A stretch of DNA of 64,000 bases from Sedimentisphaerales bacterium (GTDB lineage Bacteria > Planctomycetota > Phycisphaerae > Sedimentisphaerales > SM23-30), in assembly GCA_963666285.1 (NCBI GenBank), contig OY762711.1; one strand, written 5' to 3'. The notes below the pieces were generated by a model. It had not been told where the DNA came from. It saw only the letters and a list, made by a program, of their open reading frames with translations, and searched no databases. Both the position numbers and the translations under genes were made by a program. The stretch's first letter is position 1. Each line of letters opens with the position of its first letter. Positions 1 through 64,000 of the stretch are shown in pieces.

Positions 1-163
1 TTGCTGATAGTAGCCTGGTGACAAAATGATAAAATTCAAAGTATGTTTTGAAATTAATATTCTATGAAAAATAAACATTTTTGAGCAGGATTGGGATATT
101 CCGTGCGTAACTAAAATGCATAAGAAAACATCAATTAAACTTTTAACAATAAGGAGATATATA

Positions 164-568
164 ATGTCAACAGCTAGTGAACTTGAAAAGATTTGTCTTT
201 ATGTAAGCAAACGCATGCTGCAGGGAGCCGATGAAAGTGAATTGCGGGAAGAGATGAAAGAAATAGGTTTTTCAGATGATCAGATAGACGGCCTTTTCAA
301 TGGATGCCGTGAGGGCATAAGAAAGGCTTTCGATGATACAATAGAAAGCGGAGTCGACCGTGCTTTCAAACGTTTTCGCGAAGAGCATCCTGTTAGACCT
401 GGTAACCGGTTTTTAGTTCGTATTCCGGCCCTGTTAGCCGGCGCTTTCCTGGTACTGGCTTCATTTGGAGGTTTTATGGAAGGTGAAAACGTAATGGCGG
501 CATTTATAGTATTATTACTAGGCCTGGGAGGAATTTACCTCTTTTACAAGCTGAGACCTGAAGCTTAA
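164..568 (+). CDS. hypothetical membrane protein
   Basis: ORF 116..568; AAGGAG at 151-156 favours ATG 164; two C-terminal hydrophobic helices. Confidence 0.7.
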   Translation: MSTASELEKICLYVSKRMLQGADESELREEMKEIGFSDDQIDGLFNGCREGIRKAFDDTIESGVDRAFKRFREEHPVRPGNRFLVRIPALLAGAFLVLASFGGFMEGENVMAAFIVLLLGLGGIYLFYKLRPEA

Positions 569-638
569 AGCAGGATTTTTGAATCTAATGTGTTTTGATT
601 AACCGTTTATTATAAAACTAATATTAAGGAATTATACC

Positions 639-1064
639 ATGAAATATGTGATCAATTTTAACAACTCGTTTAAGGCAGATAAACTAGGTATGGCAGGTAG
701 GGCTTCAATAGATATAAATGATGAAGCAATATCAATTACGGGTGTTCGCCAAAAGCTTGGCCTTCCAAAAACTTTATTTTTACTTTCTTCTTGTGCCTTG
801 GGTATCTATCTGATGGTTTCATTAAATCTGAATAATACTGTGTTTCATGCAATGATTGGTGGAGTTGCAGGTTCTGTCTGTTACACGATGTTCAAGCAGT
901 CTACCGTTACTTTTGACAGAACTACAGTTGAAGATCTTAAGAGAGATAAAAAAACGATCCAGTTCAAAGCGGTTGAACAGGATAATGATTCATCAGTAAA
1001 AATAAGGTTCAAGGCAAAAACAGAAGAAGAAGCAATCGCAATTGAACAGGCTCTTGCATGCTAA
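639..1064 (+). CDS. hypothetical membrane protein
   Basis: 141 aa ORF with AAGGA RBS and two central hydrophobic segments. Confidence 0.7.
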   Translation: MKYVINFNNSFKADKLGMAGRASIDINDEAISITGVRQKLGLPKTLFLLSSCALGIYLMVSLNLNNTVFHAMIGGVAGSVCYTMFKQSTVTFDRTTVEDLKRDKKTIQFKAVEQDNDSSVKIRFKAKTEEEAIAIEQALAC

Positions 1065-1091
1065 TTGAAAAAATATTCATAATTAGTTACT

Positions 1092-1266
1092 GTTGTGAAA
1101 ACTGCCTTTTGGTAAAACGCCTAAATGGGCCTTTCTGCAGCACATTGAATTAAATATACTGTCGAGAAATGTCTCGAAAATATAATTATATGTAAGTGTT
1201 TCATTCGCAAGGTCCTGTTCCGACCTTTGCGTGTAATGTTGATCAGTCAAAAGTGCGATACCGCAC
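1092..1266 (+). repeat. dispersed intergenic repeat family A, degenerate copy
   Basis: Shares GGTAAA..CGCCTAAA.GGGCCTT.CTGCA and CCTTTGCGT.TAATGTTGA.CAGTCAAAAGTGCG..CCGCAC with 51151-51383. Confidence 0.8.
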
Positions 1267-1284
1267 AATTAAGGAGATGTAAAA

Positions 1285-1896
1285 ATGTTAAAATCGACTT
1301 TGAGAATAGCAATAATGTCAATTATTGGAGTTGTTAGCCTGTTTGTAGCAATAGCAGCAGCTATAAACATTAACGAAGAAATTATTGAAAATAGCGATCA
1401 CGCTATAGAAAATAAAATAGCTCATCTTCAAGGTTATGAAAGTGATTACCTTAGGCTAAAAGAAAGACTTCCTCTTGAGTCGGCAAATAACGCAGACAAA
1501 GATATGCCAAAGGTTGTGTTTTTATGTATGCAGGATAGCAATAATCCTGGTCACAGTAAAATTCTGCGTCCCAGGAAGGTAGACCCTATAACAGCAAAGT
1601 TGCCGAATCCACTGTTTCCAGAAGATGTTGATACTATTACAAATGTAGTTTATACATATTGGGGTGAAAAACAGGTAGGGAAATATGATAACGGAGCCGC
1701 AGGGATGGTAGATACCTGCTTGATCAAAATCTTTGATGCCTTTACCGGAAAATTAATTGATGAGAAGCTGATTGTTGGACAAAACCCGCCTCAGCGTATA
1801 TCTGATTATAAAAATGGAAAAATTTATGGTCGTGTCTGCGACCAGGAAGTTATTGACTATGTAGCTGGTAAACTGAATGTTGGCCGGACAATATGA
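1285..1896 (+). CDS. hypothetical exported/membrane-anchored protein
   Basis: 203 aa ORF, AAGGAG RBS, N-terminal hydrophobic helix. Confidence 0.75.
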   Translation: MLKSTLRIAIMSIIGVVSLFVAIAAAININEEIIENSDHAIENKIAHLQGYESDYLRLKERLPLESANNADKDMPKVVFLCMQDSNNPGHSKILRPRKVDPITAKLPNPLFPEDVDTITNVVYTYWGEKQVGKYDNGAAGMVDTCLIKIFDAFTGKLIDEKLIVGQNPPQRISDYKNGKIYGRVCDQEVIDYVAGKLNVGRTI

Positions 1897-2101
1897 TATC
1901 TGGATTCTTTTATATTATAAGGTATGATGCTCGAATAAGGATATTAGCTAACTGCAAATCACATCACAATAGTGCAGCAGGTAAAAAGGACTCACGATTT
2001 ATCGTAAGTCCTTTTATACTAATAACGCATATCTGGAAAGATTCGCCTTTATGTTTTGGGAATATAAGTATGTTTGTTAGTTGTTATGAGACCGGCTTGT
2101 C

Positions 2102-5100
2102 CTAATAACCAGAAACTGTGAAACTGCCACAGTTTGTACCTTCGGTATATGTTTCATTCAGGTATAATCCATCAACGGCTGTTCCGGTCGAACTGCCTCC
2201 ATAATAAACGTCATATGTGCCATTAACAAGTTCGGGCGTAGATATAACTACTGATTGAAATGTCTTTGCCGGCACAAAACTCAGGATTGGATCTCCATCG
2301 CTCGATTGAAAATGTAATAATGTACCTGCTGAAACTGAGGACCTGAAGGTCAACAGTACCGAGCCCTGGCTTGAAGATGAGTCGGGTGATTGTGCCATAC
2401 CAGAGCTGCCGACTGCCACCAGTGTTCCACCGGATATTAAGAATGAACCATGGTCCAGGGCGGCATTTGCACTGGACGTCGGCCCGTGAACAATTACTAT
2501 TCCATCGGTCATGACAATTGATCCGTTGGAATCAAGACCGTCACCTTCGGCATAAACTGCAAGATAGCCGCCGTTAATATATAAATAACAGTCACTGACA
2601 GTTTCGTTGCCGAATCCTCCCATTCCCATTGTATCACCACCGCCGGCTACGCTGATACCGTCATCGCTGGATTCAACATGGATCGTACCGTCGTTTATGA
2701 CTACATCTCCGTCAGCACTTTCCAGCCCCTCATATGATTTGGTAATATCAATTTCTCCGCCATTAAAAACCAGGTCAGCCTCTGCGTGAATTCCGTCATC
2801 AGCAGAAGAAATGGTCATAACTCCTCCGTTAATGTCAATACTTCCGTCTGAATGGACCGCGTCATCGGCAGAGTCAACTGTTATGTCTCCGCCGTTTATG
2901 ACTATACTTTCGGTTCCCTTGATTCCTTTTGCTGATATTGAATCACCTACCTGATAGCTGCTACCGTCACCGGAGGTAATATATATTTCACCATCGGTGA
3001 TTACTACGTCTGTTCCTCCCTGAATAGCATCTCCATCGGAAACTACTTCTATTGCACCATTTTTTATAGTGAGACTTTCACCTGATGTTATGCCGTCGTC
3101 ACTCGAGGATACATAGATGTCTCCGTCAGTAATTACGATTGTTGTGCCTTCAATCCCTTCGTATGATTTAGTAATATCAATTTCCCCACCATTAACTTCC
3201 AGGGTCGTTTCTGCATGAATTCCGTCATTGTCAGAAGCAATAGTTAATGTGCCGCCATTTATTTGCAGGCTTCCATCCGAGTCGATGCCATCATCAGCAG
3301 ACTCTATTTCGCATGCTCCTCCATTAATTTCCAGGGTGGTCTCTGCGTGAATTCCGTCTATGCCGGAAGCAATTAATAATGTACCTCCGTTTATTTGCAG
3401 ACTGCCATCTGAGTCGATGCCGCTATCGGCGGAGTCAATTTCGCAATTTCCACCGTCAATGATTACGCTTATATTTGCCTTTATACCCTTGGCTGAATTA
3501 CTTTCATCAATATCGCTTCCGCTTCCGCCTCCGGAATCAATAGCAATCTCGCCATCGGTAATATAGATACTTGTTTTTGCCTGAATAGCATCTCCGCTCG
3601 CAACAATATCAATTATGCCGGATTCTATAGAGATATAACCCAAAGTTGTGTCACTGTCATTATCTGATTTCAAACCGTCGCCTCCGGCATTAACTGTAAT
3701 ATCTCCATCCTGGATAACAATATAATTTTTACCCCTTATTCCGTCATCTACCGCATTTACCTCGATTGTACCGCCGGCGATAACAAGTCCGTCTTTACTG
3801 GCAATGCCGTCATTGTAATTTCCATTGACCGTTAATGCTCCGTCGCCATATATTGTTAGATCATCCTTGCTGAAAATAACCGCATTAGGCTCATCCCCAT
3901 CGGTATATTCTGATATTTCCGTCCTTCCGTCTGATACATAATTTTCAGTATTGGCTGCGAGGTCGATAATCGTTTTTTCTGCATTTTTTATAAAGACTGG
4001 AGCGCTCGAAGAACAACTGATATCGGCACCGTTCAGGATTAGCCTGACTGTATCATAATCACCCGAATCTACTATTATCTGTCCGTTATCCAGGCTGCCG
4101 CTTATGCTGTATGCCCCCGCAGCTGTTATAGTGACTTGGCTGCCGCTGACAGTTGCACCATAGCCGGTTACAGATATCGAGTCTCCGTCCAGGTATATTG
4201 GAATAACATCTGATGAATCCCAGATGTAATCATCCGTACCTGTACCCCAGATAACACTGCCTGTGCTGTCGATTAGAATATCTGAATCTTCTAATGGCGG
4301 GTCATTTGGCCAGATGTTGCCAATTGCATAAACACTTGCTGTTCCGTAATGGGTAATCGATACTCCGGTTACCCCGGAAAAATCGTTATCGCCTGGATCA
4401 GATCTGGTTCCCAGGTCTGGGTTGCCGCTGTCAATTCTGATAGCATTATTACATATAAAAGTATTATCGCGCACGCTTGGCTGAGCAAAGGAAGAGCATA
4501 CCCGGATTGCACCGTAGCTGTAACCGTCAGGCAGGTTGAAAGTATTGCTGGTGATCTGTGGATACCCGCTCTGCACCTGGATACCGGCTTCGCCGCTGCC
4601 CGTAATTGTATTGCCGCTGATAGTCGCGTTTGTTGCAGGTCCCTCTACATAAAGAGGTATGGCTGAGGAACTAAAAATATTATTGCGAATAATTGGGCTG
4701 TCCGAACAGTAGTAAATATAAACGCCATATGAGTTACTAGCAAATACATTATTTTCCACCACGGAAGTGCCGTCATTTCCCAGGTACACTCCTCCATATG
4801 TATTACTTATGAATGTGTTATCGGAAATCTCCATTGTCACTCCGTCCACATAAATTGCCATGTGTCCGGCAATACTGGTATCCTCACCGATTTTGATTCC
4901 TGAAACCCTGGAATCTTCAGCGCCTATTATTGTAACCGTATCGCTGTTTGCCGTCTGGCCGTAGCCGTTAATGACTGTCGGTGTTGTACTGGCTCCTTTA
5001 TTAGCCACATCTCCGATAAGGGTCTGGTCGTTCTTCAGCTCCAGTGGAAATACTTCTCCGTTTGCCTGATCATATGTTCCTGGCAGAACCTGAATGACCG

Positions 5101-6241
5101 AATTCTCACCTGATACACTCAGGGCATAACTAATTGTCTTATAAGGCAATGCCTCTGTCCCGTCATTAAGATCGCTTCCGTTAACAGCGTCTACATAATA
5201 TGTGTTGACAGTAGTGGAGCTGATAAAAAGACTTTCTCCGAGAACTCCTGTTCCGGCTTGGGAAAACGAACCTTTACTGCTTATAACTTCGCCGTTAATT
5301 TCGATTTCGGCATTGAATGAAACATTAATCTTTAGATTTATCGAGAGCCCATATTTTATTTTGGCTGTAACCTTGATTTTGGTGATAGAAACGCTGGTAT
5401 TCGAAGTGCCGGTTACTTCATCCTCAATTACATCGGTCAGGAAATTCTCAAATTCAGTTTGATCCAGAGTTGCTTCAATTTTACCATTGGTAACAGAATA
5501 GGCTCCGGTAAATTCACGGGACTCATCGTCAATCGCAACGAACTCATTTTCCGCCAGGTCGTTACTGCTGTTTGGGCCAAAGATTAAATCGAGACTACCG
5601 GAATCGCTTATTTTGCCTAGACCTTTAATGCTCGCTTTACTCGTGGTAGAGACTGACCAGTGCGAACCGGCTCCGGTCATTTCGATCACTCCGGCACTTT
5701 TGCTGCTGATAGAAACCTTGCTTACTAAAGCTTGACCATTAACGGTCAGGTCTGCGTTAGCTTTGATTGCCATATTTAACTTCATGGATATCCCGGCAGA
5801 GGTGGATTTGGGCTTTGCTGTATTTTTGATCGCTGTAACTTCTACGCTGTTGACCGTTACCGTATTGCCAGCTTCTGTTGCGGCACTTTGGATTTTAGCC
5901 TTGATATAATCCTCCAGTGATGTTGTGTCCGGCATAAGAATTTCATTTGCCTTGGCATCTGTGGCATAATTACCATAAAATGAGTCGCCTTCAGGGTCAA
6001 CTGCCAAAAATTCTCCTTCGGATAGTTCAATGTCATCATTCGGGCCAAAATATAAATTCATTGCCCCATTCAGCTTGAGCTTGCCAACTTTCGCAGCATT
6101 TACCGCCAGCGAACCGGTCAGCTCCCAACTGGAACCGCCTACATCGATTGGCATAGACGCAGCCTGAACTTTATCAACTGAGACCGACAATATTGCCGAC
6201 GAAAATAGACATAATAATGATATAATGGACTTATTTATCAT
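2102..6241 (-). CDS. large secreted beta-helix protein: DUF1565/right-handed beta-helix plus Cthe_2159-like carbohydrate-binding domain
   Basis: GGAG RBS before ATG 6241; signal peptide; YYVDAVNGSD..GT...PYKTISYAL DUF1565-type start; ITAAGAYSISGSL..GQIIVD and repeated I.GG.I.I.S.DDGI motifs of Cthe_2159-like domains. Confidence 0.8.
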   Translation of the reverse strand: MINKSIISLLCLFSSAILSVSVDKVQAASMPIDVGGSSWELTGSLAVNAAKVGKLKLNGAMNLYFGPNDDIELSEGEFLAVDPEGDSFYGNYATDAKANEILMPDTTSLEDYIKAKIQSAATEAGNTVTVNSVEVTAIKNTAKPKSTSAGISMKLNMAIKANADLTVNGQALVSKVSISSKSAGVIEMTGAGSHWSVSTTSKASIKGLGKISDSGSLDLIFGPNSSNDLAENEFVAIDDESREFTGAYSVTNGKIEATLDQTEFENFLTDVIEDEVTGTSNTSVSITKIKVTAKIKYGLSINLKINVSFNAEIEINGEVISSKGSFSQAGTGVLGESLFISSTTVNTYYVDAVNGSDLNDGTEALPYKTISYALSVSGENSVIQVLPGTYDQANGEVFPLELKNDQTLIGDVANKGASTTPTVINGYGQTANSDTVTIIGAEDSRVSGIKIGEDTSIAGHMAIYVDGVTMEISDNTFISNTYGGVYLGNDGTSVVENNVFASNSYGVYIYYCSDSPIIRNNIFSSSAIPLYVEGPATNATISGNTITGSGEAGIQVQSGYPQITSNTFNLPDGYSYGAIRVCSSFAQPSVRDNTFICNNAIRIDSGNPDLGTRSDPGDNDFSGVTGVSITHYGTASVYAIGNIWPNDPPLEDSDILIDSTGSVIWGTGTDDYIWDSSDVIPIYLDGDSISVTGYGATVSGSQVTITAAGAYSISGSLDNGQIIVDSGDYDTVRLILNGADISCSSSAPVFIKNAEKTIIDLAANTENYVSDGRTEISEYTDGDEPNAVIFSKDDLTIYGDGALTVNGNYNDGIASKDGLVIAGGTIEVNAVDDGIRGKNYIVIQDGDITVNAGGDGLKSDNDSDTTLGYISIESGIIDIVASGDAIQAKTSIYITDGEIAIDSGGGSGSDIDESNSAKGIKANISVIIDGGNCEIDSADSGIDSDGSLQINGGTLLIASGIDGIHAETTLEINGGACEIESADDGIDSDGSLQINGGTLTIASDNDGIHAETTLEVNGGEIDITKSYEGIEGTTIVITDGDIYVSSSDDGITSGESLTIKNGAIEVVSDGDAIQGGTDVVITDGEIYITSGDGSSYQVGDSISAKGIKGTESIVINGGDITVDSADDAVHSDGSIDINGGVMTISSADDGIHAEADLVFNGGEIDITKSYEGLESADGDVVINDGTIHVESSDDGISVAGGGDTMGMGGFGNETVSDCYLYINGGYLAVYAEGDGLDSNGSIVMTDGIVIVHGPTSSANAALDHGSFLISGGTLVAVGSSGMAQSPDSSSSQGSVLLTFRSSVSAGTLLHFQSSDGDPILSFVPAKTFQSVVISTPELVNGTYDVYYGGSSTGTAVDGLYLNETYTEGTNCGSFTVSGY

Positions 6242-6917
6242 TGTATCTCCCATTTTATGCAGCAATTGGTAATGACACCTCATATACACCAAATCATTAA
6301 ATCCGTGTTGCTGAATAACTGTTTAAATTATATAGGTTTTCTTGGTATTGTTATTATTTTTACATTTAAAACTGTAATAGTCGCTCTTAAAAGCCTATGA
6401 AAAAGTGATAAGTAATATGCTGGTATGTAATAAGTTAAGGTGTTTGTATCGCTCAAACATAAACTTATATTTTATCTTTTTACTCTTGCATATGCCGAAC
6501 AGTCAAAAGTACTAAGCATACTATTGATATTTTCATGAATTTAATTCACAGGCAGGCAGTCAAAGGCAGGTAGCATTTTGCCGTCACGCAATTTTCCTCT
6601 CTACACAAATAAAACGACAACGAGTTTATTAACATGCGGGAAAAATTAGAGAAATGTTAAAAAGAGAATAGTAATAAATGGTTAAGGCCGGGTTGCAACT
6701 TTGGCCTTGTGCTTAAACGCCTGGTGTACAATGCTTTAGCTTGTCTGGGAGAAGATGTTTCCTAAGGTTAGATAAAAATAATATTTTTTGTAATGATCTT
6801 GTTTATAAGTGTTTATGTTATTTTTTAGGCTGTTTGTATAAAAAACTTTGGTGTGTTTTTGTAAAATGTGGAATATTAATATAATAGACTTGCTATTATT
6901 TTAGTTAACTTGTGTAA

Positions 6918-7131
6918 TTTTTAAGCTGCAAGTAACGAAGTGCCGCAGGTGTTCGCTCAAATGGGCCTTCCTGCTGCGTATTGAATTTAAACAAAAAGTG
7001 GGACGATAAGTGAATACCTTATTTTTCATTTTCACTATTCGTTTTTCACTAAAATTGGTCTGGTGCAGGCCTTTACGGATAATATTGTAAAGTCAAAAGT
7101 ACGCCTTGTGCAAGATTGAAGCATAAAGCGT
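6918..7131 (+). repeat. dispersed intergenic repeat family A copy
   Basis: Colinear similarity to 51151-51383, including TAACGAAGTGCC, GGGCCTTCCTGC, TTTTCACTATTCGTTTTTCACT, AGTCAAAAGT, GAAGCATAAA. Confidence 0.85.
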
Positions 7132-7156
7132 TCTTTTTAATATGTAAATTTAATGC

Positions 7157-7684
7157 ATGGATGTTGATAAGAAACAATATATAAATCTATTAACTGCCAA
7201 TTATTGCAGGATAAGCTCTTATATATCATGTCTGGTGCCTAATCATAATGATTCTGAGGATATTTTACAGGAAACAACATCTGTAATGTGGGAGAAGTTC
7301 GATTCATATGAAACGGGTACCGATTTTTTAGCCTGGGCTTTGGCAATAGCGAGATACAAGGTTTTAGCCTATCGGAGGGATAGGGCCAGAAGTAAAGTAC
7401 AGTTCGATGATAATGTGATAGAGTTGATAGAGAATGCCAGTAAAATCAAACGGATCAAAGATAATTCCGCCAATAAAATTAGTTTTCTAAAGGAGTGTGT
7501 CGGTAAGTTATCTGAAAGAGAACATCTGCTGATAAAATTAAAGTTTTCCCATAACTACACAAATAAAAAATTAGCAGGTAGGGTAGGTGTTTCGGTTAAT
7601 ACTATCAGTCGCCATTTGTCAAAAATCTATCATAATTTACTTTCCTGTGTAAATTATAAAATGGGGGCATCGAATGAGTTATAA
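7157..7684 (+). CDS. ECF RNA polymerase sigma-70 factor (Planctomycete/Verrucomicrobia type)
   Basis: DSEDILQET..VMWEKFDSYETGTDFLAWALAIARYKV region 2; region 4 HTH; overlaps downstream FecR gene. Confidence 0.9.
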   Translation: MDVDKKQYINLLTANYCRISSYISCLVPNHNDSEDILQETTSVMWEKFDSYETGTDFLAWALAIARYKVLAYRRDRARSKVQFDDNVIELIENASKIKRIKDNSANKISFLKECVGKLSEREHLLIKLKFSHNYTNKKLAGRVGVSVNTISRHLSKIYHNLLSCVNYKMGASNEL

Positions 7685-9356
7685 CTATGAAAAGTACAGG
7701 AAAATAAGGGTTCTGGTTTGCGAACTCAATGAAGGTTTAGCCTCTCCTGAAGGAATGGCAGAATTGAATAGTATTTTGGCAAATGATCCTGAAGCTGTTG
7801 AATACTATGTTGATATTATCGATTTACAGACCTATGTTAGATCTATTCTTTCAGATTCAGCTATTGAAAGCACGGTTGATGTAGCTTCGGATGACATGGT
7901 TGAATTGATGCTCTCTTTAGTTGAGAATGAAAATAATGCCTGTCCTATTGAGTTTCCTGAAAGTATTATTGATAATGATGAGCAGGTGGTAAAAGCCAAA
8001 AAAGAAGTGCAGAAGATCAGGAAGTTTTATCGTGTTTACAGTACGATAGTTTCGATAGCAGCAGTTCTTATGGTTATGTTTATTGTGTATGCTAATCTTT
8101 TCCCTCCACAATATACAGTTCCGGTCGCTACTCTTGTTGATCATATTGACGCACAATGGAATAACACATCTGATAAGTTGAATGTAAATGATAGAATTCT
8201 GATAAATCAGCCTTCATATATACTTGATGGAGGTATTGTAAAAATATCTTATGATGATGGTGTAGAGCTGATTATTGAAGGGCCTGCTGAATTTACAATT
8301 GAAAAAAAGGGGATTAGCTTAATCTCTGGCAGTTTGTTTTCGCATGTGCCCAGATCAGGAATTGGTTTTACTGTAAATACTGCTAACGCGCGGTTCATTG
8401 ACCTGGGAACTGATTTTGGAGTATACGCCGGGAGTAACGAATCGTCAGAACTGCATGTGTTAAAAGGTGAAGTGCAGTATTGTTCATGTTTTCCTGATGC
8501 GAAGAATAGCAGTAAGACTATAAAAGAAAACAATGCGAGAAGATTTATTGCACAGGCTAATAATATTGAGGTTATTCCTGTTGCGGTTGATTATTTTGTT
8601 TGCCAAATGGATTCCCAATCAGGTGTTGTCTGGCGAGGTCAGAAAGAGATGGATCTCGCTGACATTGTAGGGGGAGGAAATGGTTTTGGAACGGGTCAGC
8701 TGAATGCTACTATAGGGACAACTGATGGTGTTATGAGTGTTAAACGTCGGCAGGATATAAAATTATCAGAAAAAAAGGGAGATGGCAAATATCATCTTGC
8801 TTCTAAAGTAAGGTATGTTGATGGTGTATTTGTTCCTGATATATCTACTCAGATAAGCTCAGATGGTTATGTTTGTAATGATTTCCCGGATACTTCCGGC
8901 TTATATTCATGTGATCTTTTGTTTGGGTCTGTATACTGGCCTGCCAGGCCGTTGGTGTTAGATGGCATTGAGTATGGTACAGATCGGAACCATTCACTTT
9001 TTATGCATGCAAATCTTGGTGTGACATTTGATTTGGATGAAATTAGAAGTGATCTGAAAGGTGTAAATATCAGGGAGTTTCGTGCCCGGGCCGGCATAAG
9101 TGAAAGTGCAAATGGTCTTGATTGGGCAAATGTTGATATCTGGATTTTTTTAGATGGTGAATTAGGTTATAAAAAACAGGAAATTAAGAGGGGGCAAATT
9201 GAAGATATATTTGTTGTGATCCCCGATCATACGAGGTTCCTGACGATTGCAGTGACAGAAGGCGGGGAGCATGATCCTGCAGTACTAACAAAAAAAGTCA
9301 GTAAAGTGTCGTCAGACTGGTGTGTGTTTGCAAATCCTGTTTTAAGCTTCGAGTAA
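7674..9356 (+). CDS. FecR-domain anti-sigma factor with C-terminal NPCBM/NEW2-like domain
   Basis: TM helix; GFTVNT..ARFIDLGTDFGV..ELHVLKGEV FecR motif; DLADIVGGGNG, MHANLGVTFDL, DWCVFANPVL motifs. Confidence 0.85.
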   Translation: MSYNYEKYRKIRVLVCELNEGLASPEGMAELNSILANDPEAVEYYVDIIDLQTYVRSILSDSAIESTVDVASDDMVELMLSLVENENNACPIEFPESIIDNDEQVVKAKKEVQKIRKFYRVYSTIVSIAAVLMVMFIVYANLFPPQYTVPVATLVDHIDAQWNNTSDKLNVNDRILINQPSYILDGGIVKISYDDGVELIIEGPAEFTIEKKGISLISGSLFSHVPRSGIGFTVNTANARFIDLGTDFGVYAGSNESSELHVLKGEVQYCSCFPDAKNSSKTIKENNARRFIAQANNIEVIPVAVDYFVCQMDSQSGVVWRGQKEMDLADIVGGGNGFGTGQLNATIGTTDGVMSVKRRQDIKLSEKKGDGKYHLASKVRYVDGVFVPDISTQISSDGYVCNDFPDTSGLYSCDLLFGSVYWPARPLVLDGIEYGTDRNHSLFMHANLGVTFDLDEIRSDLKGVNIREFRARAGISESANGLDWANVDIWIFLDGELGYKKQEIKRGQIEDIFVVIPDHTRFLTIAVTEGGEHDPAVLTKKVSKVSSDWCVFANPVLSFE

Positions 9357-10100
9357 ATATATTTTGGGTCAAGGAGGCAAGTATTCCCAATGCCAGGTTG
9401 TTGCCGAACTTATGGAGCTTCTTAATAAGAAGCGGGCAGATGTAAGGATTACTGGTACAAGTGTCCAATAGATAGATTAACACATGAATCAGAAATAATA
9501 AAATTTAATTTTGTCATGAATGACAATATTGCCAAGATCAATAAACTGGAATCAGCACTTATTGCACTTACTTACTTTGATTTTTTTCAGCTTTGCGTCA
9601 ACGGTGTAATGGGTTGATTCCGGTTTTTCCTGGCAAAAGTTTTTTACTCAAAATTATCAATTAGTGTCTATATATTGCAGCAGTATGTGTTTTGGCACTC
9701 TATTATGTTAATAGTTTGATTTAGTCTGCTGATACGCCGCTTCCTTTCCCTAATGTCGAAGATCCGCTTCAGAATGACCAGGTCCCTTATCTTAATAATG
9801 CTGTTTTCTGGTGCAGGACAATGATAATACTTGAAGTTTAATGCTGTAATGCTCTTATTTGCAAGTGTTTACGTGGGTTGTGGGGTTGGTCTCGTAAATG
9901 TCTTTTGTGTGTATTAGTTCTTTTCTGCTCTTCTTTATATCCAATCTTTTTGTCTCCGGTGGTATGATTTCTACCTTGAAAATTATATTATAATTTTTTT
10001 CATATTTTTGCGCAAGATGTGGGTTTGGCATATGTATCTAATTGTGGTTAACCAAATATTTGATGTAAAAATGAAAATACTTATTCAAGGAGAATTAATT

Positions 10101-11456
10101 ATGAAAAAAGTGATAATTTTATTACTGTGCTTTGCAAATTGTATTTTTGCACAAGAGGTAACCAATCAGGAAGTGGACAAAAAAGTTAAATCAGATTGTC
10201 CGGACAATGTTGAACTTGATGTTACAGAACAGGAAAAAGATGACCTGTCAATGACGAATTTTATTTCTGCTGATTCTGTTATCATTAGCCGTAAGGTTAT
10301 TGAAATGAGAGACAGCTATCTGAAAGAAAAAGGGTTGCGATTGGGATTTAATCCTGATGGTTCATATGTCGGCTGGGGACAAAGTGACATTTCAGTATCC
10401 CCTAAACGGATTGATTTTGCACAAAAACGGGCATTAGCATTTGAAAAAGCATTTATTGATGCTAAAGGTGAATTTGTTAAAAGCCAAAAACATTTTTATG
10501 AAGTTGAGGTAGTGAGGAATTTCTTTAATACTGATATTGATTTTAACAATAACCAGGAATTAAGAGAAAGTACCGCAACAGTTATCTCTAAAAAAGTCCA
10601 GGCATTAACAGAAGCACAGTTGGACCAGAAACTATTGGAACTAGGCATCGATCCTGATTCGATCGCAAATTCTGATATAAAATCGAAACAGGAAATAGCG
10701 ACAAATTCTCTTAGAAAAGAGGTCGCAATCAAAGCTGTAGAAAGCGTAAAAGGTGTAATAATACTCAAGACTATTCATGATATGAATAATGTCGGAGTTT
10801 TGATTAAGTACAGTTCCAGATACGATTCACTGGCCCAGGCTATGATATCTGATAAGCTTGTCGGCTACCCCGCTAAAACTGCACCGGCAGATTCTATCAC
10901 CAGGCAATTAAATGAGATATGTCCAAATGATGAAGATTTAATTTCGGTTTACGGCGTAAGAATCCTGGTTGATGAATATGGTAATCGTGTTATTGCTTCT
11001 TTTGGCCAGTATAGCCCATTGGTTTCAAAGGCAGATTCAGACATGAAGAAACAAAATGCGTTCAAAGCAGCTAAAATGAAAGCAGCGTCTATAGCAGAAT
11101 CATACATGATGCAGTTTAAGAAGACAACGCTTGCCTTATCTGAAATAGCAACTTTACAGGATAGTGACTCAATAACTTTGCTTGAAAAAGACAATGGGTT
11201 TGAAGAGGTCTCATCCTCAACTGTTGGTTCTTCTATCGAAGACTATATCAGAGAAACCTCTGCTGGTAAATTCAAAGGGGTAACCACGATACGGGACTGG
11301 GTTGCCAATGATCCGGTAACAGGTCACCTGATATTTGGGCAGGTTGTTTTATGGACACCTGAATTTCAAAGGCCAACTGAAACTATAACAGATAACAGTG
11401 ATGTTTATGATAATGTTGACCCTTTTGGTTCAAAGGAGATTGGCAATGACTGGTAA
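10101..11456 (+). CDS. secreted protein, DUF6844-like, first gene of CsgG/COG3014/LpoB operon
   Basis: AAGGAG RBS before ATG 10101; signal peptide; R..AFEKAF.DAK.EF motif; operon context. Confidence 0.6.
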   Translation: MKKVIILLLCFANCIFAQEVTNQEVDKKVKSDCPDNVELDVTEQEKDDLSMTNFISADSVIISRKVIEMRDSYLKEKGLRLGFNPDGSYVGWGQSDISVSPKRIDFAQKRALAFEKAFIDAKGEFVKSQKHFYEVEVVRNFFNTDIDFNNNQELRESTATVISKKVQALTEAQLDQKLLELGIDPDSIANSDIKSKQEIATNSLRKEVAIKAVESVKGVIILKTIHDMNNVGVLIKYSSRYDSLAQAMISDKLVGYPAKTAPADSITRQLNEICPNDEDLISVYGVRILVDEYGNRVIASFGQYSPLVSKADSDMKKQNAFKAAKMKAASIAESYMMQFKKTTLALSEIATLQDSDSITLLEKDNGFEEVSSSTVGSSIEDYIRETSAGKFKGVTTIRDWVANDPVTGHLIFGQVVLWTPEFQRPTETITDNSDVYDNVDPFGSKEIGNDW

Positions 11457-12756
11457 GATAAAAATATTGATAATTTTATGCTGCCTGCTGCTTTCTAGCA
11501 GCTTCGGCAGCCGGGTTGAAATTAAAGAAGTACGTTCAACAGGACAGGGCAGCAAGCTCAGGGAAGCAATTGATAATGCCTTGGTAAGAGCTGTAAAGCA
11601 AGTAAACGGAGTTACAGTTTCTAGTAACGCAGAAGCAGTTATTTGTTCCTCCGACATCTTTGTCAGTTCTGACAACAACGAATCTTTCTTAAACACGAAT
11701 ATGGAAGACTATAGAAAGACAATTCGTACATCTACAGATGGACATGTTGCAGGGTTTGATATTATCAGCCAAAATAATGACTCTGGAATATATGAAGTGG
11801 AAATAATGGCACGGATACCTGTATTTGTTCATGATGGAACCAATCCTCATTTAAGAAAAAAGATAATCGTTTTGCCATTCAGAACAGATAGAACATGTTT
11901 TGAATTAAATGGAGATAAAGTTTCATCATCAAAAGTTGTTGACACTTTGGCTGCAAAGCTGGTTTCTGAAATAACTCATACAAGGCGTTTTTCTGTTTTA
12001 GATAGAAAATTTACCAGGGAATATATAGACGAAAAGGAAATGATATTGATGGGAGATGTTATACCGGTTGATAAGGAAAAACTTAACCAGGTATTGAGTA
12101 CGGGCTATATACTTACCGGTGAAATTTCTGAATTTATGTATACTTATACTAAAGAATACAACGAATGGACTAAGGCGACAATTGAGAAGCATTATGTTTC
12201 TGCCTGCTGCGATTATTCAATCATTGATTTTGCCACAAGACAGGTTAAATGGGCAGGGTCGCTCAATCTTGAACTGAATGAAAATGATCTTGAATATAGT
12301 AATTATTCCAATTTTACTATAGTTAGTCTATTGAATTATATCACGGAAAAAATGGCAGATGAAATTACAATTGATTCGATAGAAAGTATATTCCCACCGA
12401 GAGTAATAGATGTCACTCAAGATGGCAGGGTTGTATTGAATATCGGCGGCAGAGCGGTTGATAATGGAGATGTTTATGATGTATATTCAGCAGGCAAGGA
12501 ATATTTTGACCCTTATACCGGAGAATCGCTAGGTAAGTCTGAGAAATGGATAGCTAAAATTATGATTATTAATAATACATCAAAAATGTCATATGCTAAT
12601 GTCATTGAAGGTAATCTTAAAGATTTGACTGTAGGAGATATTTGCCGCAGGTCAAAAGATATCCCGGATGATTTTTCAAGTAGTTCAGACATAATCGGTC
12701 ACCAGCCTACAGTTGAGATTTTGCCCGGCGGCGGTGTTGTTCTACCTGGAGATTGA
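11446..12756 (+). CDS. CsgG/HfaB-family envelope protein
   Basis: AAGGAG RBS; TRRFSVLDRK motif; DPYTGESLG FlgT-like C-terminal motif. Confidence 0.75.
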   Translation: MTGKIKILIILCCLLLSSSFGSRVEIKEVRSTGQGSKLREAIDNALVRAVKQVNGVTVSSNAEAVICSSDIFVSSDNNESFLNTNMEDYRKTIRTSTDGHVAGFDIISQNNDSGIYEVEIMARIPVFVHDGTNPHLRKKIIVLPFRTDRTCFELNGDKVSSSKVVDTLAAKLVSEITHTRRFSVLDRKFTREYIDEKEMILMGDVIPVDKEKLNQVLSTGYILTGEISEFMYTYTKEYNEWTKATIEKHYVSACCDYSIIDFATRQVKWAGSLNLELNENDLEYSNYSNFTIVSLLNYITEKMADEITIDSIESIFPPRVIDVTQDGRVVLNIGGRAVDNGDVYDVYSAGKEYFDPYTGESLGKSEKWIAKIMIINNTSKMSYANVIEGNLKDLTVGDICRRSKDIPDDFSSSSDIIGHQPTVEILPGGGVVLPGD

Positions 12757-12823
12757 TATGTCTTCTTTATTTCTAAATGTTAAGATGACCTTAACAATTA
12801 TACAAATTGAATTGGAGTAAAAA

Positions 12824-14167
12824 ATGAAATATGTGATTTATAGTATGTTACTTTTCTGCACCACACTATTTTGCGGGTGCAACAGTCCTCGAGACAAGAT
12901 TAATGATTTTGATACACTCTATAAAAATGGTGAGTATGACAAGGCTTTGACTTTTTTAGAAAAAAACAGCTCTAAAAATTATAAAGGCCGCAATGAAGAT
13001 CTGCTCTGGTGCCTGAATGCCGGTGTAATCAACTGGTTAAAGCACGATTACGAACAAAGTGTCAGGATGTTTGATTATGCAGAGGCAATTCTAAAACAGC
13101 ATGACCTTGGTGAAAACGAAACTGGCGAGATAGCTGTGTCCGCTGCTGCAAATGAAACTTTAATACCGTATACAGGTGAAATATTTGACGGTATTATGCT
13201 GAATGTATACAAAGGTATTAGTTTTATGTCTTTGGGAAATAACGAGTTTGCAAGAGTTGAATTTAACCGAGCTATGGACCGCCAGCGTCGTGCTCTCAAA
13301 CAATACGATGCAGAGCTTAAAAAACTTAAAGATCAGGAAAAAAAGTCGGGCAATAGTATCGATAACCAAAAATGCCGCTCGATTGTTTCAGAACACTATC
13401 CTGACCTTGACAAATATGAAGTATATCACGATTTTGTCAATCCTTTTGCTACGTATATGGCCGGCCTTTTTTATTATATGGATGGCGATGCCAACAAGGC
13501 TATAGATTATTTCAAGGAAGCAGCAGGCATGATGCCGGATAATGACTATGTTCAGCAGGATTTACGTTTAGCAGAATTAGCCGTTTTTGAAAACTCAAAA
13601 ACCGATGGTTATGTGTGGGTTATATTTGAAAACGGGCTCGGTCCGATTCGTAAAGAATTTCGCGTTGATCTGCCGGTTATTATAGATAAAAAAGAAATGG
13701 TTGTAAGTGTTGCTCTGCCTAAGCTTGAATGCCGTAATTCTGCGTGTCCGAATTTGATTTTAGAAGCTGAGGGAAGTTCAGTAAAAACCCGGGAGCTGAC
13801 TAGTATGGATCGCATAATTCAGACTGAGTTCAAAAAGGATTACAGTTCTATACTTACTCGTGCAATATTATCAACATCATCAAAAGCTGTCATGCAGTAT
13901 TCGCTTCGAAACAAGAATGTTGGTTTCCAGCTTGGCTCTATGGCATATGCTTTTCTATCTACTACCGCTGATACCAGGATCTGGACAACATTACCGAAAA
14001 ATTTTCAGCTCGCCAGAATTGAAATTCCAGGTGATAGAAAATTACAGCTGGTAATACCCGGCGGAAATAGAGTTGATATAACACTGGACGATTGTAAAAA
14101 TGCGATTATATATGCAAAACTACCGGGAAAAAACAGTGAGCTCGTATATGATGTGATTAAGTATTAG
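12824..14167 (+). CDS. COG3014-family TPR lipoprotein
   Basis: Lipobox FCGC; ARVEFNRA.DRQ, FENGLGP, ADTRIWTTLP motifs. Confidence 0.8.
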   Translation: MKYVIYSMLLFCTTLFCGCNSPRDKINDFDTLYKNGEYDKALTFLEKNSSKNYKGRNEDLLWCLNAGVINWLKHDYEQSVRMFDYAEAILKQHDLGENETGEIAVSAAANETLIPYTGEIFDGIMLNVYKGISFMSLGNNEFARVEFNRAMDRQRRALKQYDAELKKLKDQEKKSGNSIDNQKCRSIVSEHYPDLDKYEVYHDFVNPFATYMAGLFYYMDGDANKAIDYFKEAAGMMPDNDYVQQDLRLAELAVFENSKTDGYVWVIFENGLGPIRKEFRVDLPVIIDKKEMVVSVALPKLECRNSACPNLILEAEGSSVKTRELTSMDRIIQTEFKKDYSSILTRAILSTSSKAVMQYSLRNKNVGFQLGSMAYAFLSTTADTRIWTTLPKNFQLARIEIPGDRKLQLVIPGGNRVDITLDDCKNAIIYAKLPGKNSELVYDVIKY

Positions 14168-14176
14168 TATGTGATA

Positions 14177-14369
14177 GTTTACTTTCGCAGTTTTTAAGTT
14201 GTAAAAATCGCCTAAAAGGGCCTTCCTGCAACACTTATGTTATTAACAAAGCGTAAAACGATAGTCGAACACCTTAATTTTTCACTTAATTGGCCCTGTT
14301 CCGGCCTTTACGTGTAATGTTGAACAGTCAAAAGTGTGTCATGTATATGATGCGAAGTATAAACCGTAC
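14177..14369 (+). repeat. dispersed intergenic repeat family A copy
   Basis: Close match to 51151-51383 with two internal deletions; sits between two operon genes. Confidence 0.9.
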
Positions 14370-14426
14370 TGATATAATACATGTGTATAAACATTATAAG
14401 TTAAAATATTTACAGAGGAATCTAAA

Positions 14427-15017
14427 ATGAGAAAAATATTATTTATAACATTGTCGTTAGTTTTGGCCGTCGGTATTGTTGGTTGCCAGACTGCTACTTC
14501 AAATATTGATACCCAAAATGATACAGGTAAGGCTGTCTTGGGCCTCGATTATAGAGATTTTGCCAGGGCTGCATCTGAAATGGTAGAGACAATGAGCCGA
14601 TCAAAAGCGCTTAGCAAGCCAGCCGGCGGAAGATATGTCATGGCTACGTCAGTTATTAAAAATGATACTGATCTAAGAATCGATACCGACCAGTTGATGG
14701 CAAAGATCCAGGAAGAACTGCTAAATAGCGGCAGGGTAGTATTTACTAGTTCAATCGGATCAGGTGATAGTGTTGATGAGATGATACGCCAGGCACGTAA
14801 ACTGCGCGAAGATCAGGAATTCAATAAAAGTACCGTTCAGCAAAAAGGTAAGCTTATCGCTCCTGACTTGAGTATTTCAGGAAAACTTATTCAAAAGAAT
14901 ATCGATTACACTCGGAACTCTCGCCAGGTTGAATATTATATCCAGTTGAGAATTACAGAACTTGAAAGCGGACTTATTATTTGGCAGCACGAAAAATTCA
15001 TCGGTAAAAGAGGTTAA
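14427..15017 (+). CDS. lpoB: penicillin-binding protein activator LpoB-like lipoprotein
   Basis: Lipobox IVGC; GLDYRDF, NDT..RIDTDQL, APDLSISGK, G.IIW..EK.I.K motifs. Confidence 0.8.
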   Translation: MRKILFITLSLVLAVGIVGCQTATSNIDTQNDTGKAVLGLDYRDFARAASEMVETMSRSKALSKPAGGRYVMATSVIKNDTDLRIDTDQLMAKIQEELLNSGRVVFTSSIGSGDSVDEMIRQARKLREDQEFNKSTVQQKGKLIAPDLSISGKLIQKNIDYTRNSRQVEYYIQLRITELESGLIIWQHEKFIGKRG

Positions 15018-15281
15018 GGTGATTAGTTCCTTATGATACAACAGGATATATCAAACATAATCTTAGACTTATCATAGACTCCTGCGATTATAACTATAAA
15101 ACGACTATGGTACTAAGTCTTTAATACTATTATGGTATTGTATTTTTAGGAACTATTTTACATTATGAAGGTTTTAATATCTAAGCGATAAACTAATAAT
15201 CTATATGTCGGCGGTTCAGGATTTCAACCGTCGACTTGATTATTAGAACTGATCCTCGTTAGTCCAAATCCCAGGTACTAC

Positions 15282-15546
15282 CGGCAAGCCGATACACGCC
15301 TGACGGGTGAACCGGGCTGTTTGCGCATAAAAAAAGGAACAAGCTAACTTCTTGTTCCTTAGTGACTTACGTCGAATGCGGTCAATAGGACTCGAACCTA
15401 TGATCTGCCGGTTTCAAGCGGCAATCGCATTTTCACCGTAAACCCTTATCTTAATTGCAGTTATGGGCTTAAACTTTTTCCAGAAAGTCGCAAAATTGCC
15501 ACAAAATCCGGCATATCAGGACACGCCGACAAGCCAAAACAAGCCT
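15282..15546 (-). repeat. inverted copy of att-like junction (upstream arm, tRNA T-arm fragment, terminator, downstream arm)
   Basis: Reverse complement matches 25865-26127; core TCATAGGTTCGAGTCCTATTGACCGCA at 15377-15403. Confidence 0.9.
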
Positions 15547-16304
15547 AATAATTCCGCTTATTACCATATTCATCAAATCCATTTTCAGCCTCATTTCACT
15601 GAAACTAGTCTGGTTTTCCGGGTAATCTGGTATTTTTTATACATTGGAAACTGGTTATGATATTCATAACTATGATAAACGTGAGATAAATACCTTAAAA
15701 AGTTGTTGTAGTTACGTGCCTCGCGGGTGAACATGTGCGGGTTCAACAAAGAACCATTCGATTCAATGAAACATAAAGTCAATTATCGCAAGTTTGCTGT
15801 CGGCATATTATAATACTTTATTTGCCCTTACTGTTTTTATTGTAAGTTTGTTTGCATTTGCGGCGTAGCTCTGAATCGAACAGCAAGCATTTGTTCACGC
15901 AACTAACCTGTTTCCGTGCAAATCCCCATCTTTTAAGTTCTTTTAAGCTATTTTGCCAAAAATGTTGCAGCTACGTAAATTTCTCATGAAGCATCAATAT
16001 CAATAAGCATCTCAGAGCAAAAGAGTTAAGAAATGCTCATTAAATGGTTTAATTATCGCAGATTATGGCTATAATTCATTATAACTCTGACTAACCGATG
16101 GATAGTTTGAGAGGAATTTTAGGCATTAGTTGTTAGCTGTCAGGCAGCAAAAACCGCATCGCGGCATCATGGCCTGGTAATATAACAGCTTATATTGAAA
16201 TGCTTTATAGTAAATGAAAGTGCCGGATCAGTCACTTTGAGATTGCAGGTATTATTAAATCATTTTTTAGCGAATTTTGAATTATTTTTTGGAATGGAGC
16301 AGGT

Positions 16305-16832
16305 ATGATCGAGCTATTGAGGCAAAGACGAAGTATAAGGCAGTTTACAGAACAGAAGATCGAGTCTGAAAAGATCGAAATTCTGCAAGAGGCAGTTTTG
16401 CGGTCGCCGAGCAGCCGTAATTTCGACCCGTGGGAATTCGTCTTTGTTACTGATAATGCAATTCTGACAGAGCTGGCCGAGGCCAAAGAACATGGCAGTG
16501 AGTTTCTAAAAGGGGCCCAGCTGGCGATTGTGGTATGCGGCGACCAGACCAAGAGCGATGTATGGGTGGAAGACTGCTCGATCGCGGCGATAATAGCGCA
16601 GCTGACGGCACAATCGCTGGGGCTGGCCAGCTGCTGGGTACAGATTCACAAGCGTATGCATGATGACCATATGACTAGTAACCATTATGTAAAGGAAATT
16701 TTGAACCTGCCCGACGGACTCTCGGTCGAATCGATAATCGGGATTGGTTATGCCGCCGAATCGCGTGAGCCAAAGGATGCAAATGACCTGGAATATGAAA
16801 AGATCCATCTGGATAAGTGGGTAAAGAACTAG
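16305..16832 (+). CDS. nitroreductase family protein
   Basis: RRSIRQF, SPSSRN..PWEF, AQSLGLASCWV motifs. Confidence 0.92.
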   Translation: MIELLRQRRSIRQFTEQKIESEKIEILQEAVLRSPSSRNFDPWEFVFVTDNAILTELAEAKEHGSEFLKGAQLAIVVCGDQTKSDVWVEDCSIAAIIAQLTAQSLGLASCWVQIHKRMHDDHMTSNHYVKEILNLPDGLSVESIIGIGYAAESREPKDANDLEYEKIHLDKWVKN

Positions 16833-16888
16833 TAGAGCAAGCGATAAGGAATTTCCGTCGGTGGCGTTAAGCTAATCATATAGAATAT

Positions 16889-17293
16889 ATGGCAGAAGTA
16901 AAGATAATCAGGATGGCAACACAAGGCGACCAGCGAGGTCGTTCGATGCCGATACCGGAAGAAGCCTTTGAGTTTCTCGATGGTGCCATGGAAATGCATA
17001 TTACCGAGCTGAAAAGCGGTGCGGTGAGAGGCAATCACTGGCACGATAACCGCAACGAAGTGATGGTAGTGCAGGCTGACAGCCAATGGCAGTTTGCCTG
17101 GAGCGAAGATAAGGACACACCGCCGGCCGAAACGCTAAGCTTTGCCGCGTGCGAGTTCGCTGCAATATTGATACCGCGGCTGACATGCCATGCTATAAGG
17201 AATTGCGGCGAAAAGCCGATATGGGTTGCCGCGATTGCTGATGGCAAATACGACGGCATAACGCCGGATACCTATGCGAGAATTTTGCTGTAA
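16889..17293 (+). CDS. cupin-fold protein (WxcM/sugar isomerase-like)
   Basis: D.RG, G.VRGNHWH..RNE and HAIRN cupin motifs. Confidence 0.7.
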   Translation: MAEVKIIRMATQGDQRGRSMPIPEEAFEFLDGAMEMHITELKSGAVRGNHWHDNRNEVMVVQADSQWQFAWSEDKDTPPAETLSFAACEFAAILIPRLTCHAIRNCGEKPIWVAAIADGKYDGITPDTYARILL

Positions 17294-17393
17294 CGAAATT
17301 CTCGAGTGAAAAGAAAAACAAACAGTGAAAAATCAAGGTATTGCTGCGCAACCTTTTTCTTAAATCGCAGCATTCATTCAAACAATAAATATT

Positions 17394-18011
17394 ATGAGTA
17401 AATTAAAACTTGGAATTATGCTGTCCGGCGGCGGTCGGACAATGGTAAATATTGCCGAATATATCGATCGCGGCGAGCTGGATGCAGAGATCGTTTGCGT
17501 GGTGAGCAGCCGCAGCGATGTGGCCGGCATTGAACGCAGCCGGGAACTGGGCATAGAGCCGGTGATATTGCGCGGTAAGGATTTCGACACCGTTGAAGCT
17601 TTTAGCGGTGCGATTTCGAATGTGCTGAAAGAAAGCGGGGCGGAGCTGGTATTGCAATGCGGCTGGATGTGCTTCTGGCAGGTCCCCAAAGAGCTGGAAG
17701 GTAAGGTAATGAATATTCACCCTTCGCTGCTGCCGATGTTTGGCGGCAAGGGGATGTACGGGCATCATGTGCATGAAGCACTGGAGGCTCGCGGGTGCAA
17801 GGTTAGCGGTTGTACTGTACATTTTGTAACGAATGAATATGATGCCGGGCCGATTATTGTACAGAAAACATGCGAGATTGACGCCGCGGATGATGCCGAT
17901 GCGATTGCCGCGAAGGTATTTGAGCAGGAATGCCTGGCATACCCCAAAGCAATACGGCTGTTTGGACAAGGTCGGCTAGAGATTGTCGGCAGTAAGGTCG
18001 TAATCAAATAA
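17394..18011 (+). CDS. purN: phosphoribosylglycinamide formyltransferase
   Basis: LSGGGRT, NIHPSLLP.FGGKGMYG..VH, SGCTVHFV..EYDAGPII motifs. Confidence 0.95.
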   Translation: MSKLKLGIMLSGGGRTMVNIAEYIDRGELDAEIVCVVSSRSDVAGIERSRELGIEPVILRGKDFDTVEAFSGAISNVLKESGAELVLQCGWMCFWQVPKELEGKVMNIHPSLLPMFGGKGMYGHHVHEALEARGCKVSGCTVHFVTNEYDAGPIIVQKTCEIDAADDADAIAAKVFEQECLAYPKAIRLFGQGRLEIVGSKVVIK

Positions 18012-18024
18012 GGAGCTTTGACGA

Positions 18025-18615
18025 ATGGCAATCAAGGCGATAATATTTGACCAGGATGGAACACTGACTGTACCGACGCTGGACTTCGACCGGATACGAG
18101 CTGATATCGGCGGAATAGACGGACCGATCCTGGAGGCGATGCTGGTAATGCCGGAAAGCGAACGCCGACGTGCGGAGGCGATACTGCACGAGCACGAAAT
18201 GGAGGCGGCACGGAACTATGAACTGAACCCAGGAGTCGAGCTGATTTTCGATTATATCGCAAAGAGTAATTTGAAGGTGGCATTGCTGACGCGGAATCAG
18301 CGGATGATGGTGGAGCTGCTGTGGAAAAAGTATGATTTTTTGCGGTTTCATGCAGTGGCAACACGTGACGATGAGGGCCCGGCCAAACCTGACCCGTATC
18401 ATGTCTTTCGATTGTGCGATTGTCTGGGGGTTGTCCCGGCAGAGGCAATGGTGGTTGGCGATTTCGAGTTTGATATTGAGGCCGGGCGGAACGCCGGAAC
18501 AAAAACAGTGCTGATAACGACCAGCCCGAACTGGAGAAATTTCGCCTCGAAAGCTGATTTTGTAATCGCTGATATGGCAGAACTGGTGGAGATCATCGAA
18601 AGTCAAAATGGATGA
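18025..18615 (+). CDS. HAD-superfamily hydrolase
   Basis: FDQDGTL motif I, LTRN, KPDP, VVGDFEFD. Confidence 0.9.
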   Translation: MAIKAIIFDQDGTLTVPTLDFDRIRADIGGIDGPILEAMLVMPESERRRAEAILHEHEMEAARNYELNPGVELIFDYIAKSNLKVALLTRNQRMMVELLWKKYDFLRFHAVATRDDEGPAKPDPYHVFRLCDCLGVVPAEAMVVGDFEFDIEAGRNAGTKTVLITTSPNWRNFASKADFVIADMAELVEIIESQNG

Positions 18616-18703
18616 AATTGCACGGTTGTGAGTTCCCGTCATATTCTTAAAAGCGGCAAAATATTGTAAATTAAAGTTTTATGAGAATTTGCCAATTTTA
18701 TCC

Positions 18704-18731
18704 TTGCAATGAGACCTATTTGATATATAAT
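18704..18731 (+). promoter_or_regulatory. putative sigma70 promoter of tRNA-fMet
   Basis: TTGCAA-16 nt-TATAAT just upstream of the tRNA. Confidence 0.55.
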
Positions 18732-18749
18732 AACCGATCTACAACAGAC

Positions 18750-18823
18750 CGCGGGATGGAGCAGTCTGGTAGCTCGCCGGGCTCATAACCCGGAGGTCAT
18801 AGGTTCGAATCCTATTCCCGCTA
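18750..18823 (+). tRNA. initiator tRNA-fMet (CAU)
   Basis: Cloverleaf; unpaired C1; anticodon arm CCGGG-CTCATAA-CCCGG with three consecutive G-C pairs; T-loop GGTTCGAATCC; CCA not encoded. Confidence 0.95.
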
Positions 18824-19431
18824 TTTATAAAGCATTAAAGGACAGGCACTTAGCTTGTTCTTTTTTGTATTTTAAATGCTTCAAATTTAAACAGTGTAGC
18901 AAATTGTAGCATTATTGATTTTGTCTTGTTTTTTTCTAACACATTAGAGTACTTTAATATTTTCTGTTCCGATTTATGCCTCTGTGAGGATGAGGCTGAC
19001 AAAGAAGAAAACACAGTAATATTCATATATTGCGAGTATTTCTGATGAAGTCAGCCGAAACCGCAACAGGCAAAAAGCGAACACGCCACAAAGTGATGCG
19101 AAGCATAAAAATTAAATTGCTCTAAATCGCTCCAAACTGTCGTCGTTTTTCATTTTTTATACACAAGAGTATAAAAAATCATTCGACTTACTCGATTATA
19201 TTTGAATTACGTGACAATTTTAATTTCAAATCAAATCTTCACTCTACATGAATACATTATCCCACAGGATACACCAAACTCGGTGACATCTGAATGATAA
19301 TAAAAAATTCTCGAGCTCCTGGCAAACACATAGCATTTGTCTTTTCCTATTTTCAATAATCGCAATTATACAATAAAACCAACAAAGGTTAATGGTGTGA
19401 AAATGACTGGATACAGTACATAGTTTTATTT

Positions 19432-20490
19432 TTACTCAAGCATTTCTTTTTGAAATTCCTCTATCTTCACCAAGGTTGAATCATGCAGTTTTAATTTACC
19501 TGAGACCTTCTCCCATTTATAAATACTGGTAGCAGAAATACCTAACTGTTGGGCAAATTTTGGCACAGACAGACCAGACTGCTTTCTTAGCATGGCAATA
19601 GCTTTGCCGGATGGCTGTTTTCGGATCTTGTTGTCATTTTTGGATAATTTTATTTTTCTTGCTACCTTTATTACCGTTTTCTTTTTACGGGCCAGTTTTT
19701 TTCGTTTGAAAACTACCTTCTTCTTGGCCTTGAACTTAGTTTTCTTAGCTGTTTTAGGAGTTGACTTAGCAGGTTTCTTATCCGGAAGATCCAGTTCGAT
19801 ATCATCACCAAATATGCCGACAAGTTTATCATTCGAGATTGTTTTAGCAGCTTTAGCGCCTACAATTTCAATTTTCATGTCACCACTGATAAGTTCACTC
19901 GCATCAACATTACGCAGAATAAACAGAAGCTCCGGTTGGCTATCTAACCTGTTACCTATTCCATACATTACAGCTGCTACATGCTTACACATAGTTGCCC
20001 AATCAGGACAATTACAACCCAGCTTTATTTCTCCTGGCAATGGCATAAGACCATTTTCACAATCGGTAACTATCTCCATTACATGGTCAGACAATTTCCC
20101 CTGCAATAGCTCTAACATTGTACCTATTTTACCAGCACATTGTTTCTTGATAGAATTCCACACTTTCTTTTTCAACGGTTCAATATGTATAACAATATTA
20201 TAAAGCTCTGATCCGCTGACAATTGCCTCTATTCGCCCGGGAAGTATTTCCAGATGACAAACTGATCCATTTCGAGCATAAGTCCTACCACGGGGAAGTC
20301 GATTTTCAAAATCCGAAAATGATTCCAGATGATCACACCAGGCCTTACCCCAAAAGCTTCTGGCAATCGCACGTCCTTCAATTTCAACAGGCTCGATATT
20401 CTTGCCTTTTTTCCGCATCTTTTCAATTTGCTTTTTAGCTTTTGCCCTTCGTTGCGATACAGGCACATACGGTTTCCAATAATAAGGCAT
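19432..20490 (-). CDS. SWIM zinc-finger protein with C-terminal XRE-type HTH
   Basis: RLPRGRTYARNGSV; CNCPDWATMCKHVAAV SWIM motif; Lys-rich linker; LRKQSGLSVPKFAQQLGISATSIYKWE HTH. Confidence 0.9.
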   Translation of the reverse strand: MPYYWKPYVPVSQRRAKAKKQIEKMRKKGKNIEPVEIEGRAIARSFWGKAWCDHLESFSDFENRLPRGRTYARNGSVCHLEILPGRIEAIVSGSELYNIVIHIEPLKKKVWNSIKKQCAGKIGTMLELLQGKLSDHVMEIVTDCENGLMPLPGEIKLGCNCPDWATMCKHVAAVMYGIGNRLDSQPELLFILRNVDASELISGDMKIEIVGAKAAKTISNDKLVGIFGDDIELDLPDKKPAKSTPKTAKKTKFKAKKKVVFKRKKLARKKKTVIKVARKIKLSKNDNKIRKQPSGKAIAMLRKQSGLSVPKFAQQLGISATSIYKWEKVSGKLKLHDSTLVKIEEFQKEMLE

Positions 20491-20502
20491 ACAAATTTTC
20501 TC

Positions 20503-23169
20503 CTATATTTTTGCACGAGTCACATCCAGACTGACCAGATCGATGATCTCGTCATCAGATAACTCTGTCAAATTCAGTTCTTTACCGGAAGATAAAATAT
20601 CATCCGCCATTTTCTGCTTTTCTGCAATCAAAAAATCAATTTTTTCTTCAACCGTGCCGGTGGTAACAAATTTATGCACCATTACACTTTTTTTCTGGCC
20701 TATTCGAAACGCTCGGTCTGTCGCTTGATTTTCGACCGCAGGATTCCACCACCTGTCAAAATGTATGACATGGCTGGCTGCGGTCAGATTTAGGCCGGTG
20801 CCCCCTGCTTTAAGAGATAATATGAAAAATGGAGGGCCATTTTCCTGCTGAAATTCATCTACCAGTTTCTGCCGGTATTTAACTGCGGTGCCACCATGGA
20901 TTGCAACACCTGTTCTTCCATATATACCGGCAAGGTACTCTGATAATGGCTCAATAATCTCTCTGAATTGTGTAAAGATAAGAACTTTTTCCTGACGAGA
21001 TGCGATTTCTTCACAAAGCTCTTTGAGACGCTGGAATTTCCCACTATCTGATGCAGAGTATTCAAAATCGCCTGTCAATTGGCTGGGGTGATTACAAATC
21101 TGCTTTAATCGCAATAATGACTGAAGTACCAGACCACGCCGTGCCATACCATCAGAATTTTCTAAGGATTCCTTCATCGTCTGGATAGTACGCTCATAAT
21201 GTTTTATTTGCTTTTTGCTCAAGTTACAATAGCACACTGTCTCAACTTTGTCAGGAAGATCGTTGATAACACTGCGATCAGTCTTAAGCCGACGCAAAAT
21301 ATAAGGCTGTACCAGCTGCTGCAAAGGAGTAAACTGGCAGCTTTCTCCCTCCTGAAGTCTTTTGACGAATTTCTTAAAAACAGATGCGGAGCCCAGTAAA
21401 CCCGGATTTATAAAATCAAATAATGACCAGAGGTCATCCAGCTTATTCTCTATTGGTGTTCCGGTTAATGCTAGTCTGGAAACAGACTGAAGTTTCTTAA
21501 CTGCCCTGGTTTGTCTTGTTGCCGGGTTTTTTATCGCCTGTGCTTCATCCAGAATAATATGCTGCCATTTCATCTCCCTCAACCACTCCTGACGGCTAAG
21601 CATCGAATAAGTAGTTATACATAAATCTGTTTCAGATAGTATTTCTTTCGGCTTTTTCGCTATCTTCTCTATTTTTGATCTATCCTGCTGACCTGGATGC
21701 AAGAAAGTTAATTTCAGCGATGGTGCAAAACGCTCAGCCTCCTTTCGCCAGTTACCCAAAAGAGAGGCAGGCACAATTAACAAAGATGGCAATGATCGCT
21801 TTTGCTTTCTTAATAATAAAGCAAGAACCTGAATAGTCTTACCCAAACCCATATCATCTGCCAGGCAGCCGCCCAGACCAAGCTCTGTTATAAAACTTAG
21901 CCAGGTCAGCCCATGCTGCTGATAAGGACGCAACTGAGCTTTTAGTTTAGGGGTTTTCTCGTTTCTATCCATAAGTGAGACTGGTTGCCGCATACTTGAC
22001 AACATCTCACGCAATTGCCCGCCCGCCTCAACCGAAAACCAGCCCTTGTCCTGATCAAGCAGGTCGTCTTCCTTTAGATCAGCTGAAGCGCCAGCTAATA
22101 ACCTCATACCCTCGATAAACGATATTTCTCCATCTTCTGCCTGATGCTGTAGATTTTGCCAGTGATCTATAGCTTCTTTTAACTTTTCACGATCAACCTC
22201 TATCCACTGGCCTTTGACCATGACCAAGCCATCATCACCAGAGAGAATATCTTCTATCTCCTCCCTTGAGAGCCTGTGACCTTCCAGTACAACTGAAACA
22301 TCAAAATCCAGCAATGTCTCAAGACCCAATTTAGACTTTTTCTGTTTATCAATAGTAACCGAAACTTGAGGCCTGGGCCTCTTTTTCCACCAGTTAGGAA
22401 TTCTTACGATCAACCCGCTATCTTCCAGTGTCGGAACCGTTTTCAAAAAATTATGTGCCGAAAAAACTGACCACGCTAACGGCTGATAAATTTCGCCGCT
22501 TTCGACAATCTCTCTGACCCAGCTGATTTTTTGAGATGCCTGATCTACAGGCATAAGAAGTTTGATCAACGCTGACCGGTTCTTTTTCCCTGCATATTCC
22601 TCCATTGCTTTGCGTAATGGCAAATGCCTCAACTTACCATTACAACCGAAACCCGTAGAATATGTAGCTAGAAAAGCAAATGGAAAATCTTCATCTGCCT
22701 TATTTTCAGCCAGATGAAAACACACCCTGCCAACCTGATGCCATTGTGGAGCATTTTTCTCTAAAAAAACTGACAAACTTCCAGCGGCTGCTATTTCATT
22801 GCTGCCCCATTTGCATAATTCACCCCATATCTGCTGCAAAAGCAATATTGTTATATATTCTCCTCCCTCCATCGGTGGAGCCGATAAGATTAAGGTAGAA
22901 AAAAAAATCTCTGGTGGACTATCAATTATTACATCACTATCAGACTCTGATATATGACATAATTCCGTTAAATATCGCTCGGCAATCCCCTGCCAGAATT
23001 TCAGCGAAAGTGAATTGGCAGTATTGTATTTATCGGCAGCAAGAACAAATAACCCTTTGACCCAGTCTTGCCCAAATATTTCTGCCAGTTTTTCTTCCTG
23101 TTGAGACCTTTTTTCTGGCTCTATAAGCCACTGAAGGTGTCCTGAAGGTGTTAATCTAATCTCGCTCAT
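20503..23169 (-). CDS. SNF2-family (SWI2) helicase/ATPase
   Basis: LRPYQ, LADDMGLGKT, LDEAQAIKN, LTGTPIEN, SLKAGGTGLNLT, DRWWNPAVENQATDRAFRIGQ. Confidence 0.95.
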   Translation of the reverse strand: MSEIRLTPSGHLQWLIEPEKRSQQEEKLAEIFGQDWVKGLFVLAADKYNTANSLSLKFWQGIAERYLTELCHISESDSDVIIDSPPEIFFSTLILSAPPMEGGEYITILLLQQIWGELCKWGSNEIAAAGSLSVFLEKNAPQWHQVGRVCFHLAENKADEDFPFAFLATYSTGFGCNGKLRHLPLRKAMEEYAGKKNRSALIKLLMPVDQASQKISWVREIVESGEIYQPLAWSVFSAHNFLKTVPTLEDSGLIVRIPNWWKKRPRPQVSVTIDKQKKSKLGLETLLDFDVSVVLEGHRLSREEIEDILSGDDGLVMVKGQWIEVDREKLKEAIDHWQNLQHQAEDGEISFIEGMRLLAGASADLKEDDLLDQDKGWFSVEAGGQLREMLSSMRQPVSLMDRNEKTPKLKAQLRPYQQHGLTWLSFITELGLGGCLADDMGLGKTIQVLALLLRKQKRSLPSLLIVPASLLGNWRKEAERFAPSLKLTFLHPGQQDRSKIEKIAKKPKEILSETDLCITTYSMLSRQEWLREMKWQHIILDEAQAIKNPATRQTRAVKKLQSVSRLALTGTPIENKLDDLWSLFDFINPGLLGSASVFKKFVKRLQEGESCQFTPLQQLVQPYILRRLKTDRSVINDLPDKVETVCYCNLSKKQIKHYERTIQTMKESLENSDGMARRGLVLQSLLRLKQICNHPSQLTGDFEYSASDSGKFQRLKELCEEIASRQEKVLIFTQFREIIEPLSEYLAGIYGRTGVAIHGGTAVKYRQKLVDEFQQENGPPFFILSLKAGGTGLNLTAASHVIHFDRWWNPAVENQATDRAFRIGQKKSVMVHKFVTTGTVEEKIDFLIAEKQKMADDILSSGKELNLTELSDDEIIDLVSLDVTRAKI

Positions 23170-23278
23170 CTATAATAATCATTTCCTAAAAAAATAATGT
23201 AGCCAACCAAATTGAAATATTAAATTATTTATGCAGGTATATTTTGGCCATATCAGGATAAGTTTTCTCCGACAACAA

Positions 23279-24748
23279 TTATACAATTACCCAGTGGCCG
23301 CCTTTATCCGGGCCTTTACGGAGTAATTTCCCATTTTCTTTTAGAATTTTAATGTAACGTTCTATGGTTCTTGGACTTACACCAATCTTTTCCGCCAACA
23401 CTGCCATTGTTATCTCTCTATTCTGGCCAATAAGCTCTAATACTCTTTCTAAATTTTTCTCCGACATTTTCTCCGACATTTTCTCCGACACTGTCGGAGT
23501 AAACGCTGGGTGTATTCCAAACTCTACCGTAAAATATGTCCTGTCTTCATCAGTATGAAACTCAGGCAAAGGAGACTGGTTCTGCCGAATAGCTTGAAGC
23601 ATTTTGGGTATACCGGTGCCGCGACCTTCTGTCATGTCCAGCTCTTTTAAAAATTCACCTATCCTGCGATTGCGATATCGACGAGCAAGGAATTTAAGAT
23701 TTTCGATATCCTCGTTACGAATAGACCGGTCTGGACCTGGAAAACTGTTTACCAGTATTCTGTCTGGATGAACCTGGATTTCAACCGGCTCGCGAATCTC
23801 ATAGCTTCTATGATATATCGCATTACATACTGCCTCTTCAATTGCGGCAAATGAGTAATTATAAAACCTGTCAGCTTCCGGCTTGTCAGGATGTTTTATT
23901 ATTTTTTCCTGGATAATGGTATTTTTAATATAGGCTAAGGCATCTGAAAGCATCCGGCCAAGCGGACCTTTGAATATCTTTTCAGTGAAATTATCAGCTC
24001 CCGGTCCTTCCGGGAAATGGACCACGTCAATTTGTGTCTGGGGAAAATATTTATCCGGAGACTCATTGAAAAACATCAGGCCGATATTTTTAGGCTTTAC
24101 AGATTCCAGCGGACCATCAATAATATTCATTTGCCGACAAAGCTGGGTAAAGTCCATTGTTGCTGAAAGGTCAAACAAATCGCTTCTAACCTGCTTGAGA
24201 TATGTCCGCATTAAGCCAAGGTCAAGATCATCGATAGTGGCCAATTGGTTTATCCAGTCATCGTATGGCACATTAGCGGCAAGGCCGATCAATTCTGTCT
24301 CTTCGGCATGCCTTGCCTTGGTTGTCACCGATCCTTTGCGGATATAATAAGCAAACTCACAGTTATCTTTACTTAGAGACACTGGAGCTTTGTATGGTCG
24401 ACTTTGACCACCTGCTGCATATAAGACAAGAATATGCTTACCATCAATCTCACACGGAGCGACAACTGGATGATAATACGGCTGAATTTTATACCCCAAC
24501 TCCACAATTTCCTTCTGTAGCTTATCTAATTCATTAATTGAAATACCTTTCGGAGGAAGCTCAGGTATACCGTTATTCTCGCTTACACCAATTACCAGAT
24601 AACCACCGCCAAGATTATGAAAGTCATTGGCAAACGCACAAAGCGTCTTGGTGACAGCTTCCGGATTCCAGCCAGACTTAAATTCAAGCCTTTCCCACTC
24701 TACAGTCTTGCCAATCAAAATATCATTTATATTAATTGGGAGTTCCAA
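23279..24748 (-). CDS. AlbA_2/Schlafen-domain protein with HATPase-like domain and C-terminal HTH (RecG-annotated family)
   Basis: EWERLEFK, CAFAN...GGYLVIGV, EEAVCNAIYHRSY, EGRGTGIPK, G.DKGGHW. Confidence 0.88.
   Translation of the reverse strand: MELPININDILIGKTVEWERLEFKSGWNPEAVTKTLCAFANDFHNLGGGYLVIGVSENNGIPELPPKGISINELDKLQKEIVELGYKIQPYYHPVVAPCEIDGKHILVLYAAGGQSRPYKAPVSLSKDNCEFAYYIRKGSVTTKARHAEETELIGLAANVPYDDWINQLATIDDLDLGLMRTYLKQVRSDLFDLSATMDFTQLCRQMNIIDGPLESVKPKNIGLMFFNESPDKYFPQTQIDVVHFPEGPGADNFTEKIFKGPLGRMLSDALAYIKNTIIQEKIIKHPDKPEADRFYNYSFAAIEEAVCNAIYHRSYEIREPVEIQVHPDRILVNSFPGPDRSIRNEDIENLKFLARRYRNRRIGEFLKELDMTEGRGTGIPKMLQAIRQNQSPLPEFHTDEDRTYFTVEFGIHPAFTPTVSEKMSEKMSEKNLERVLELIGQNREITMAVLAEKIGVSPRTIERYIKILKENGKLLRKGPDKGGHWVIV
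23455..23490. repeat. 3 x 12-bp in-frame tandem repeat (TTTTCTCCGACA)
   Basis: Encodes SEKMSEKMSEKN just before the HTH. Confidence 0.9.
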
Positions 24749-25143
24749 ATTGTACTAATCCTTAAAATACAGATTTTTCTGAAAAATGTCTATCTAAACC
24801 AGAATAATACTGTTAGATAAATAATTATGTATTCTAAAGTCGTTTGACCAAAAATGCCAAACCTTAATTAAAAAATACAACTATGTTACAGCGAGATCCC
24901 CTTAATTATACTTCATATCTACTTGTTATTCTGAAAAATAAAATGAAAGAAAAAGATTTGCGCATATATTGTAGTATTGTATATAATTCTGACATGGCTT
25001 ATTAGTGTCATTAATTTGTCATATATTTTGTGCTCGCATAGCACAACATGCGCAATATGCAGAATTGAGATTACCTTAGGTATGATAAGGACTTAAATGT
25101 AAATACTTGATATCTAAAAACTTGTGATTTTGCCTTTTAACCA

Positions 25144-25294
25144 GCTCATAATTCGGAGGTCATAGGTTCGAATCCTATTCCCCGCTATTCGACGTAAGTC
25201 ACTAAGGAACAAGAAGTTAACTTGTTCCTTTTTTTATGCGCAAACCGGGCAGTTTACCCCCGAGGCGTGTCTCAGGCTTGTCCATGCGTGCCGA
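25144..25294 (+). repeat. att-like junction 1: tRNA-fMet 3' fragment, terminator hairpin, arm
   Basis: GCTCATAATTCGGAGGTCATAGGTTCGAATCCTATTCCCCGCTA resembles 18781-18823; hairpin AAGGAACAAG/CTTGTTCCTT plus T-run. Confidence 0.92.
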
Positions 25295-25688
25295 GCAACA
25301 TAAATATTTCAAATAATAACCAACCTATAAGGAATATTAACGCTATCAAAGGTATAGCATACCCGATGATTCTTCGCGCACTAAATCCAAATACACCTCT
25401 ATTTGCTTTTTCATTCACAGTAATTACAGGATGATCATTTGGAAACTCTCCAAGATATATATCTAATTTTTTCTGTGCTCTAATAATAGGCAAAGACAAC
25501 AAACTACATATTATTACGCCAAAAATTAATATTGGAATAAAATACTTTGTCTTATTTGCCATTATTGCTGCATTTGCAATAAGAGATAAAAATATAATAA
25601 AAAAGTTAAAACGCTGGTTGAGTATATTTTCTATAAATGCACGCTCTTCAATTAGCTCTCTTCTATTTCTATCATTTTGTTCTTCCAT
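25272..25688 (-). CDS. hypothetical membrane protein (3 TM)
   Basis: 138 aa hydrophobic ORF; its 3' end runs into the junction arm. Confidence 0.65.
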   Translation of the reverse strand: MEEQNDRNRRELIEERAFIENILNQRFNFFIIFLSLIANAAIMANKTKYFIPILIFGVIICSLLSLPIIRAQKKLDIYLGEFPNDHPVITVNEKANRGVFGFSARRIIGYAIPLIALIFLIGWLLFEIFMLLGTHGQA

Positions 25689-25864
25689 TAGAGTACCCTT
25701 TCAATAATTTTTTTATTTCCACATATTTTACACACAAAGCAAGGACAGGTTACAAATATGAGCTATTTATCAACAGTGTAACACTTGGGGTATCTTTTAA
25801 TACTCATAAAGTCTCATTATTTGCCTGGTCAAATTGACATCAAGTACTCTAACAAATAATATAA

Positions 25865-26138
25865 GGCTTGTTTTGGCTTGTCGGCGTGTACTGATATGCC
25901 GGATTTTCCGCTATTTTCCGACTTCTGAAAAAAGCGTAAAGCCATAAATGCAATTAAGATAAGGGTTTATGACGAAAATGCGCTTGCCGCTTGAAACCGG
26001 CAGCTCATAGGTTCGAATCCTATTGGCCGCATTCGACGTAAGTCACTAAGGAACAAGAAGTTAACTTGTTCCTTTTTTTATGCGCAAACCGGGCAGTTTA
26101 CCCTTGAAGGCGTGTATCGGCTTGCCGAGGCGTGCCGA
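25865..26138 (+). repeat. att-like junction 2 with both arms
   Basis: Core TCATAGGTTCGAATCCTATTGGCCGCA (26005-26031); GGC(G/T)TG(C/T) motifs on both sides; conserved terminator hairpin. Confidence 0.92.
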
Positions 26139-26248
26139 TCTATATGCAATTCTGGAGAATAAATGTATCTCCGGCGTAATCAGGTCAATTATAGCATCTC
26201 ATTTTACATGCGTTAATAATCGTATGTCATGCTGGTAAAATGCTTCTA

Positions 26249-26380
26249 TTTGTAAGTCAGCTTGCAATGAAAGGAGAAAGTTTGTATAAAATAAGTGTTT
26301 TAATGGGCAATTCACCTGAAATATGCCGAAGGCATTACGCCGCACTAATGCCATAAAGTTTGTTTGAGTGTGTTGATTTT
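26249..26380 (+). pseudogene. tyrosine recombinase/integrase C-terminal remnant
   Basis: Translates to FVSQLAMKGESLYKISVLMGNSPEICRRHYAALMP*SLFECVDF, resembling box II with the catalytic Tyr; internal TAA; no N-terminal part. Confidence 0.8.
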
Positions 26381-26441
26381 GCATTAATATCTACACTACG
26401 TAATATTGTTTAATTCGATACAGATAAAGAAGCATAGTCAT

Positions 26442-27197
26442 ATGAAAAAACATAAAATTAAATATACCAGTTGCCCAAAATGCGAGTCAACGGTAAAGGT
26501 AAGCAGTGACTGGGTAGCTTGCACCATATTATTTGTAATTCTCCTTTCTGCAGGAGAGTTTTTTATATTGATTCCTATAATAAGTGGAATGATAGATAAA
26601 GAAGGAATAGGGGCTAAACTAGCAGTTGCTACATTTGGTTTGATTGGTCTTTGCCTGATTATTTATGCAATGTCAATTTGGTGGGTATTTGGAAAAAATA
26701 AGCAAGGTAAATGCCGTACTTGTTTTAGCCATGTCAATACAGTAAATAAAAAAATAGAGTCAGGTAAACGCGACTGGGTTACAACCTTAGAAAAAGAAGG
26801 TAATACGCTTTCACCTGAAGAAGTAACTATTTATAAAGAATATCAGATTTTTAGAAATAATAATCAATTAATCGACCCTGAAATTACACATAGCTGGATG
26901 CAAAAAAATAGGATTTACAATCTATTTATCAAGGGAGTTCTTTTTGGAGCAGGTCCATTGGGCTGGGCGTACTATTACATAATCAATGCTCAATCAATTG
27001 ATAAGATGAAAACAAAAATTGAACAATTTAACTTACAAGCCATCACATTACTATCTGATGGGAAAGAATATGAAGCTCTCATGTGGATCCTAGCAATAGA
27101 AAATAATATTGCGCCTAAATACATAGAAAAAGAAGTATATGACACTAAAACAAAAATTATTTCAATTTTAAAAGAAAAATCTACATGTCTTAATTAG
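26442..27197 (+). CDS. hypothetical membrane protein with CxxC motifs
   Basis: ORF 26406..27197, likely ATG 26442; CPKC and CRTC flank two TM helices. Confidence 0.65.
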   Translation: MKKHKIKYTSCPKCESTVKVSSDWVACTILFVILLSAGEFFILIPIISGMIDKEGIGAKLAVATFGLIGLCLIIYAMSIWWVFGKNKQGKCRTCFSHVNTVNKKIESGKRDWVTTLEKEGNTLSPEEVTIYKEYQIFRNNNQLIDPEITHSWMQKNRIYNLFIKGVLFGAGPLGWAYYYIINAQSIDKMKTKIEQFNLQAITLLSDGKEYEALMWILAIENNIAPKYIEKEVYDTKTKIISILKEKSTCLN

Positions 27198-27276
27198 TAA
27201 ACTAAAGCATAACTTAAACTATCAGAATAAAGCCAGATAGCTAGAATTTTATAAAATTCGTTTTTAACGCTATAAT

Positions 27277-27507
27277 AACTCCCCCGGAGACTTACGAGAA
27301 TTTATTTGCAATTCTGGGAAAGAACGGCCCAAAACACTCAACTTCTTCTTTGGAAAACATATTATTTTCAGTCCCGAAAAAGCCTTGTTGAAAGTACGTC
27401 AAAAACAACTAAATAATAATTCAGACGCATTACTGAAAAAACACCAAAAACATGTAAATCTAGTGTGGAAATTCGGGCATATAGTTAACCAAAACGTGCA
27501 GGGCGAG
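27277..27507 (+). repeat. island-specific non-coding repeat family B
   Basis: Matches 35463-35755 and 43760-43937 (CAAAACACTCA.CTTCTTCTTTG.AAAACATATT...GTAAATCTAGTGTGGAAATTCG). Confidence 0.9.
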
Positions 27508-27515
27508 GTAGCTAG

Positions 27516-27911
27516 TCATATTTTATTGATCTGGAATTTTAGAGAATAGCCGATCAGGAAGACGTTGATGGGGACGGTGAGCAGGGCGATTATGCCGAAA
27601 CCGAACTGCATTATGCCGTAGTTGGTGAGGGAATATTGGTCGCCTTGTTTGATTATGAAATCATCGATTCTGCTGTCGGGGCCGGTTGTTAGTACTGTGA
27701 AGATAATGAATACAACGTTCAACAGAGGCATGAGCTAAGATAGGGCGATTATCTTCCAGTTTGGTTTGATTCTTCTGAGCCAGAAGTAGCGATAGCACCA
27801 TGCTATAGCGGCGAGGTTTAGCAGCAGGAAGATGGAGAGTTTTATGATTGTGGTTGTTTCGAATATGCCAGCCGGTTCTGATGGGATTGTGTTTTGTGGA
27901 GGGGTTATCAT
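27516..27911 (-). pseudogene. membrane protein interrupted by an in-frame TAG
   Basis: ATG 27911 reads MITPPQ...WKIIALS-TAG(27735-27737)-LMPLLNVVF in frame with ORF 27516..27731. Confidence 0.65.
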
Positions 27912-27961
27912 ATATTAGATGAGTTATTCTTTTTATCGGTTGAGGATAAATTATATGATTA

Positions 27962-28318
27962 TTATTTGGTATTTTGTTTTAGGTGTCTGGCGAGGTGGAT
28001 GAGTTTGATTTTGTTATCGGCATAAAGTGACACGGCAATGAAAACAGCTCCCAAGGCAAACATGATTGGGAAGATATTGTTTGTGGTGTTATTGTTATTT
28101 GAGTATCCGAGAACCACACTAGCGACCATGCTAACAATACCCATTATGCAAAAAAATAATCGACTTGTTCGCAGCCCGTTGAGTGTGTTCTTTTCATATT
28201 CCTCGTTTGTAAAGCATTCAGTAAACTGGCGGTCATCTTTTTCTATAAGTTTTTTCCCGACAAATAATAAAACTAATGTCACTAATATGATTAAAATGAT
28301 AGTCAATCCAATATCCAT
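27962..28318 (-). CDS. hypothetical membrane protein
   Basis: 118 aa, AAAGGA RBS, three hydrophobic helices. Confidence 0.7.
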   Translation of the reverse strand: MDIGLTIILIILVTLVLLFVGKKLIEKDDRQFTECFTNEEYEKNTLNGLRTSRLFFCIMGIVSMVASVVLGYSNNNNTTNNIFPIMFALGAVFIAVSLYADNKIKLIHLARHLKQNTK

Positions 28319-28767
28319 TTTGTTTCCTTTCTGAAAATAATCACTGATTTATTAATACAGAGATATTATTAACCATTCATATAGTAACGGAAAAGGGGAG
28401 ATGTGGTCAATGGTAAAATATGGAAGGTTGTGAGATCAAGTTTGAAGGATGAAGTTTGAAAAGAAAATATATAATGTGGCGAGAAGCTGAACAGCAGATA
28501 AACACAGTTCGGCAGTGAGTAAGCAAGTCGTATACCGTTGTCTTTCCGTCCTTGTCTCCGGCGAACCAGAACGGAAAGTGAGGGGGCATATACTGGTTAT
28601 TTCCCACCCGTAAACGGATGGGCTATCTTGGTTGTGGACTCTTGCCTTATATTTTTAGCAATGTAATATTATTAATCACATGCTAACTAAGAAACAACAC
28701 TAGTAAAGATATCTTAACTAGTGATTATGGTAAGTCAAGATATGTTTACTAGTGAGCTATATTATAT

Positions 28768-29031
28768 CTACCTTAGACGGTATATGTCGCCTGTCTTAAT
28801 ACTTTCAAAATGACGGGCATAAACATCATTTCTACCTTGGAACAAATTCCTAAAACACTTAATTTTATCTGCTACTGAAGATGAATTCGAAAAAGAGCTA
28901 ACATTTCTTTTTGTCTTTGATATTACTTTTTCAATTTCAGCAATTTCTTGCATGATATCTTGCCTTCTTGCATTTAGGCTAGAAAGTTCTTTACGCAGAT
29001 CATTAAGCCGGTTTTGTTTATCATGATTCAA
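28768..29031 (-). pseudogene. N-terminal fragment of a TOTE-system primase/helicase-like protein
   Basis: DKIKCFRNLFQGRNDVYARHFESIKTG resembles the conserved EKI.LF..LF.GR.DVYA.RFES.KTG start; truncated at 87 aa. Confidence 0.6.
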
Positions 29032-29070
29032 AATAAACTTCCAAATACATTATACATTTAGCTAACAAAC

Positions 29071-30081
29071 TTAGATGCTATTGATTTTATCTTCCAACAC
29101 TCTCAGTTGGTCAAGTATTTCTTCAAAATCCAGTGGCGGCAAATAATACATAGGGGTCATAGCTCGGTAATCTAACTTCAATCCCGCAACTCTTTCTTTA
29201 GGAGGAACAAGTCTAAATGTTCCAGGTAAAGCCTGATCATATTTGGCCCAGCTACAATGATAAAATCTATCTTTATGTGTTATAACTTTTTCAAGCAAAT
29301 CAATATCAGCCAATGCCTCATCAAAAACATATCCTTGGCCCATTTCTGCAACATCGGCATAATGCCTTGAATATCGCGGCAGTATTTTCTTCTCTGGAGC
29401 CCTATAAAACTCAGCATGAAGAATGGTAGCTTTCTCCCAGAATGTTCTCTTGGCAACCACAGTAGTGACAAATATCGGCTCTGAAAACAAAGTTGGAAAA
29501 TGATCACTTGTAAATGTCTTGATTACGCATTTCTCGTTTGGAATTGGCTCTGCATGAGTACCTAATTCTAAAACTATACGAGGCTTAATATAATCCAACC
29601 CCGATTCTACAGCTAACGGATAATCAAAATATAAAATATTATTATCTACAGAATCAATTTCTATCTGCCAGTCATTATTACCAATAACATTTCTTATCCT
29701 TTTGAACAAAACTGGAACAAGCTCATTTTTGATAAACTCCTGGCAGGAACATAGCATTTCCCTGAGAATTATTACTCTTTTTGTTTGCGAAAGGTCAGGC
29801 AGACAAGGATCTTTCTTATCGGTATACCCCAAACTTTTATAATCGACGGCCAAGTCGATATCTTCAGAAAATCTCCGAATCAGGTTGAAACACTTCGACA
29901 GGCTTGTACCTCCCTTAAATACCAGTATCTCATCCAGTTCTTCTATAGAGAATAATTGCTTAAGTATCCAACATACCCAGAAATCTTTTTCAACTATAGC
30001 TGGATGCATTTTTGATCTGACAGAAGTTTCAAGAAATAACTCTCTTCTTTCAGATATACTAAGTTTTGCAATATTATCCAT
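29071..30081 (-). CDS. AbiEii/AbiGii nucleotidyltransferase toxin (type IV TA)
   Basis: EKDFWVCW.L, FKGGTSLSK..LI.RFSEDIDL, RTFWEKATILH, SRHY.D. Confidence 0.92.
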   Translation of the reverse strand: MDNIAKLSISERRELFLETSVRSKMHPAIVEKDFWVCWILKQLFSIEELDEILVFKGGTSLSKCFNLIRRFSEDIDLAVDYKSLGYTDKKDPCLPDLSQTKRVIILREMLCSCQEFIKNELVPVLFKRIRNVIGNNDWQIEIDSVDNNILYFDYPLAVESGLDYIKPRIVLELGTHAEPIPNEKCVIKTFTSDHFPTLFSEPIFVTTVVAKRTFWEKATILHAEFYRAPEKKILPRYSRHYADVAEMGQGYVFDEALADIDLLEKVITHKDRFYHCSWAKYDQALPGTFRLVPPKERVAGLKLDYRAMTPMYYLPPLDFEEILDQLRVLEDKINSI

Positions 30082-30084
30082 ACT

Positions 30085-30687
30085 CTAGCTTTTAGCAATG
30101 TCCTGTATTATTTCGTATATCCACTCAGTGTTATATTGAACATTTTCAAGTAACTCTTTTTTTTCTCTTGACGACAAGTTAGCTTTTAGTTTTTTTATAA
30201 CCTTATCGTCAATATGGTCTCTGCCTAGATATCTCAATGCCTGTACTACCAAACCTGAAATCAGGCTTTCGGGATACATCTCTTTAGGCCTGGCATGCTT
30301 GAAGCCTATTGTTACATCATTAACCTCAACTTCTTTAGTAGGACCGTTAGAGAGATAAACATATTTTGCCGGCACTTGCAATGATATACCCAGTCGATTA
30401 GCAGCGAGAGCTCCACAGGGTAAAATAGACCATTTAAATTTTCTTGCCAATGCCTCAGCTACCTTGTGCAAATCCGGACTCAAAACAATCCCAAGTAATT
30501 CGCTGTATTTGGGGTAATCAAACAAGCCTCTTCCTATCCTGCGTATTGTGCCTTGCTCAGTCATACGCTGTAGTTGCTTACCTACTGTGCCGGCAGGAGC
30601 TAAATCTTGAAAATCCTTGCGAGTAAAGACATACCCTTTACCTTCACCTTCAAGCCTGTCAATTATTTGTTCTTTTAATGCATCCAT
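30085..30687 (-). CDS. AbiEi-type antitoxin (DUF6088-like)
   Basis: G.VFT.KDF, IRRIGRGLFDYP, GALAANRLGISLQVPA.Y.YLSNG; 3 bp upstream of the toxin. Confidence 0.88.
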   Translation of the reverse strand: MDALKEQIIDRLEGEGKGYVFTRKDFQDLAPAGTVGKQLQRMTEQGTIRRIGRGLFDYPKYSELLGIVLSPDLHKVAEALARKFKWSILPCGALAANRLGISLQVPAKYVYLSNGPTKEVEVNDVTIGFKHARPKEMYPESLISGLVVQALRYLGRDHIDDKVIKKLKANLSSREKKELLENVQYNTEWIYEIIQDIAKS

Positions 30688-30708
30688 AGTGATATCCTAA
30701 GTTATTAC

Positions 30709-30739
30709 TGCCACAAATAATATACTACTTTTTGTGGCA
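30709..30739. promoter_or_regulatory. inverted-repeat operator upstream of abiE operon
   Basis: TGCCACAAA-13 nt-TTTGTGGCA; AbiEi antitoxins are known to autoregulate through promoter inverted repeats. Confidence 0.65.
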
Positions 30740-31065
30740 CTAGGCAAGGGCCAATAATAATTACTTGAGAAATCCAGGGTATTTTCTACTCTTTTGCTTG
30801 TGAAAAACAACCATAATACGATGAAATAGCCACATACATCTTAACGCCCATTACACATTCGGACTTCAAAGCCTGTCTTCTGATATTGTTTATTCTTGTC
30901 TAAATCTCATTATTTTCATACATTCAAAAATGTAGCAGATTTTGCACTCGACATGCTGAAAATGCACGACATGTTGATTAAGCCTGAATGATATTAGTTA
31001 TTTTGCGACAAGGATTTAAGGCTAAAATACTGGTAAGTAAAAACTTACAAAAACACCTCTGTTGG

Positions 31066-31213
31066 TCATAATCCGGAGGTCATAGGTTCGAATCCTATTT
31101 CCGCTATTCGACGTAAGTAACTAAGGAACAAGAAGTTAACTTGTTCTTTTTTTATACGCAAACCGGCCAGTTCACCCGCCAGGCGTGTCTCAGGCTTGCC
31201 TGGACGTGCCGAT
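31066..31213 (+). repeat. att-like junction 3
   Basis: TCATAATCCGGAGGTCATAGGTTCGAATCCTATTTCCGCTA followed by the same terminator and arm. Confidence 0.92.
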
Positions 31214-31284
31214 TAAATTGCGTTTTTTGAGAAAAATATCAATATTCCTGTTTGAAGGTCAAATATTTACGTATCTGCTTTTTA

Positions 31285-32731
31285 GGTAGTGTCAAGAATC
31301 TTTCGCACATTTATTAGAGTATCCTTCATCCGGTCTTTTCCCGGTTCTGGATGCCCCCCTAGGGGGGCGGCGAGTTATCGGTCGCTAGCCAGTTTTTTTA
31401 TTCATTTTTTGCTCCTTCTCAAGATCGTATAAATGCTCCATATTCAGATATCTTTTAGTACTCCATTTTGTTCCTGCTATATGTCTTAGCCGGGCAGTGG
31501 CTAACATCAAAGCACTATGACCGTCTGGAAAACTACCAACAACTCGGGTACGTCGCCGAATCTCTTTCATTATACGTTCCAGACCATTATTGGTTCTCAG
31601 TCTGCTCCAATGCTCATCAGGGAAGTTATAATAGCTCATAGTCTCCATGTAACCTTCTTCTACAACTTTGGCAGCTTCTTTCAATTTCATAGAGAGAAGT
31701 TTTTCAATTACCTGCCTGGCTTTTTCCTCTGCTGCTTTCTTGTCTTCCTGAGCATGGATAGCTTTAAGCATAGCCGCTACCTCACGAACCTTCTGACGTG
31801 GAACTTTGCTAAAAACATTACGATACCAATGTACTGTACATCTTTGCCATAGCGAGTCTGGGTAGTATTGCTCAAGAGACTCTACCAGCCCCATGCACTT
31901 ATCTGTAACAAACAACCTTACATCTTTAAGCCCTCTGGATTTCAAATGCCTGAGAAATTGCCCCCATCCTTCCTTGTCTTCTTTGGGACCTTCCCAGCTG
32001 CCTAATACCTCTCGGTAACCGTCCTGATCGACTGCTATTGCGACCAGGACTGAAACATTGCGAACCTCTCCAGCCCAGCTTCTTTTTAGAACTATCCCAT
32101 CCAGGTAAACATAAGGGTAATTGCCTTTAAGCTCTCGATTACGCCATTGTTCTATCTGACTGTAAACCTTCTTGTTGAGATTGCTGATTGTGCCGGGACT
32201 TACCTTTGTTCCCCATAACGTCTGAGTGATATCTTCAACCCTGCGAACAGAAACGCCTGCAAGATACATTTCTATTAGAGATTCCTCTACGGATGATTCA
32301 CGACGCTTATAACGCTCAATTATGGCTGTCTCGAATGTGGTCTTACGCAACTTGGGCATCTTCAAATTGACTTCACCGGCTTGAGTTTGCAACTTACGAT
32401 CATAGAAACCTGCTCTGGTATCTTTACGAGCTTCGCTACGCTCATATCGTGCAGCATTACAAAGCTGGTCAGCCTCGGCATCAAGCATGGTATTCAACGT
32501 ATCCTCAACGGTGGTACGTACTAGATCTCCAAGCTCATGCTTTACCCGTGCCTCATCAATTTTTATGACATTATTCAAGTTCTTGTCATTTCCGGTCGAT
32601 TGCTCTAACTGTTTCATTTGAAGTCCTTTCTTCTGGTTAATAATAATTTGTTCGTTACATTACTATCGACCGGATGAAGGACTTCTTTTATCACGTCCAA
32701 TAAAATTGTGCGAAAAATATTATACGTTATC
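31285..32731 (-). mobile_element. IS256-family insertion sequence, copy 1 (1447 bp)
   Basis: Imperfect terminal IRs ending TTTCGCACA; 8-bp TSD GCTTTTTA at 31277-31284 and 32732-32739. Confidence 0.95.
31385..32617 (-). CDS. IS256-family (Mutator) transposase
   Basis: YLAGVSVRRV, YVYLDG, QRCTVH, RTNNGLER..KEIRRRTRVVGSFP. Confidence 0.95.
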   Translation of the reverse strand: MKQLEQSTGNDKNLNNVIKIDEARVKHELGDLVRTTVEDTLNTMLDAEADQLCNAARYERSEARKDTRAGFYDRKLQTQAGEVNLKMPKLRKTTFETAIIERYKRRESSVEESLIEMYLAGVSVRRVEDITQTLWGTKVSPGTISNLNKKVYSQIEQWRNRELKGNYPYVYLDGIVLKRSWAGEVRNVSVLVAIAVDQDGYREVLGSWEGPKEDKEGWGQFLRHLKSRGLKDVRLFVTDKCMGLVESLEQYYPDSLWQRCTVHWYRNVFSKVPRQKVREVAAMLKAIHAQEDKKAAEEKARQVIEKLLSMKLKEAAKVVEEGYMETMSYYNFPDEHWSRLRTNNGLERIMKEIRRRTRVVGSFPDGHSALMLATARLRHIAGTKWSTKRYLNMEHLYDLEKEQKMNKKTG

Positions 32732-32774
32732 GCTTTTTAACCACACGAATGAAAATAAACTATTCTGATTGGTT

Positions 32775-32934
32775 CATTATTTTGGAAGTCAGCTTGCAAT
32801 GAAGGGCGAAAGTGTGTATAAAGGGTAACTCACCTGAAATATGCCGAAGGCATTATACCACCCTAATGCCAGAGAGCTTATTTGAGAGCGTTGATTTTGG
32901 CAACAACCAAAATCAATGGTCTAAAATCGGATGA
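32775..32934 (+). pseudogene. tyrosine recombinase/integrase C-terminal remnant
   Basis: HYFGSQLAMKGESVYK-(frameshifting deletion)-GNSPEICRRHYTTLMPESLFESVDF; homologous to 26249-26380. Confidence 0.8.
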
Positions 32935-32947
32935 GTAATGCTGACAC

Positions 32948-34441
32948 TTATATATCACATACATAAATGTCACAAAAGTATTTATCTAACTCAGCTTCCA
33001 ACGCCAATGAAGGTTTGTTTTTTTTATGTAGGCTATATATTTCCTTTGATAGTGTAGTAACATAATCAAGCTGATGTGCCTTAGGTTGAACTATCGGTAT
33101 CTTTTTAATATAATTTGCTGAATTATTCGCACTGGGATTAATAGTTCTAATTAAACTGTTACATATCTCAGAATTAAAAAACGCAAGAAGATAAAATAAA
33201 TACTCTTCGTCATGAGGGAATATACCAACTATTGACTGATCAAAAAGCCTATTTTCAATTAATGCTCCAGTTATCTTTGATGAAGATACCATCGGAACAC
33301 CAACTCCATCCTTGAAATAATACTGTGAATTTTGAAATCTAGCTTTCTTGTCTTTTTTGTAAAACTCAACCGTTTCTTTCTGCCAATTCATAAACCAATT
33401 GGTTGGCTTATAATAACTATGGTTACCACCTTTCATGATTGGTACAAGATAGCCATCGCCTTCTACGCCAGCAAGAGGGACATCACTAGACATAAAAATA
33501 TTATTCTCATTTGCTAGTTCATATTTTTTTGCACCTCTTATATCCTTACTGATAACCTTCAAAAACATCTTATCATTACCTGAGTAAAAACCAGTAACGC
33601 AATCAGCAATATCAGCAATTTTTCTTTCTGACTTATTTATCATCAAAGTTAACTGGTCATCTTTAGAAATAAATAAAGCATGGTCAATATTATCTTTCAT
33701 ATCTTTTTGCAATATTTTCACATCAGCAATATTTTCACAATTCAATTGGTCTACAGTAGAGAAATTATTGTAAATAGAGATAATATTATTATCTCTTATA
33801 TACTTATCTGCGCACTTAACTAATTTGACAATACAAAGATTAGAGTATCCAAAATTTACATTTGGGAAAAAACTTGAAGGAAACAATGATATATTTACAA
33901 TTTTTGTGTTATCAAGTATGAACTTTCTTAATTTTGTATGCATATGCAAATTTAAAAATGTATCTGGAATAATAAATACTAAAACACCTTCATCTTTCAA
34001 TAGCTGAATTGCACGTTTCAAAAATAATGCATAGGTCTCTTTTACATAATAACCAGGATAATACTCTTTAAGTAAGTTACGCTTTTCATAATCCTGCCAT
34101 GCGCCATAAGGAGGATTAGCAATGATTCGATCATATAAACTTAAACTTGAAGAAAATAAATCACTATGTGTTTCAGTCAACGTATCTTTTTTCTCAACAT
34201 TAACAAAAGAATTCTCCCTAAACTTTTCATTTAATATCTGAATTGAGTCTGGATTAATATCAAAAGCATCTATGGTAATATCTTTATAATTCAATAAGGG
34301 ATCAATAAAAACCCCATCGCCTGCAGCTGGTTCTAGATAGTCCAAACCATCTTGCGGTTCTAATAAGTCAATCATATAATTTACTATGTAACTTGAATGA
34401 GTATAATAAGATTGAAATTTTTTATCAACACATACTACCAT
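32948..34441 (-). CDS. N6-adenine DNA methyltransferase (gamma group, TaqI/Eco57I-like)
   Basis: Motif I LEPAAGDGVF precedes motif IV IIANPPY; C-terminal TRD-like region ending YIKKIPI. Confidence 0.9.
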   Translation of the reverse strand: MVVCVDKKFQSYYTHSSYIVNYMIDLLEPQDGLDYLEPAAGDGVFIDPLLNYKDITIDAFDINPDSIQILNEKFRENSFVNVEKKDTLTETHSDLFSSSLSLYDRIIANPPYGAWQDYEKRNLLKEYYPGYYVKETYALFLKRAIQLLKDEGVLVFIIPDTFLNLHMHTKLRKFILDNTKIVNISLFPSSFFPNVNFGYSNLCIVKLVKCADKYIRDNNIISIYNNFSTVDQLNCENIADVKILQKDMKDNIDHALFISKDDQLTLMINKSERKIADIADCVTGFYSGNDKMFLKVISKDIRGAKKYELANENNIFMSSDVPLAGVEGDGYLVPIMKGGNHSYYKPTNWFMNWQKETVEFYKKDKKARFQNSQYYFKDGVGVPMVSSSKITGALIENRLFDQSIVGIFPHDEEYLFYLLAFFNSEICNSLIRTINPSANNSANYIKKIPIVQPKAHQLDYVTTLSKEIYSLHKKNKPSLALEAELDKYFCDIYVCDI

Positions 34442-35361
34442 ATCAAATACTTCTCCATGTCATTTCTTCTTAGATAATCATAAAAGTCAACAGACAAATC
34501 ATCTGCCCAACATATATTCTTTTCTATCCAATCATGAATATCAAAACCAGTATAATCTTTAATCTTATTATACGAATCTATCCCACAATAAGCCTCCCAA
34601 ATTCTTGAGTCTTTAAGAGTTTGGAAATAATGATTATTAAGATCTTCTTCAGACCTAACTAATAAAACACATTTGTAATTTGACTCTAAGTTCTCATATA
34701 TTGAAGCAACTAAAAGAAGCCTATTTGTGTTCCCTTTCTCATTCGACCCAAAACCACTTTTGAAATCTACATTATATCTAAAGCTCGCATCTTGAAAATG
34801 ACAATCCAGTTCTAATTTAATTTCACCTGATGTAACTAAAGACCATACTTTTCCATAATATCTAAGCAACTCTGCTTTTTGCTCCTCGGTTAAGTTAAGT
34901 GATTGAATATAATCACTAATTTCATCTGCCATAGCCTTTTTTACATCAGCAAATAAAGGAGGGATATATAAAGAAATATCGCTAAGTGGATATTCAAAAC
35001 ATAACTTACAGAATGGTTCCCACAATTCCCCGATCCTACGAGAAAATGTCATATACTCATATGGCCATACTGCATTTCTAAATTCTAACATAGTGACATA
35101 TGATGTATATGTAGCTATTAGCATACTCTTTAATATATCATGATTATCCCATGACTCTTTTCTTGCTTTTTGAAAAAGCGTACTTATAAGTTGATTTTTT
35201 GTCTCAATCACTGTCTTATTTATGGCAGTAGCTCGTTTTCTGTATTGAGATTCACCATAAATTTCTTTTATATTCTGTAAAGATTCTGTTGTTCTATCTC
35301 GAAAATATTCTAATAAATCATTCTTATTACCACACAAAGCTTTATTAATTTCTATTTCCAT
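34435..35361 (-). CDS. putative type II restriction endonuclease (PD-(D/E)xK-like)
   Basis: Overlaps the MTase start; GELWE..., ELDCHF...VDFKSG candidate catalytic motif. Confidence 0.6.
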   Translation of the reverse strand: MEIEINKALCGNKNDLLEYFRDRTTESLQNIKEIYGESQYRKRATAINKTVIETKNQLISTLFQKARKESWDNHDILKSMLIATYTSYVTMLEFRNAVWPYEYMTFSRRIGELWEPFCKLCFEYPLSDISLYIPPLFADVKKAMADEISDYIQSLNLTEEQKAELLRYYGKVWSLVTSGEIKLELDCHFQDASFRYNVDFKSGFGSNEKGNTNRLLLVASIYENLESNYKCVLLVRSEEDLNNHYFQTLKDSRIWEAYCGIDSYNKIKDYTGFDIHDWIEKNICWADDLSVDFYDYLRRNDMEKYLIW

Positions 35362-35462
35362 GATTACTCCTTAAAGTCATTATATATAATAACTTCTAGA
35401 TATTATATTAAATATTAACTATTGTCAACCACCAACTTATTCAACACCAAAGTCATAAAAAC

Positions 35463-35899
35463 AACTCCCCCTGAGACTTACGAGAAAACCGAGGGAGTTA
35501 ATTTGGATGAAGCATAAATTTTTATTGTTTGGGTTGCCAATCAATTTACATTTCTGGAAAAGGATGCTTCAAAACACTCAGCTTCTTCTTTGAAAAACAT
35601 ATTATTTTTCAGTCCCAAAAGGACTGGTTGAAAGTACGTCAAAAACATCAAAATAACAATTCAGACACATTACTGAAAAAACACCAAAAACATGTAAATC
35701 TAGTGTGGAAATTCGGGCATATAGTTAACCAAAACGTGCAGGGCGACCTAGCGAGTCGATTTTGAAAATTGATGAAAATCGGTCAATAATTAGCGTTTTT
35801 TTAGCTGATTTTCGTAAATGAAATTGCTGTTTCCTCTCATTCTACGTAGCGGAAACCTGGATTTCGCACTTTTCAGGATTAGCAATTCACGTTTCGTAC
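35463..35899 (+). repeat. island-specific non-coding repeat family B, longest copy
   Basis: Matches 27277-27507; 35853-35898 matches 43942-43988. Confidence 0.88.
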
Positions 35900-36253
35900 C
35901 CCCCCACCCCTAAAAGTCGCTAGGTGGGGTCTTCTTTCTTCGCATTAAATGCCTCACACAGATAGGATCAATCCTAGCATCAACAATATATGTTGTAGAA
36001 GCTTTCACATCATTTGTAATATTATCTAACCTTATTCCAGAACCATAATCAAACTGCAACCCAAAAGACACTTTTAAAAAAATAAAAAAGAAATAAAGTG
36101 AAAATTAATTATTTTTCTTAGTTTCATTGAAAATCTCCTTGCTATGTACACTAAATATACATTATTTCAACCGTTAAACATGTAAAATTGTATTGCTTCA
36201 GTTGGAATTGGACATTTCCTGAATTATTGTTAGTATAGTCTAGCAGAAAGGAA

Positions 36254-36577
36254 ATGTACATGGCAAAGCGTAAGAATTATTCAGCAGAAGAGAAGGTAAA
36301 GTTACTCAAAGAGCATTTGGTTGATAACGTTCCGGTGTCAGAGATATGCGAGCGAATCGGTCTAAATCCTAATGTATTTTACAATTGGCAGAAGCAGTTT
36401 TTTGAAAATGGAGCTGCGGCATTTACAAAACAGGCCAAGAGCCGAAAAGTTCCTTATGATAAACGATTAGAGCGTCAAAATGCACAACTTCAGGCAAAGA
36501 TAACTCAAAAGGATGAAGTAATTGCCGAGATTATGGAGTCACATATCAAGCTAAAAAAAAGTCTTGGCGAGGACTAA
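36254..36577 (+). CDS. IS3 transposase OrfA
   Basis: HTH_Tnp_1-like RKNYSAEEKV..VSEICE..GL.PN.FYNWQKQF; A8 slippery run at 36553-36560. Confidence 0.9.
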   Translation: MYMAKRKNYSAEEKVKLLKEHLVDNVPVSEICERIGLNPNVFYNWQKQFFENGAAAFTKQAKSRKVPYDKRLERQNAQLQAKITQKDEVIAEIMESHIKLKKSLGED

Positions 36578-37462
36578 ATGGTTCCTGGGCTGAACCTGAT
36601 GTTCGTGATCAGGTAGTTGACTATGTAGGCTACTGGACCAACCGAACTGAAATTGTTGCCAAGGTCATGATAAAGTGGCTGGGCATATCCCGCAGTAAAT
36701 ATTATAACTGGAAGAAGCGATACGGCATGGAAAACGAGCATAATGGTCTGATACCGAGAGATTTCTGGCTGACCGAAGCCGAGAGACAGACGATAATAGA
36801 TTATTTCCGCCGATATTCGAAAGAAGGTTATCGCAGATTGTGTTATATGATGATGGATGCCGATATTGTAGCAGTAAGTCCTTCCAGCGTATATCGGGTA
36901 TTGAAAGATGCCGGGTATATGGACAGGTGGAACCGTAAAGCCAGCAAGAAAGGCACCGGTTTTGTTCAGCCGATACAGGCTCATGACCATTGGCATATAG
37001 ACATATCTTACCTCAATATTTGCGGCACGTTTTACTACATGTGCAGTATTCTGGACGGCTACAGCCGTTATATTGTTCACTGGGAGATCCGTGAAGCAAT
37101 GAAAGAATACGATGTAGAGATAATTTTGCAGAAAGCCAGGGAGAAGTTCCCGGATGAAAACCCTAGGATTATCTCTGACAATGGACCGCAGTTTATATCG
37201 AAAGACTTCAAGGAATATATCAGGCTCAGCGGCATGACACATGTAAGAACCTCGCCGTATTATCCACAGAGTAATGGTAAGTTGGAAAGGTATCATAAAA
37301 CTATCAAAAGTACCTGTATTAGACCAAAAACGCCGTTATCTCTGGAAGATGGTCGGCGTCTGGTAACAGACTTTGTTGACCATTATAATAATAAACGGTT
37401 GCATAGTGCGATAGGTTATATTACTCCGATTGATAAGCTTGAGGGTAGAGCCGAGGCGATCC

Positions 37463-38909
37463 GATAACGTATAATATTTTTCGCACAATTTTATTGGACG
37501 TGATAAAAGAAGTCCTTCATCCGGTCGATAGTAATGTAACGAACAAATTATTATTAACCAGAAGAAAGGACTTCAAATGAAACAGTTAGAGCAATCGACC
37601 GGAAATGACAAGAACTTGAATAATGTCATAAAAATTGATGAGGCACGGGTAAAGCATGAGCTTGGAGATCTAGTACGTACCACCGTTGAGGATACGTTGA
37701 ATACCATGCTTGATGCCGAGGCTGACCAGCTTTGTAATGCTGCACGATATGAGCGTAGCGAAGCTCGTAAAGATACCAGAGCAGGTTTCTATGATCGTAA
37801 GTTGCAAACTCAAGCCGGTGAAGTCAATTTGAAGATGCCCAAGTTGCGTAAGACCACATTCGAGACAGCCATAATTGAGCGTTATAAGCGTCGTGAATCA
37901 TCCGTAGAGGAATCTCTAATAGAAATGTATCTTGCAGGCGTTTCTGTTCGCAGGGTTGAAGATATCACTCAGACGTTATGGGGAACAAAGGTAAGTCCCG
38001 GCACAATCAGCAATCTCAACAAGAAGGTTTACAGTCAGATAGAACAATGGCGTAATCGAGAGCTTAAAGGCAATTACCCTTATGTTTACCTGGATGGGAT
38101 AGTTCTAAAAAGAAGCTGGGCTGGAGAGGTTCGCAATGTTTCAGTCCTGGTCGCAATAGCAGTCGATCAGGACGGTTACCGAGAGGTATTAGGCAGCTGG
38201 GAAGGTCCCAAAGAAGACAAGGAAGGATGGGGGCAATTTCTCAGGCATTTGAAATCCAGAGGGCTTAAAGATGTAAGGTTGTTTGTTACAGATAAGTGCA
38301 TGGGGCTGGTAGAGTCTCTTGAGCAATACTACCCAGACTCGCTATGGCAAAGATGTACAGTACATTGGTATCGTAATGTTTTTAGCAAAGTTCCACGTCA
38401 GAAGGTTCGTGAGGTAGCGGCTATGCTTAAAGCTATCCATGCTCAGGAAGACAAGAAAGCAGCAGAGGAAAAAGCCAGGCAGGTAATTGAAAAACTTCTC
38501 TCTATGAAATTGAAAGAAGCTGCCAAAGTTGTAGAAGAAGGTTACATGGAGACTATGAGCTATTATAACTTCCCTGATGAGCATTGGAGCAGACTGAGAA
38601 CCAATAATGGTCTGGAACGTATAATGAAAGAGATTCGGCGACGTACCCGAGTTGTTGGTAGTTTTCCAGACGGTCATAGTGCTTTGATGTTAGCCACTGC
38701 CCGGCTAAGACATATAGCAGGAACAAAATGGAGTACTAAAAGATATCTGAATATGGAGCATTTATACGATCTTGAGAAGGAGCAAAAAATGAATAAAAAA
38801 ACTGGCTAGCGACCGATAACTCGCCGCCCCCCTAGGGGGGCATCCAGAACCGGGAAAAGACCGGATGAAGGATACTCTAATAAATGTGCGAAAGATTCTT
38901 GACACTACC
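37463..38909 (+). mobile_element. IS256-family insertion sequence, copy 2 (1447 bp)
   Basis: Reverse complement of copy 1; 8-bp TSD GGCGATCC at 37455-37462 and 38910-38917. Confidence 0.95.
37577..38809 (+). CDS. IS256-family transposase
   Basis: Protein identical to 31385..32617. Confidence 0.95.
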   Translation: MKQLEQSTGNDKNLNNVIKIDEARVKHELGDLVRTTVEDTLNTMLDAEADQLCNAARYERSEARKDTRAGFYDRKLQTQAGEVNLKMPKLRKTTFETAIIERYKRRESSVEESLIEMYLAGVSVRRVEDITQTLWGTKVSPGTISNLNKKVYSQIEQWRNRELKGNYPYVYLDGIVLKRSWAGEVRNVSVLVAIAVDQDGYREVLGSWEGPKEDKEGWGQFLRHLKSRGLKDVRLFVTDKCMGLVESLEQYYPDSLWQRCTVHWYRNVFSKVPRQKVREVAAMLKAIHAQEDKKAAEEKARQVIEKLLSMKLKEAAKVVEEGYMETMSYYNFPDEHWSRLRTNNGLERIMKEIRRRTRVVGSFPDGHSALMLATARLRHIAGTKWSTKRYLNMEHLYDLEKEQKMNKKTG

Positions 38910-39277
38910 GGCGATCCATGCCGAACGTGACAGGAAGCTGGAAGCAGCCAGAGCAGCCCGAAAACAGAAACGGAAATCAGCTTGACAGTTTGAATGATGT
39001 AATTGATAATGCATTTGTCCGGCGAAACGGAAGCAGGCTCTGCAGAGGTGCAACCTGCCAGGGATAGCCGGAACTGAGCGACGAATTGTCGTTATGGTGG
39101 TGGTTGCACGCTGCCACCATTTTCAAAGATCATTCAGAGCTTTGTAATGCCTTAAAAAACCTGTAAAATAAAGCCTTGCCGAAGGCAAAACATGTTGTTA
39201 AAATCAAGACGTAAAGTCTATTAAATTGGAAACGGATTTGTCCAGTTCACGCTGAACCAGTACAAAATAGTTTAATA

Positions 39278-42200
39278 TTATTCAAGCCAGCTATCTACAA
39301 ATATCAGGAAATCTTCCATATCGGTCGAACCTGAAACATTGAAGTCTGTCTGGCCACAGTAATATATACTTGCACAATCAGAACATAGCCACATGGAAGC
39401 TATTGCCCCTAAGTCCAAGATATTAATATTGCTATCCCCATTAATATCTGGTGAGAATGAATCAGGTTCCCAAATAAATCTCGGATAGTAATTTTCGGTA
39501 AGCTTCCACCCCTCGCCATCACCATCAGTATCGCCAATATCCCAACCGGCAAAGGTAGAAGCATCCATCATTTCGGCTGTGTTCTTGCCAACTGCGCCAT
39601 AGTTATCATCTCCAGATAATCCTATACCTGAAACCTCAACATCCCAGAAACAATCAGAAATATTTGCTTCAGTTGTTTCCAATACACCAATATCACCTAC
39701 TATACTAATTGAGCTTGTACCAGCACTGCTGGAAACATAGTTATAACCAACCAAACCACCTACATGAATATACTCTGGAGCCCCGGTTTTAGTAGCTGTT
39801 ACCCGGCAACCAGAAAAACAGCCTAAGATTCGACTATCTCTATTATAACCTACCAAGCCACCAATATAATCATAACCTTTTATATAACCCAAAGCATAAC
39901 AACAAATAATGCTACCGTCATAATTTCTTCCTACTAGGCCACCTATTTTTTCATCTCCTGTCACAGAGCCAGTGGAGAAACTATTACTGATAGCTCCACT
40001 GTTTACCCCAACTAGGCCGCCAGAATCATCGCCGATAGCTGTTACTGAACCTATGGCATAACAGCTACTGACAATACTATCATGATCATTATATCCTACT
40101 AAGCCGCCTAAACAACTTTCTCCAGTAACTGAGCCAGTAGCATAACAAAGATTAACACTACCAATATTTTGACCTACTAGGCCGCCAGTGTACCACCCCT
40201 CACCAGTTATACTACCAGAGGCATGACAGTTGCTTATTTCTCCATTATTACATCCCACCAAGCCGCCGACATGACCACCAGTCCCTGTAACTGAGCCGGT
40301 GGCATAACAAAGATTAACACTACCAATATTTTGACCTACTAGGCCGCCAGTGTACCACCCCTCACCAGTTATACTACCAGAGGCATGACAGTTGCTTATT
40401 TCTCCATTATTACATCCCACCAAGCCGCCGACATGACCACCAGTCCCTGTAACTGAGCCGGTGGCATAACAGTTACTAATACTAGCAACAATAAGATCAT
40501 ATACACTGACGTTTCCTACCAGACCACCTGCGACACCTCCACCTCCGGTTACTTGGCCGGTAGCATAACTGTCAGTAATGCTTACAACATTGTTGGCACC
40601 ACAACTACAATCTCCAGCCAAGCCACCTGCGCTATATCCGGTTACTTGGCCGGTAGCATAACAATTACTAATACTAAAAACACTGCTGCTTTCATTTATA
40701 AAACAACCTCCAACCAGACCGCCAGTATAAGATCCGGTTACTTGGCCAGTAGCATAACAGCTACCAATACTAATAACACCACTTTCATTATATATACGAC
40801 AATATCCAACAAGACCACCTGCGACACCTCCGGTTACTTGGCCGGTAGCATAACAATTACTAATAATAACACTGCTGTTGTATCTTGTATAACAATATCC
40901 AACTAAGCCACCTGTATCATTATCTCCTGAAATCAATTCCGTGGCATAGCAGTTACTAATGCTTACAGCACTTCTGTCACTATTTGTACAACAATATCCA
41001 ACCAGGCCACCTGTACCATTATCTCCTGAAATCAATCCGGTGGCATAGCAGTTACTAATGCTTACAGTATTACTGTCACCTTTTGCACAACAATATCCAA
41101 CCAAGCCGCCTGCATAACAGCCAGAGCATGTAATATCAATATTTTCTAATCCCAGATTTCTAATAATGGCGGTTTTCTCTATATAGCCAAATAAACCACA
41201 ATAATCCTGACCATCAATTTTTAGGTTGCTTATCTTATGGAAATTCCCATCAAATAAGCCAGAAAACTCTACACCATAAAAATAACTGCCATCTTTCGTA
41301 TTTGGCGATATAACAGCCGAATCAAAAATATAGCCATCCATATCAATATCTTGCATAAGAATAAAATGACTATTATAGAGTTCAGGTAAATTGTGCAATG
41401 CACAAAGCTGCTGCGATGTTGATATCTGGAATGGGTCTTCTGCTGTCCCATCGTTGTTACTTGCATATCCGCTTATCTCAAAATAATAAGCAAGGTTATT
41501 CGGATCATTACTTGCTATGATTACCCGGTCCTGATAAAATCCAAAATCGTCAGTACCTATATCCAGAGTAACATCAAAGGTTGTATAGCCACCAGGAGCA
41601 ACGACACTATCTGGCAAATAGGAAATACTAAACTCAGAATCAGAGGCAAGCTGAACTGAAACCTCTAATGGAATATTACCATCATTTTTAATTACAAATT
41701 CTTTTGTAATTATACCATTGAATGTTGAGAAATCAGTATTATCATATACTGATGGAGTATCATCTTTATTTGCAATAACCTGATCATTACCCAATACACT
41801 TATTTTTGCTTTTGCATCAACATAAAAATCTATATTATACAAATTTGCAGTATTATAACCGGAACTCATCCCTAGAGATATTGCCTGATCCTGGGCCTCA
41901 ATCGAACCTTGATCTTCAATATAAACATAATAATTTCTATTTCCTGGTACTTGGGAAAATGAATATATACCGTTATTGTCCGATGTCACAGTGTCAATAA
42001 CTTCAAATTGATCTGTTCCAATAATTTTATTACCAATATTTATAGTGACACCTCCTGCAGGAGTACCTTCCAAATCATAAATTCTGCCACTAACTATTTC
42101 CCCTGTTCCTATGTGGTAGATATTATAAACACATTTATGCACAATATTACTTGCATACAAGTCTGTATATATATTTGGAAGATTATACCATAGGTTATAT

Positions 42201-43318
42201 AAGCCGGTCCAGCCCATATTCAGATGATATAAATCTGTTGAATTATCTATACCATATCCATCAGCCACAATTGCATGCCCACCATCATTCCCATCAATAC
42301 CAAGCATAACTGGATATGTCGCAAATAGATTAGATATTAATATTTTATCTAAGTTTGCTTTGTCAATACCATTTTGATTTCCTCCTTTAATAGCATTTGA
42401 ATATTTAAAAACATCTAAGAATGCATCCCCTGCATTTAATGTGTTCGCACCAGACCCACTAGCAGTATACGACATTCCCACAGAAACACCTGCATCATAG
42501 CATAAAGCACCAATTGCTTTTCTAGAAGTCTCAGATGTGTAATAATTAGGCGTTGTTTGCATTGCTCCCCAATTATACTGCCCTCCAACACCGTCTCCAC
42601 CTATTGTAGTTCTAGTTTCAGTTATACCATCAATTGTGATACTTGAGGATACCGCACCAATACTATCTATTGGATACTGGTGGTAATACATAATTTGAGC
42701 CATGGCTGTAGCAACGCATCCACAAGGATAATTATTAGGTGTATAATAATTGTAACAGAGGTTGCCGCCAGCCTCAGTCTGATCCCATTCTGTTTTCAAT
42801 AGCGGCTCTACCAGAATTTCGTCCATATCAGAATCTGTAGTTCCATTAGATGCTTTTGAAACAATTATAGCTGAAATGCTTTTCCACTTACTCTGCATCT
42901 CGGCAAAGTATTGTTCATTTTCAGTAGAAGATTTACTCTTGACTCTGTTTCTTACATAACTGGTTCTTTGCCTTAAATCTTTATCAGCCAAAGAAGCAAG
43001 CGGATTATCTGTTGTTAGATCATATTTTCCATTTTCAGAGAAAGCAATAATAGGCTCGACCTCATCATCAGCTGAGACAATAATAAAACCACTAGGAGCA
43101 AGATTGACAATATGATATATAGGAACTTTATCTTTGCCGGAGTATGTGTCAATGGTGTCGATACTAGTTCCAAGTTCAACACCAAGATGGGTATTTCCCT
43201 GGCTCAACCAACCTTGTACCATCTGCTTGGCATCGCTGGCAGACATAACAGCAGCATTAACAACATTGGATACAAATGAGCACACAACCACAATAATAAT
43301 TAAAGTGTTTTTCATCAT
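39278..43318 (-). CDS. secreted C10 (streptopain-like) cysteine peptidase with propeptide, Ig-like domains, GLUG repeats and dockerin-like tail
   Basis: GFIIVSADD..PIIAFS propeptide; WDQ, CGCVATAMAQ, GGHAIVADGY, NMGW catalytic motifs; many GGLVG..CYATG repeats; DINGD..INILDL tail. Confidence 0.9.
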   Translation of the reverse strand: MMKNTLIIIVVVCSFVSNVVNAAVMSASDAKQMVQGWLSQGNTHLGVELGTSIDTIDTYSGKDKVPIYHIVNLAPSGFIIVSADDEVEPIIAFSENGKYDLTTDNPLASLADKDLRQRTSYVRNRVKSKSSTENEQYFAEMQSKWKSISAIIVSKASNGTTDSDMDEILVEPLLKTEWDQTEAGGNLCYNYYTPNNYPCGCVATAMAQIMYYHQYPIDSIGAVSSSITIDGITETRTTIGGDGVGGQYNWGAMQTTPNYYTSETSRKAIGALCYDAGVSVGMSYTASGSGANTLNAGDAFLDVFKYSNAIKGGNQNGIDKANLDKILISNLFATYPVMLGIDGNDGGHAIVADGYGIDNSTDLYHLNMGWTGLYNLWYNLPNIYTDLYASNIVHKCVYNIYHIGTGEIVSGRIYDLEGTPAGGVTINIGNKIIGTDQFEVIDTVTSDNNGIYSFSQVPGNRNYYVYIEDQGSIEAQDQAISLGMSSGYNTANLYNIDFYVDAKAKISVLGNDQVIANKDDTPSVYDNTDFSTFNGIITKEFVIKNDGNIPLEVSVQLASDSEFSISYLPDSVVAPGGYTTFDVTLDIGTDDFGFYQDRVIIASNDPNNLAYYFEISGYASNNDGTAEDPFQISTSQQLCALHNLPELYNSHFILMQDIDMDGYIFDSAVISPNTKDGSYFYGVEFSGLFDGNFHKISNLKIDGQDYCGLFGYIEKTAIIRNLGLENIDITCSGCYAGGLVGYCCAKGDSNTVSISNCYATGLISGDNGTGGLVGYCCTNSDRSAVSISNCYATELISGDNDTGGLVGYCYTRYNSSVIISNCYATGQVTGGVAGGLVGYCRIYNESGVISIGSCYATGQVTGSYTGGLVGGCFINESSSVFSISNCYATGQVTGYSAGGLAGDCSCGANNVVSITDSYATGQVTGGGGVAGGLVGNVSVYDLIVASISNCYATGSVTGTGGHVGGLVGCNNGEISNCHASGSITGEGWYTGGLVGQNIGSVNLCYATGSVTGTGGHVGGLVGCNNGEISNCHASGSITGEGWYTGGLVGQNIGSVNLCYATGSVTGESCLGGLVGYNDHDSIVSSCYAIGSVTAIGDDSGGLVGVNSGAISNSFSTGSVTGDEKIGGLVGRNYDGSIICCYALGYIKGYDYIGGLVGYNRDSRILGCFSGCRVTATKTGAPEYIHVGGLVGYNYVSSSAGTSSISIVGDIGVLETTEANISDCFWDVEVSGIGLSGDDNYGAVGKNTAEMMDASTFAGWDIGDTDGDGEGWKLTENYYPRFIWEPDSFSPDINGDSNINILDLGAIASMWLCSDCASIYYCGQTDFNVSGSTDMEDFLIFVDSWLE

Positions 43319-43606
43319 TGATTTCCTAAATAATTATTAACCATCAAAAGGCAGAAGGATGAAGAGCTCAATTACTCACTCAAACTTCCCAGATTTAAGA
43401 TTATTATTTTACCAAAATCAGTTTACAGAACAAAATAAAAAAAAATTACAAAACACCCCTCAAAAACTCCGTTTAACGACCTCCGGGGTAGAGATACATT
43501 AACAGGTTAAAAAGTGGGTACACTTTTGGGTACACATGATATATTGACATTATATAAACCATTAAAAAGACTGTAAGTTATGATTTTGCAAAGCTTTAAG
43601 GAAGCC

Positions 43607-43757
43607 CTCATAACCCGGAGGTCATAGGTTCGAATCCTATTGGCCGCTATTCGACGTAAGTCACTAAGGAACAAGAAGTTAACTTGTTCCTTTTTTTACG
43701 CGCAAACCGGCCAGTTTACCCGCCAGGCGTGTCTCAGGCTTGCCTGGACGTGCCGAT
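43607..43757 (+). repeat. att-like junction 4
   Basis: CTCATAACCCGGAGGTCATAGGTTCGAATCCTATT identical to tRNA-fMet, then GGCCGCTA, terminator and arm; TGGGTACAC direct repeats upstream at ~43515-43535. Confidence 0.92.
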
Positions 43758-43988
43758 CAATTTGCAATTCTGGAGAAAAAACGCCCCAAAACACTCAACT
43801 TCTTCTTTGAAAAACATATTATTTTTCAGTCCCAAAAAACCTTGTTCAAAGTACGTTAAAAATAACTAAATAACAATTCAGACGCATTACTGAAAAAACA
43901 ACAAAAACACGTAAATCTAGTGTGGAAATTCGAGCATGCAAAAACCTGTATTTCGCACTTTTCAGGATTAGCAATTCACGTTTCGTAA
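43758..43988 (+). repeat. island-specific non-coding repeat family B
   Basis: Directly continues the junction 4 arm; matches 27306-27480, 35545-35720 and 35853-35898. Confidence 0.88.
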
Positions 43989-44142
43989 CTCATCATCCCC
44001 AATATACAACAGCTAACCAGTTCCTGGTAAGCTTTTCTAATCCGGCCTCGTACAGATGATTTCAGCTCCCAGCTGAAACGCCCTTTACTACGCCAATCCC
44101 AACCTATGCCTTTCTGTATTAACACCTGAGATTTTCAATAGC

Positions 44143-45312
44143 CTATCTTTCAGCCATAAAGGCTGCTAACGAAACCGGCCCCTCAACCGGCCACCGGCCC
44201 TCAGGCATAGGGCAAACCTTCAGGAGATCTGGATCCAGAACCACATGCTTTATCCTCTCGCGATGCCAGGTGTAAACAATATGGACAAAGCCGTCTTTGG
44301 TCTGGATCACAGCCGGATAGGCAAAGTGCTTATCTGGTTCATCCAGGTAATCCAGAATCAACGAAGCACCCCAGTTGATGCCGTCACTTGAAAGTGCGAC
44401 ATTCAAAATGCCCCGGCCTCCATAGCCCATTCCCTTTTGGTATCTCGTAGAATGATTATAGACCAGCAGCTGCCTGCCGTCGCTCAAGGTTACGGCATCA
44501 AGCCCGGAATTATTATTAGGCAATACCGTTGCTTTCATCTCAGACCAGCTGAGACCATTATCTTCAGACCACGCCTGGGCAATAAAACCAACTTTAGAAC
44601 CTGTACGGCAAAGCATCTGGATACGCCCGTCAGGATAAGCCAGCAAGGTCGGCTGGATCGCACCCATTACCTTGCCATCGTTTAGCGGACCGATGCTCTT
44701 CCAGCTCCTGCCGCCGTCTGTACTTCGTTCAACATGAACAAGCCAGCCCGCATCTTCGGTACTGGAGCCGGATAAGATCGTGCCGTCTTTCAGCTGTATC
44801 GGCTTATTTTTCACCGGGCCTATTAGGTTGTCATCAAGTTTGTTTGCCTCGCTCCAGGTATGGCCGCCGTCATCAGAGGTCTTTACCAATCCCCACCACC
44901 GGCTTGGTTTGGGACCGACCTTATAGAACAGCATTATATCTCTACCCTGCGGCTGAAATAATACCGGGTTCCAGGCCGGCAGCCTTTCTCCTTCTGCCTG
45001 TATCCCGTCCGCAGCACTTACAGGTTCTGTCCATTTCCCGCCCGGTTTCTTATGTGAAACCCATATCTCAACATCATCATTGCCTTCGGCTGTTCCGCCA
45101 AAAAAGGCACACAGCAGTTCGCCGGAAGCCAGCTCCAGTATAGTCGAGGCATGACAGGAAGGAAAAGGAGCGGTCTCATAAACAAACTCTTCCAATACCA
45201 CTCCGGCCTGATAATTCGCTCCCATCACAACTGTACCCGATACCGCAACTGTCATAACGGCACACAATAACAAAAGCCGCATAAGCACTCTCATAATAAT
45301 TATCTCACGCAC
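44143..45312 (-). CDS. sialidase-like BNR/Asp-box protein (BNR_2 family)
   Basis: SCHAST, WNPVLF, GPVKNKP, Asp-boxes S.DGG.TW, PNNNSG.DA, YPAVIQ. Confidence 0.88.
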   Translation of the reverse strand: MREIIIMRVLMRLLLLCAVMTVAVSGTVVMGANYQAGVVLEEFVYETAPFPSCHASTILELASGELLCAFFGGTAEGNDDVEIWVSHKKPGGKWTEPVSAADGIQAEGERLPAWNPVLFQPQGRDIMLFYKVGPKPSRWWGLVKTSDDGGHTWSEANKLDDNLIGPVKNKPIQLKDGTILSGSSTEDAGWLVHVERSTDGGRSWKSIGPLNDGKVMGAIQPTLLAYPDGRIQMLCRTGSKVGFIAQAWSEDNGLSWSEMKATVLPNNNSGLDAVTLSDGRQLLVYNHSTRYQKGMGYGGRGILNVALSSDGINWGASLILDYLDEPDKHFAYPAVIQTKDGFVHIVYTWHRERIKHVVLDPDLLKVCPMPEGRWPVEGPVSLAAFMAER

Positions 45313-45537
45313 GATTATTTCCTTTTCAAAATCTGTAACAATTCTTATTCCAGCAGAACTATTGAACTATCATAACACCTGATTTTTCTCTAATCAAGCA
45401 GTACTTTTTGCCGCATATCTTTGCATGGCATACTTTTGACTGTTCAATAAAGCCATTCATATATTTGGTGCCTGGCTTAAATCAACTTTAGCTATGCCAC
45501 CAAAATCACCAGCATTTTGAAGTGAACCGTATTTTCT

Positions 45538-45984
45538 CTATTTTCCCGTGCTTTCTACTATAAACGTTACCGGCCCGTCATTTACACTGCTCACATGCAT
45601 ATGTGCCGCAAATCTGCCATACTCCACGTTTATCCCTTCATTTTCCAGCTGCTTACCAACATACTGATACAATCTGTCAGCTTCCGCCGGGTCACCCGCC
45701 ATATCAAATCCAGGCCTCCTCCCTTTCCGGCAGTCACCATACAAAGTAAACTGGCTCACCAGCAGTACCTCACCGCCCACATCTTTAACCGACAAATTCA
45801 TTTTCCCGGCATCATCAGAAAATATCCGCAGACCCGCAATCTTACCCGCGATAAACGCAGCTTCATGCTCGCTGTCGCCTTTGCCAACTCCCAGGTACAC
45901 CAGCAAACCATGCCCGACCCGGCCGGTTACCTCGCCGTCAACTTCAACTTTAGCTTCCGATACTCTTTGTAATACTATTCTCAT
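45538..45984 (-). CDS. dtd: D-aminoacyl-tRNA deacylase
   Basis: MRIVLQRV, VSQFTL, NDGPVT. Confidence 0.96.
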   Translation of the reverse strand: MRIVLQRVSEAKVEVDGEVTGRVGHGLLVYLGVGKGDSEHEAAFIAGKIAGLRIFSDDAGKMNLSVKDVGGEVLLVSQFTLYGDCRKGRRPGFDMAGDPAEADRLYQYVGKQLENEGINVEYGRFAAHMHVSSVNDGPVTFIVESTGK

Positions 45985-46149
45985 TAATTAAATAAAGTGA
46001 CCAATTTTACACTATTATATAGCTGTAAAAATTTTGACATGATCTTTTATAAAAAACAAATAACTCACCGCTAAGCGGCATTCCAACCCTTATGCCTAAC
46101 CACTTATCTCATACTTCCTTTCAAACTAGTCATCAGTCAGTTTGAAAAA

Positions 46150-47208
46150 TTAAATGCTGTCATCTGAATCAAGCGTATCTTTCCAGACTTCAAGGTTTTC
46201 CAGGTGAATACTTGTGCCGCGAGCCACGCAGCTTAATGGGTCGTCCGCAACTCTTACGTCAAGACCGGTTGCGTTACTGATAACTACGTCCAGCTTACGC
46301 AGTAATGCTCCGCCGCCGGCCAGGCATATGCCGTTATCGATCAGGTCAGCTGCCAGTTCCGGCTCAGCTTTCTCCAAAGTATGTGTTACAGCTTCTATCA
46401 TTGCAGAAATTGGCTCTTTCAGGGCATCCCGAATCTCTTCGCTTGTCACTACAATCTTCCTTGGCAGACCGGATATTGTGTCCCGACCGGCTATTTCCAT
46501 GGTCAGTTCTTCTTCCAGAGGGGCCGCTGAACCTATCTGAAGCTTGATTTTTTCGGCTCTGGGCTGACCAATCAGGAGGTTATATGTTCTTTTAAGATGG
46601 GCGATTATAGCTTCGTCCATATTGTCGCCCGCAACCCGTACAGATTCACTTACACTTACATCACCAAGTGACATAATCGCCACTTCGGTAGTACCACCGC
46701 CAATATCCACGATCATGGATGCTGTCGGTTCGACAATAGGCAATCCGGCACCCATACCGGCTGCTTTCGGCTCTTGAACGAGATAAGCCTTTCTGGCGCC
46801 TGCCCTTATGGCACTGTCCAGTACTGCCCTGCGTTCTACCGCTGTTATGCCTGATGGTACTGCTATTACTACCCTTGGCTTAGGGGCGATAAATTTTCGA
46901 CTGCCGTGTACTTTACGGATAAAGTATGAAAGCATCGCTTCAGTTATCTCAAAATCGCTGATTACACCATCTTTCAGAGGCCTTATCGCTGATATCGATT
47001 CTGGTGTTTTTCCCAACATTTCCTTCGCGACAATACCTACTGCATTTCCATCCTGTAAAACCTGGTTGGTACCTTTGCGAACTGCTACTACCGAAGGCTC
47101 GTTTAGTACGATACCTTCTCCGCGAACACTAACCAGGGTATTACAGGTACCCAGGTCAATTCCCATATCCAGAGAGAAGCGTCCTAATAGCGGGTCAAAT
47201 ATAGACAC
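46150..47208 (-). CDS. mreB: rod shape-determining protein MreB
   Basis: GIDLGTCNT, EPSVVA, RPLKDGVI, VDIGGGTTEVA, GGGALL; likely GTG start 47208 after AAAGGA. Confidence 0.96.
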   Translation of the reverse strand: MSIFDPLLGRFSLDMGIDLGTCNTLVSVRGEGIVLNEPSVVAVRKGTNQVLQDGNAVGIVAKEMLGKTPESISAIRPLKDGVISDFEITEAMLSYFIRKVHGSRKFIAPKPRVVIAVPSGITAVERRAVLDSAIRAGARKAYLVQEPKAAGMGAGLPIVEPTASMIVDIGGGTTEVAIMSLGDVSVSESVRVAGDNMDEAIIAHLKRTYNLLIGQPRAEKIKLQIGSAAPLEEELTMEIAGRDTISGLPRKIVVTSEEIRDALKEPISAMIEAVTHTLEKAEPELAADLIDNGICLAGGGALLRKLDVVISNATGLDVRVADDPLSCVARGTSIHLENLEVWKDTLDSDDSI

Positions 47209-47627
47209 AATATGTCCTTTCAGTATTGGTAACAGTATATTTCGCAAATTATCTGCCCGAAACTCAATTTCTTCTGTTTGTATGGTGCCCGGAGCAGATT
47301 TATCTTATCCATATTAAACGCCATATTTTATCACGATTTTACATTGGTTACAAGAGACTTGGTGTAATAATTTTTTCACACCCTAAGTCGCTGTTAATAA
47401 GACAGTTAGGGCTTGATGGTTGGCTGCCTCACATTTCGCCCCGACATTTAACCTGTTGTAAATTGTATAATTTACATAGAGTTACTTCATTTTTTAGCCG
47501 CTTTTGGAGTTTTTAGGCCGGTGTCTAAAAAAGATGTAATCTCGGTTGATAAAACACTTTATTGTACCGGTGTTTGGATTATAATTAGGGTAATAATTAC
47601 GAAATTACAATTTTAGGAGAATGCAGT

Positions 47628-48086
47628 ATGCAGGTAATGAAGCAGTTGTCGGTATTTCTTATCAATAAGCCCGGCATCCTGGCCCAGGTTCTAAACGAAC
47701 TGGCAAATGAAAAGGTTAATATCATTGCTATGACAATGATGGATTCTGTTGAACATGGAGTATTGAGAATCGTTCCTACCGAACCGGATCATGCCTTGGA
47801 AATTATCGAAAAGATTAACTTACAGGTCAACCATACCGATGTTCTTTGTGTTACTATGCCCAATAAGCCGGGTTCTATGGCTGATGTGGCTCAAAAACTT
47901 TCCCAACATCATATCAATATTACATACTGTTATGTAACTTCAGGCGCCAAAGGTGGTAAGACCAGTGGTATTTTTAAGGTTGCCGACCTTAAAAAGGCGA
48001 TAAAAGTATTGGAAGGTAATTCTACTGTTAAGAAAACCGCCGGCAAGAAAACCGCTGCGCGTAAAAAACCGCGTTTGAGAAAATAA
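47628..48086 (+). CDS. ACT-domain protein (tandem ACT)
   Basis: QLSVFL.NKPG.LA and PNKPGSMA..INI.Y.Y repeats; AGGAG RBS. Confidence 0.88.
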   Translation: MQVMKQLSVFLINKPGILAQVLNELANEKVNIIAMTMMDSVEHGVLRIVPTEPDHALEIIEKINLQVNHTDVLCVTMPNKPGSMADVAQKLSQHHINITYCYVTSGAKGGKTSGIFKVADLKKAIKVLEGNSTVKKTAGKKTAARKKPRLRK

Positions 48087-48225
48087 TCTCTTGTCTGCCT
48101 CAATACTGATAAATCGGTCTGTTTGAATATAAAAATCCATTTGAGGCCGGTTTTGAAAATAAATACTTTCTAATTTTTTTGTTAAATGTATTAATTTTTA
48201 AAAAGTTACATTTTGGAGCCAGCTT

Positions 48226-50985
48226 TTGCGCCAGCATATAAAACAAAGTCGCATAGAGACATCAAATATTTTTGGCTTAGTATCATTGCGTGGTACGCTG
48301 CGATTGTTATCACTCACTCATGCGGGCTGTTGCATGCTTGCTTTATGCATTTTCGGGTTAATTGCTGATGGTTGCTTCTGCCAGATAAATAGTGGGGGCC
48401 ATCAGATTGTTTCCACCTTCGATTTTGAGGAACGTGATACCCACTTCGAAGATATTCCAATGTTCTGGGAAAAAATTGTTGGCAGAGAAGGGTTTCCCCA
48501 TTATTCGAACGGCCAGATCAGCTCTGACCGCAAAAGAAGTGGCAATTACAGCTTCAAACTTATTTCCGATGGCGGCAGTGTTGCATATGAATATGCACGT
48601 CGCCGACAGGTTGTCAAACCCGGTAGCGACTGCCAGGTAACCGGCTTTGTCTCACTCGAAAACGCTCATGATTGCAGGGCTCAGATCAGCTGTGTGCTTA
48701 CTGATCGACTCGGTCGTGAAATCCCTGGCAGCCAGCGATTCTCCAAACTTATTTCTCCCGCTGATCTGGCGGGAAACCAATGGCTCAGAGTTGATGTCTA
48801 TATCCCTGGCGAGTTTCCTGATGCCAGGTATCTCTCTGTTGGGCTTTGGCTGCTCCAGAAGAGCCAGTGGGATAAATCAATGATGGGCACGAATGTGTTC
48901 GAGCAGAATATTGATGCTGTTGCCTGGTTCGATGACATCGGTATTTTCCAGCTGCCCAGGGTATTGCTTAAAACTGATCAGGTTGCAAACGTGTTTCCTG
49001 CCAGGGTTGAACCTTGTATAAATGTTGAGCTGCAAAGTGCCGGTATCCTTGACTATCGGGCCAATCTTGTTATATTCGACCGTGATGAAAACAGAATCTT
49101 CAGCGAAAGCTGGGTGCTTTCCGGGATCGAAGGAGAGGTAAAAGTTCGTAAACTGTATCCCGGTGACCTTTCGGCAGGGGTATATCATGCGAGATTGGAG
49201 ATTTATTCCTCGAATATTCTCATTGCTGTACGAGATATGGACTTTGCCAGGCTCGCACCTTTACAGAGCGGCGATCTCGAAGGCGGTTATGATTTCGGTG
49301 TCATTACCATGGATGATTCCAGTGGTAATATGGATGAGATTATTAACTTATCCAAAAAACTACAGACCAAAATTATTAAACTGCCGGTCTGGAGAAACCA
49401 GGACAATCTTTGCCCGGCAATTTTAAACGTTAAGGATTTCGATAGGAAGTTAATTGACCTTGAGGAATCTCGTATCAGGCTGGTTGCCACTTTCGATGAA
49501 GTATCTTCTGACCTTATCTCCGGCATGGATATGACCGGTAGCGGACTGCTCGATGTCCTTAGCCAGGATTCAAAAATATGGCAGGATGAGATCGGATTTA
49601 TTCTTGCTCGTTATGCCTTGCAGATACCTTTCTGGCAGATCGGACCCGATCAGAGTATAGATAAACGCTGGGACCCGCGTATCAAACCTGTTACCGAAAA
49701 ACTTCGTGTTGAGTTTAACAAGGTTGTGAGGAACACCAAGCTTAGCGTGCCGCTCGAAGCTACCAATAATCTTAACTATGACGATGTTGGCACCAGGTCT
49801 ATAACGATGTTTGTCCCTTCTGCTATCCAGCCGCATGCTATTCCGGACTATATCAAAAATTTTAAAGATAACGGCTTGTCTGATGTATGGGTCACTGTTG
49901 AACCGCTGGATAATAATATTTATCGTGAAGATGATGTACTTATCGATTTCTTCAAGCGGCTTATCTATTCGGTTAAGGCCGATTGTGAAGCTGTTTTTAT
50001 ACCTCACCCCTGGAATAAACGCGAGATCAATGCTAACCGTGATATAGAGGTTGACGAAAAGTTCCTGGTATTCCGCACTATCTCTGATATGCTCAGCGGT
50101 GCTGTTCTGCTCGGCGAATTTGAGATATCACATGAAGTGCCCGCTCTTCTGTTCGATCGAAACGGCAGGGGGGTTATGGTCGTCTGGGACGAAAACTACG
50201 ATGATATGGCTGCCAGCAGCCCAAGTGAGTTCGAACTCTATCTCGGTAGCAGGCCGCATACCACCGATATCTTCGGCAACACATCTTTCCTCGAAAAGAG
50301 AGGTGAATCCTCTGTCCTTAAGCTTACAAACTGGCCGCAGATTATCAGTGGGATCGATACCGAGATTACCATGCTGAGAAGTACCGTCCGGCTGGAACCG
50401 GACGTGCTCGACGCCAGTGTTTTCAGTCAGAAAGTAAAACTCCGGTTCAAAAATCCTTTCAAGACAACCGTTATGGGACAGGCACGCGTATTGCTCGACG
50501 ATGCTGACCAGGAAAACTGGATGGTCGAACCTCAGTCTTTCTCTATTATGCTCAAGCCCGACCAGGTTTTTGAAACTGACCTGAAGATTAAGTTCCCCAG
50601 TAGCGAAATAAGTGGCAGAAAGCTCATAAAGCTCGGTTTCAGGGTTGATGCCGACCAGAGCTATTTTATAAATGTGGCTGTACCGTTCACTATCGAAATG
50701 AAGGATATCGATGCCCGGGTCTTTGCTCGTCGTGTCAACGATACCGATATGTACGTACAGATGATACTTACCAATAATGGTACGGAAAATTATTCTCTGC
50801 GTACTTTTATCGTATTGCCCGATGGTGACTATGATGAAAAGAGTGCCCGGCTCGAACCTGACACTACCATTACCCGGGCATTTCTGGTCAAAGATGCCGT
50901 CAAATGGCTTGGCCGATATGTACGTGTCGGACTCCGCGACCCCAAAGGTGATAAACGCATAAATTACCAGCTCAAAATCCAGTAA
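48226..50985 (+). CDS. large hypothetical exported protein
   Basis: 919 aa ORF; FDFEE carbohydrate-binding-like N-terminus; Ig/NEW3-like C-terminal region; true start probably downstream of 48226. Confidence 0.7.
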   Translation: MRQHIKQSRIETSNIFGLVSLRGTLRLLSLTHAGCCMLALCIFGLIADGCFCQINSGGHQIVSTFDFEERDTHFEDIPMFWEKIVGREGFPHYSNGQISSDRKRSGNYSFKLISDGGSVAYEYARRRQVVKPGSDCQVTGFVSLENAHDCRAQISCVLTDRLGREIPGSQRFSKLISPADLAGNQWLRVDVYIPGEFPDARYLSVGLWLLQKSQWDKSMMGTNVFEQNIDAVAWFDDIGIFQLPRVLLKTDQVANVFPARVEPCINVELQSAGILDYRANLVIFDRDENRIFSESWVLSGIEGEVKVRKLYPGDLSAGVYHARLEIYSSNILIAVRDMDFARLAPLQSGDLEGGYDFGVITMDDSSGNMDEIINLSKKLQTKIIKLPVWRNQDNLCPAILNVKDFDRKLIDLEESRIRLVATFDEVSSDLISGMDMTGSGLLDVLSQDSKIWQDEIGFILARYALQIPFWQIGPDQSIDKRWDPRIKPVTEKLRVEFNKVVRNTKLSVPLEATNNLNYDDVGTRSITMFVPSAIQPHAIPDYIKNFKDNGLSDVWVTVEPLDNNIYREDDVLIDFFKRLIYSVKADCEAVFIPHPWNKREINANRDIEVDEKFLVFRTISDMLSGAVLLGEFEISHEVPALLFDRNGRGVMVVWDENYDDMAASSPSEFELYLGSRPHTTDIFGNTSFLEKRGESSVLKLTNWPQIISGIDTEITMLRSTVRLEPDVLDASVFSQKVKLRFKNPFKTTVMGQARVLLDDADQENWMVEPQSFSIMLKPDQVFETDLKIKFPSSEISGRKLIKLGFRVDADQSYFINVAVPFTIEMKDIDARVFARRVNDTDMYVQMILTNNGTENYSLRTFIVLPDGDYDEKSARLEPDTTITRAFLVKDAVKWLGRYVRVGLRDPKGDKRINYQLKIQ

Positions 50986-51150
50986 TTAGTTAGCGGTTAG
51001 CAGTTAGTATGATATTGTTTATGGTAGATTAGTATTATTATTCAAAGTGACCGATTTTACACTTTTTATTGCTGTAACACAATTTAATACAAATTGTTAC
51101 ATTAATGATTTAATTAGCTTGCCGCTTTGCGACAAACCTTCCCTAATACC

Positions 51151-51383
51151 CGTTTACTTTCGCAGTTTTTAAGTTGCAATAACGAAGTGCCTCTGGTAAA
51201 TCGCCTAAAAGGGCCTTCCTGCAACGCTTTAATATTAAACAAAACGTGAGACGATAGTCGAACACCTTAATTTTTCATTTTTCACTATTCGTTTTTCACT
51301 TAATTGGGCCTGTTTCGGCCTTTGCGTATAATGTTGAACAGTCAAAAGTGCGCCATGCATATGATGCGAAGCATAAACCGCAC
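51151..51383 (+). repeat. dispersed intergenic repeat family A, most complete copy
   Basis: Homologous to 1092-1266, 6918-7131 and 14177-14369. Confidence 0.9.
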
Positions 51384-51439
51384 CTAAATGCTAAGAGAGT
51401 TTTATCTATGGCTGTTTCCTGCTAACTGCTAACTAATTA

Positions 51440-53080
51440 CTATTTTATACTCCAGCCTGCCTTTGCCAGCTGCGGCATCTCCCAGCTCGCCCGGCATGAA
51501 TGACATCGCTCCTGGTCTGGCCGCCTCAGTTTACCGCAATTCGCACATGTTACCTGCACTATCTTTGGCCTCGCTATCATATATGCGACAAATGCCATCA
51601 CCCCAAACAGCAGGATGAAATACATCCAATACTGACGCTCACTTTTTGACAACCCGTATTTCTTTACATTGAACAGGTAAAATACAAACACTCCGCCTGT
51701 CAGGTAAACACATAACCCTATTTGGTTAATATATTCCAGTGGATTGCCATCCTTTATCATCGTCGAGTAATTCGCTATCGAACCCGGCATCAGAAACAGC
51801 GTCTGCCACTGTTTCATTGGTTCGGTCATATCTCTGGCAAAATACGACGCTGCTGCTATCGCCGGTCCCGGCATATTCTCTACCACCGTCCGGGCAAACC
51901 ACAATCCTTCATGGTTGTTGGCCAGATATTTTGAGTGGCTGTCTTTTCTTTCACTGGCAATTACTTTTCCTTCTTTATTATATACCGTTACCGAGACCTC
52001 ATTATCTTTCGAATACGATGCATAGAAATACCCGATCGGCTCGACATCAAGAAGTTTACTTTGTTCTTTGGCCAGCGAATCATATTTGTCCCTGCTGATT
52101 TTACTGAATATACGCAAATAATTGTCTTTGCCAGGTTTCGTTATCTCTTCAGCAGGCAGCTTACACAGCGGACTTATCTCTCGTGTATCTTCATCTACTA
52201 CATACACCTGTCCGGCATTATCGTAAATCTTCATTTTGCTATAATATTCAGACGCTCTATATAGGCAGTTTCTATTGCTCATATCAACCAGTATTTTTTT
52301 ACCATTAATTTCAATATTGCGGTACTCTTCATATTCTTTACTGGTAATCTCAGCTTCTGTTGCCTCTCTCATCGTCGGTATAAAATTAAAACCGTATTCC
52401 AGGCAGCTATTATTCAGTACACCTAAATCTATATCCGATTCATAAAGATATGTATTAGCAAAATCAATCATGTCAACTGTATCCGGCAGCTTAATCCCCG
52501 GCATATATTTGATATGAAACGGGCTCTCACCCGGCTCCTGACTTATTTCTCTAACCTTCAGTGAATATAATGTCCTCGCCTGCCTGTCAAATAGATCGTA
52601 GCATAAATATCCTTCCTTATCCCATCTTACCCGGCGGGCAATGTCTCTGCCGAATTTACCGACCTCATCTGGCCCGGATTTAGAAAAACCGTTCGCTCCC
52701 CAATAGCCATACAATTTAGCTCCATCTCTTACCTCATATACACCCGCATACTTCTCCGATGGTGTTACATTTACCATATATTGCCATACATCGGCCTTTA
52801 ACTCCTTAAGCAACGCACCTGTCCACGCCTGTTTTTTGTCCCGGACGTTGCCTGAATATCCCAGAAGGTCAAAATTGATGCTCAGCTGTGACTTTCGTCC
52901 CAACCCTTCCTTTTCATCCCATTCCGGCATAAGCCCCGAAGGTTCTATCTGGGTTCTAACCAGGCCGTACTCTGTCTCTGCGATATATTCATTTTGTAAA
53001 CTGTTCCTGACATAGCTCAACGCTATATTGCCAACCAGTATCGACAGAACACTTATTAATAATATTCTTATCTTATCCAT
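51440..53080 (-). CDS. membrane protein of GntR-ABC operon with C-terminal Zn-ribbon
   Basis: N- and C-terminal TM helices; CANC...CHSC. Confidence 0.75.
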   Translation of the reverse strand: MDKIRILLISVLSILVGNIALSYVRNSLQNEYIAETEYGLVRTQIEPSGLMPEWDEKEGLGRKSQLSINFDLLGYSGNVRDKKQAWTGALLKELKADVWQYMVNVTPSEKYAGVYEVRDGAKLYGYWGANGFSKSGPDEVGKFGRDIARRVRWDKEGYLCYDLFDRQARTLYSLKVREISQEPGESPFHIKYMPGIKLPDTVDMIDFANTYLYESDIDLGVLNNSCLEYGFNFIPTMREATEAEITSKEYEEYRNIEINGKKILVDMSNRNCLYRASEYYSKMKIYDNAGQVYVVDEDTREISPLCKLPAEEITKPGKDNYLRIFSKISRDKYDSLAKEQSKLLDVEPIGYFYASYSKDNEVSVTVYNKEGKVIASERKDSHSKYLANNHEGLWFARTVVENMPGPAIAAASYFARDMTEPMKQWQTLFLMPGSIANYSTMIKDGNPLEYINQIGLCVYLTGGVFVFYLFNVKKYGLSKSERQYWMYFILLFGVMAFVAYMIARPKIVQVTCANCGKLRRPDQERCHSCRASWEMPQLAKAGWSIK

Positions 53081-53150
53081 GTTAAACCTTATATTTCACA
53101 AACAGTTTAAGATTGTTTTCTTGAGCTCTTTGCTTTTAGTTTTTGACTTC

Positions 53151-53789
53151 TTAAAGCGGTCTATTATTAAACTTCTCATATCCGAGATACAATATCCCTG
53201 CCGCCCATACTGTCAGCAGCACACCTGCAAACATCCCCATCCCTTTCAGATAAACAACATATATTGGCAGCAGAAACAGACCTATACTGCCAATAAATGA
53301 TAATATCAATCGGAAATCTTTATACCCGCCCAGGTTTATCCCATGACCGTAGCTAACCAGCGCCCCAAGCAGGACAAAAACATACCACTTAAATACCAGC
53401 GAAGAATTGAGTACAATGTAATCTTCATAACCGGCCTCTCTGGTTTCTATTAATGTTAAAACTAAACATATCAAGCACAGCATCGCTATACTTCCGCCCC
53501 CGGCGATAATTCTCGCCAGGTACAGCTGCCGTCTTGTAACCGGCATCGACATCAGGAACGCTGAATATTTACAGTTCACATCATTTGACGACTGCACCAG
53601 CCCAAGGAATATCGCAAACGCCGGTAACGCTAAACCGATAGAGATATTTGTAAATAATATCCTGTCGAAATAATTCCTGAACAAACTTTCAAAATAGTAG
53701 TTATAGCCCAGCCAGCAGATCGCAACTGCTGCATAGACCGCTAACACTGCAAAACTGTCCTGTATCTCTTTTTTTATCAAAGTCAACAT
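53151..53789 (-). CDS. ABC-2-type permease
   Basis: MLTLIKKEI start; FLMSMPVTRRQLYLARI motif; ~6 TM. Confidence 0.8.
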   Translation of the reverse strand: MLTLIKKEIQDSFAVLAVYAAVAICWLGYNYYFESLFRNYFDRILFTNISIGLALPAFAIFLGLVQSSNDVNCKYSAFLMSMPVTRRQLYLARIIAGGGSIAMLCLICLVLTLIETREAGYEDYIVLNSSLVFKWYVFVLLGALVSYGHGINLGGYKDFRLILSFIGSIGLFLLPIYVVYLKGMGMFAGVLLTVWAAGILYLGYEKFNNRPL

Positions 53790-54039
53790 ATTCTTTTCTT
53801 TCGTTGTATTAATCAAGGTCACGCTAGTAGTTAAATTAGTTGTGAGTAATGGTAGCCATCTCAAGAATTATGTAGGTATTTATTATTCAAAGTTTATACG
53901 TTCAGTATGAACGGTTATTAATATTTCCATTTTCTATTAGTCGCCAAGCATCGCCGCAGGCGATTTAAAACACGGTCGCGTTAGCGACACCTTAACTCAT
54001 CACTCTTCGTTCTTCACTATTCACTTGAAATTACTGCCG

Positions 54040-54918
54040 TTAGGCAGTAATTTCAACAAACATATCTTCCAGGCTCAGTGGTATATCCACGCACTCTTTC
54101 GGCTTACACGTCTCCAGGTACGCCTGCTTCTGCTCGTTCCAGTCTGCAACTGTTATCACCATCTCACGCCCGCTGTCCTTTCGGCTGATAACCCCCGATA
54201 TATACAGCTCCTCCGGGACCGTCTCATCAAAGATCACACGCATCTTACGCACCCGCGTCTTCAGCTCTTCCATCGTACAGTCCACTATCAGCTGACCATG
54301 TATTATCATACCTATCCGGTCGGCGATCCGTTCAACATCGCCCAGGATATGCGAGCTGAACAATATCGTCCGCTCGCCGTCCCGCTGTATAAGGTCAATC
54401 GCCATCTCCAGGAACTGACGACGCGTTGTCGTATCAAGCCCCAGCGTCGGGTCATCCATTATCAGCAGCTCCGGGTCAGTCACCATCGCCAGTATCAAAG
54501 ACAGCTGCGCCCGCATCCCCATCGACATCTGCTTAACCTTCCTATCCAGCGGCAGCCGAAACTCGCTCATCAGGTCGTCAAATAGCTTCTCATCCCAGCG
54601 AAGCGCCAGCCCCCGGCATAAATCCACCAGTCGCCCAACCCGATACCGCTCGATAAGATGATGACCCTCGGCAACATAACCCATCCGCCCACGTACCTCC
54701 GCCGGCATATCCATCGAGTCATGACCAAACATCTTCGTCACCCCGCGCGTCGGCGGCTCCAGCCCCAGCAGTATCCGTATCAGCGTCGTCTTACCGATCC
54801 CGTTCCGGCCCAGCAGCCCGTAGATACACCCCTTCGGTATCGAAAGGGTAATATCATCCAGGATCTTCCGCCCGTCATAATACTTCGTTAACCCGTCAAT
54901 TGTTATCGCATTTTCCAT
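54040..54918 (-). CDS. ABC transporter ATP-binding protein (YtrB-like)
   Basis: GRNGIGKT Walker A, MSMGM signature, LIMDDP, SSHIL. Confidence 0.93.
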   Translation of the reverse strand: MENAITIDGLTKYYDGRKILDDITLSIPKGCIYGLLGRNGIGKTTLIRILLGLEPPTRGVTKMFGHDSMDMPAEVRGRMGYVAEGHHLIERYRVGRLVDLCRGLALRWDEKLFDDLMSEFRLPLDRKVKQMSMGMRAQLSLILAMVTDPELLIMDDPTLGLDTTTRRQFLEMAIDLIQRDGERTILFSSHILGDVERIADRIGMIIHGQLIVDCTMEELKTRVRKMRVIFDETVPEELYISGVISRKDSGREMVITVADWNEQKQAYLETCKPKECVDIPLSLEDMFVEITA

Positions 54919-55009
54919 AATAAATTTAGTCTCGGCGTAGCCGTAACATTCCCTAATACCTAAAAACTAATACCTAATACCTCTCAAACTGACAATCGGT
55001 CAGTTTGAG

Positions 55010-55390
55010 TTATTTATAGTATTTCTCCACCAGCTCGCCAAACCACTTGGCCAGCTCTTTCTCAGTCACCCGCGTATGCACCGCGTCAACCACCGCCAGC
55101 TCCATCTGTCCGCACACCAGCGACTTCCTCGCGGCATCATTCAGCGTATTCTGAATCTCGGCAACAAACGTGCCCGAACCCGCCCGCGTCGTTATCACGC
55201 CTTCCTGCTCAAGCTGCCGGTACGCCTTCGCGATCGTATTCGGGTTGATCACTATCTCAGCCGCTAACTGCCTAACTGGCGGTATCTTATCACCAGCCCG
55301 CAGCCGACCCAGCGCCGCATCACGCTTAACCTGGTCAACTATCTGCTGATACACAGGCCGGTCTGATAAATTGTCAATCTTTATATGCAT
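55010..55390 (-). CDS. GntR-family regulator (YtrA subfamily)
   Basis: PVYQQI, PPVRQLA...INPNTIAKAY..LE..G, G.GTFV; short C-terminus; heads an ABC operon. Confidence 0.92.
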   Translation of the reverse strand: MHIKIDNLSDRPVYQQIVDQVKRDAALGRLRAGDKIPPVRQLAAEIVINPNTIAKAYRQLEQEGVITTRAGSGTFVAEIQNTLNDAARKSLVCGQMELAVVDAVHTRVTEKELAKWFGELVEKYYK

Positions 55391-55574
55391 AATTTAAGGT
55401 AACTTAGCCGTCCCCGTCAAAAATCTTGAGCTCGTCAAAGGGGCTGAGCAATAAAATAATAATCTCGCCAAAGGCACTTCGCTATGCGTCAGTTTTTAAA
55501 ACAAGGTTGCAACAGCGACACCATTTTACACTTTGCACTTTCTTAGGAGAGGCTTGCTCGCCCTGAATTAAAAC

Positions 55575-55624
55575 TGTACTACTTTAACTATTACAATTAT
55601 TACACACTTTCCCGCCCTTGTCAA
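55575..55624 (-). promoter_or_regulatory. promoter and YtrA-type operator of GntR-ABC operon
   Basis: Minus-strand TTGACA (55619-55624) followed by imperfect palindrome TGTAATAGTTAAAGTAGTACA (55575-55595). Confidence 0.65.
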
Positions 55625-55937
55625 ATAACAAAATTTAAAAAATCCCTGAGTATGTGTCCTCACTCAAAAGTCGAATTAGATGTGTACTATTTGAACGCAT
55701 AGGCATAAAACCCAATAAATTAAGGCTTATTGTAAGTTACTCAAACTAACCGATCAGAATCTACATACTACTGTAACATGTTTTTAGACAATACATTAAG
55801 CTCAAATTTAAATTAGCCTGCCGCCTGCCCTGAGTTCATCGAAGGGCCGCGGCTTTCCTCCCCTTATGCCTTATCCCTTATCTCTTATGCCTCTCAAACT
55901 AACCATCGTTCAGTGTGAGTAAGTTATTATACTATAA

Positions 55938-56751
55938 AGAGATAAATCATTCAAATTACCTTGGACAGCAACTTTCCTTTTCCTATTCTACTGCTCATCT
56001 GCCAATCGCTTTCCATTTTTTCTTTCTTTATCGGTGTGCATCGGTGCTCATCAGCGGTTCTCTTATAAGGCGTAACCGTTTAATACATTTTAAATTCATC
56101 CATCATCAATTTATCAACATTTCGAGAGAATCTAACATACGCGTCAGCTTTAAAATGAGTCGTCCCGATGTACATCGGGACACCTTAATTTTTCACTTTT
56201 AATTTTTCATTTTTAATTTAGCGAAGCTCGCCGCTCCTCTAAACTTTTCAGACTTCAGACAGATACTGCAATTTTGATATAAAATTTACTCACGCGTCAG
56301 CTTTAAAATGAGTCGTCCCGATGTATATCGGGACACCTCCTTTACTCTTTTTATTTTACACTTTACACTTCAGATGCCGCGGAGCGGCATCTGGTCTGCC
56401 CAGCAGTGAAAAACGGGCAGATTACCTCAGAACTGTTTTCTGTCGTTGTCTCTCCGTGGCCCGCCGCGCACCTTCCGTTGGTCGCCGCGCTATCGCCGCG
56501 TAGTCTCCGTAGGTATGCCGTAAGGTAAGAAGAGCTCTTCTCGCCGCCGCGCTAATCCGTTGGGCCTCCGTAAGCCGCCGTTGCCCGTCGCGCTGTCTCA
56601 ATAGCCCGCCGTCGATCGGCGTTCGCCGGAACGAGCCGCCGTTTCTCTTTGTACCGCCGCATGGTCGGCGATACCCGCCCGTCGGCCTCCGCGTGTTTGC
56701 CGTTATACCTCCGCACTGCCGCCGCTGCCTGCTGTGCTGAATTATCCCCGG
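55938..56751 (+). repeat. left arm of large imperfect inverted repeat (GC-rich core 56389-56751)
   Basis: Reverse complement colinear with 60328-61092. Confidence 0.9.
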
Positions 56752-57056
56752 TTTTCGCTGACATTTTGCAAATGAGAAAACATCAGGCATAGCATGCAAT
56801 ATGCATATAAAAAACGAGGCAAAATAACGGGCAAAATGAGGAAAAATTAATTTTATACCTCCAGGTTAAAATAAATTGTTTGATATTTGGATTAATAAAG
56901 AACTTAAATAATAGTAAAACGATATTTATATATGGCCGATAATGGCTATAATATGTGAAGAAATTGGACTTAGATGCTCACACATGCATCAAGCTGCTAA
57001 AAAATGCGGTTATTTTGTGCGTGTGGGTACAATTACGGAAGGCTAGAAAAAATATA

Positions 57057-57608
57057 ATGTTGAAATTGTCAGATAACCCGGCAATTATCTTTCCAGATGA
57101 TTGTCTTAACGGGGACGAAAATACCGGTCTATGGTGGGTAGCGCATACTAAAGCTCGTAACGAAAAGGCTTTAGCGTGGCAGCTGCTAAAAATGGAGATT
57201 ACTTATTTTCTGCCGCTGGTAGAAAAAACCAGCATCAAGGGCAAACGAAAATTCAAATCTCTGCTGCCGCTTTTCGGCGGCTACCTGTTCTTTTGCGGTG
57301 ACGATGAAGATCGATACAAAGCTCTTACTACCAATAGGATAGCAAATGTTATCCCGGTAGCAGATCAGGAAAGTTTCGTCAGCCAGCTTCGCGATGTCTA
57401 TACGGCATTAACCTGCGGTGCTGAAGTTGACCCGTTCCCGTCTGTTGTCGAAGGTAAGCGCTGCGTCGTTACCTCCGGACCGCTCAGAGGCGTTGAAGGT
57501 ATTGTGGAAAAGAAAGAATCGGTTACCAGGATCCTGCTAAAGGTCGATATTCTCGGCCAGTCAGCTGCGGTTACTATCGACCCGGCATTTTTGGAACCTG
57601 TCAGCTAA
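57057..57608 (+). CDS. NusG/RfaH/UpxY-family transcription antiterminator paralog
   Basis: WWVAHTKARNEK, PLFGGYLF NGN domain; V..GPLRGVEG KOW; likely ATG 57057. Confidence 0.88.
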   Translation: MLKLSDNPAIIFPDDCLNGDENTGLWWVAHTKARNEKALAWQLLKMEITYFLPLVEKTSIKGKRKFKSLLPLFGGYLFFCGDDEDRYKALTTNRIANVIPVADQESFVSQLRDVYTALTCGAEVDPFPSVVEGKRCVVTSGPLRGVEGIVEKKESVTRILLKVDILGQSAAVTIDPAFLEPVS

Positions 57609-57644
57609 CCTGCTTTTACAACCAGAGTTTTAAGGGATATCATT

Positions 57645-58331
57645 TTGCAGGATAATAACTTAGCAGAATCTTCCGACATATCGGAAACCGGCTCTGCACC
57701 GGCCATAGAGCATAAAATGCATGTGCCAAACTGGCATCTGCACCGCAGGCTGTACGATTGGGTTCTCCATTGGGCTGAGACACCTTATGGTGTCTGGGCG
57801 CTGGGCATATTATCCTTTGCCGAATCTTCGTTCTTCCCGGTACCGCCTGATGTACTGCTGGCACCACTAACCCTGGGCGCACCAAAGAAGTGGTTTAATT
57901 TCGCTTTTTTCTGCTCGGTTGCCAGTGTTATTGGCGGCATACTGGGCTTCGGCATAGGCATGTTCCTATGGGACCAGATCGGCGACTGGGTCTTTGCCCA
58001 TATGGAATGGGCCAAGATAACCCATGAAAATTTCGATACTTTCTCTGGCTGGTACGACCGATATGATTTCTGGATTGTATTTGCCTGCGGCTTTACCCCG
58101 CTGCCTTATAAGGTTTGCACTATAACTGCCGGAGTCGCCGGTATTAATTTTCCTATGTTCCTTATCGCCTCGACAATCAGCCGTTCGGCGAGGTTCTTTT
58201 TGGTATCCGGGCTGTTCGCCAAGTTTGGCCCTACCATAAAGCCGTTTATTGATAAGTATTTCAATTTACTGAGCCTGGCTTTCATAATTCTGCTGATCGG
58301 CGGCGTTTATGCCATTAAATTCTTCCATTAA
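57645..58331 (+). CDS. YqaA/DedA (VTT-domain) membrane protein
   Basis: SFAESSFFPVPPDVLL, GFTPLPYKV.TI.AG, SRSARFF. Confidence 0.9.
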   Translation: MQDNNLAESSDISETGSAPAIEHKMHVPNWHLHRRLYDWVLHWAETPYGVWALGILSFAESSFFPVPPDVLLAPLTLGAPKKWFNFAFFCSVASVIGGILGFGIGMFLWDQIGDWVFAHMEWAKITHENFDTFSGWYDRYDFWIVFACGFTPLPYKVCTITAGVAGINFPMFLIASTISRSARFFLVSGLFAKFGPTIKPFIDKYFNLLSLAFIILLIGGVYAIKFFH

Positions 58332-58523
58332 GATTATTGCCAATCATAAAATGTCAGCAGCCCAAAGGATATTTATATTTACTTTGGCTGTCAGCAGTTT
58401 CTTGCGGGATTTTTGTTAATAATCAGCTATAATACATCTGCACCTTTGATGATAAGCAGCGAAAAGGTATGCCATACGATTTTAAGCTATTGCATTTCAG
58501 TACCTTATAGGCAATAATAGTTC

Positions 58524-59747
58524 ATGGTTTTTTCTCACGGCAAGACAAAAGACATCTGGAAAGTTATGGTACGAAGGAGTCGCCTTCGGCCGATACTACT
58601 GAGCAGGCCTGTAGTAAAAACCGACCATCATTCAATTACCATGGTCCCTCACAATTCTATCAGGATTACCGGTTTATTACTCATAATTGCCGGCTGCATG
58701 CCTATTGTTATGCGAATTTTGTCAAAGACCGCTATGCCGGGCCTCGAAAACCATATTGTCTTTATGTTTGAAATATTAGGCTGCCTCAATATTTTGACCG
58801 GTTCATTCCTGGTATTGAGACGTGATGTAATCACCTGGCCCGGCTTTGGCAGCGGTATCTATATCAGGCAGGGTTTCTTCTTCTTTTCAACTTTATATTT
58901 CCTGGAACTGGATTCTCTGCACGCATCCCTGGTATTAAACAGCGGTCAGAAGGGTATTCGCTGGCTGCCGTCTCGCAGTAACTGCGTGCTGGTACTCGAA
59001 CATGCCGACAAACCCGGCCAGGTAGTAATAGCAGCCGGAAAAGTAAGAAAAGAGCTGCTGCAATCATTAAACTCAATTACCGCTATTATCCGCGGCTGCG
59101 GCATGAGCTCAGAAAATAAAGACCTTGACCATACCGTATCAGAGGTCCAGCTCAAAAAGTATAAGATCAAAATCCATAAAGAAGCAATTAACCGCAGCTC
59201 TATGGCACTCAGGAGTTTACAACTTGCCGAAGAAAAAGGTGTATTAATCCTGAAGCGCAGCGGTGTTGAAACTGCTCTTTGGATGGCCCTGGCGTTGATA
59301 GGACTTATTTTATTGCCTATGTCATGGTATCTGAGTTTTAGCCATGGCTATTACAGCCAGTACACCGAAATAGGCAACTTCCTGGTTATTTTCGGCTGCC
59401 TGCTCTTTGCCTTGATCGGCGGGCTGGGCATATACCCCGGTTATGACATCCAAAAGGTTAGATTTGAAACCGAACAAGAGCGAATTCTGATCGAATACGG
59501 GGTAATTGACATCAAGAACCCGCGTCCGAGAAACCTGGTAATTAAGTACAATTCACTTGCCGCTATACAGTTATGCCCGGTGTATCTGGACGAATTTTTC
59601 ACGGCATACGAGCTTAATCTTGTCCTGGTCAGTACCCAGGACCGTCGGGTAAACCTGACCGGATATAATAAGCTCCCGCTTGCCAGGGAAAACGCCAAGA
59701 GAATAGCGCAAGAGCTCGGGATAGAGCTGCTGGACTATACTTTATAA
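58524..59747 (+). CDS. hypothetical membrane protein (two similar TM-pair modules)
   Basis: 407 aa ORF; YELNLVL...RVNL...A..IA motif; start uncertain. Confidence 0.65.
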   Translation: MVFSHGKTKDIWKVMVRRSRLRPILLSRPVVKTDHHSITMVPHNSIRITGLLLIIAGCMPIVMRILSKTAMPGLENHIVFMFEILGCLNILTGSFLVLRRDVITWPGFGSGIYIRQGFFFFSTLYFLELDSLHASLVLNSGQKGIRWLPSRSNCVLVLEHADKPGQVVIAAGKVRKELLQSLNSITAIIRGCGMSSENKDLDHTVSEVQLKKYKIKIHKEAINRSSMALRSLQLAEEKGVLILKRSGVETALWMALALIGLILLPMSWYLSFSHGYYSQYTEIGNFLVIFGCLLFALIGGLGIYPGYDIQKVRFETEQERILIEYGVIDIKNPRPRNLVIKYNSLAAIQLCPVYLDEFFTAYELNLVLVSTQDRRVNLTGYNKLPLARENAKRIAQELGIELLDYTL

Positions 59748-59902
59748 TACTATTTGCCATAATAGTTTATAATGCTAACTCAGACGTCGTTTTTTTTCCG
59801 CAAACTTATCCCGGTTTACATCAAAAGATTCAGGAAAAAGGGTTGACAATATAAGAATTTATGATATTATGTCCCGTCTATTGTCTGTTTTGCACAGGCG
59901 AT

Positions 59903-59975
59903 GCCACTGTAGCTCAGTTGGTAGAGCGTTGGTTTTGTAAACCAATGGTCGAGAGTTCGAGTCTCTCCGGTGGCT
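59903..59975 (+). tRNA. tRNA-Thr (UGU)
   Basis: Acceptor GCCACTG/CGGTGGC; anticodon arm TTGGT-TTTGTAA-ACCAA; GTTCGAGTC T-loop; TTGACA at 59843 upstream. Confidence 0.95.
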
Positions 59976-59982
59976 TATACAT

Positions 59983-60018
59983 AAAACCCTGTTTTCTGAT
60001 AGAAAGCAGGGTTTTTTG
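59983..60018 (+). terminator. rho-independent terminator after tRNA-Thr
   Basis: AAAACCCTGTTTTCT-GAT-AGAAAGCAGGGTTTTTT. Confidence 0.8.
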
Positions 60019-60327
60019 TTGGTCAGGGCTTTATTATTCCAGTCATTTCATTATCAAGCATCAATATATGTTTACCAGAGAGTAAAAAAAACTATAATCA
60101 GCCAGTCAAAACCAGGCTTTAAATGCATCAATTTAATCCATTTTTATGCCTGTATATGCAATTAACATAGCCGGTAATATTAAAATACAATTCACATACC
60201 TATTGCGTGCCGACCTTATCCGTTACGCATAATTTCCAAACGATTATTTGTTATTTGGTAGTACCAGGTCGGTAATAATCCCAAATTTATCAATGCTGAA
60301 GTATAACTTTTTAAATGGTAACGGAAG

Positions 60328-61092
60328 CCGGGGATAATTCAGCGCGGCGGGCAGCGGCGGCTGTGCGGAGGTATAACGGCAAAAACGCGGAGGCCGACGG
60401 GCGGGTAACGCCGACCATGCGGCGGTAAAAAGAGAAACGGCGGCTCGTCCCGGCGAACGCCGACCGACAGGCGGTTATTGAGACAGCGCGACGGGTTACG
60501 GCGGCTTACGGAGGGGCAACGGATTAGCGCGGCGGTGAGAAGAGCTTTTCTGCTATAGCGGCGGGTATGCGGAGACTATGCGGCGATAGCGCGGCGGCCA
60601 ACGGAGGGTACGCGGCGGGCCACGGAGAGATAACGGCGTATATTTACCATGAGCCAATTCGGCCATTTTTCACTGCTGGGCTGACCAGATAATTGAGTGA
60701 AGAACGAAGAACGTATAGTGAAGAATTGAGGTGTTCGCCTAATGGCTCACAACTAATTTTAAAGCTGACGCGTGAGTAAAGTTTATATCAAAATTGCAGT
60801 ATCTGTCTGAAATCTGGAAATCTAAAAAATAAGAAGAGCGGCGAGCTTCGCTAAATTAAAAATGAAAAATTAAAAGTGAAAAATTCCGGTGTCCTGATGT
60901 ACGTTGACATCAGGAATAATTCGCATTTGCGGACAACTTGTTTTAAACGGCTAACGCCTTATAAGAGAACCGCTGATGAACACCGATGCACACCGATAAA
61001 GAAAGAAAAAATGGAAAGCGATTGGCAGATGAGCTGTAGAATATATAAACAGGAAAGTTGCAGGCCAGGTAATTTTGAAATGATTTATCTCT
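60328..61092 (-). repeat. right arm of large imperfect inverted repeat (GC-rich core 60328-60690)
   Basis: Reverse complement of 55938-56751 with substitutions and module swaps. Confidence 0.9.
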
Positions 61093-61550
61093 CGCAAAGA
61101 CCGCGAAGATCGCAAAGAGATTGAGCAGTGAACAGTGAAACTGTAAATATTGACTAATACTGTCTGGCAATAATCGGTTGTAATTTTTTGGTAATTGGAA
61201 TGTGTTTCTGGGAGTGGGTATTAATTTGAGTGTCAGGTTTTTATTATTGTATATTGCTGTTGCGGGAGGTATATTAGGATTGTCAAGGATGAAGAATCAA
61301 ATATGTTAGAAGCACATCTTGCCGCGGAGCGACGAGCTTTGCCAAGTGAAAAATGAATGATGAAAAGTGAAAAGTTTGAGATGTCCACATTTGCGGATGC
61401 CTTATTTAAAAACTGATGCATTGGAGGGTGGAGAATTTGTGTAAAAGATTCCAGGAAAAGGGATTTTTGTTTTTTTGATGGTATTGAATAAAGATTTGGT
61501 TATTTGCCAGCATTCTTAAAGACGTATCTGTATTTAGAAAGGAAGTTGAG

Positions 61551-61952
61551 ATGGGAAAGTCGGTAATATGGATATTGTTGTTATTATTTCTTTGCGGTTG
61601 CGATATCCGAACTTCAAATGGTTACATTGAAATCAGAGATGCGATAACACATAAGCCGTTCACTGATGGTTATATAAAGTATCAATCACCAGCAATTGGA
61701 ACATTTATTTCACATAAATCAAAAGCTGTTAACGGGCGTTACCATATCGGATTATACGGTCGGAGATATGTTGTTGCAAATTTGGAAATACCAAACTTAG
61801 ACATTGCACTAAGAGTATATGATTTGACCTTTGACGCCACTAGTGAATGGTCTAATATAAGTGATCGCAATTGGAATGTTGAGTTTCTTGAAAACAATCC
61901 GTTAGAGGTTAGATGCTTGAAAATGAATGGTGAAAAAATAGATATAGAGTAA
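61551..61952 (+). CDS. hypothetical lipoprotein
   Basis: Lipobox LCGC; AAAGGA RBS. Confidence 0.7.
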   Translation: MGKSVIWILLLLFLCGCDIRTSNGYIEIRDAITHKPFTDGYIKYQSPAIGTFISHKSKAVNGRYHIGLYGRRYVVANLEIPNLDIALRVYDLTFDATSEWSNISDRNWNVEFLENNPLEVRCLKMNGEKIDIE

Positions 61953-61981
61953 TTGAAAAATTTTGGATACATGAGGGATTT

Positions 61982-62446
61982 ATGCAAGTTGAAAAAAAAG
62001 GCAGAATCATGCTGGTTCCTAAGATTATAATATTTGGAGTTATGATCTTTGTTGCGATACATACCTATAGCAGTATATATTTTGGTTATTGTGTTAAGCT
62101 TAAAGATGATTTTTATATTTGCTATAATGGAGATTATCAGGGAATTGAAGACCACTATCATAAAGTATTGGCTCAGGATATGGATTTATCTTCAGCAGAC
62201 AGGCTTAACTTTGATGAAGATTATATATTTGGTATCAGGCATAAACCTCATAATCAATTATCGAGCGACAATAATGACGGCGATAATGAATACTTTGTTG
62301 TTGATCTAAAGAATAATAAATTATATGCTAGCCATAGCATAGAACAAATTTCTGAGCAGTGCGGTATTACGCCAGAAAAATTTGAAGCTTTGTATCCTGT
62401 TTCCCGGTATTTTCATTATTATAGATTTTTTGGGGAGATACTTTGA
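61982..62446 (+). CDS. hypothetical membrane-anchored protein
   Basis: 154 aa, GAGGG RBS, N-terminal TM. Confidence 0.65.
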   Translation: MQVEKKGRIMLVPKIIIFGVMIFVAIHTYSSIYFGYCVKLKDDFYICYNGDYQGIEDHYHKVLAQDMDLSSADRLNFDEDYIFGIRHKPHNQLSSDNNDGDNEYFVVDLKNNKLYASHSIEQISEQCGITPEKFEALYPVSRYFHYYRFFGEIL

Positions 62447-62826
62447 TGAATCCGTTGAAATTCTGCCTTATAATATTATATTTTATTATTATACGTCTAT
62501 GTGTAAGTTTTTTTATGGTCCTAATATTGAACTATGATTTTATCCTGGAAGAAACAATTGTATATCTGTTGTTTACTCCGTTTGCTATTTCATTTTTGCT
62601 TTATGTTTTTCCTGTAAAGTTGTTTTATTCCAGAAAGGAAAAATTCATAACCGGCTGCGCACTTGCAATAGTTCATTTTGTATCAGTAACATGTGTGACT
62701 GGGTTAACGTTTAATCTTAATATGATGCTGGTTTGCCTAGGTTCGATTATTTATATTGTTGTTTTGTCTCTGGATGAAATATGTAAAATTGGTTGCTTTG
62801 AGTTATTTAAAAATACGAAATGTTAA
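62443..62826 (+). CDS. hypothetical membrane protein (4 TM)
   Basis: Hydrophobic ORF overlapping both neighbours. Confidence 0.55.
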   Translation: MMNPLKFCLIILYFIIIRLCVSFFMVLILNYDFILEETIVYLLFTPFAISFLLYVFPVKLFYSRKEKFITGCALAIVHFVSVTCVTGLTFNLNMMLVCLGSIIYIVVLSLDEICKIGCFELFKNTKC

Positions 62827-63128
62827 AAATAAAAATATCAAGAAAAGAGATTATACTGCTGGTAATGGTATATGGCTGGCTGCTGGTTTCGCTATTGCTT
62901 CAAATTGATTCGTTATTGAAGGTATTGATAAGGAATACCTTGTTTGTTGTATTAAGTAATATTGTTTTATGGGTGAACCTGGTGTTGATATTTGCTTTAC
63001 CAATAATATTTGTTGCGAATTTTAAAAGGCGATCTTTTTGTTTTTATGTTATAATTTTGGCTTTGACAGGAGTGTGTGTCAGCAGTATGCTTAATTACAA
63101 ATTTCTTATGATAATAGCCGAGGTCTGA
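62820..63128 (+). CDS. hypothetical membrane protein (3 TM)
   Basis: Hydrophobic ORF overlapping the upstream gene. Confidence 0.55.
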   Translation: MLKIKISRKEIILLVMVYGWLLVSLLLQIDSLLKVLIRNTLFVVLSNIVLWVNLVLIFALPIIFVANFKRRSFCFYVIILALTGVCVSSMLNYKFLMIIAEV

Positions 63129-63136
63129 TATTTACA

Positions 63137-63964
63137 ATGGCAGCTAATGGGATAGCTGCGGAATCTGGAGGAAAAATGCAGTCTGGTAAAATATATACGA
63201 ATTGTAATAATTGTGGTCAGAAAATAAATGCTCCCCAAGAATATGCCGGACAATATGCCAAATGTCCCAAATGCGGTAGTCCGATACTGCTGCCGAAACC
63301 GGAAAATGAGTATCAGGAAGAACCATCGCAATATGCATTCCAGGCTGATGGTAATGATCCGGTCAGCAGCGAAGCAAGTAAAGCGGTGTCGAAAAATGTC
63401 GAAGATATGTCGGAGAAGACGGCTGAACCCGCGGCAAAGCCGAGCGGCGAGCATAACAATATAGTTTTGCCGTTAAAGATCAATCCGTATATTGCCAAGG
63501 ATGAGGATATCCTGTTTTTCAGCAGGATGAGTTCAATTGTGTTAGTGTTTAACATGATCTGGATTACAGTAGTTTTGTTACCGGTGGTGTGGGATTTTTA
63601 TCGGGCGGATAAGATATTTGGTATTATTATGTTTTTGGGGTATCTTATAGCCTTGGCTATTGCATATTATCAGTATAAAAATACATTTTATATCCTGACA
63701 TCGTGCAAGGTTGTGGCTTGTGCCGGGGTCTTTAATTATGGTATAAAGATGATGCCGATCAATAAAATCGAAACAATATCCATTAACACCGGAATAATCG
63801 ACAGGGTGTTGGGGACGAATAATATTGTCCTGGCAAATGGTGCCGGCGGCGGTCTGGGTATTTTCAGTTATATACCTATGTTGAATACGCCGGGTGCGGT
63901 AAACCTGAAGTATGTAAAGAAAACGCCATATGTGGTTCAACGGATAAGTGAACGGCTGGGCTAG
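63137..63964 (+). CDS. Zn-ribbon plus bacterial PH-domain membrane protein
   Basis: CNNCG...AG..AKCPKCG; two TM; Y.LT...GVF....P..KI..I....GIIDRVLG bPH_2-like. Confidence 0.75.
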   Translation: MAANGIAAESGGKMQSGKIYTNCNNCGQKINAPQEYAGQYAKCPKCGSPILLPKPENEYQEEPSQYAFQADGNDPVSSEASKAVSKNVEDMSEKTAEPAAKPSGEHNNIVLPLKINPYIAKDEDILFFSRMSSIVLVFNMIWITVVLLPVVWDFYRADKIFGIIMFLGYLIALAIAYYQYKNTFYILTSCKVVACAGVFNYGIKMMPINKIETISINTGIIDRVLGTNNIVLANGAGGGLGIFSYIPMLNTPGAVNLKYVKKTPYVVQRISERLG

Positions 63965-64000
63965 TTTGGAGTTAGGCGTTAGAGAGTTCTAAGGCGAGAG

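Follow-up and report, generated by a model that had tools for sequence, protein, structure and literature searches.

Tandem tRNA-fMet junctions in a Sedimentisphaerales genome point to probable accretion and decay of several tyrosine-integrase elements

We examined a 64,000-nucleotide stretch of contig OY762711.1 (hereafter the window) from a Sedimentisphaerales genome (G000; assembly GCA_963666285.1), in which a tRNA gene is followed by repeated copies of its own 3′ part. The intact gene, the integration target, lies at 18750–18826 on the plus strand, where ARAGORN calls tRNA-Met(CAT) at 18750–18823. Its first base is unpaired and its anticodon stem has a series of G-C pairs, both marks of an initiator tRNA, and it is the only initiator-type gene (tRNA-fMet) among the four CAT tRNAs of the genome. 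Downstream are four direct copies of its 3′ part, starting at about 25144, about 25991 (junction at 26005), 31066 and 43607, with start-to-start spacings of 6,363, 845, 5,075 and 12,542 bases counted from the tRNA. Each direct copy continues into a terminator-plus-arm block of about 105 bp (87–94% identity among the four), and a diverged version of the terminator directly follows the intact tRNA. Repeat and BLAST analysis thus bore out the arrangement described in the original prediction. The genome-wide BLASTN of the block that it had called for gave five matches in the whole 6.35 Mb genome, all five inside the window, including an inverted copy that had been missed (15282–15550, minus strand), 270 bp of which is 89% identical to 25860–26127. 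A core-plus-arm pattern likewise gave five matches in G000, against 0 in 401 genomes for its reversed control, which excludes a chance origin of the repeats.

The sequences that flank the tRNA-derived cores fall into three classes. Class A arms carry a pair of TGTACC-like sites behind the terminator and go with integrases 60–67% identical to our query; class B arms carry mostly TGTAGCA/TGCAAC-like pairs and go with integrases 37–48% identical to it; class C arms, which make up the repeated block of the window, carry three GGC(G/T)TG(T/C) sites spaced 10–11 bases apart. By likeness to lambda, these would be integrase arm-binding sites, and the repeated block likely holds a terminator together with such sites. 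By alignment, the left end that follows the intact tRNA is class B (18836–18915, plus strand; a terminator and a pair of TGTAGCA sites, with no integrase behind), and those that follow the five copies are all class C. The flanks to the left of the copies, aligned with the ends found in relatives, belong to class C at two junctions (26005 and 15413), to class B at 31066 and to class A at 43607; a probable class B right arm precedes 25144 (25010–25143, plus strand; weak alignment only).

Read in order on the plus strand, the junctions consist of tRNA copy 1 (three changes by alignment), terminator and class C left arm at 25144–25296; a class C right arm, copy 2 (nine changes, with an anticodon loop of CTTGAAA) and a class C left arm at 25860–26140; a class B right arm, copy 3 (three changes) and a class C left arm at 30930–31214; and a class A right arm, copy 4 (two changes, in the acceptor strand) and a class C left arm at 43536–43760. 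The inverted junction at 15282–15550 holds sequence from both sides of the core, a class C right arm and a class C left arm around an altered tRNA core with ten changes, and is attP-like. Judged by these alignments, unit 1 probably has class B arms at both ends, unit 2 is a matched C–C unit, and units 3 and 4 are C–B and C–A, leaving two of the four units with mismatched ends. Units 3 and 4 are chimaeric because their flanks align with ends of different arm classes, and mismatched ends of this kind are the expected remains of deletions across junctions. The last class C left end, at the 43607 junction, has no partner, and no closing att was found downstream. The proposal of a single non-autonomous family with shared att arms is not supported by these data, given three right-arm classes, two mismatched units and mutated cores.

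Between the tRNA and 43607 we counted 11 non-IS open reading frames of at least 100 aa, 10 of which are on the minus strand, in agreement with the earlier statement that almost all cargo lies on that strand. Unit 1 encodes a 352 aa protein with a C-terminal HTH, an 888 aa SNF2 helicase and a 489 aa AlbA_2/HATPase_c_4/HTH protein (19432–24748, minus strand). The helicase matches only the helicase part of the ZorD and DpdE models, under the NCBIfam cut-offs. The single gene of unit 2 (25272–25688, minus strand), whose stop codon lies inside the class C arm, encodes a 138 aa membrane protein resembling 8xMP (PF24838, under cut-off) with two homologues at 49–54%. We regard the AlbA_2 protein and the 8xMP-like protein as leads. 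Further along are a 263 aa protein of no known family directly behind an integrase stub (26406–27197, plus strand), the type IV toxin-antitoxin/abortive infection pair AbiEii and AbiEi (29071–30687, minus strand), a type II restriction-modification pair of about 30% GC comprising a 497 aa methyltransferase and a 308 aa endonuclease (32948–35361, minus strand), and the largest cargo gene, a 1,346 aa peptidase C10/GLUG-repeat surface protein (39278–43318, minus strand). Clear defence genes thus number 4 of 11 (AbiEii, AbiEi, the type II endonuclease and its methyltransferase), and the claim that the cargo is mostly defence was too strong.

The island is interrupted by two identical IS256 elements, one IS3 element and one MITE-like repeat. 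One IS256 lies at 31285–32732 (minus strand), with a target duplication; the identical copy at 37462–38909 splits the IS3-family element (36188–39264, plus strand). The MITE-like repeat (18936–19142) has 24 matches in the genome, 10 of them of at least 150 bp. Smaller repeats recur on the plus strand: half of a hairpin held in common with G003, then repeat D1 (27274–27517); the complete shared hairpin with repeats D1 and D14 (35455–35913); and D1 and D14 (43756–44002). The order arm, stub, cargo, hairpin, D1 is therefore present twice with different cargo, at 26005–27517 and 31066–35913. D1 was considered as a coding remnant or a second att site and rejected as either, having no homologue in relatives; we read it as the stretch lying behind the class C arm in G000, as at 43756.

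No intact integrase lies in the window, as originally stated: the PF00589 profile had no match there, and only two class A integrase 3′ stubs are present, one comprising the last 45 or so codons with one stop (26249–26380, plus strand) and one with an internal frameshift (32775–32931, plus strand). These two C-terminal stubs are all that G000 holds of the class A family, and searches with A/B and C queries found no intact class A, B or C integrase in this genome, which is 97% complete. The single serine recombinase of G000, at 2.97 Mb, has no link to the tRNA-fMet site. The expectation of an intact integrase containing the quoted peptide was borne out in relatives, whose integrases at tRNA-fMet end in this peptide, and failed for G000, with its stubs only. 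A stub tree, weak at 150 columns, grouped the two window stubs with the G003 stub (support 93/89) and scattered six other stubs. We accordingly rejected one ancestral stub-bearing satellite across the order, the shared group being limited to the two window stubs and that of G003. Several stubs start near codon 335–341, but a special breakpoint in the integrase gene was rejected: fragments keeping only the N-terminus occur about as often as those keeping only the C-terminus, breakpoints span 294–373, and the upstream sequences of the stubs have nothing in common.

Intact elements occur at the same tRNA elsewhere in the order. In a search of 41 genomes, several had two or three tRNA-fMet copies near each other, and intact relatives were found in G003, G020, G037, G033, G053 and others. 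These relatives support the earlier proposal that the repeats are att junctions left by the tandem accretion of tyrosine-integrase elements. In G003, which belongs to the same genus, the first unit behind the tRNA encodes a 396 aa tyrosine integrase, Mza-type restriction-modification genes and inovirus genes (secretin, TraX, Zot, small coat-like genes and Rep G2P), and the second begins with a perfect tRNA 3′ copy followed by a second integrase, DarTG and a ubiquitin-like module, with another inovirus block after them. G020 and G037 contain units of integrase, cargo and Rep. Across 251 genomes of the order, the integrase family had a match in 70, with about 28 near-full-length matches, and a tRNA core lay at most 450 bp upstream of the integrase in 30 of the 31 loci examined. 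Class A and class B parents both carry the integrase directly behind att, and class A parents are inovirus prophages or Rep-only elements with defence cargo. Profile searches for Zot, Rep G2P and DUF5906 primase gave no match in G000. Among viral contigs, there were no relatives of the class A integrase, the class C arm pattern or the G003 Zot-like protein.

Class C parents are built differently. The class C pattern was found in 11 other genomes of the 401, 8 times at tRNA-fMet cores, twice at other tRNAs and once by chance, and in 22 metagenome stretches, 21 of them distinct. No intact A/B integrase was found behind a class C arm, only five of the metagenome loci having about 10 kb or more downstream; a class A stub follows the arm in G033 and G105. 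Conversely, the exact pair of C sites occurred at 0 of 30 A/B loci, and two loose matches at 2 of 30. G033 holds a 15 kb C-bounded unit with an internal 388 aa integrase directed towards the tRNA and adjoining a D5-like primase-helicase and a toprim gene. Integrases of this type (at least 56% identity) were present at seven loci, and a class C arm lay 4–15 kb downstream in five (G033, G053, G143, L194 and L206), the other two loci giving no usable context. This co-occurrence suggests that the G033-type internal integrase is the class C integrase. Class C integrase fragments were also seen in G291 and G156, without usable tRNA context. The primase-helicase and integrase are present in G033, G053 and G143 and absent from G000, where the G033-type integrase had no match at 1e-25 (best match 27%). 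Caution is needed in reading such ends: because the predicted cognate integrase sits kilobases inside, a class C left end looks integrase-less even when intact, and a deletion from the right would therefore leave an arm plus cargo.

We next compared the att cores with those of relatives. Compared with their own tRNA over 42 bases, 8 of the 11 junction copies of relatives show no difference, one has a single changed base and two have changes at four paired bases. In G000, the T-arms of all five copies together have only 1 change in 100 positions, whereas the flanking parts have drifted; three copies have the same defective acceptor strand, and the loops at either end of unit 2 are unlike at three of their seven bases. 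Such loop differences would block lambda-type exchange. When excision was carried out in silico, ARAGORN called tRNA-Met for only two of the five products, those of 25144 and 31066, in which G-C pairs of the anticodon stem are weakened. The altered tRNA copies, the stop and frameshift in the stubs and the IS insertions are signs of decay.

Sequencing contigs from three runs are unbroken across the cores at 25144, 26005 and 31066. The excised circles that had been proposed as a check did not appear: no joint linking two att copies was present in the contigs of these runs (at most two samples, from one study), which is weak evidence because contigs drop rare forms. One low-depth joint, from 18825 to 26301, was seen in run X2 only, with 28 letters on its short side. 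In runs X1 and X2 depth falls from about 30–44 to 12–14 at 32.7–35.6 kb, contig depth being no share of cells. Excision in a subpopulation was considered as a cause, but the dip is V-shaped and centred between the two identical inverted IS256 elements, with no matching joint. The unexplained X2 joint and the depth dip count against a reading as decay. An apparent joint from 31235 to 27323 was rejected as a rearrangement: it is the arm–D1 junction of 43607 mapped to a paralogous place, with variant letters matching the 43607 copy. The exact arm motif had 0 matches in metagenome contigs, and so no second strain of the species was found with which to compare unit order.

On the basis of these observations, we consider it likely that the island formed by tandem accretion and decay of several elements and is of the CIME type. 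An incoming circle carrying a tRNA 3′ copy would recombine at the anticodon loop of the tRNA or of an older junction, the crossover being placed there because identity in relatives begins at that point. At least three integrase classes would have taken part. The two integrase stubs and the 43536 right arm would descend from class A elements, the arm behind the tRNA and the right arms preceding 25144 and 31066 from class B elements, and the repeated block from class C primase satellites, whose integrase is predicted to be internal, several kilobases from att. Deletions would then have removed integrase and replication genes, leaving att junctions and cargo, and deletions across junctions would have fused halves of different elements; IS256, IS3 and the MITE would have inserted after these fusions. 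The units would now be fixed, and an intact newcomer could at most pick them up in cis. We infer both this order of events and the present immobility. Mobilisation in trans, as originally envisaged, has no candidate helper integrase in G000, and the outcomes that the original prediction had itself named as contrary to its view are largely those obtained, with no cognate integrase found in the genome and no circles seen in the contigs of three runs. Unit 2, with its matched class C arms, may at one time have been mobile in trans.

Some observations count against the decay reading: unit 2 has matched C arms and unit 1 probably matched B arms, two in-silico excision products are still called tRNA-Met with the T-arm near intact, and integrase-less units with clean att occur in other genomes. 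Simple accretion, too, has a counter-indication. The five class C left arms of G000 are 84–94% identical to each other and about 60% identical to the arms of other genomes, and their alleles form a mosaic. Genome-specific, mosaic arms, together with the twice-seen block order, indicate that local copying or conversion acted as well; one-by-one arrival alone is insufficient.

It is unlikely, in our assessment, that the class C-bounded units are a family of non-autonomous mini-elements for which a visiting class C primase satellite provides the integrase, excising and re-integrating them in trans, with the array as a landing pad reshuffled at each such visit. Such movement would fit unit 2, which at 0.85 kb and one gene has both class C arms, as well as the inverted 15282–15550 copy, a complete attP-like junction outside the array. 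It would also fit the recurrence of C-right/core/C-left junctions in L191, L192, L206, L207 and L210, a 5.5 kb integrase-less C-bounded unit in L206 with 1 mismatch in 42, and the defective acceptor strand common to three copies, which implies that defective copies were duplicated. However, the loop differences of unit 2 would block lambda-type exchange, no class C integrase was found in G000, units 3 and 4 have mismatched arms, the contigs of three runs hold no circle joints and the same cargo was not seen twice. Because G008, G036 and L206 have integrase-less units whose att copies are perfect or nearly so, trans-mobilisation may occur in the order, less probably in this window.

A bolder version, which we hold to be similarly improbable, would be a satellite-of-a-satellite system in Sedimentisphaerales. 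Visiting primase satellites would supply their internal integrase in trans, which would cut out C-armed cassettes (0.85 kb here, 5.5 kb in L206) and insert them again. Any cassette with a damaged tRNA tail could land only at older junctions, making the array itself the target, and the seven-base overlap, swapped to a tRNA-Ser(TGA) loop in the 26005 and 15413 copies, would be a sub-family's own address.

We give still less weight, as very improbable, to an origin in place for most class C left copies, in which repeats of 100–270 bp would have undergone RecA-type unequal recombination or gene conversion with one another. The genome-specific, mosaic arms, the repeated order of arm, stub, cargo, hairpin and D1, and the grouping of both window stubs with the G003 stub would all be in keeping with it, but three right-arm classes with homologues in different relatives, and unrelated cargo, need several independent arrivals. 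In-place copying may have acted on top of accretion and decay.

Finally, an integron-like platform at the tRNA, with folded single-stranded sites for the capture of single-gene cassettes, is scarcely credible, despite a repeated block at each junction, one cassette-sized unit and cargo mostly on one strand: the attC R-box pair is found at 0 of 6 junctions, the only stable shared hairpin is the terminator, the repeat is the tRNA 3′ part, and the best TIGR02249 match of the genome scores 85 bits against a cut-off of 265 (23 bits for a relative's integrase). Three of the four units are multi-gene and of 5–12 kb, with IS elements, rather than single-ORF cassettes. Without attC boxes or IntI, the integron-like cassette stack of the original prediction is not supported, and a true integron is refuted. 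Integrons resemble this locus in arraying unrelated cargo between repeated sites; here the cores are tRNA-derived and double-stranded, with arm sites.

The preferred reading, accretion and decay, has precedents. In the three-step CIME model, an element integrates and decays to a CIME, and a new element enters at its att, producing chimaeric internal sites (PMC5704250). The features described there for CIMEs and ICESt1-related islands of Streptococcus thermophilus are shared by our locus: att sites kept with integration and transfer genes lost, and tandem stacks at a gene 3′ end with chimaeric att from unrelated integrases (PMC5704250). At our locus, target 3′-end repeats bound each unit, integrase, transfer and replication genes are absent, and intact relatives occupy the same site. 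The parents differ, being ICEs in that account and inoviruses, Rep-only elements and primase satellites here (PMC5704250). The mutated att cores of the window may also mean that its units are past the mobilisable stage, unlike CIMEs. In Dehalococcoides, tandem ssrA islands are bounded, as here, by repeats of one essential RNA gene, and 15 of 31 islands lack an integration module and were read as possible CIMEs (PMC3146451). By the same account, those islands involve a serine recombinase, tmRNA and dehalogenase cargo, whereas ours involve tyrosine integrases, tRNA-fMet and partly defence cargo (PMC3146451).

Prochlorococcus tycheposons are likewise tRNA-targeted, with one tRNA-Met among the targets, are sometimes adjacent with a partial tRNA between them and give islands from leftovers, and their hosts and gene sets differ from ours (bioRxiv 10.1101/2020.12.28.424599). 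Tandem and tRNA-integrated inoviruses are on record (PMC6813254), as is Pf6, an integrase-bearing inovirus prophage at tRNA-Met (PMC11341870). Like such prophages, the class A parents found in G003 and G020 combine Zot, secretin, TraX, Rep G2P, small coat-like genes and defence cargo with a tandem position at a tRNA. In contrast to inovirus prophages, the window retains no inovirus gene; integrase stubs, a single right arm and cargo are what remains. Class C parents, for their part, share a tyrosine integrase, a D5-like primase-helicase, toprim and variable cargo with P4-like/PICI-type satellites; their integrase lies 4–15 kb inside and is directed towards the tRNA, and none of these genes is in the window.

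The island itself is likely an ordinary decayed one of a known kind, and its value is as a pointer. It marks tRNA-fMet as a common hotspot in a little-studied planctomycete order, used by at least three integrase classes, including those of inovirus prophages and primase satellites; among open-licence papers, searched in the main text, we found none on these elements in this order. The variable cargo slots are rich in defence genes (Mza-type restriction-modification, DarTG, the ubiquitin-like module, AbiE and type II restriction-modification) and are a place to mine for new ones, for example the 138 aa 8xMP-like and 263 aa proteins. An inverted pair similar to the 15282–15550 copy is present in G053, and the inverted attP-like copy of the window may derive from a circle that opened or be left over from inversions.

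Across all five copies of the tRNA-fMet 3′ part in the window, the T-arm region (20 bases each, 100 positions in total) shows 1 change, the remaining changes being located in the anticodon and acceptor parts. Two of the copies carry a CTTGAAA anticodon loop (25991–25997, and 15407–15413 on the minus strand), in which all three loop changes fall within the anticodon. CTTGAAA is the loop of tRNA-Ser(TGA), which is also the site of relatives of both integrase families, class A/B and the one predicted for class C (L081, L184); its presence in the two window copies may reflect an overlap swap or chance.

Units of 3–5.5 kb that lack an integrase and carry perfect or near-perfect tRNA copies were found in G008 (two), in G036 and on metagenome contig MRWG01001090.1 (loci L041, L050 and L206), and these offer better test cases for trans-mobilisation than the window itself. 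G008 (L041, near 15276) and G037 (L045, 5388–7244) share a sequence that starts directly after the att terminator, behind which G037 has a 462 aa open reading frame (ORF). The shared sequence resembles, and may be, a terminator-targeting group II intron.

Class C arms are att flanks with three GGC(G/T)TG(T/C) sites, their predicted integrase lying internally, kilobases away, in primase satellites. On contig C3 of G053 (L214/L215), an integrase–primase module is flanked by two class C left arms in facing orientation, which lie 15.5 kb apart and share 93% identity over 287 bp; thus, inverted att copies are not unique to G000, the genome holding the window. Upstream of the internal integrase, a degenerate tRNA core with C-like sites was present in G033 (L048, 11433–12035) and G053 (L215).

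In G003, of the same genus, tRNA-fMet is occupied by two integrase-bearing, inovirus-like prophages in tandem (C1, 673.6–713 kb; L043, L044 and L057), the first carrying Mza-type restriction–modification (RM) cargo and the second DarTG together with a multi-ubiquitin/E2/ThiF module. Downstream of both, HNH cargo accompanies a third integrase stub. Relative to the tRNA, purN-HAD is inverted in G003 compared with G000 and G001.

Within the window, unit 3 (between the tRNA copies at 26005 and 31066) contains, on the minus strand, a broken membrane-protein gene (27500–27960) and an AEP-TOTE primase fragment (28768–29070). Two identical IS256 copies (31285–32732 and 37462–38909) lie 4.7 kb apart in inverted orientation, and inversion of the RM-IS3 segment could result. 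At 59903–64000, tRNA-Thr is followed by a low-GC stretch of short unknown ORFs and a bPH_2 protein, with no integrase for this region within the window.

Elsewhere in G000, contigs C2, C3 and C4 (65–67 kb each) are related, with blocks 75–95% alike; each encodes a tyrosine recombinase, none has a long match to the chromosome, and they are likely phages or plasmids. Nine tRNA genes lie clustered at C1:5226832–5229866, and clusters of this type are carried by phages or islands.
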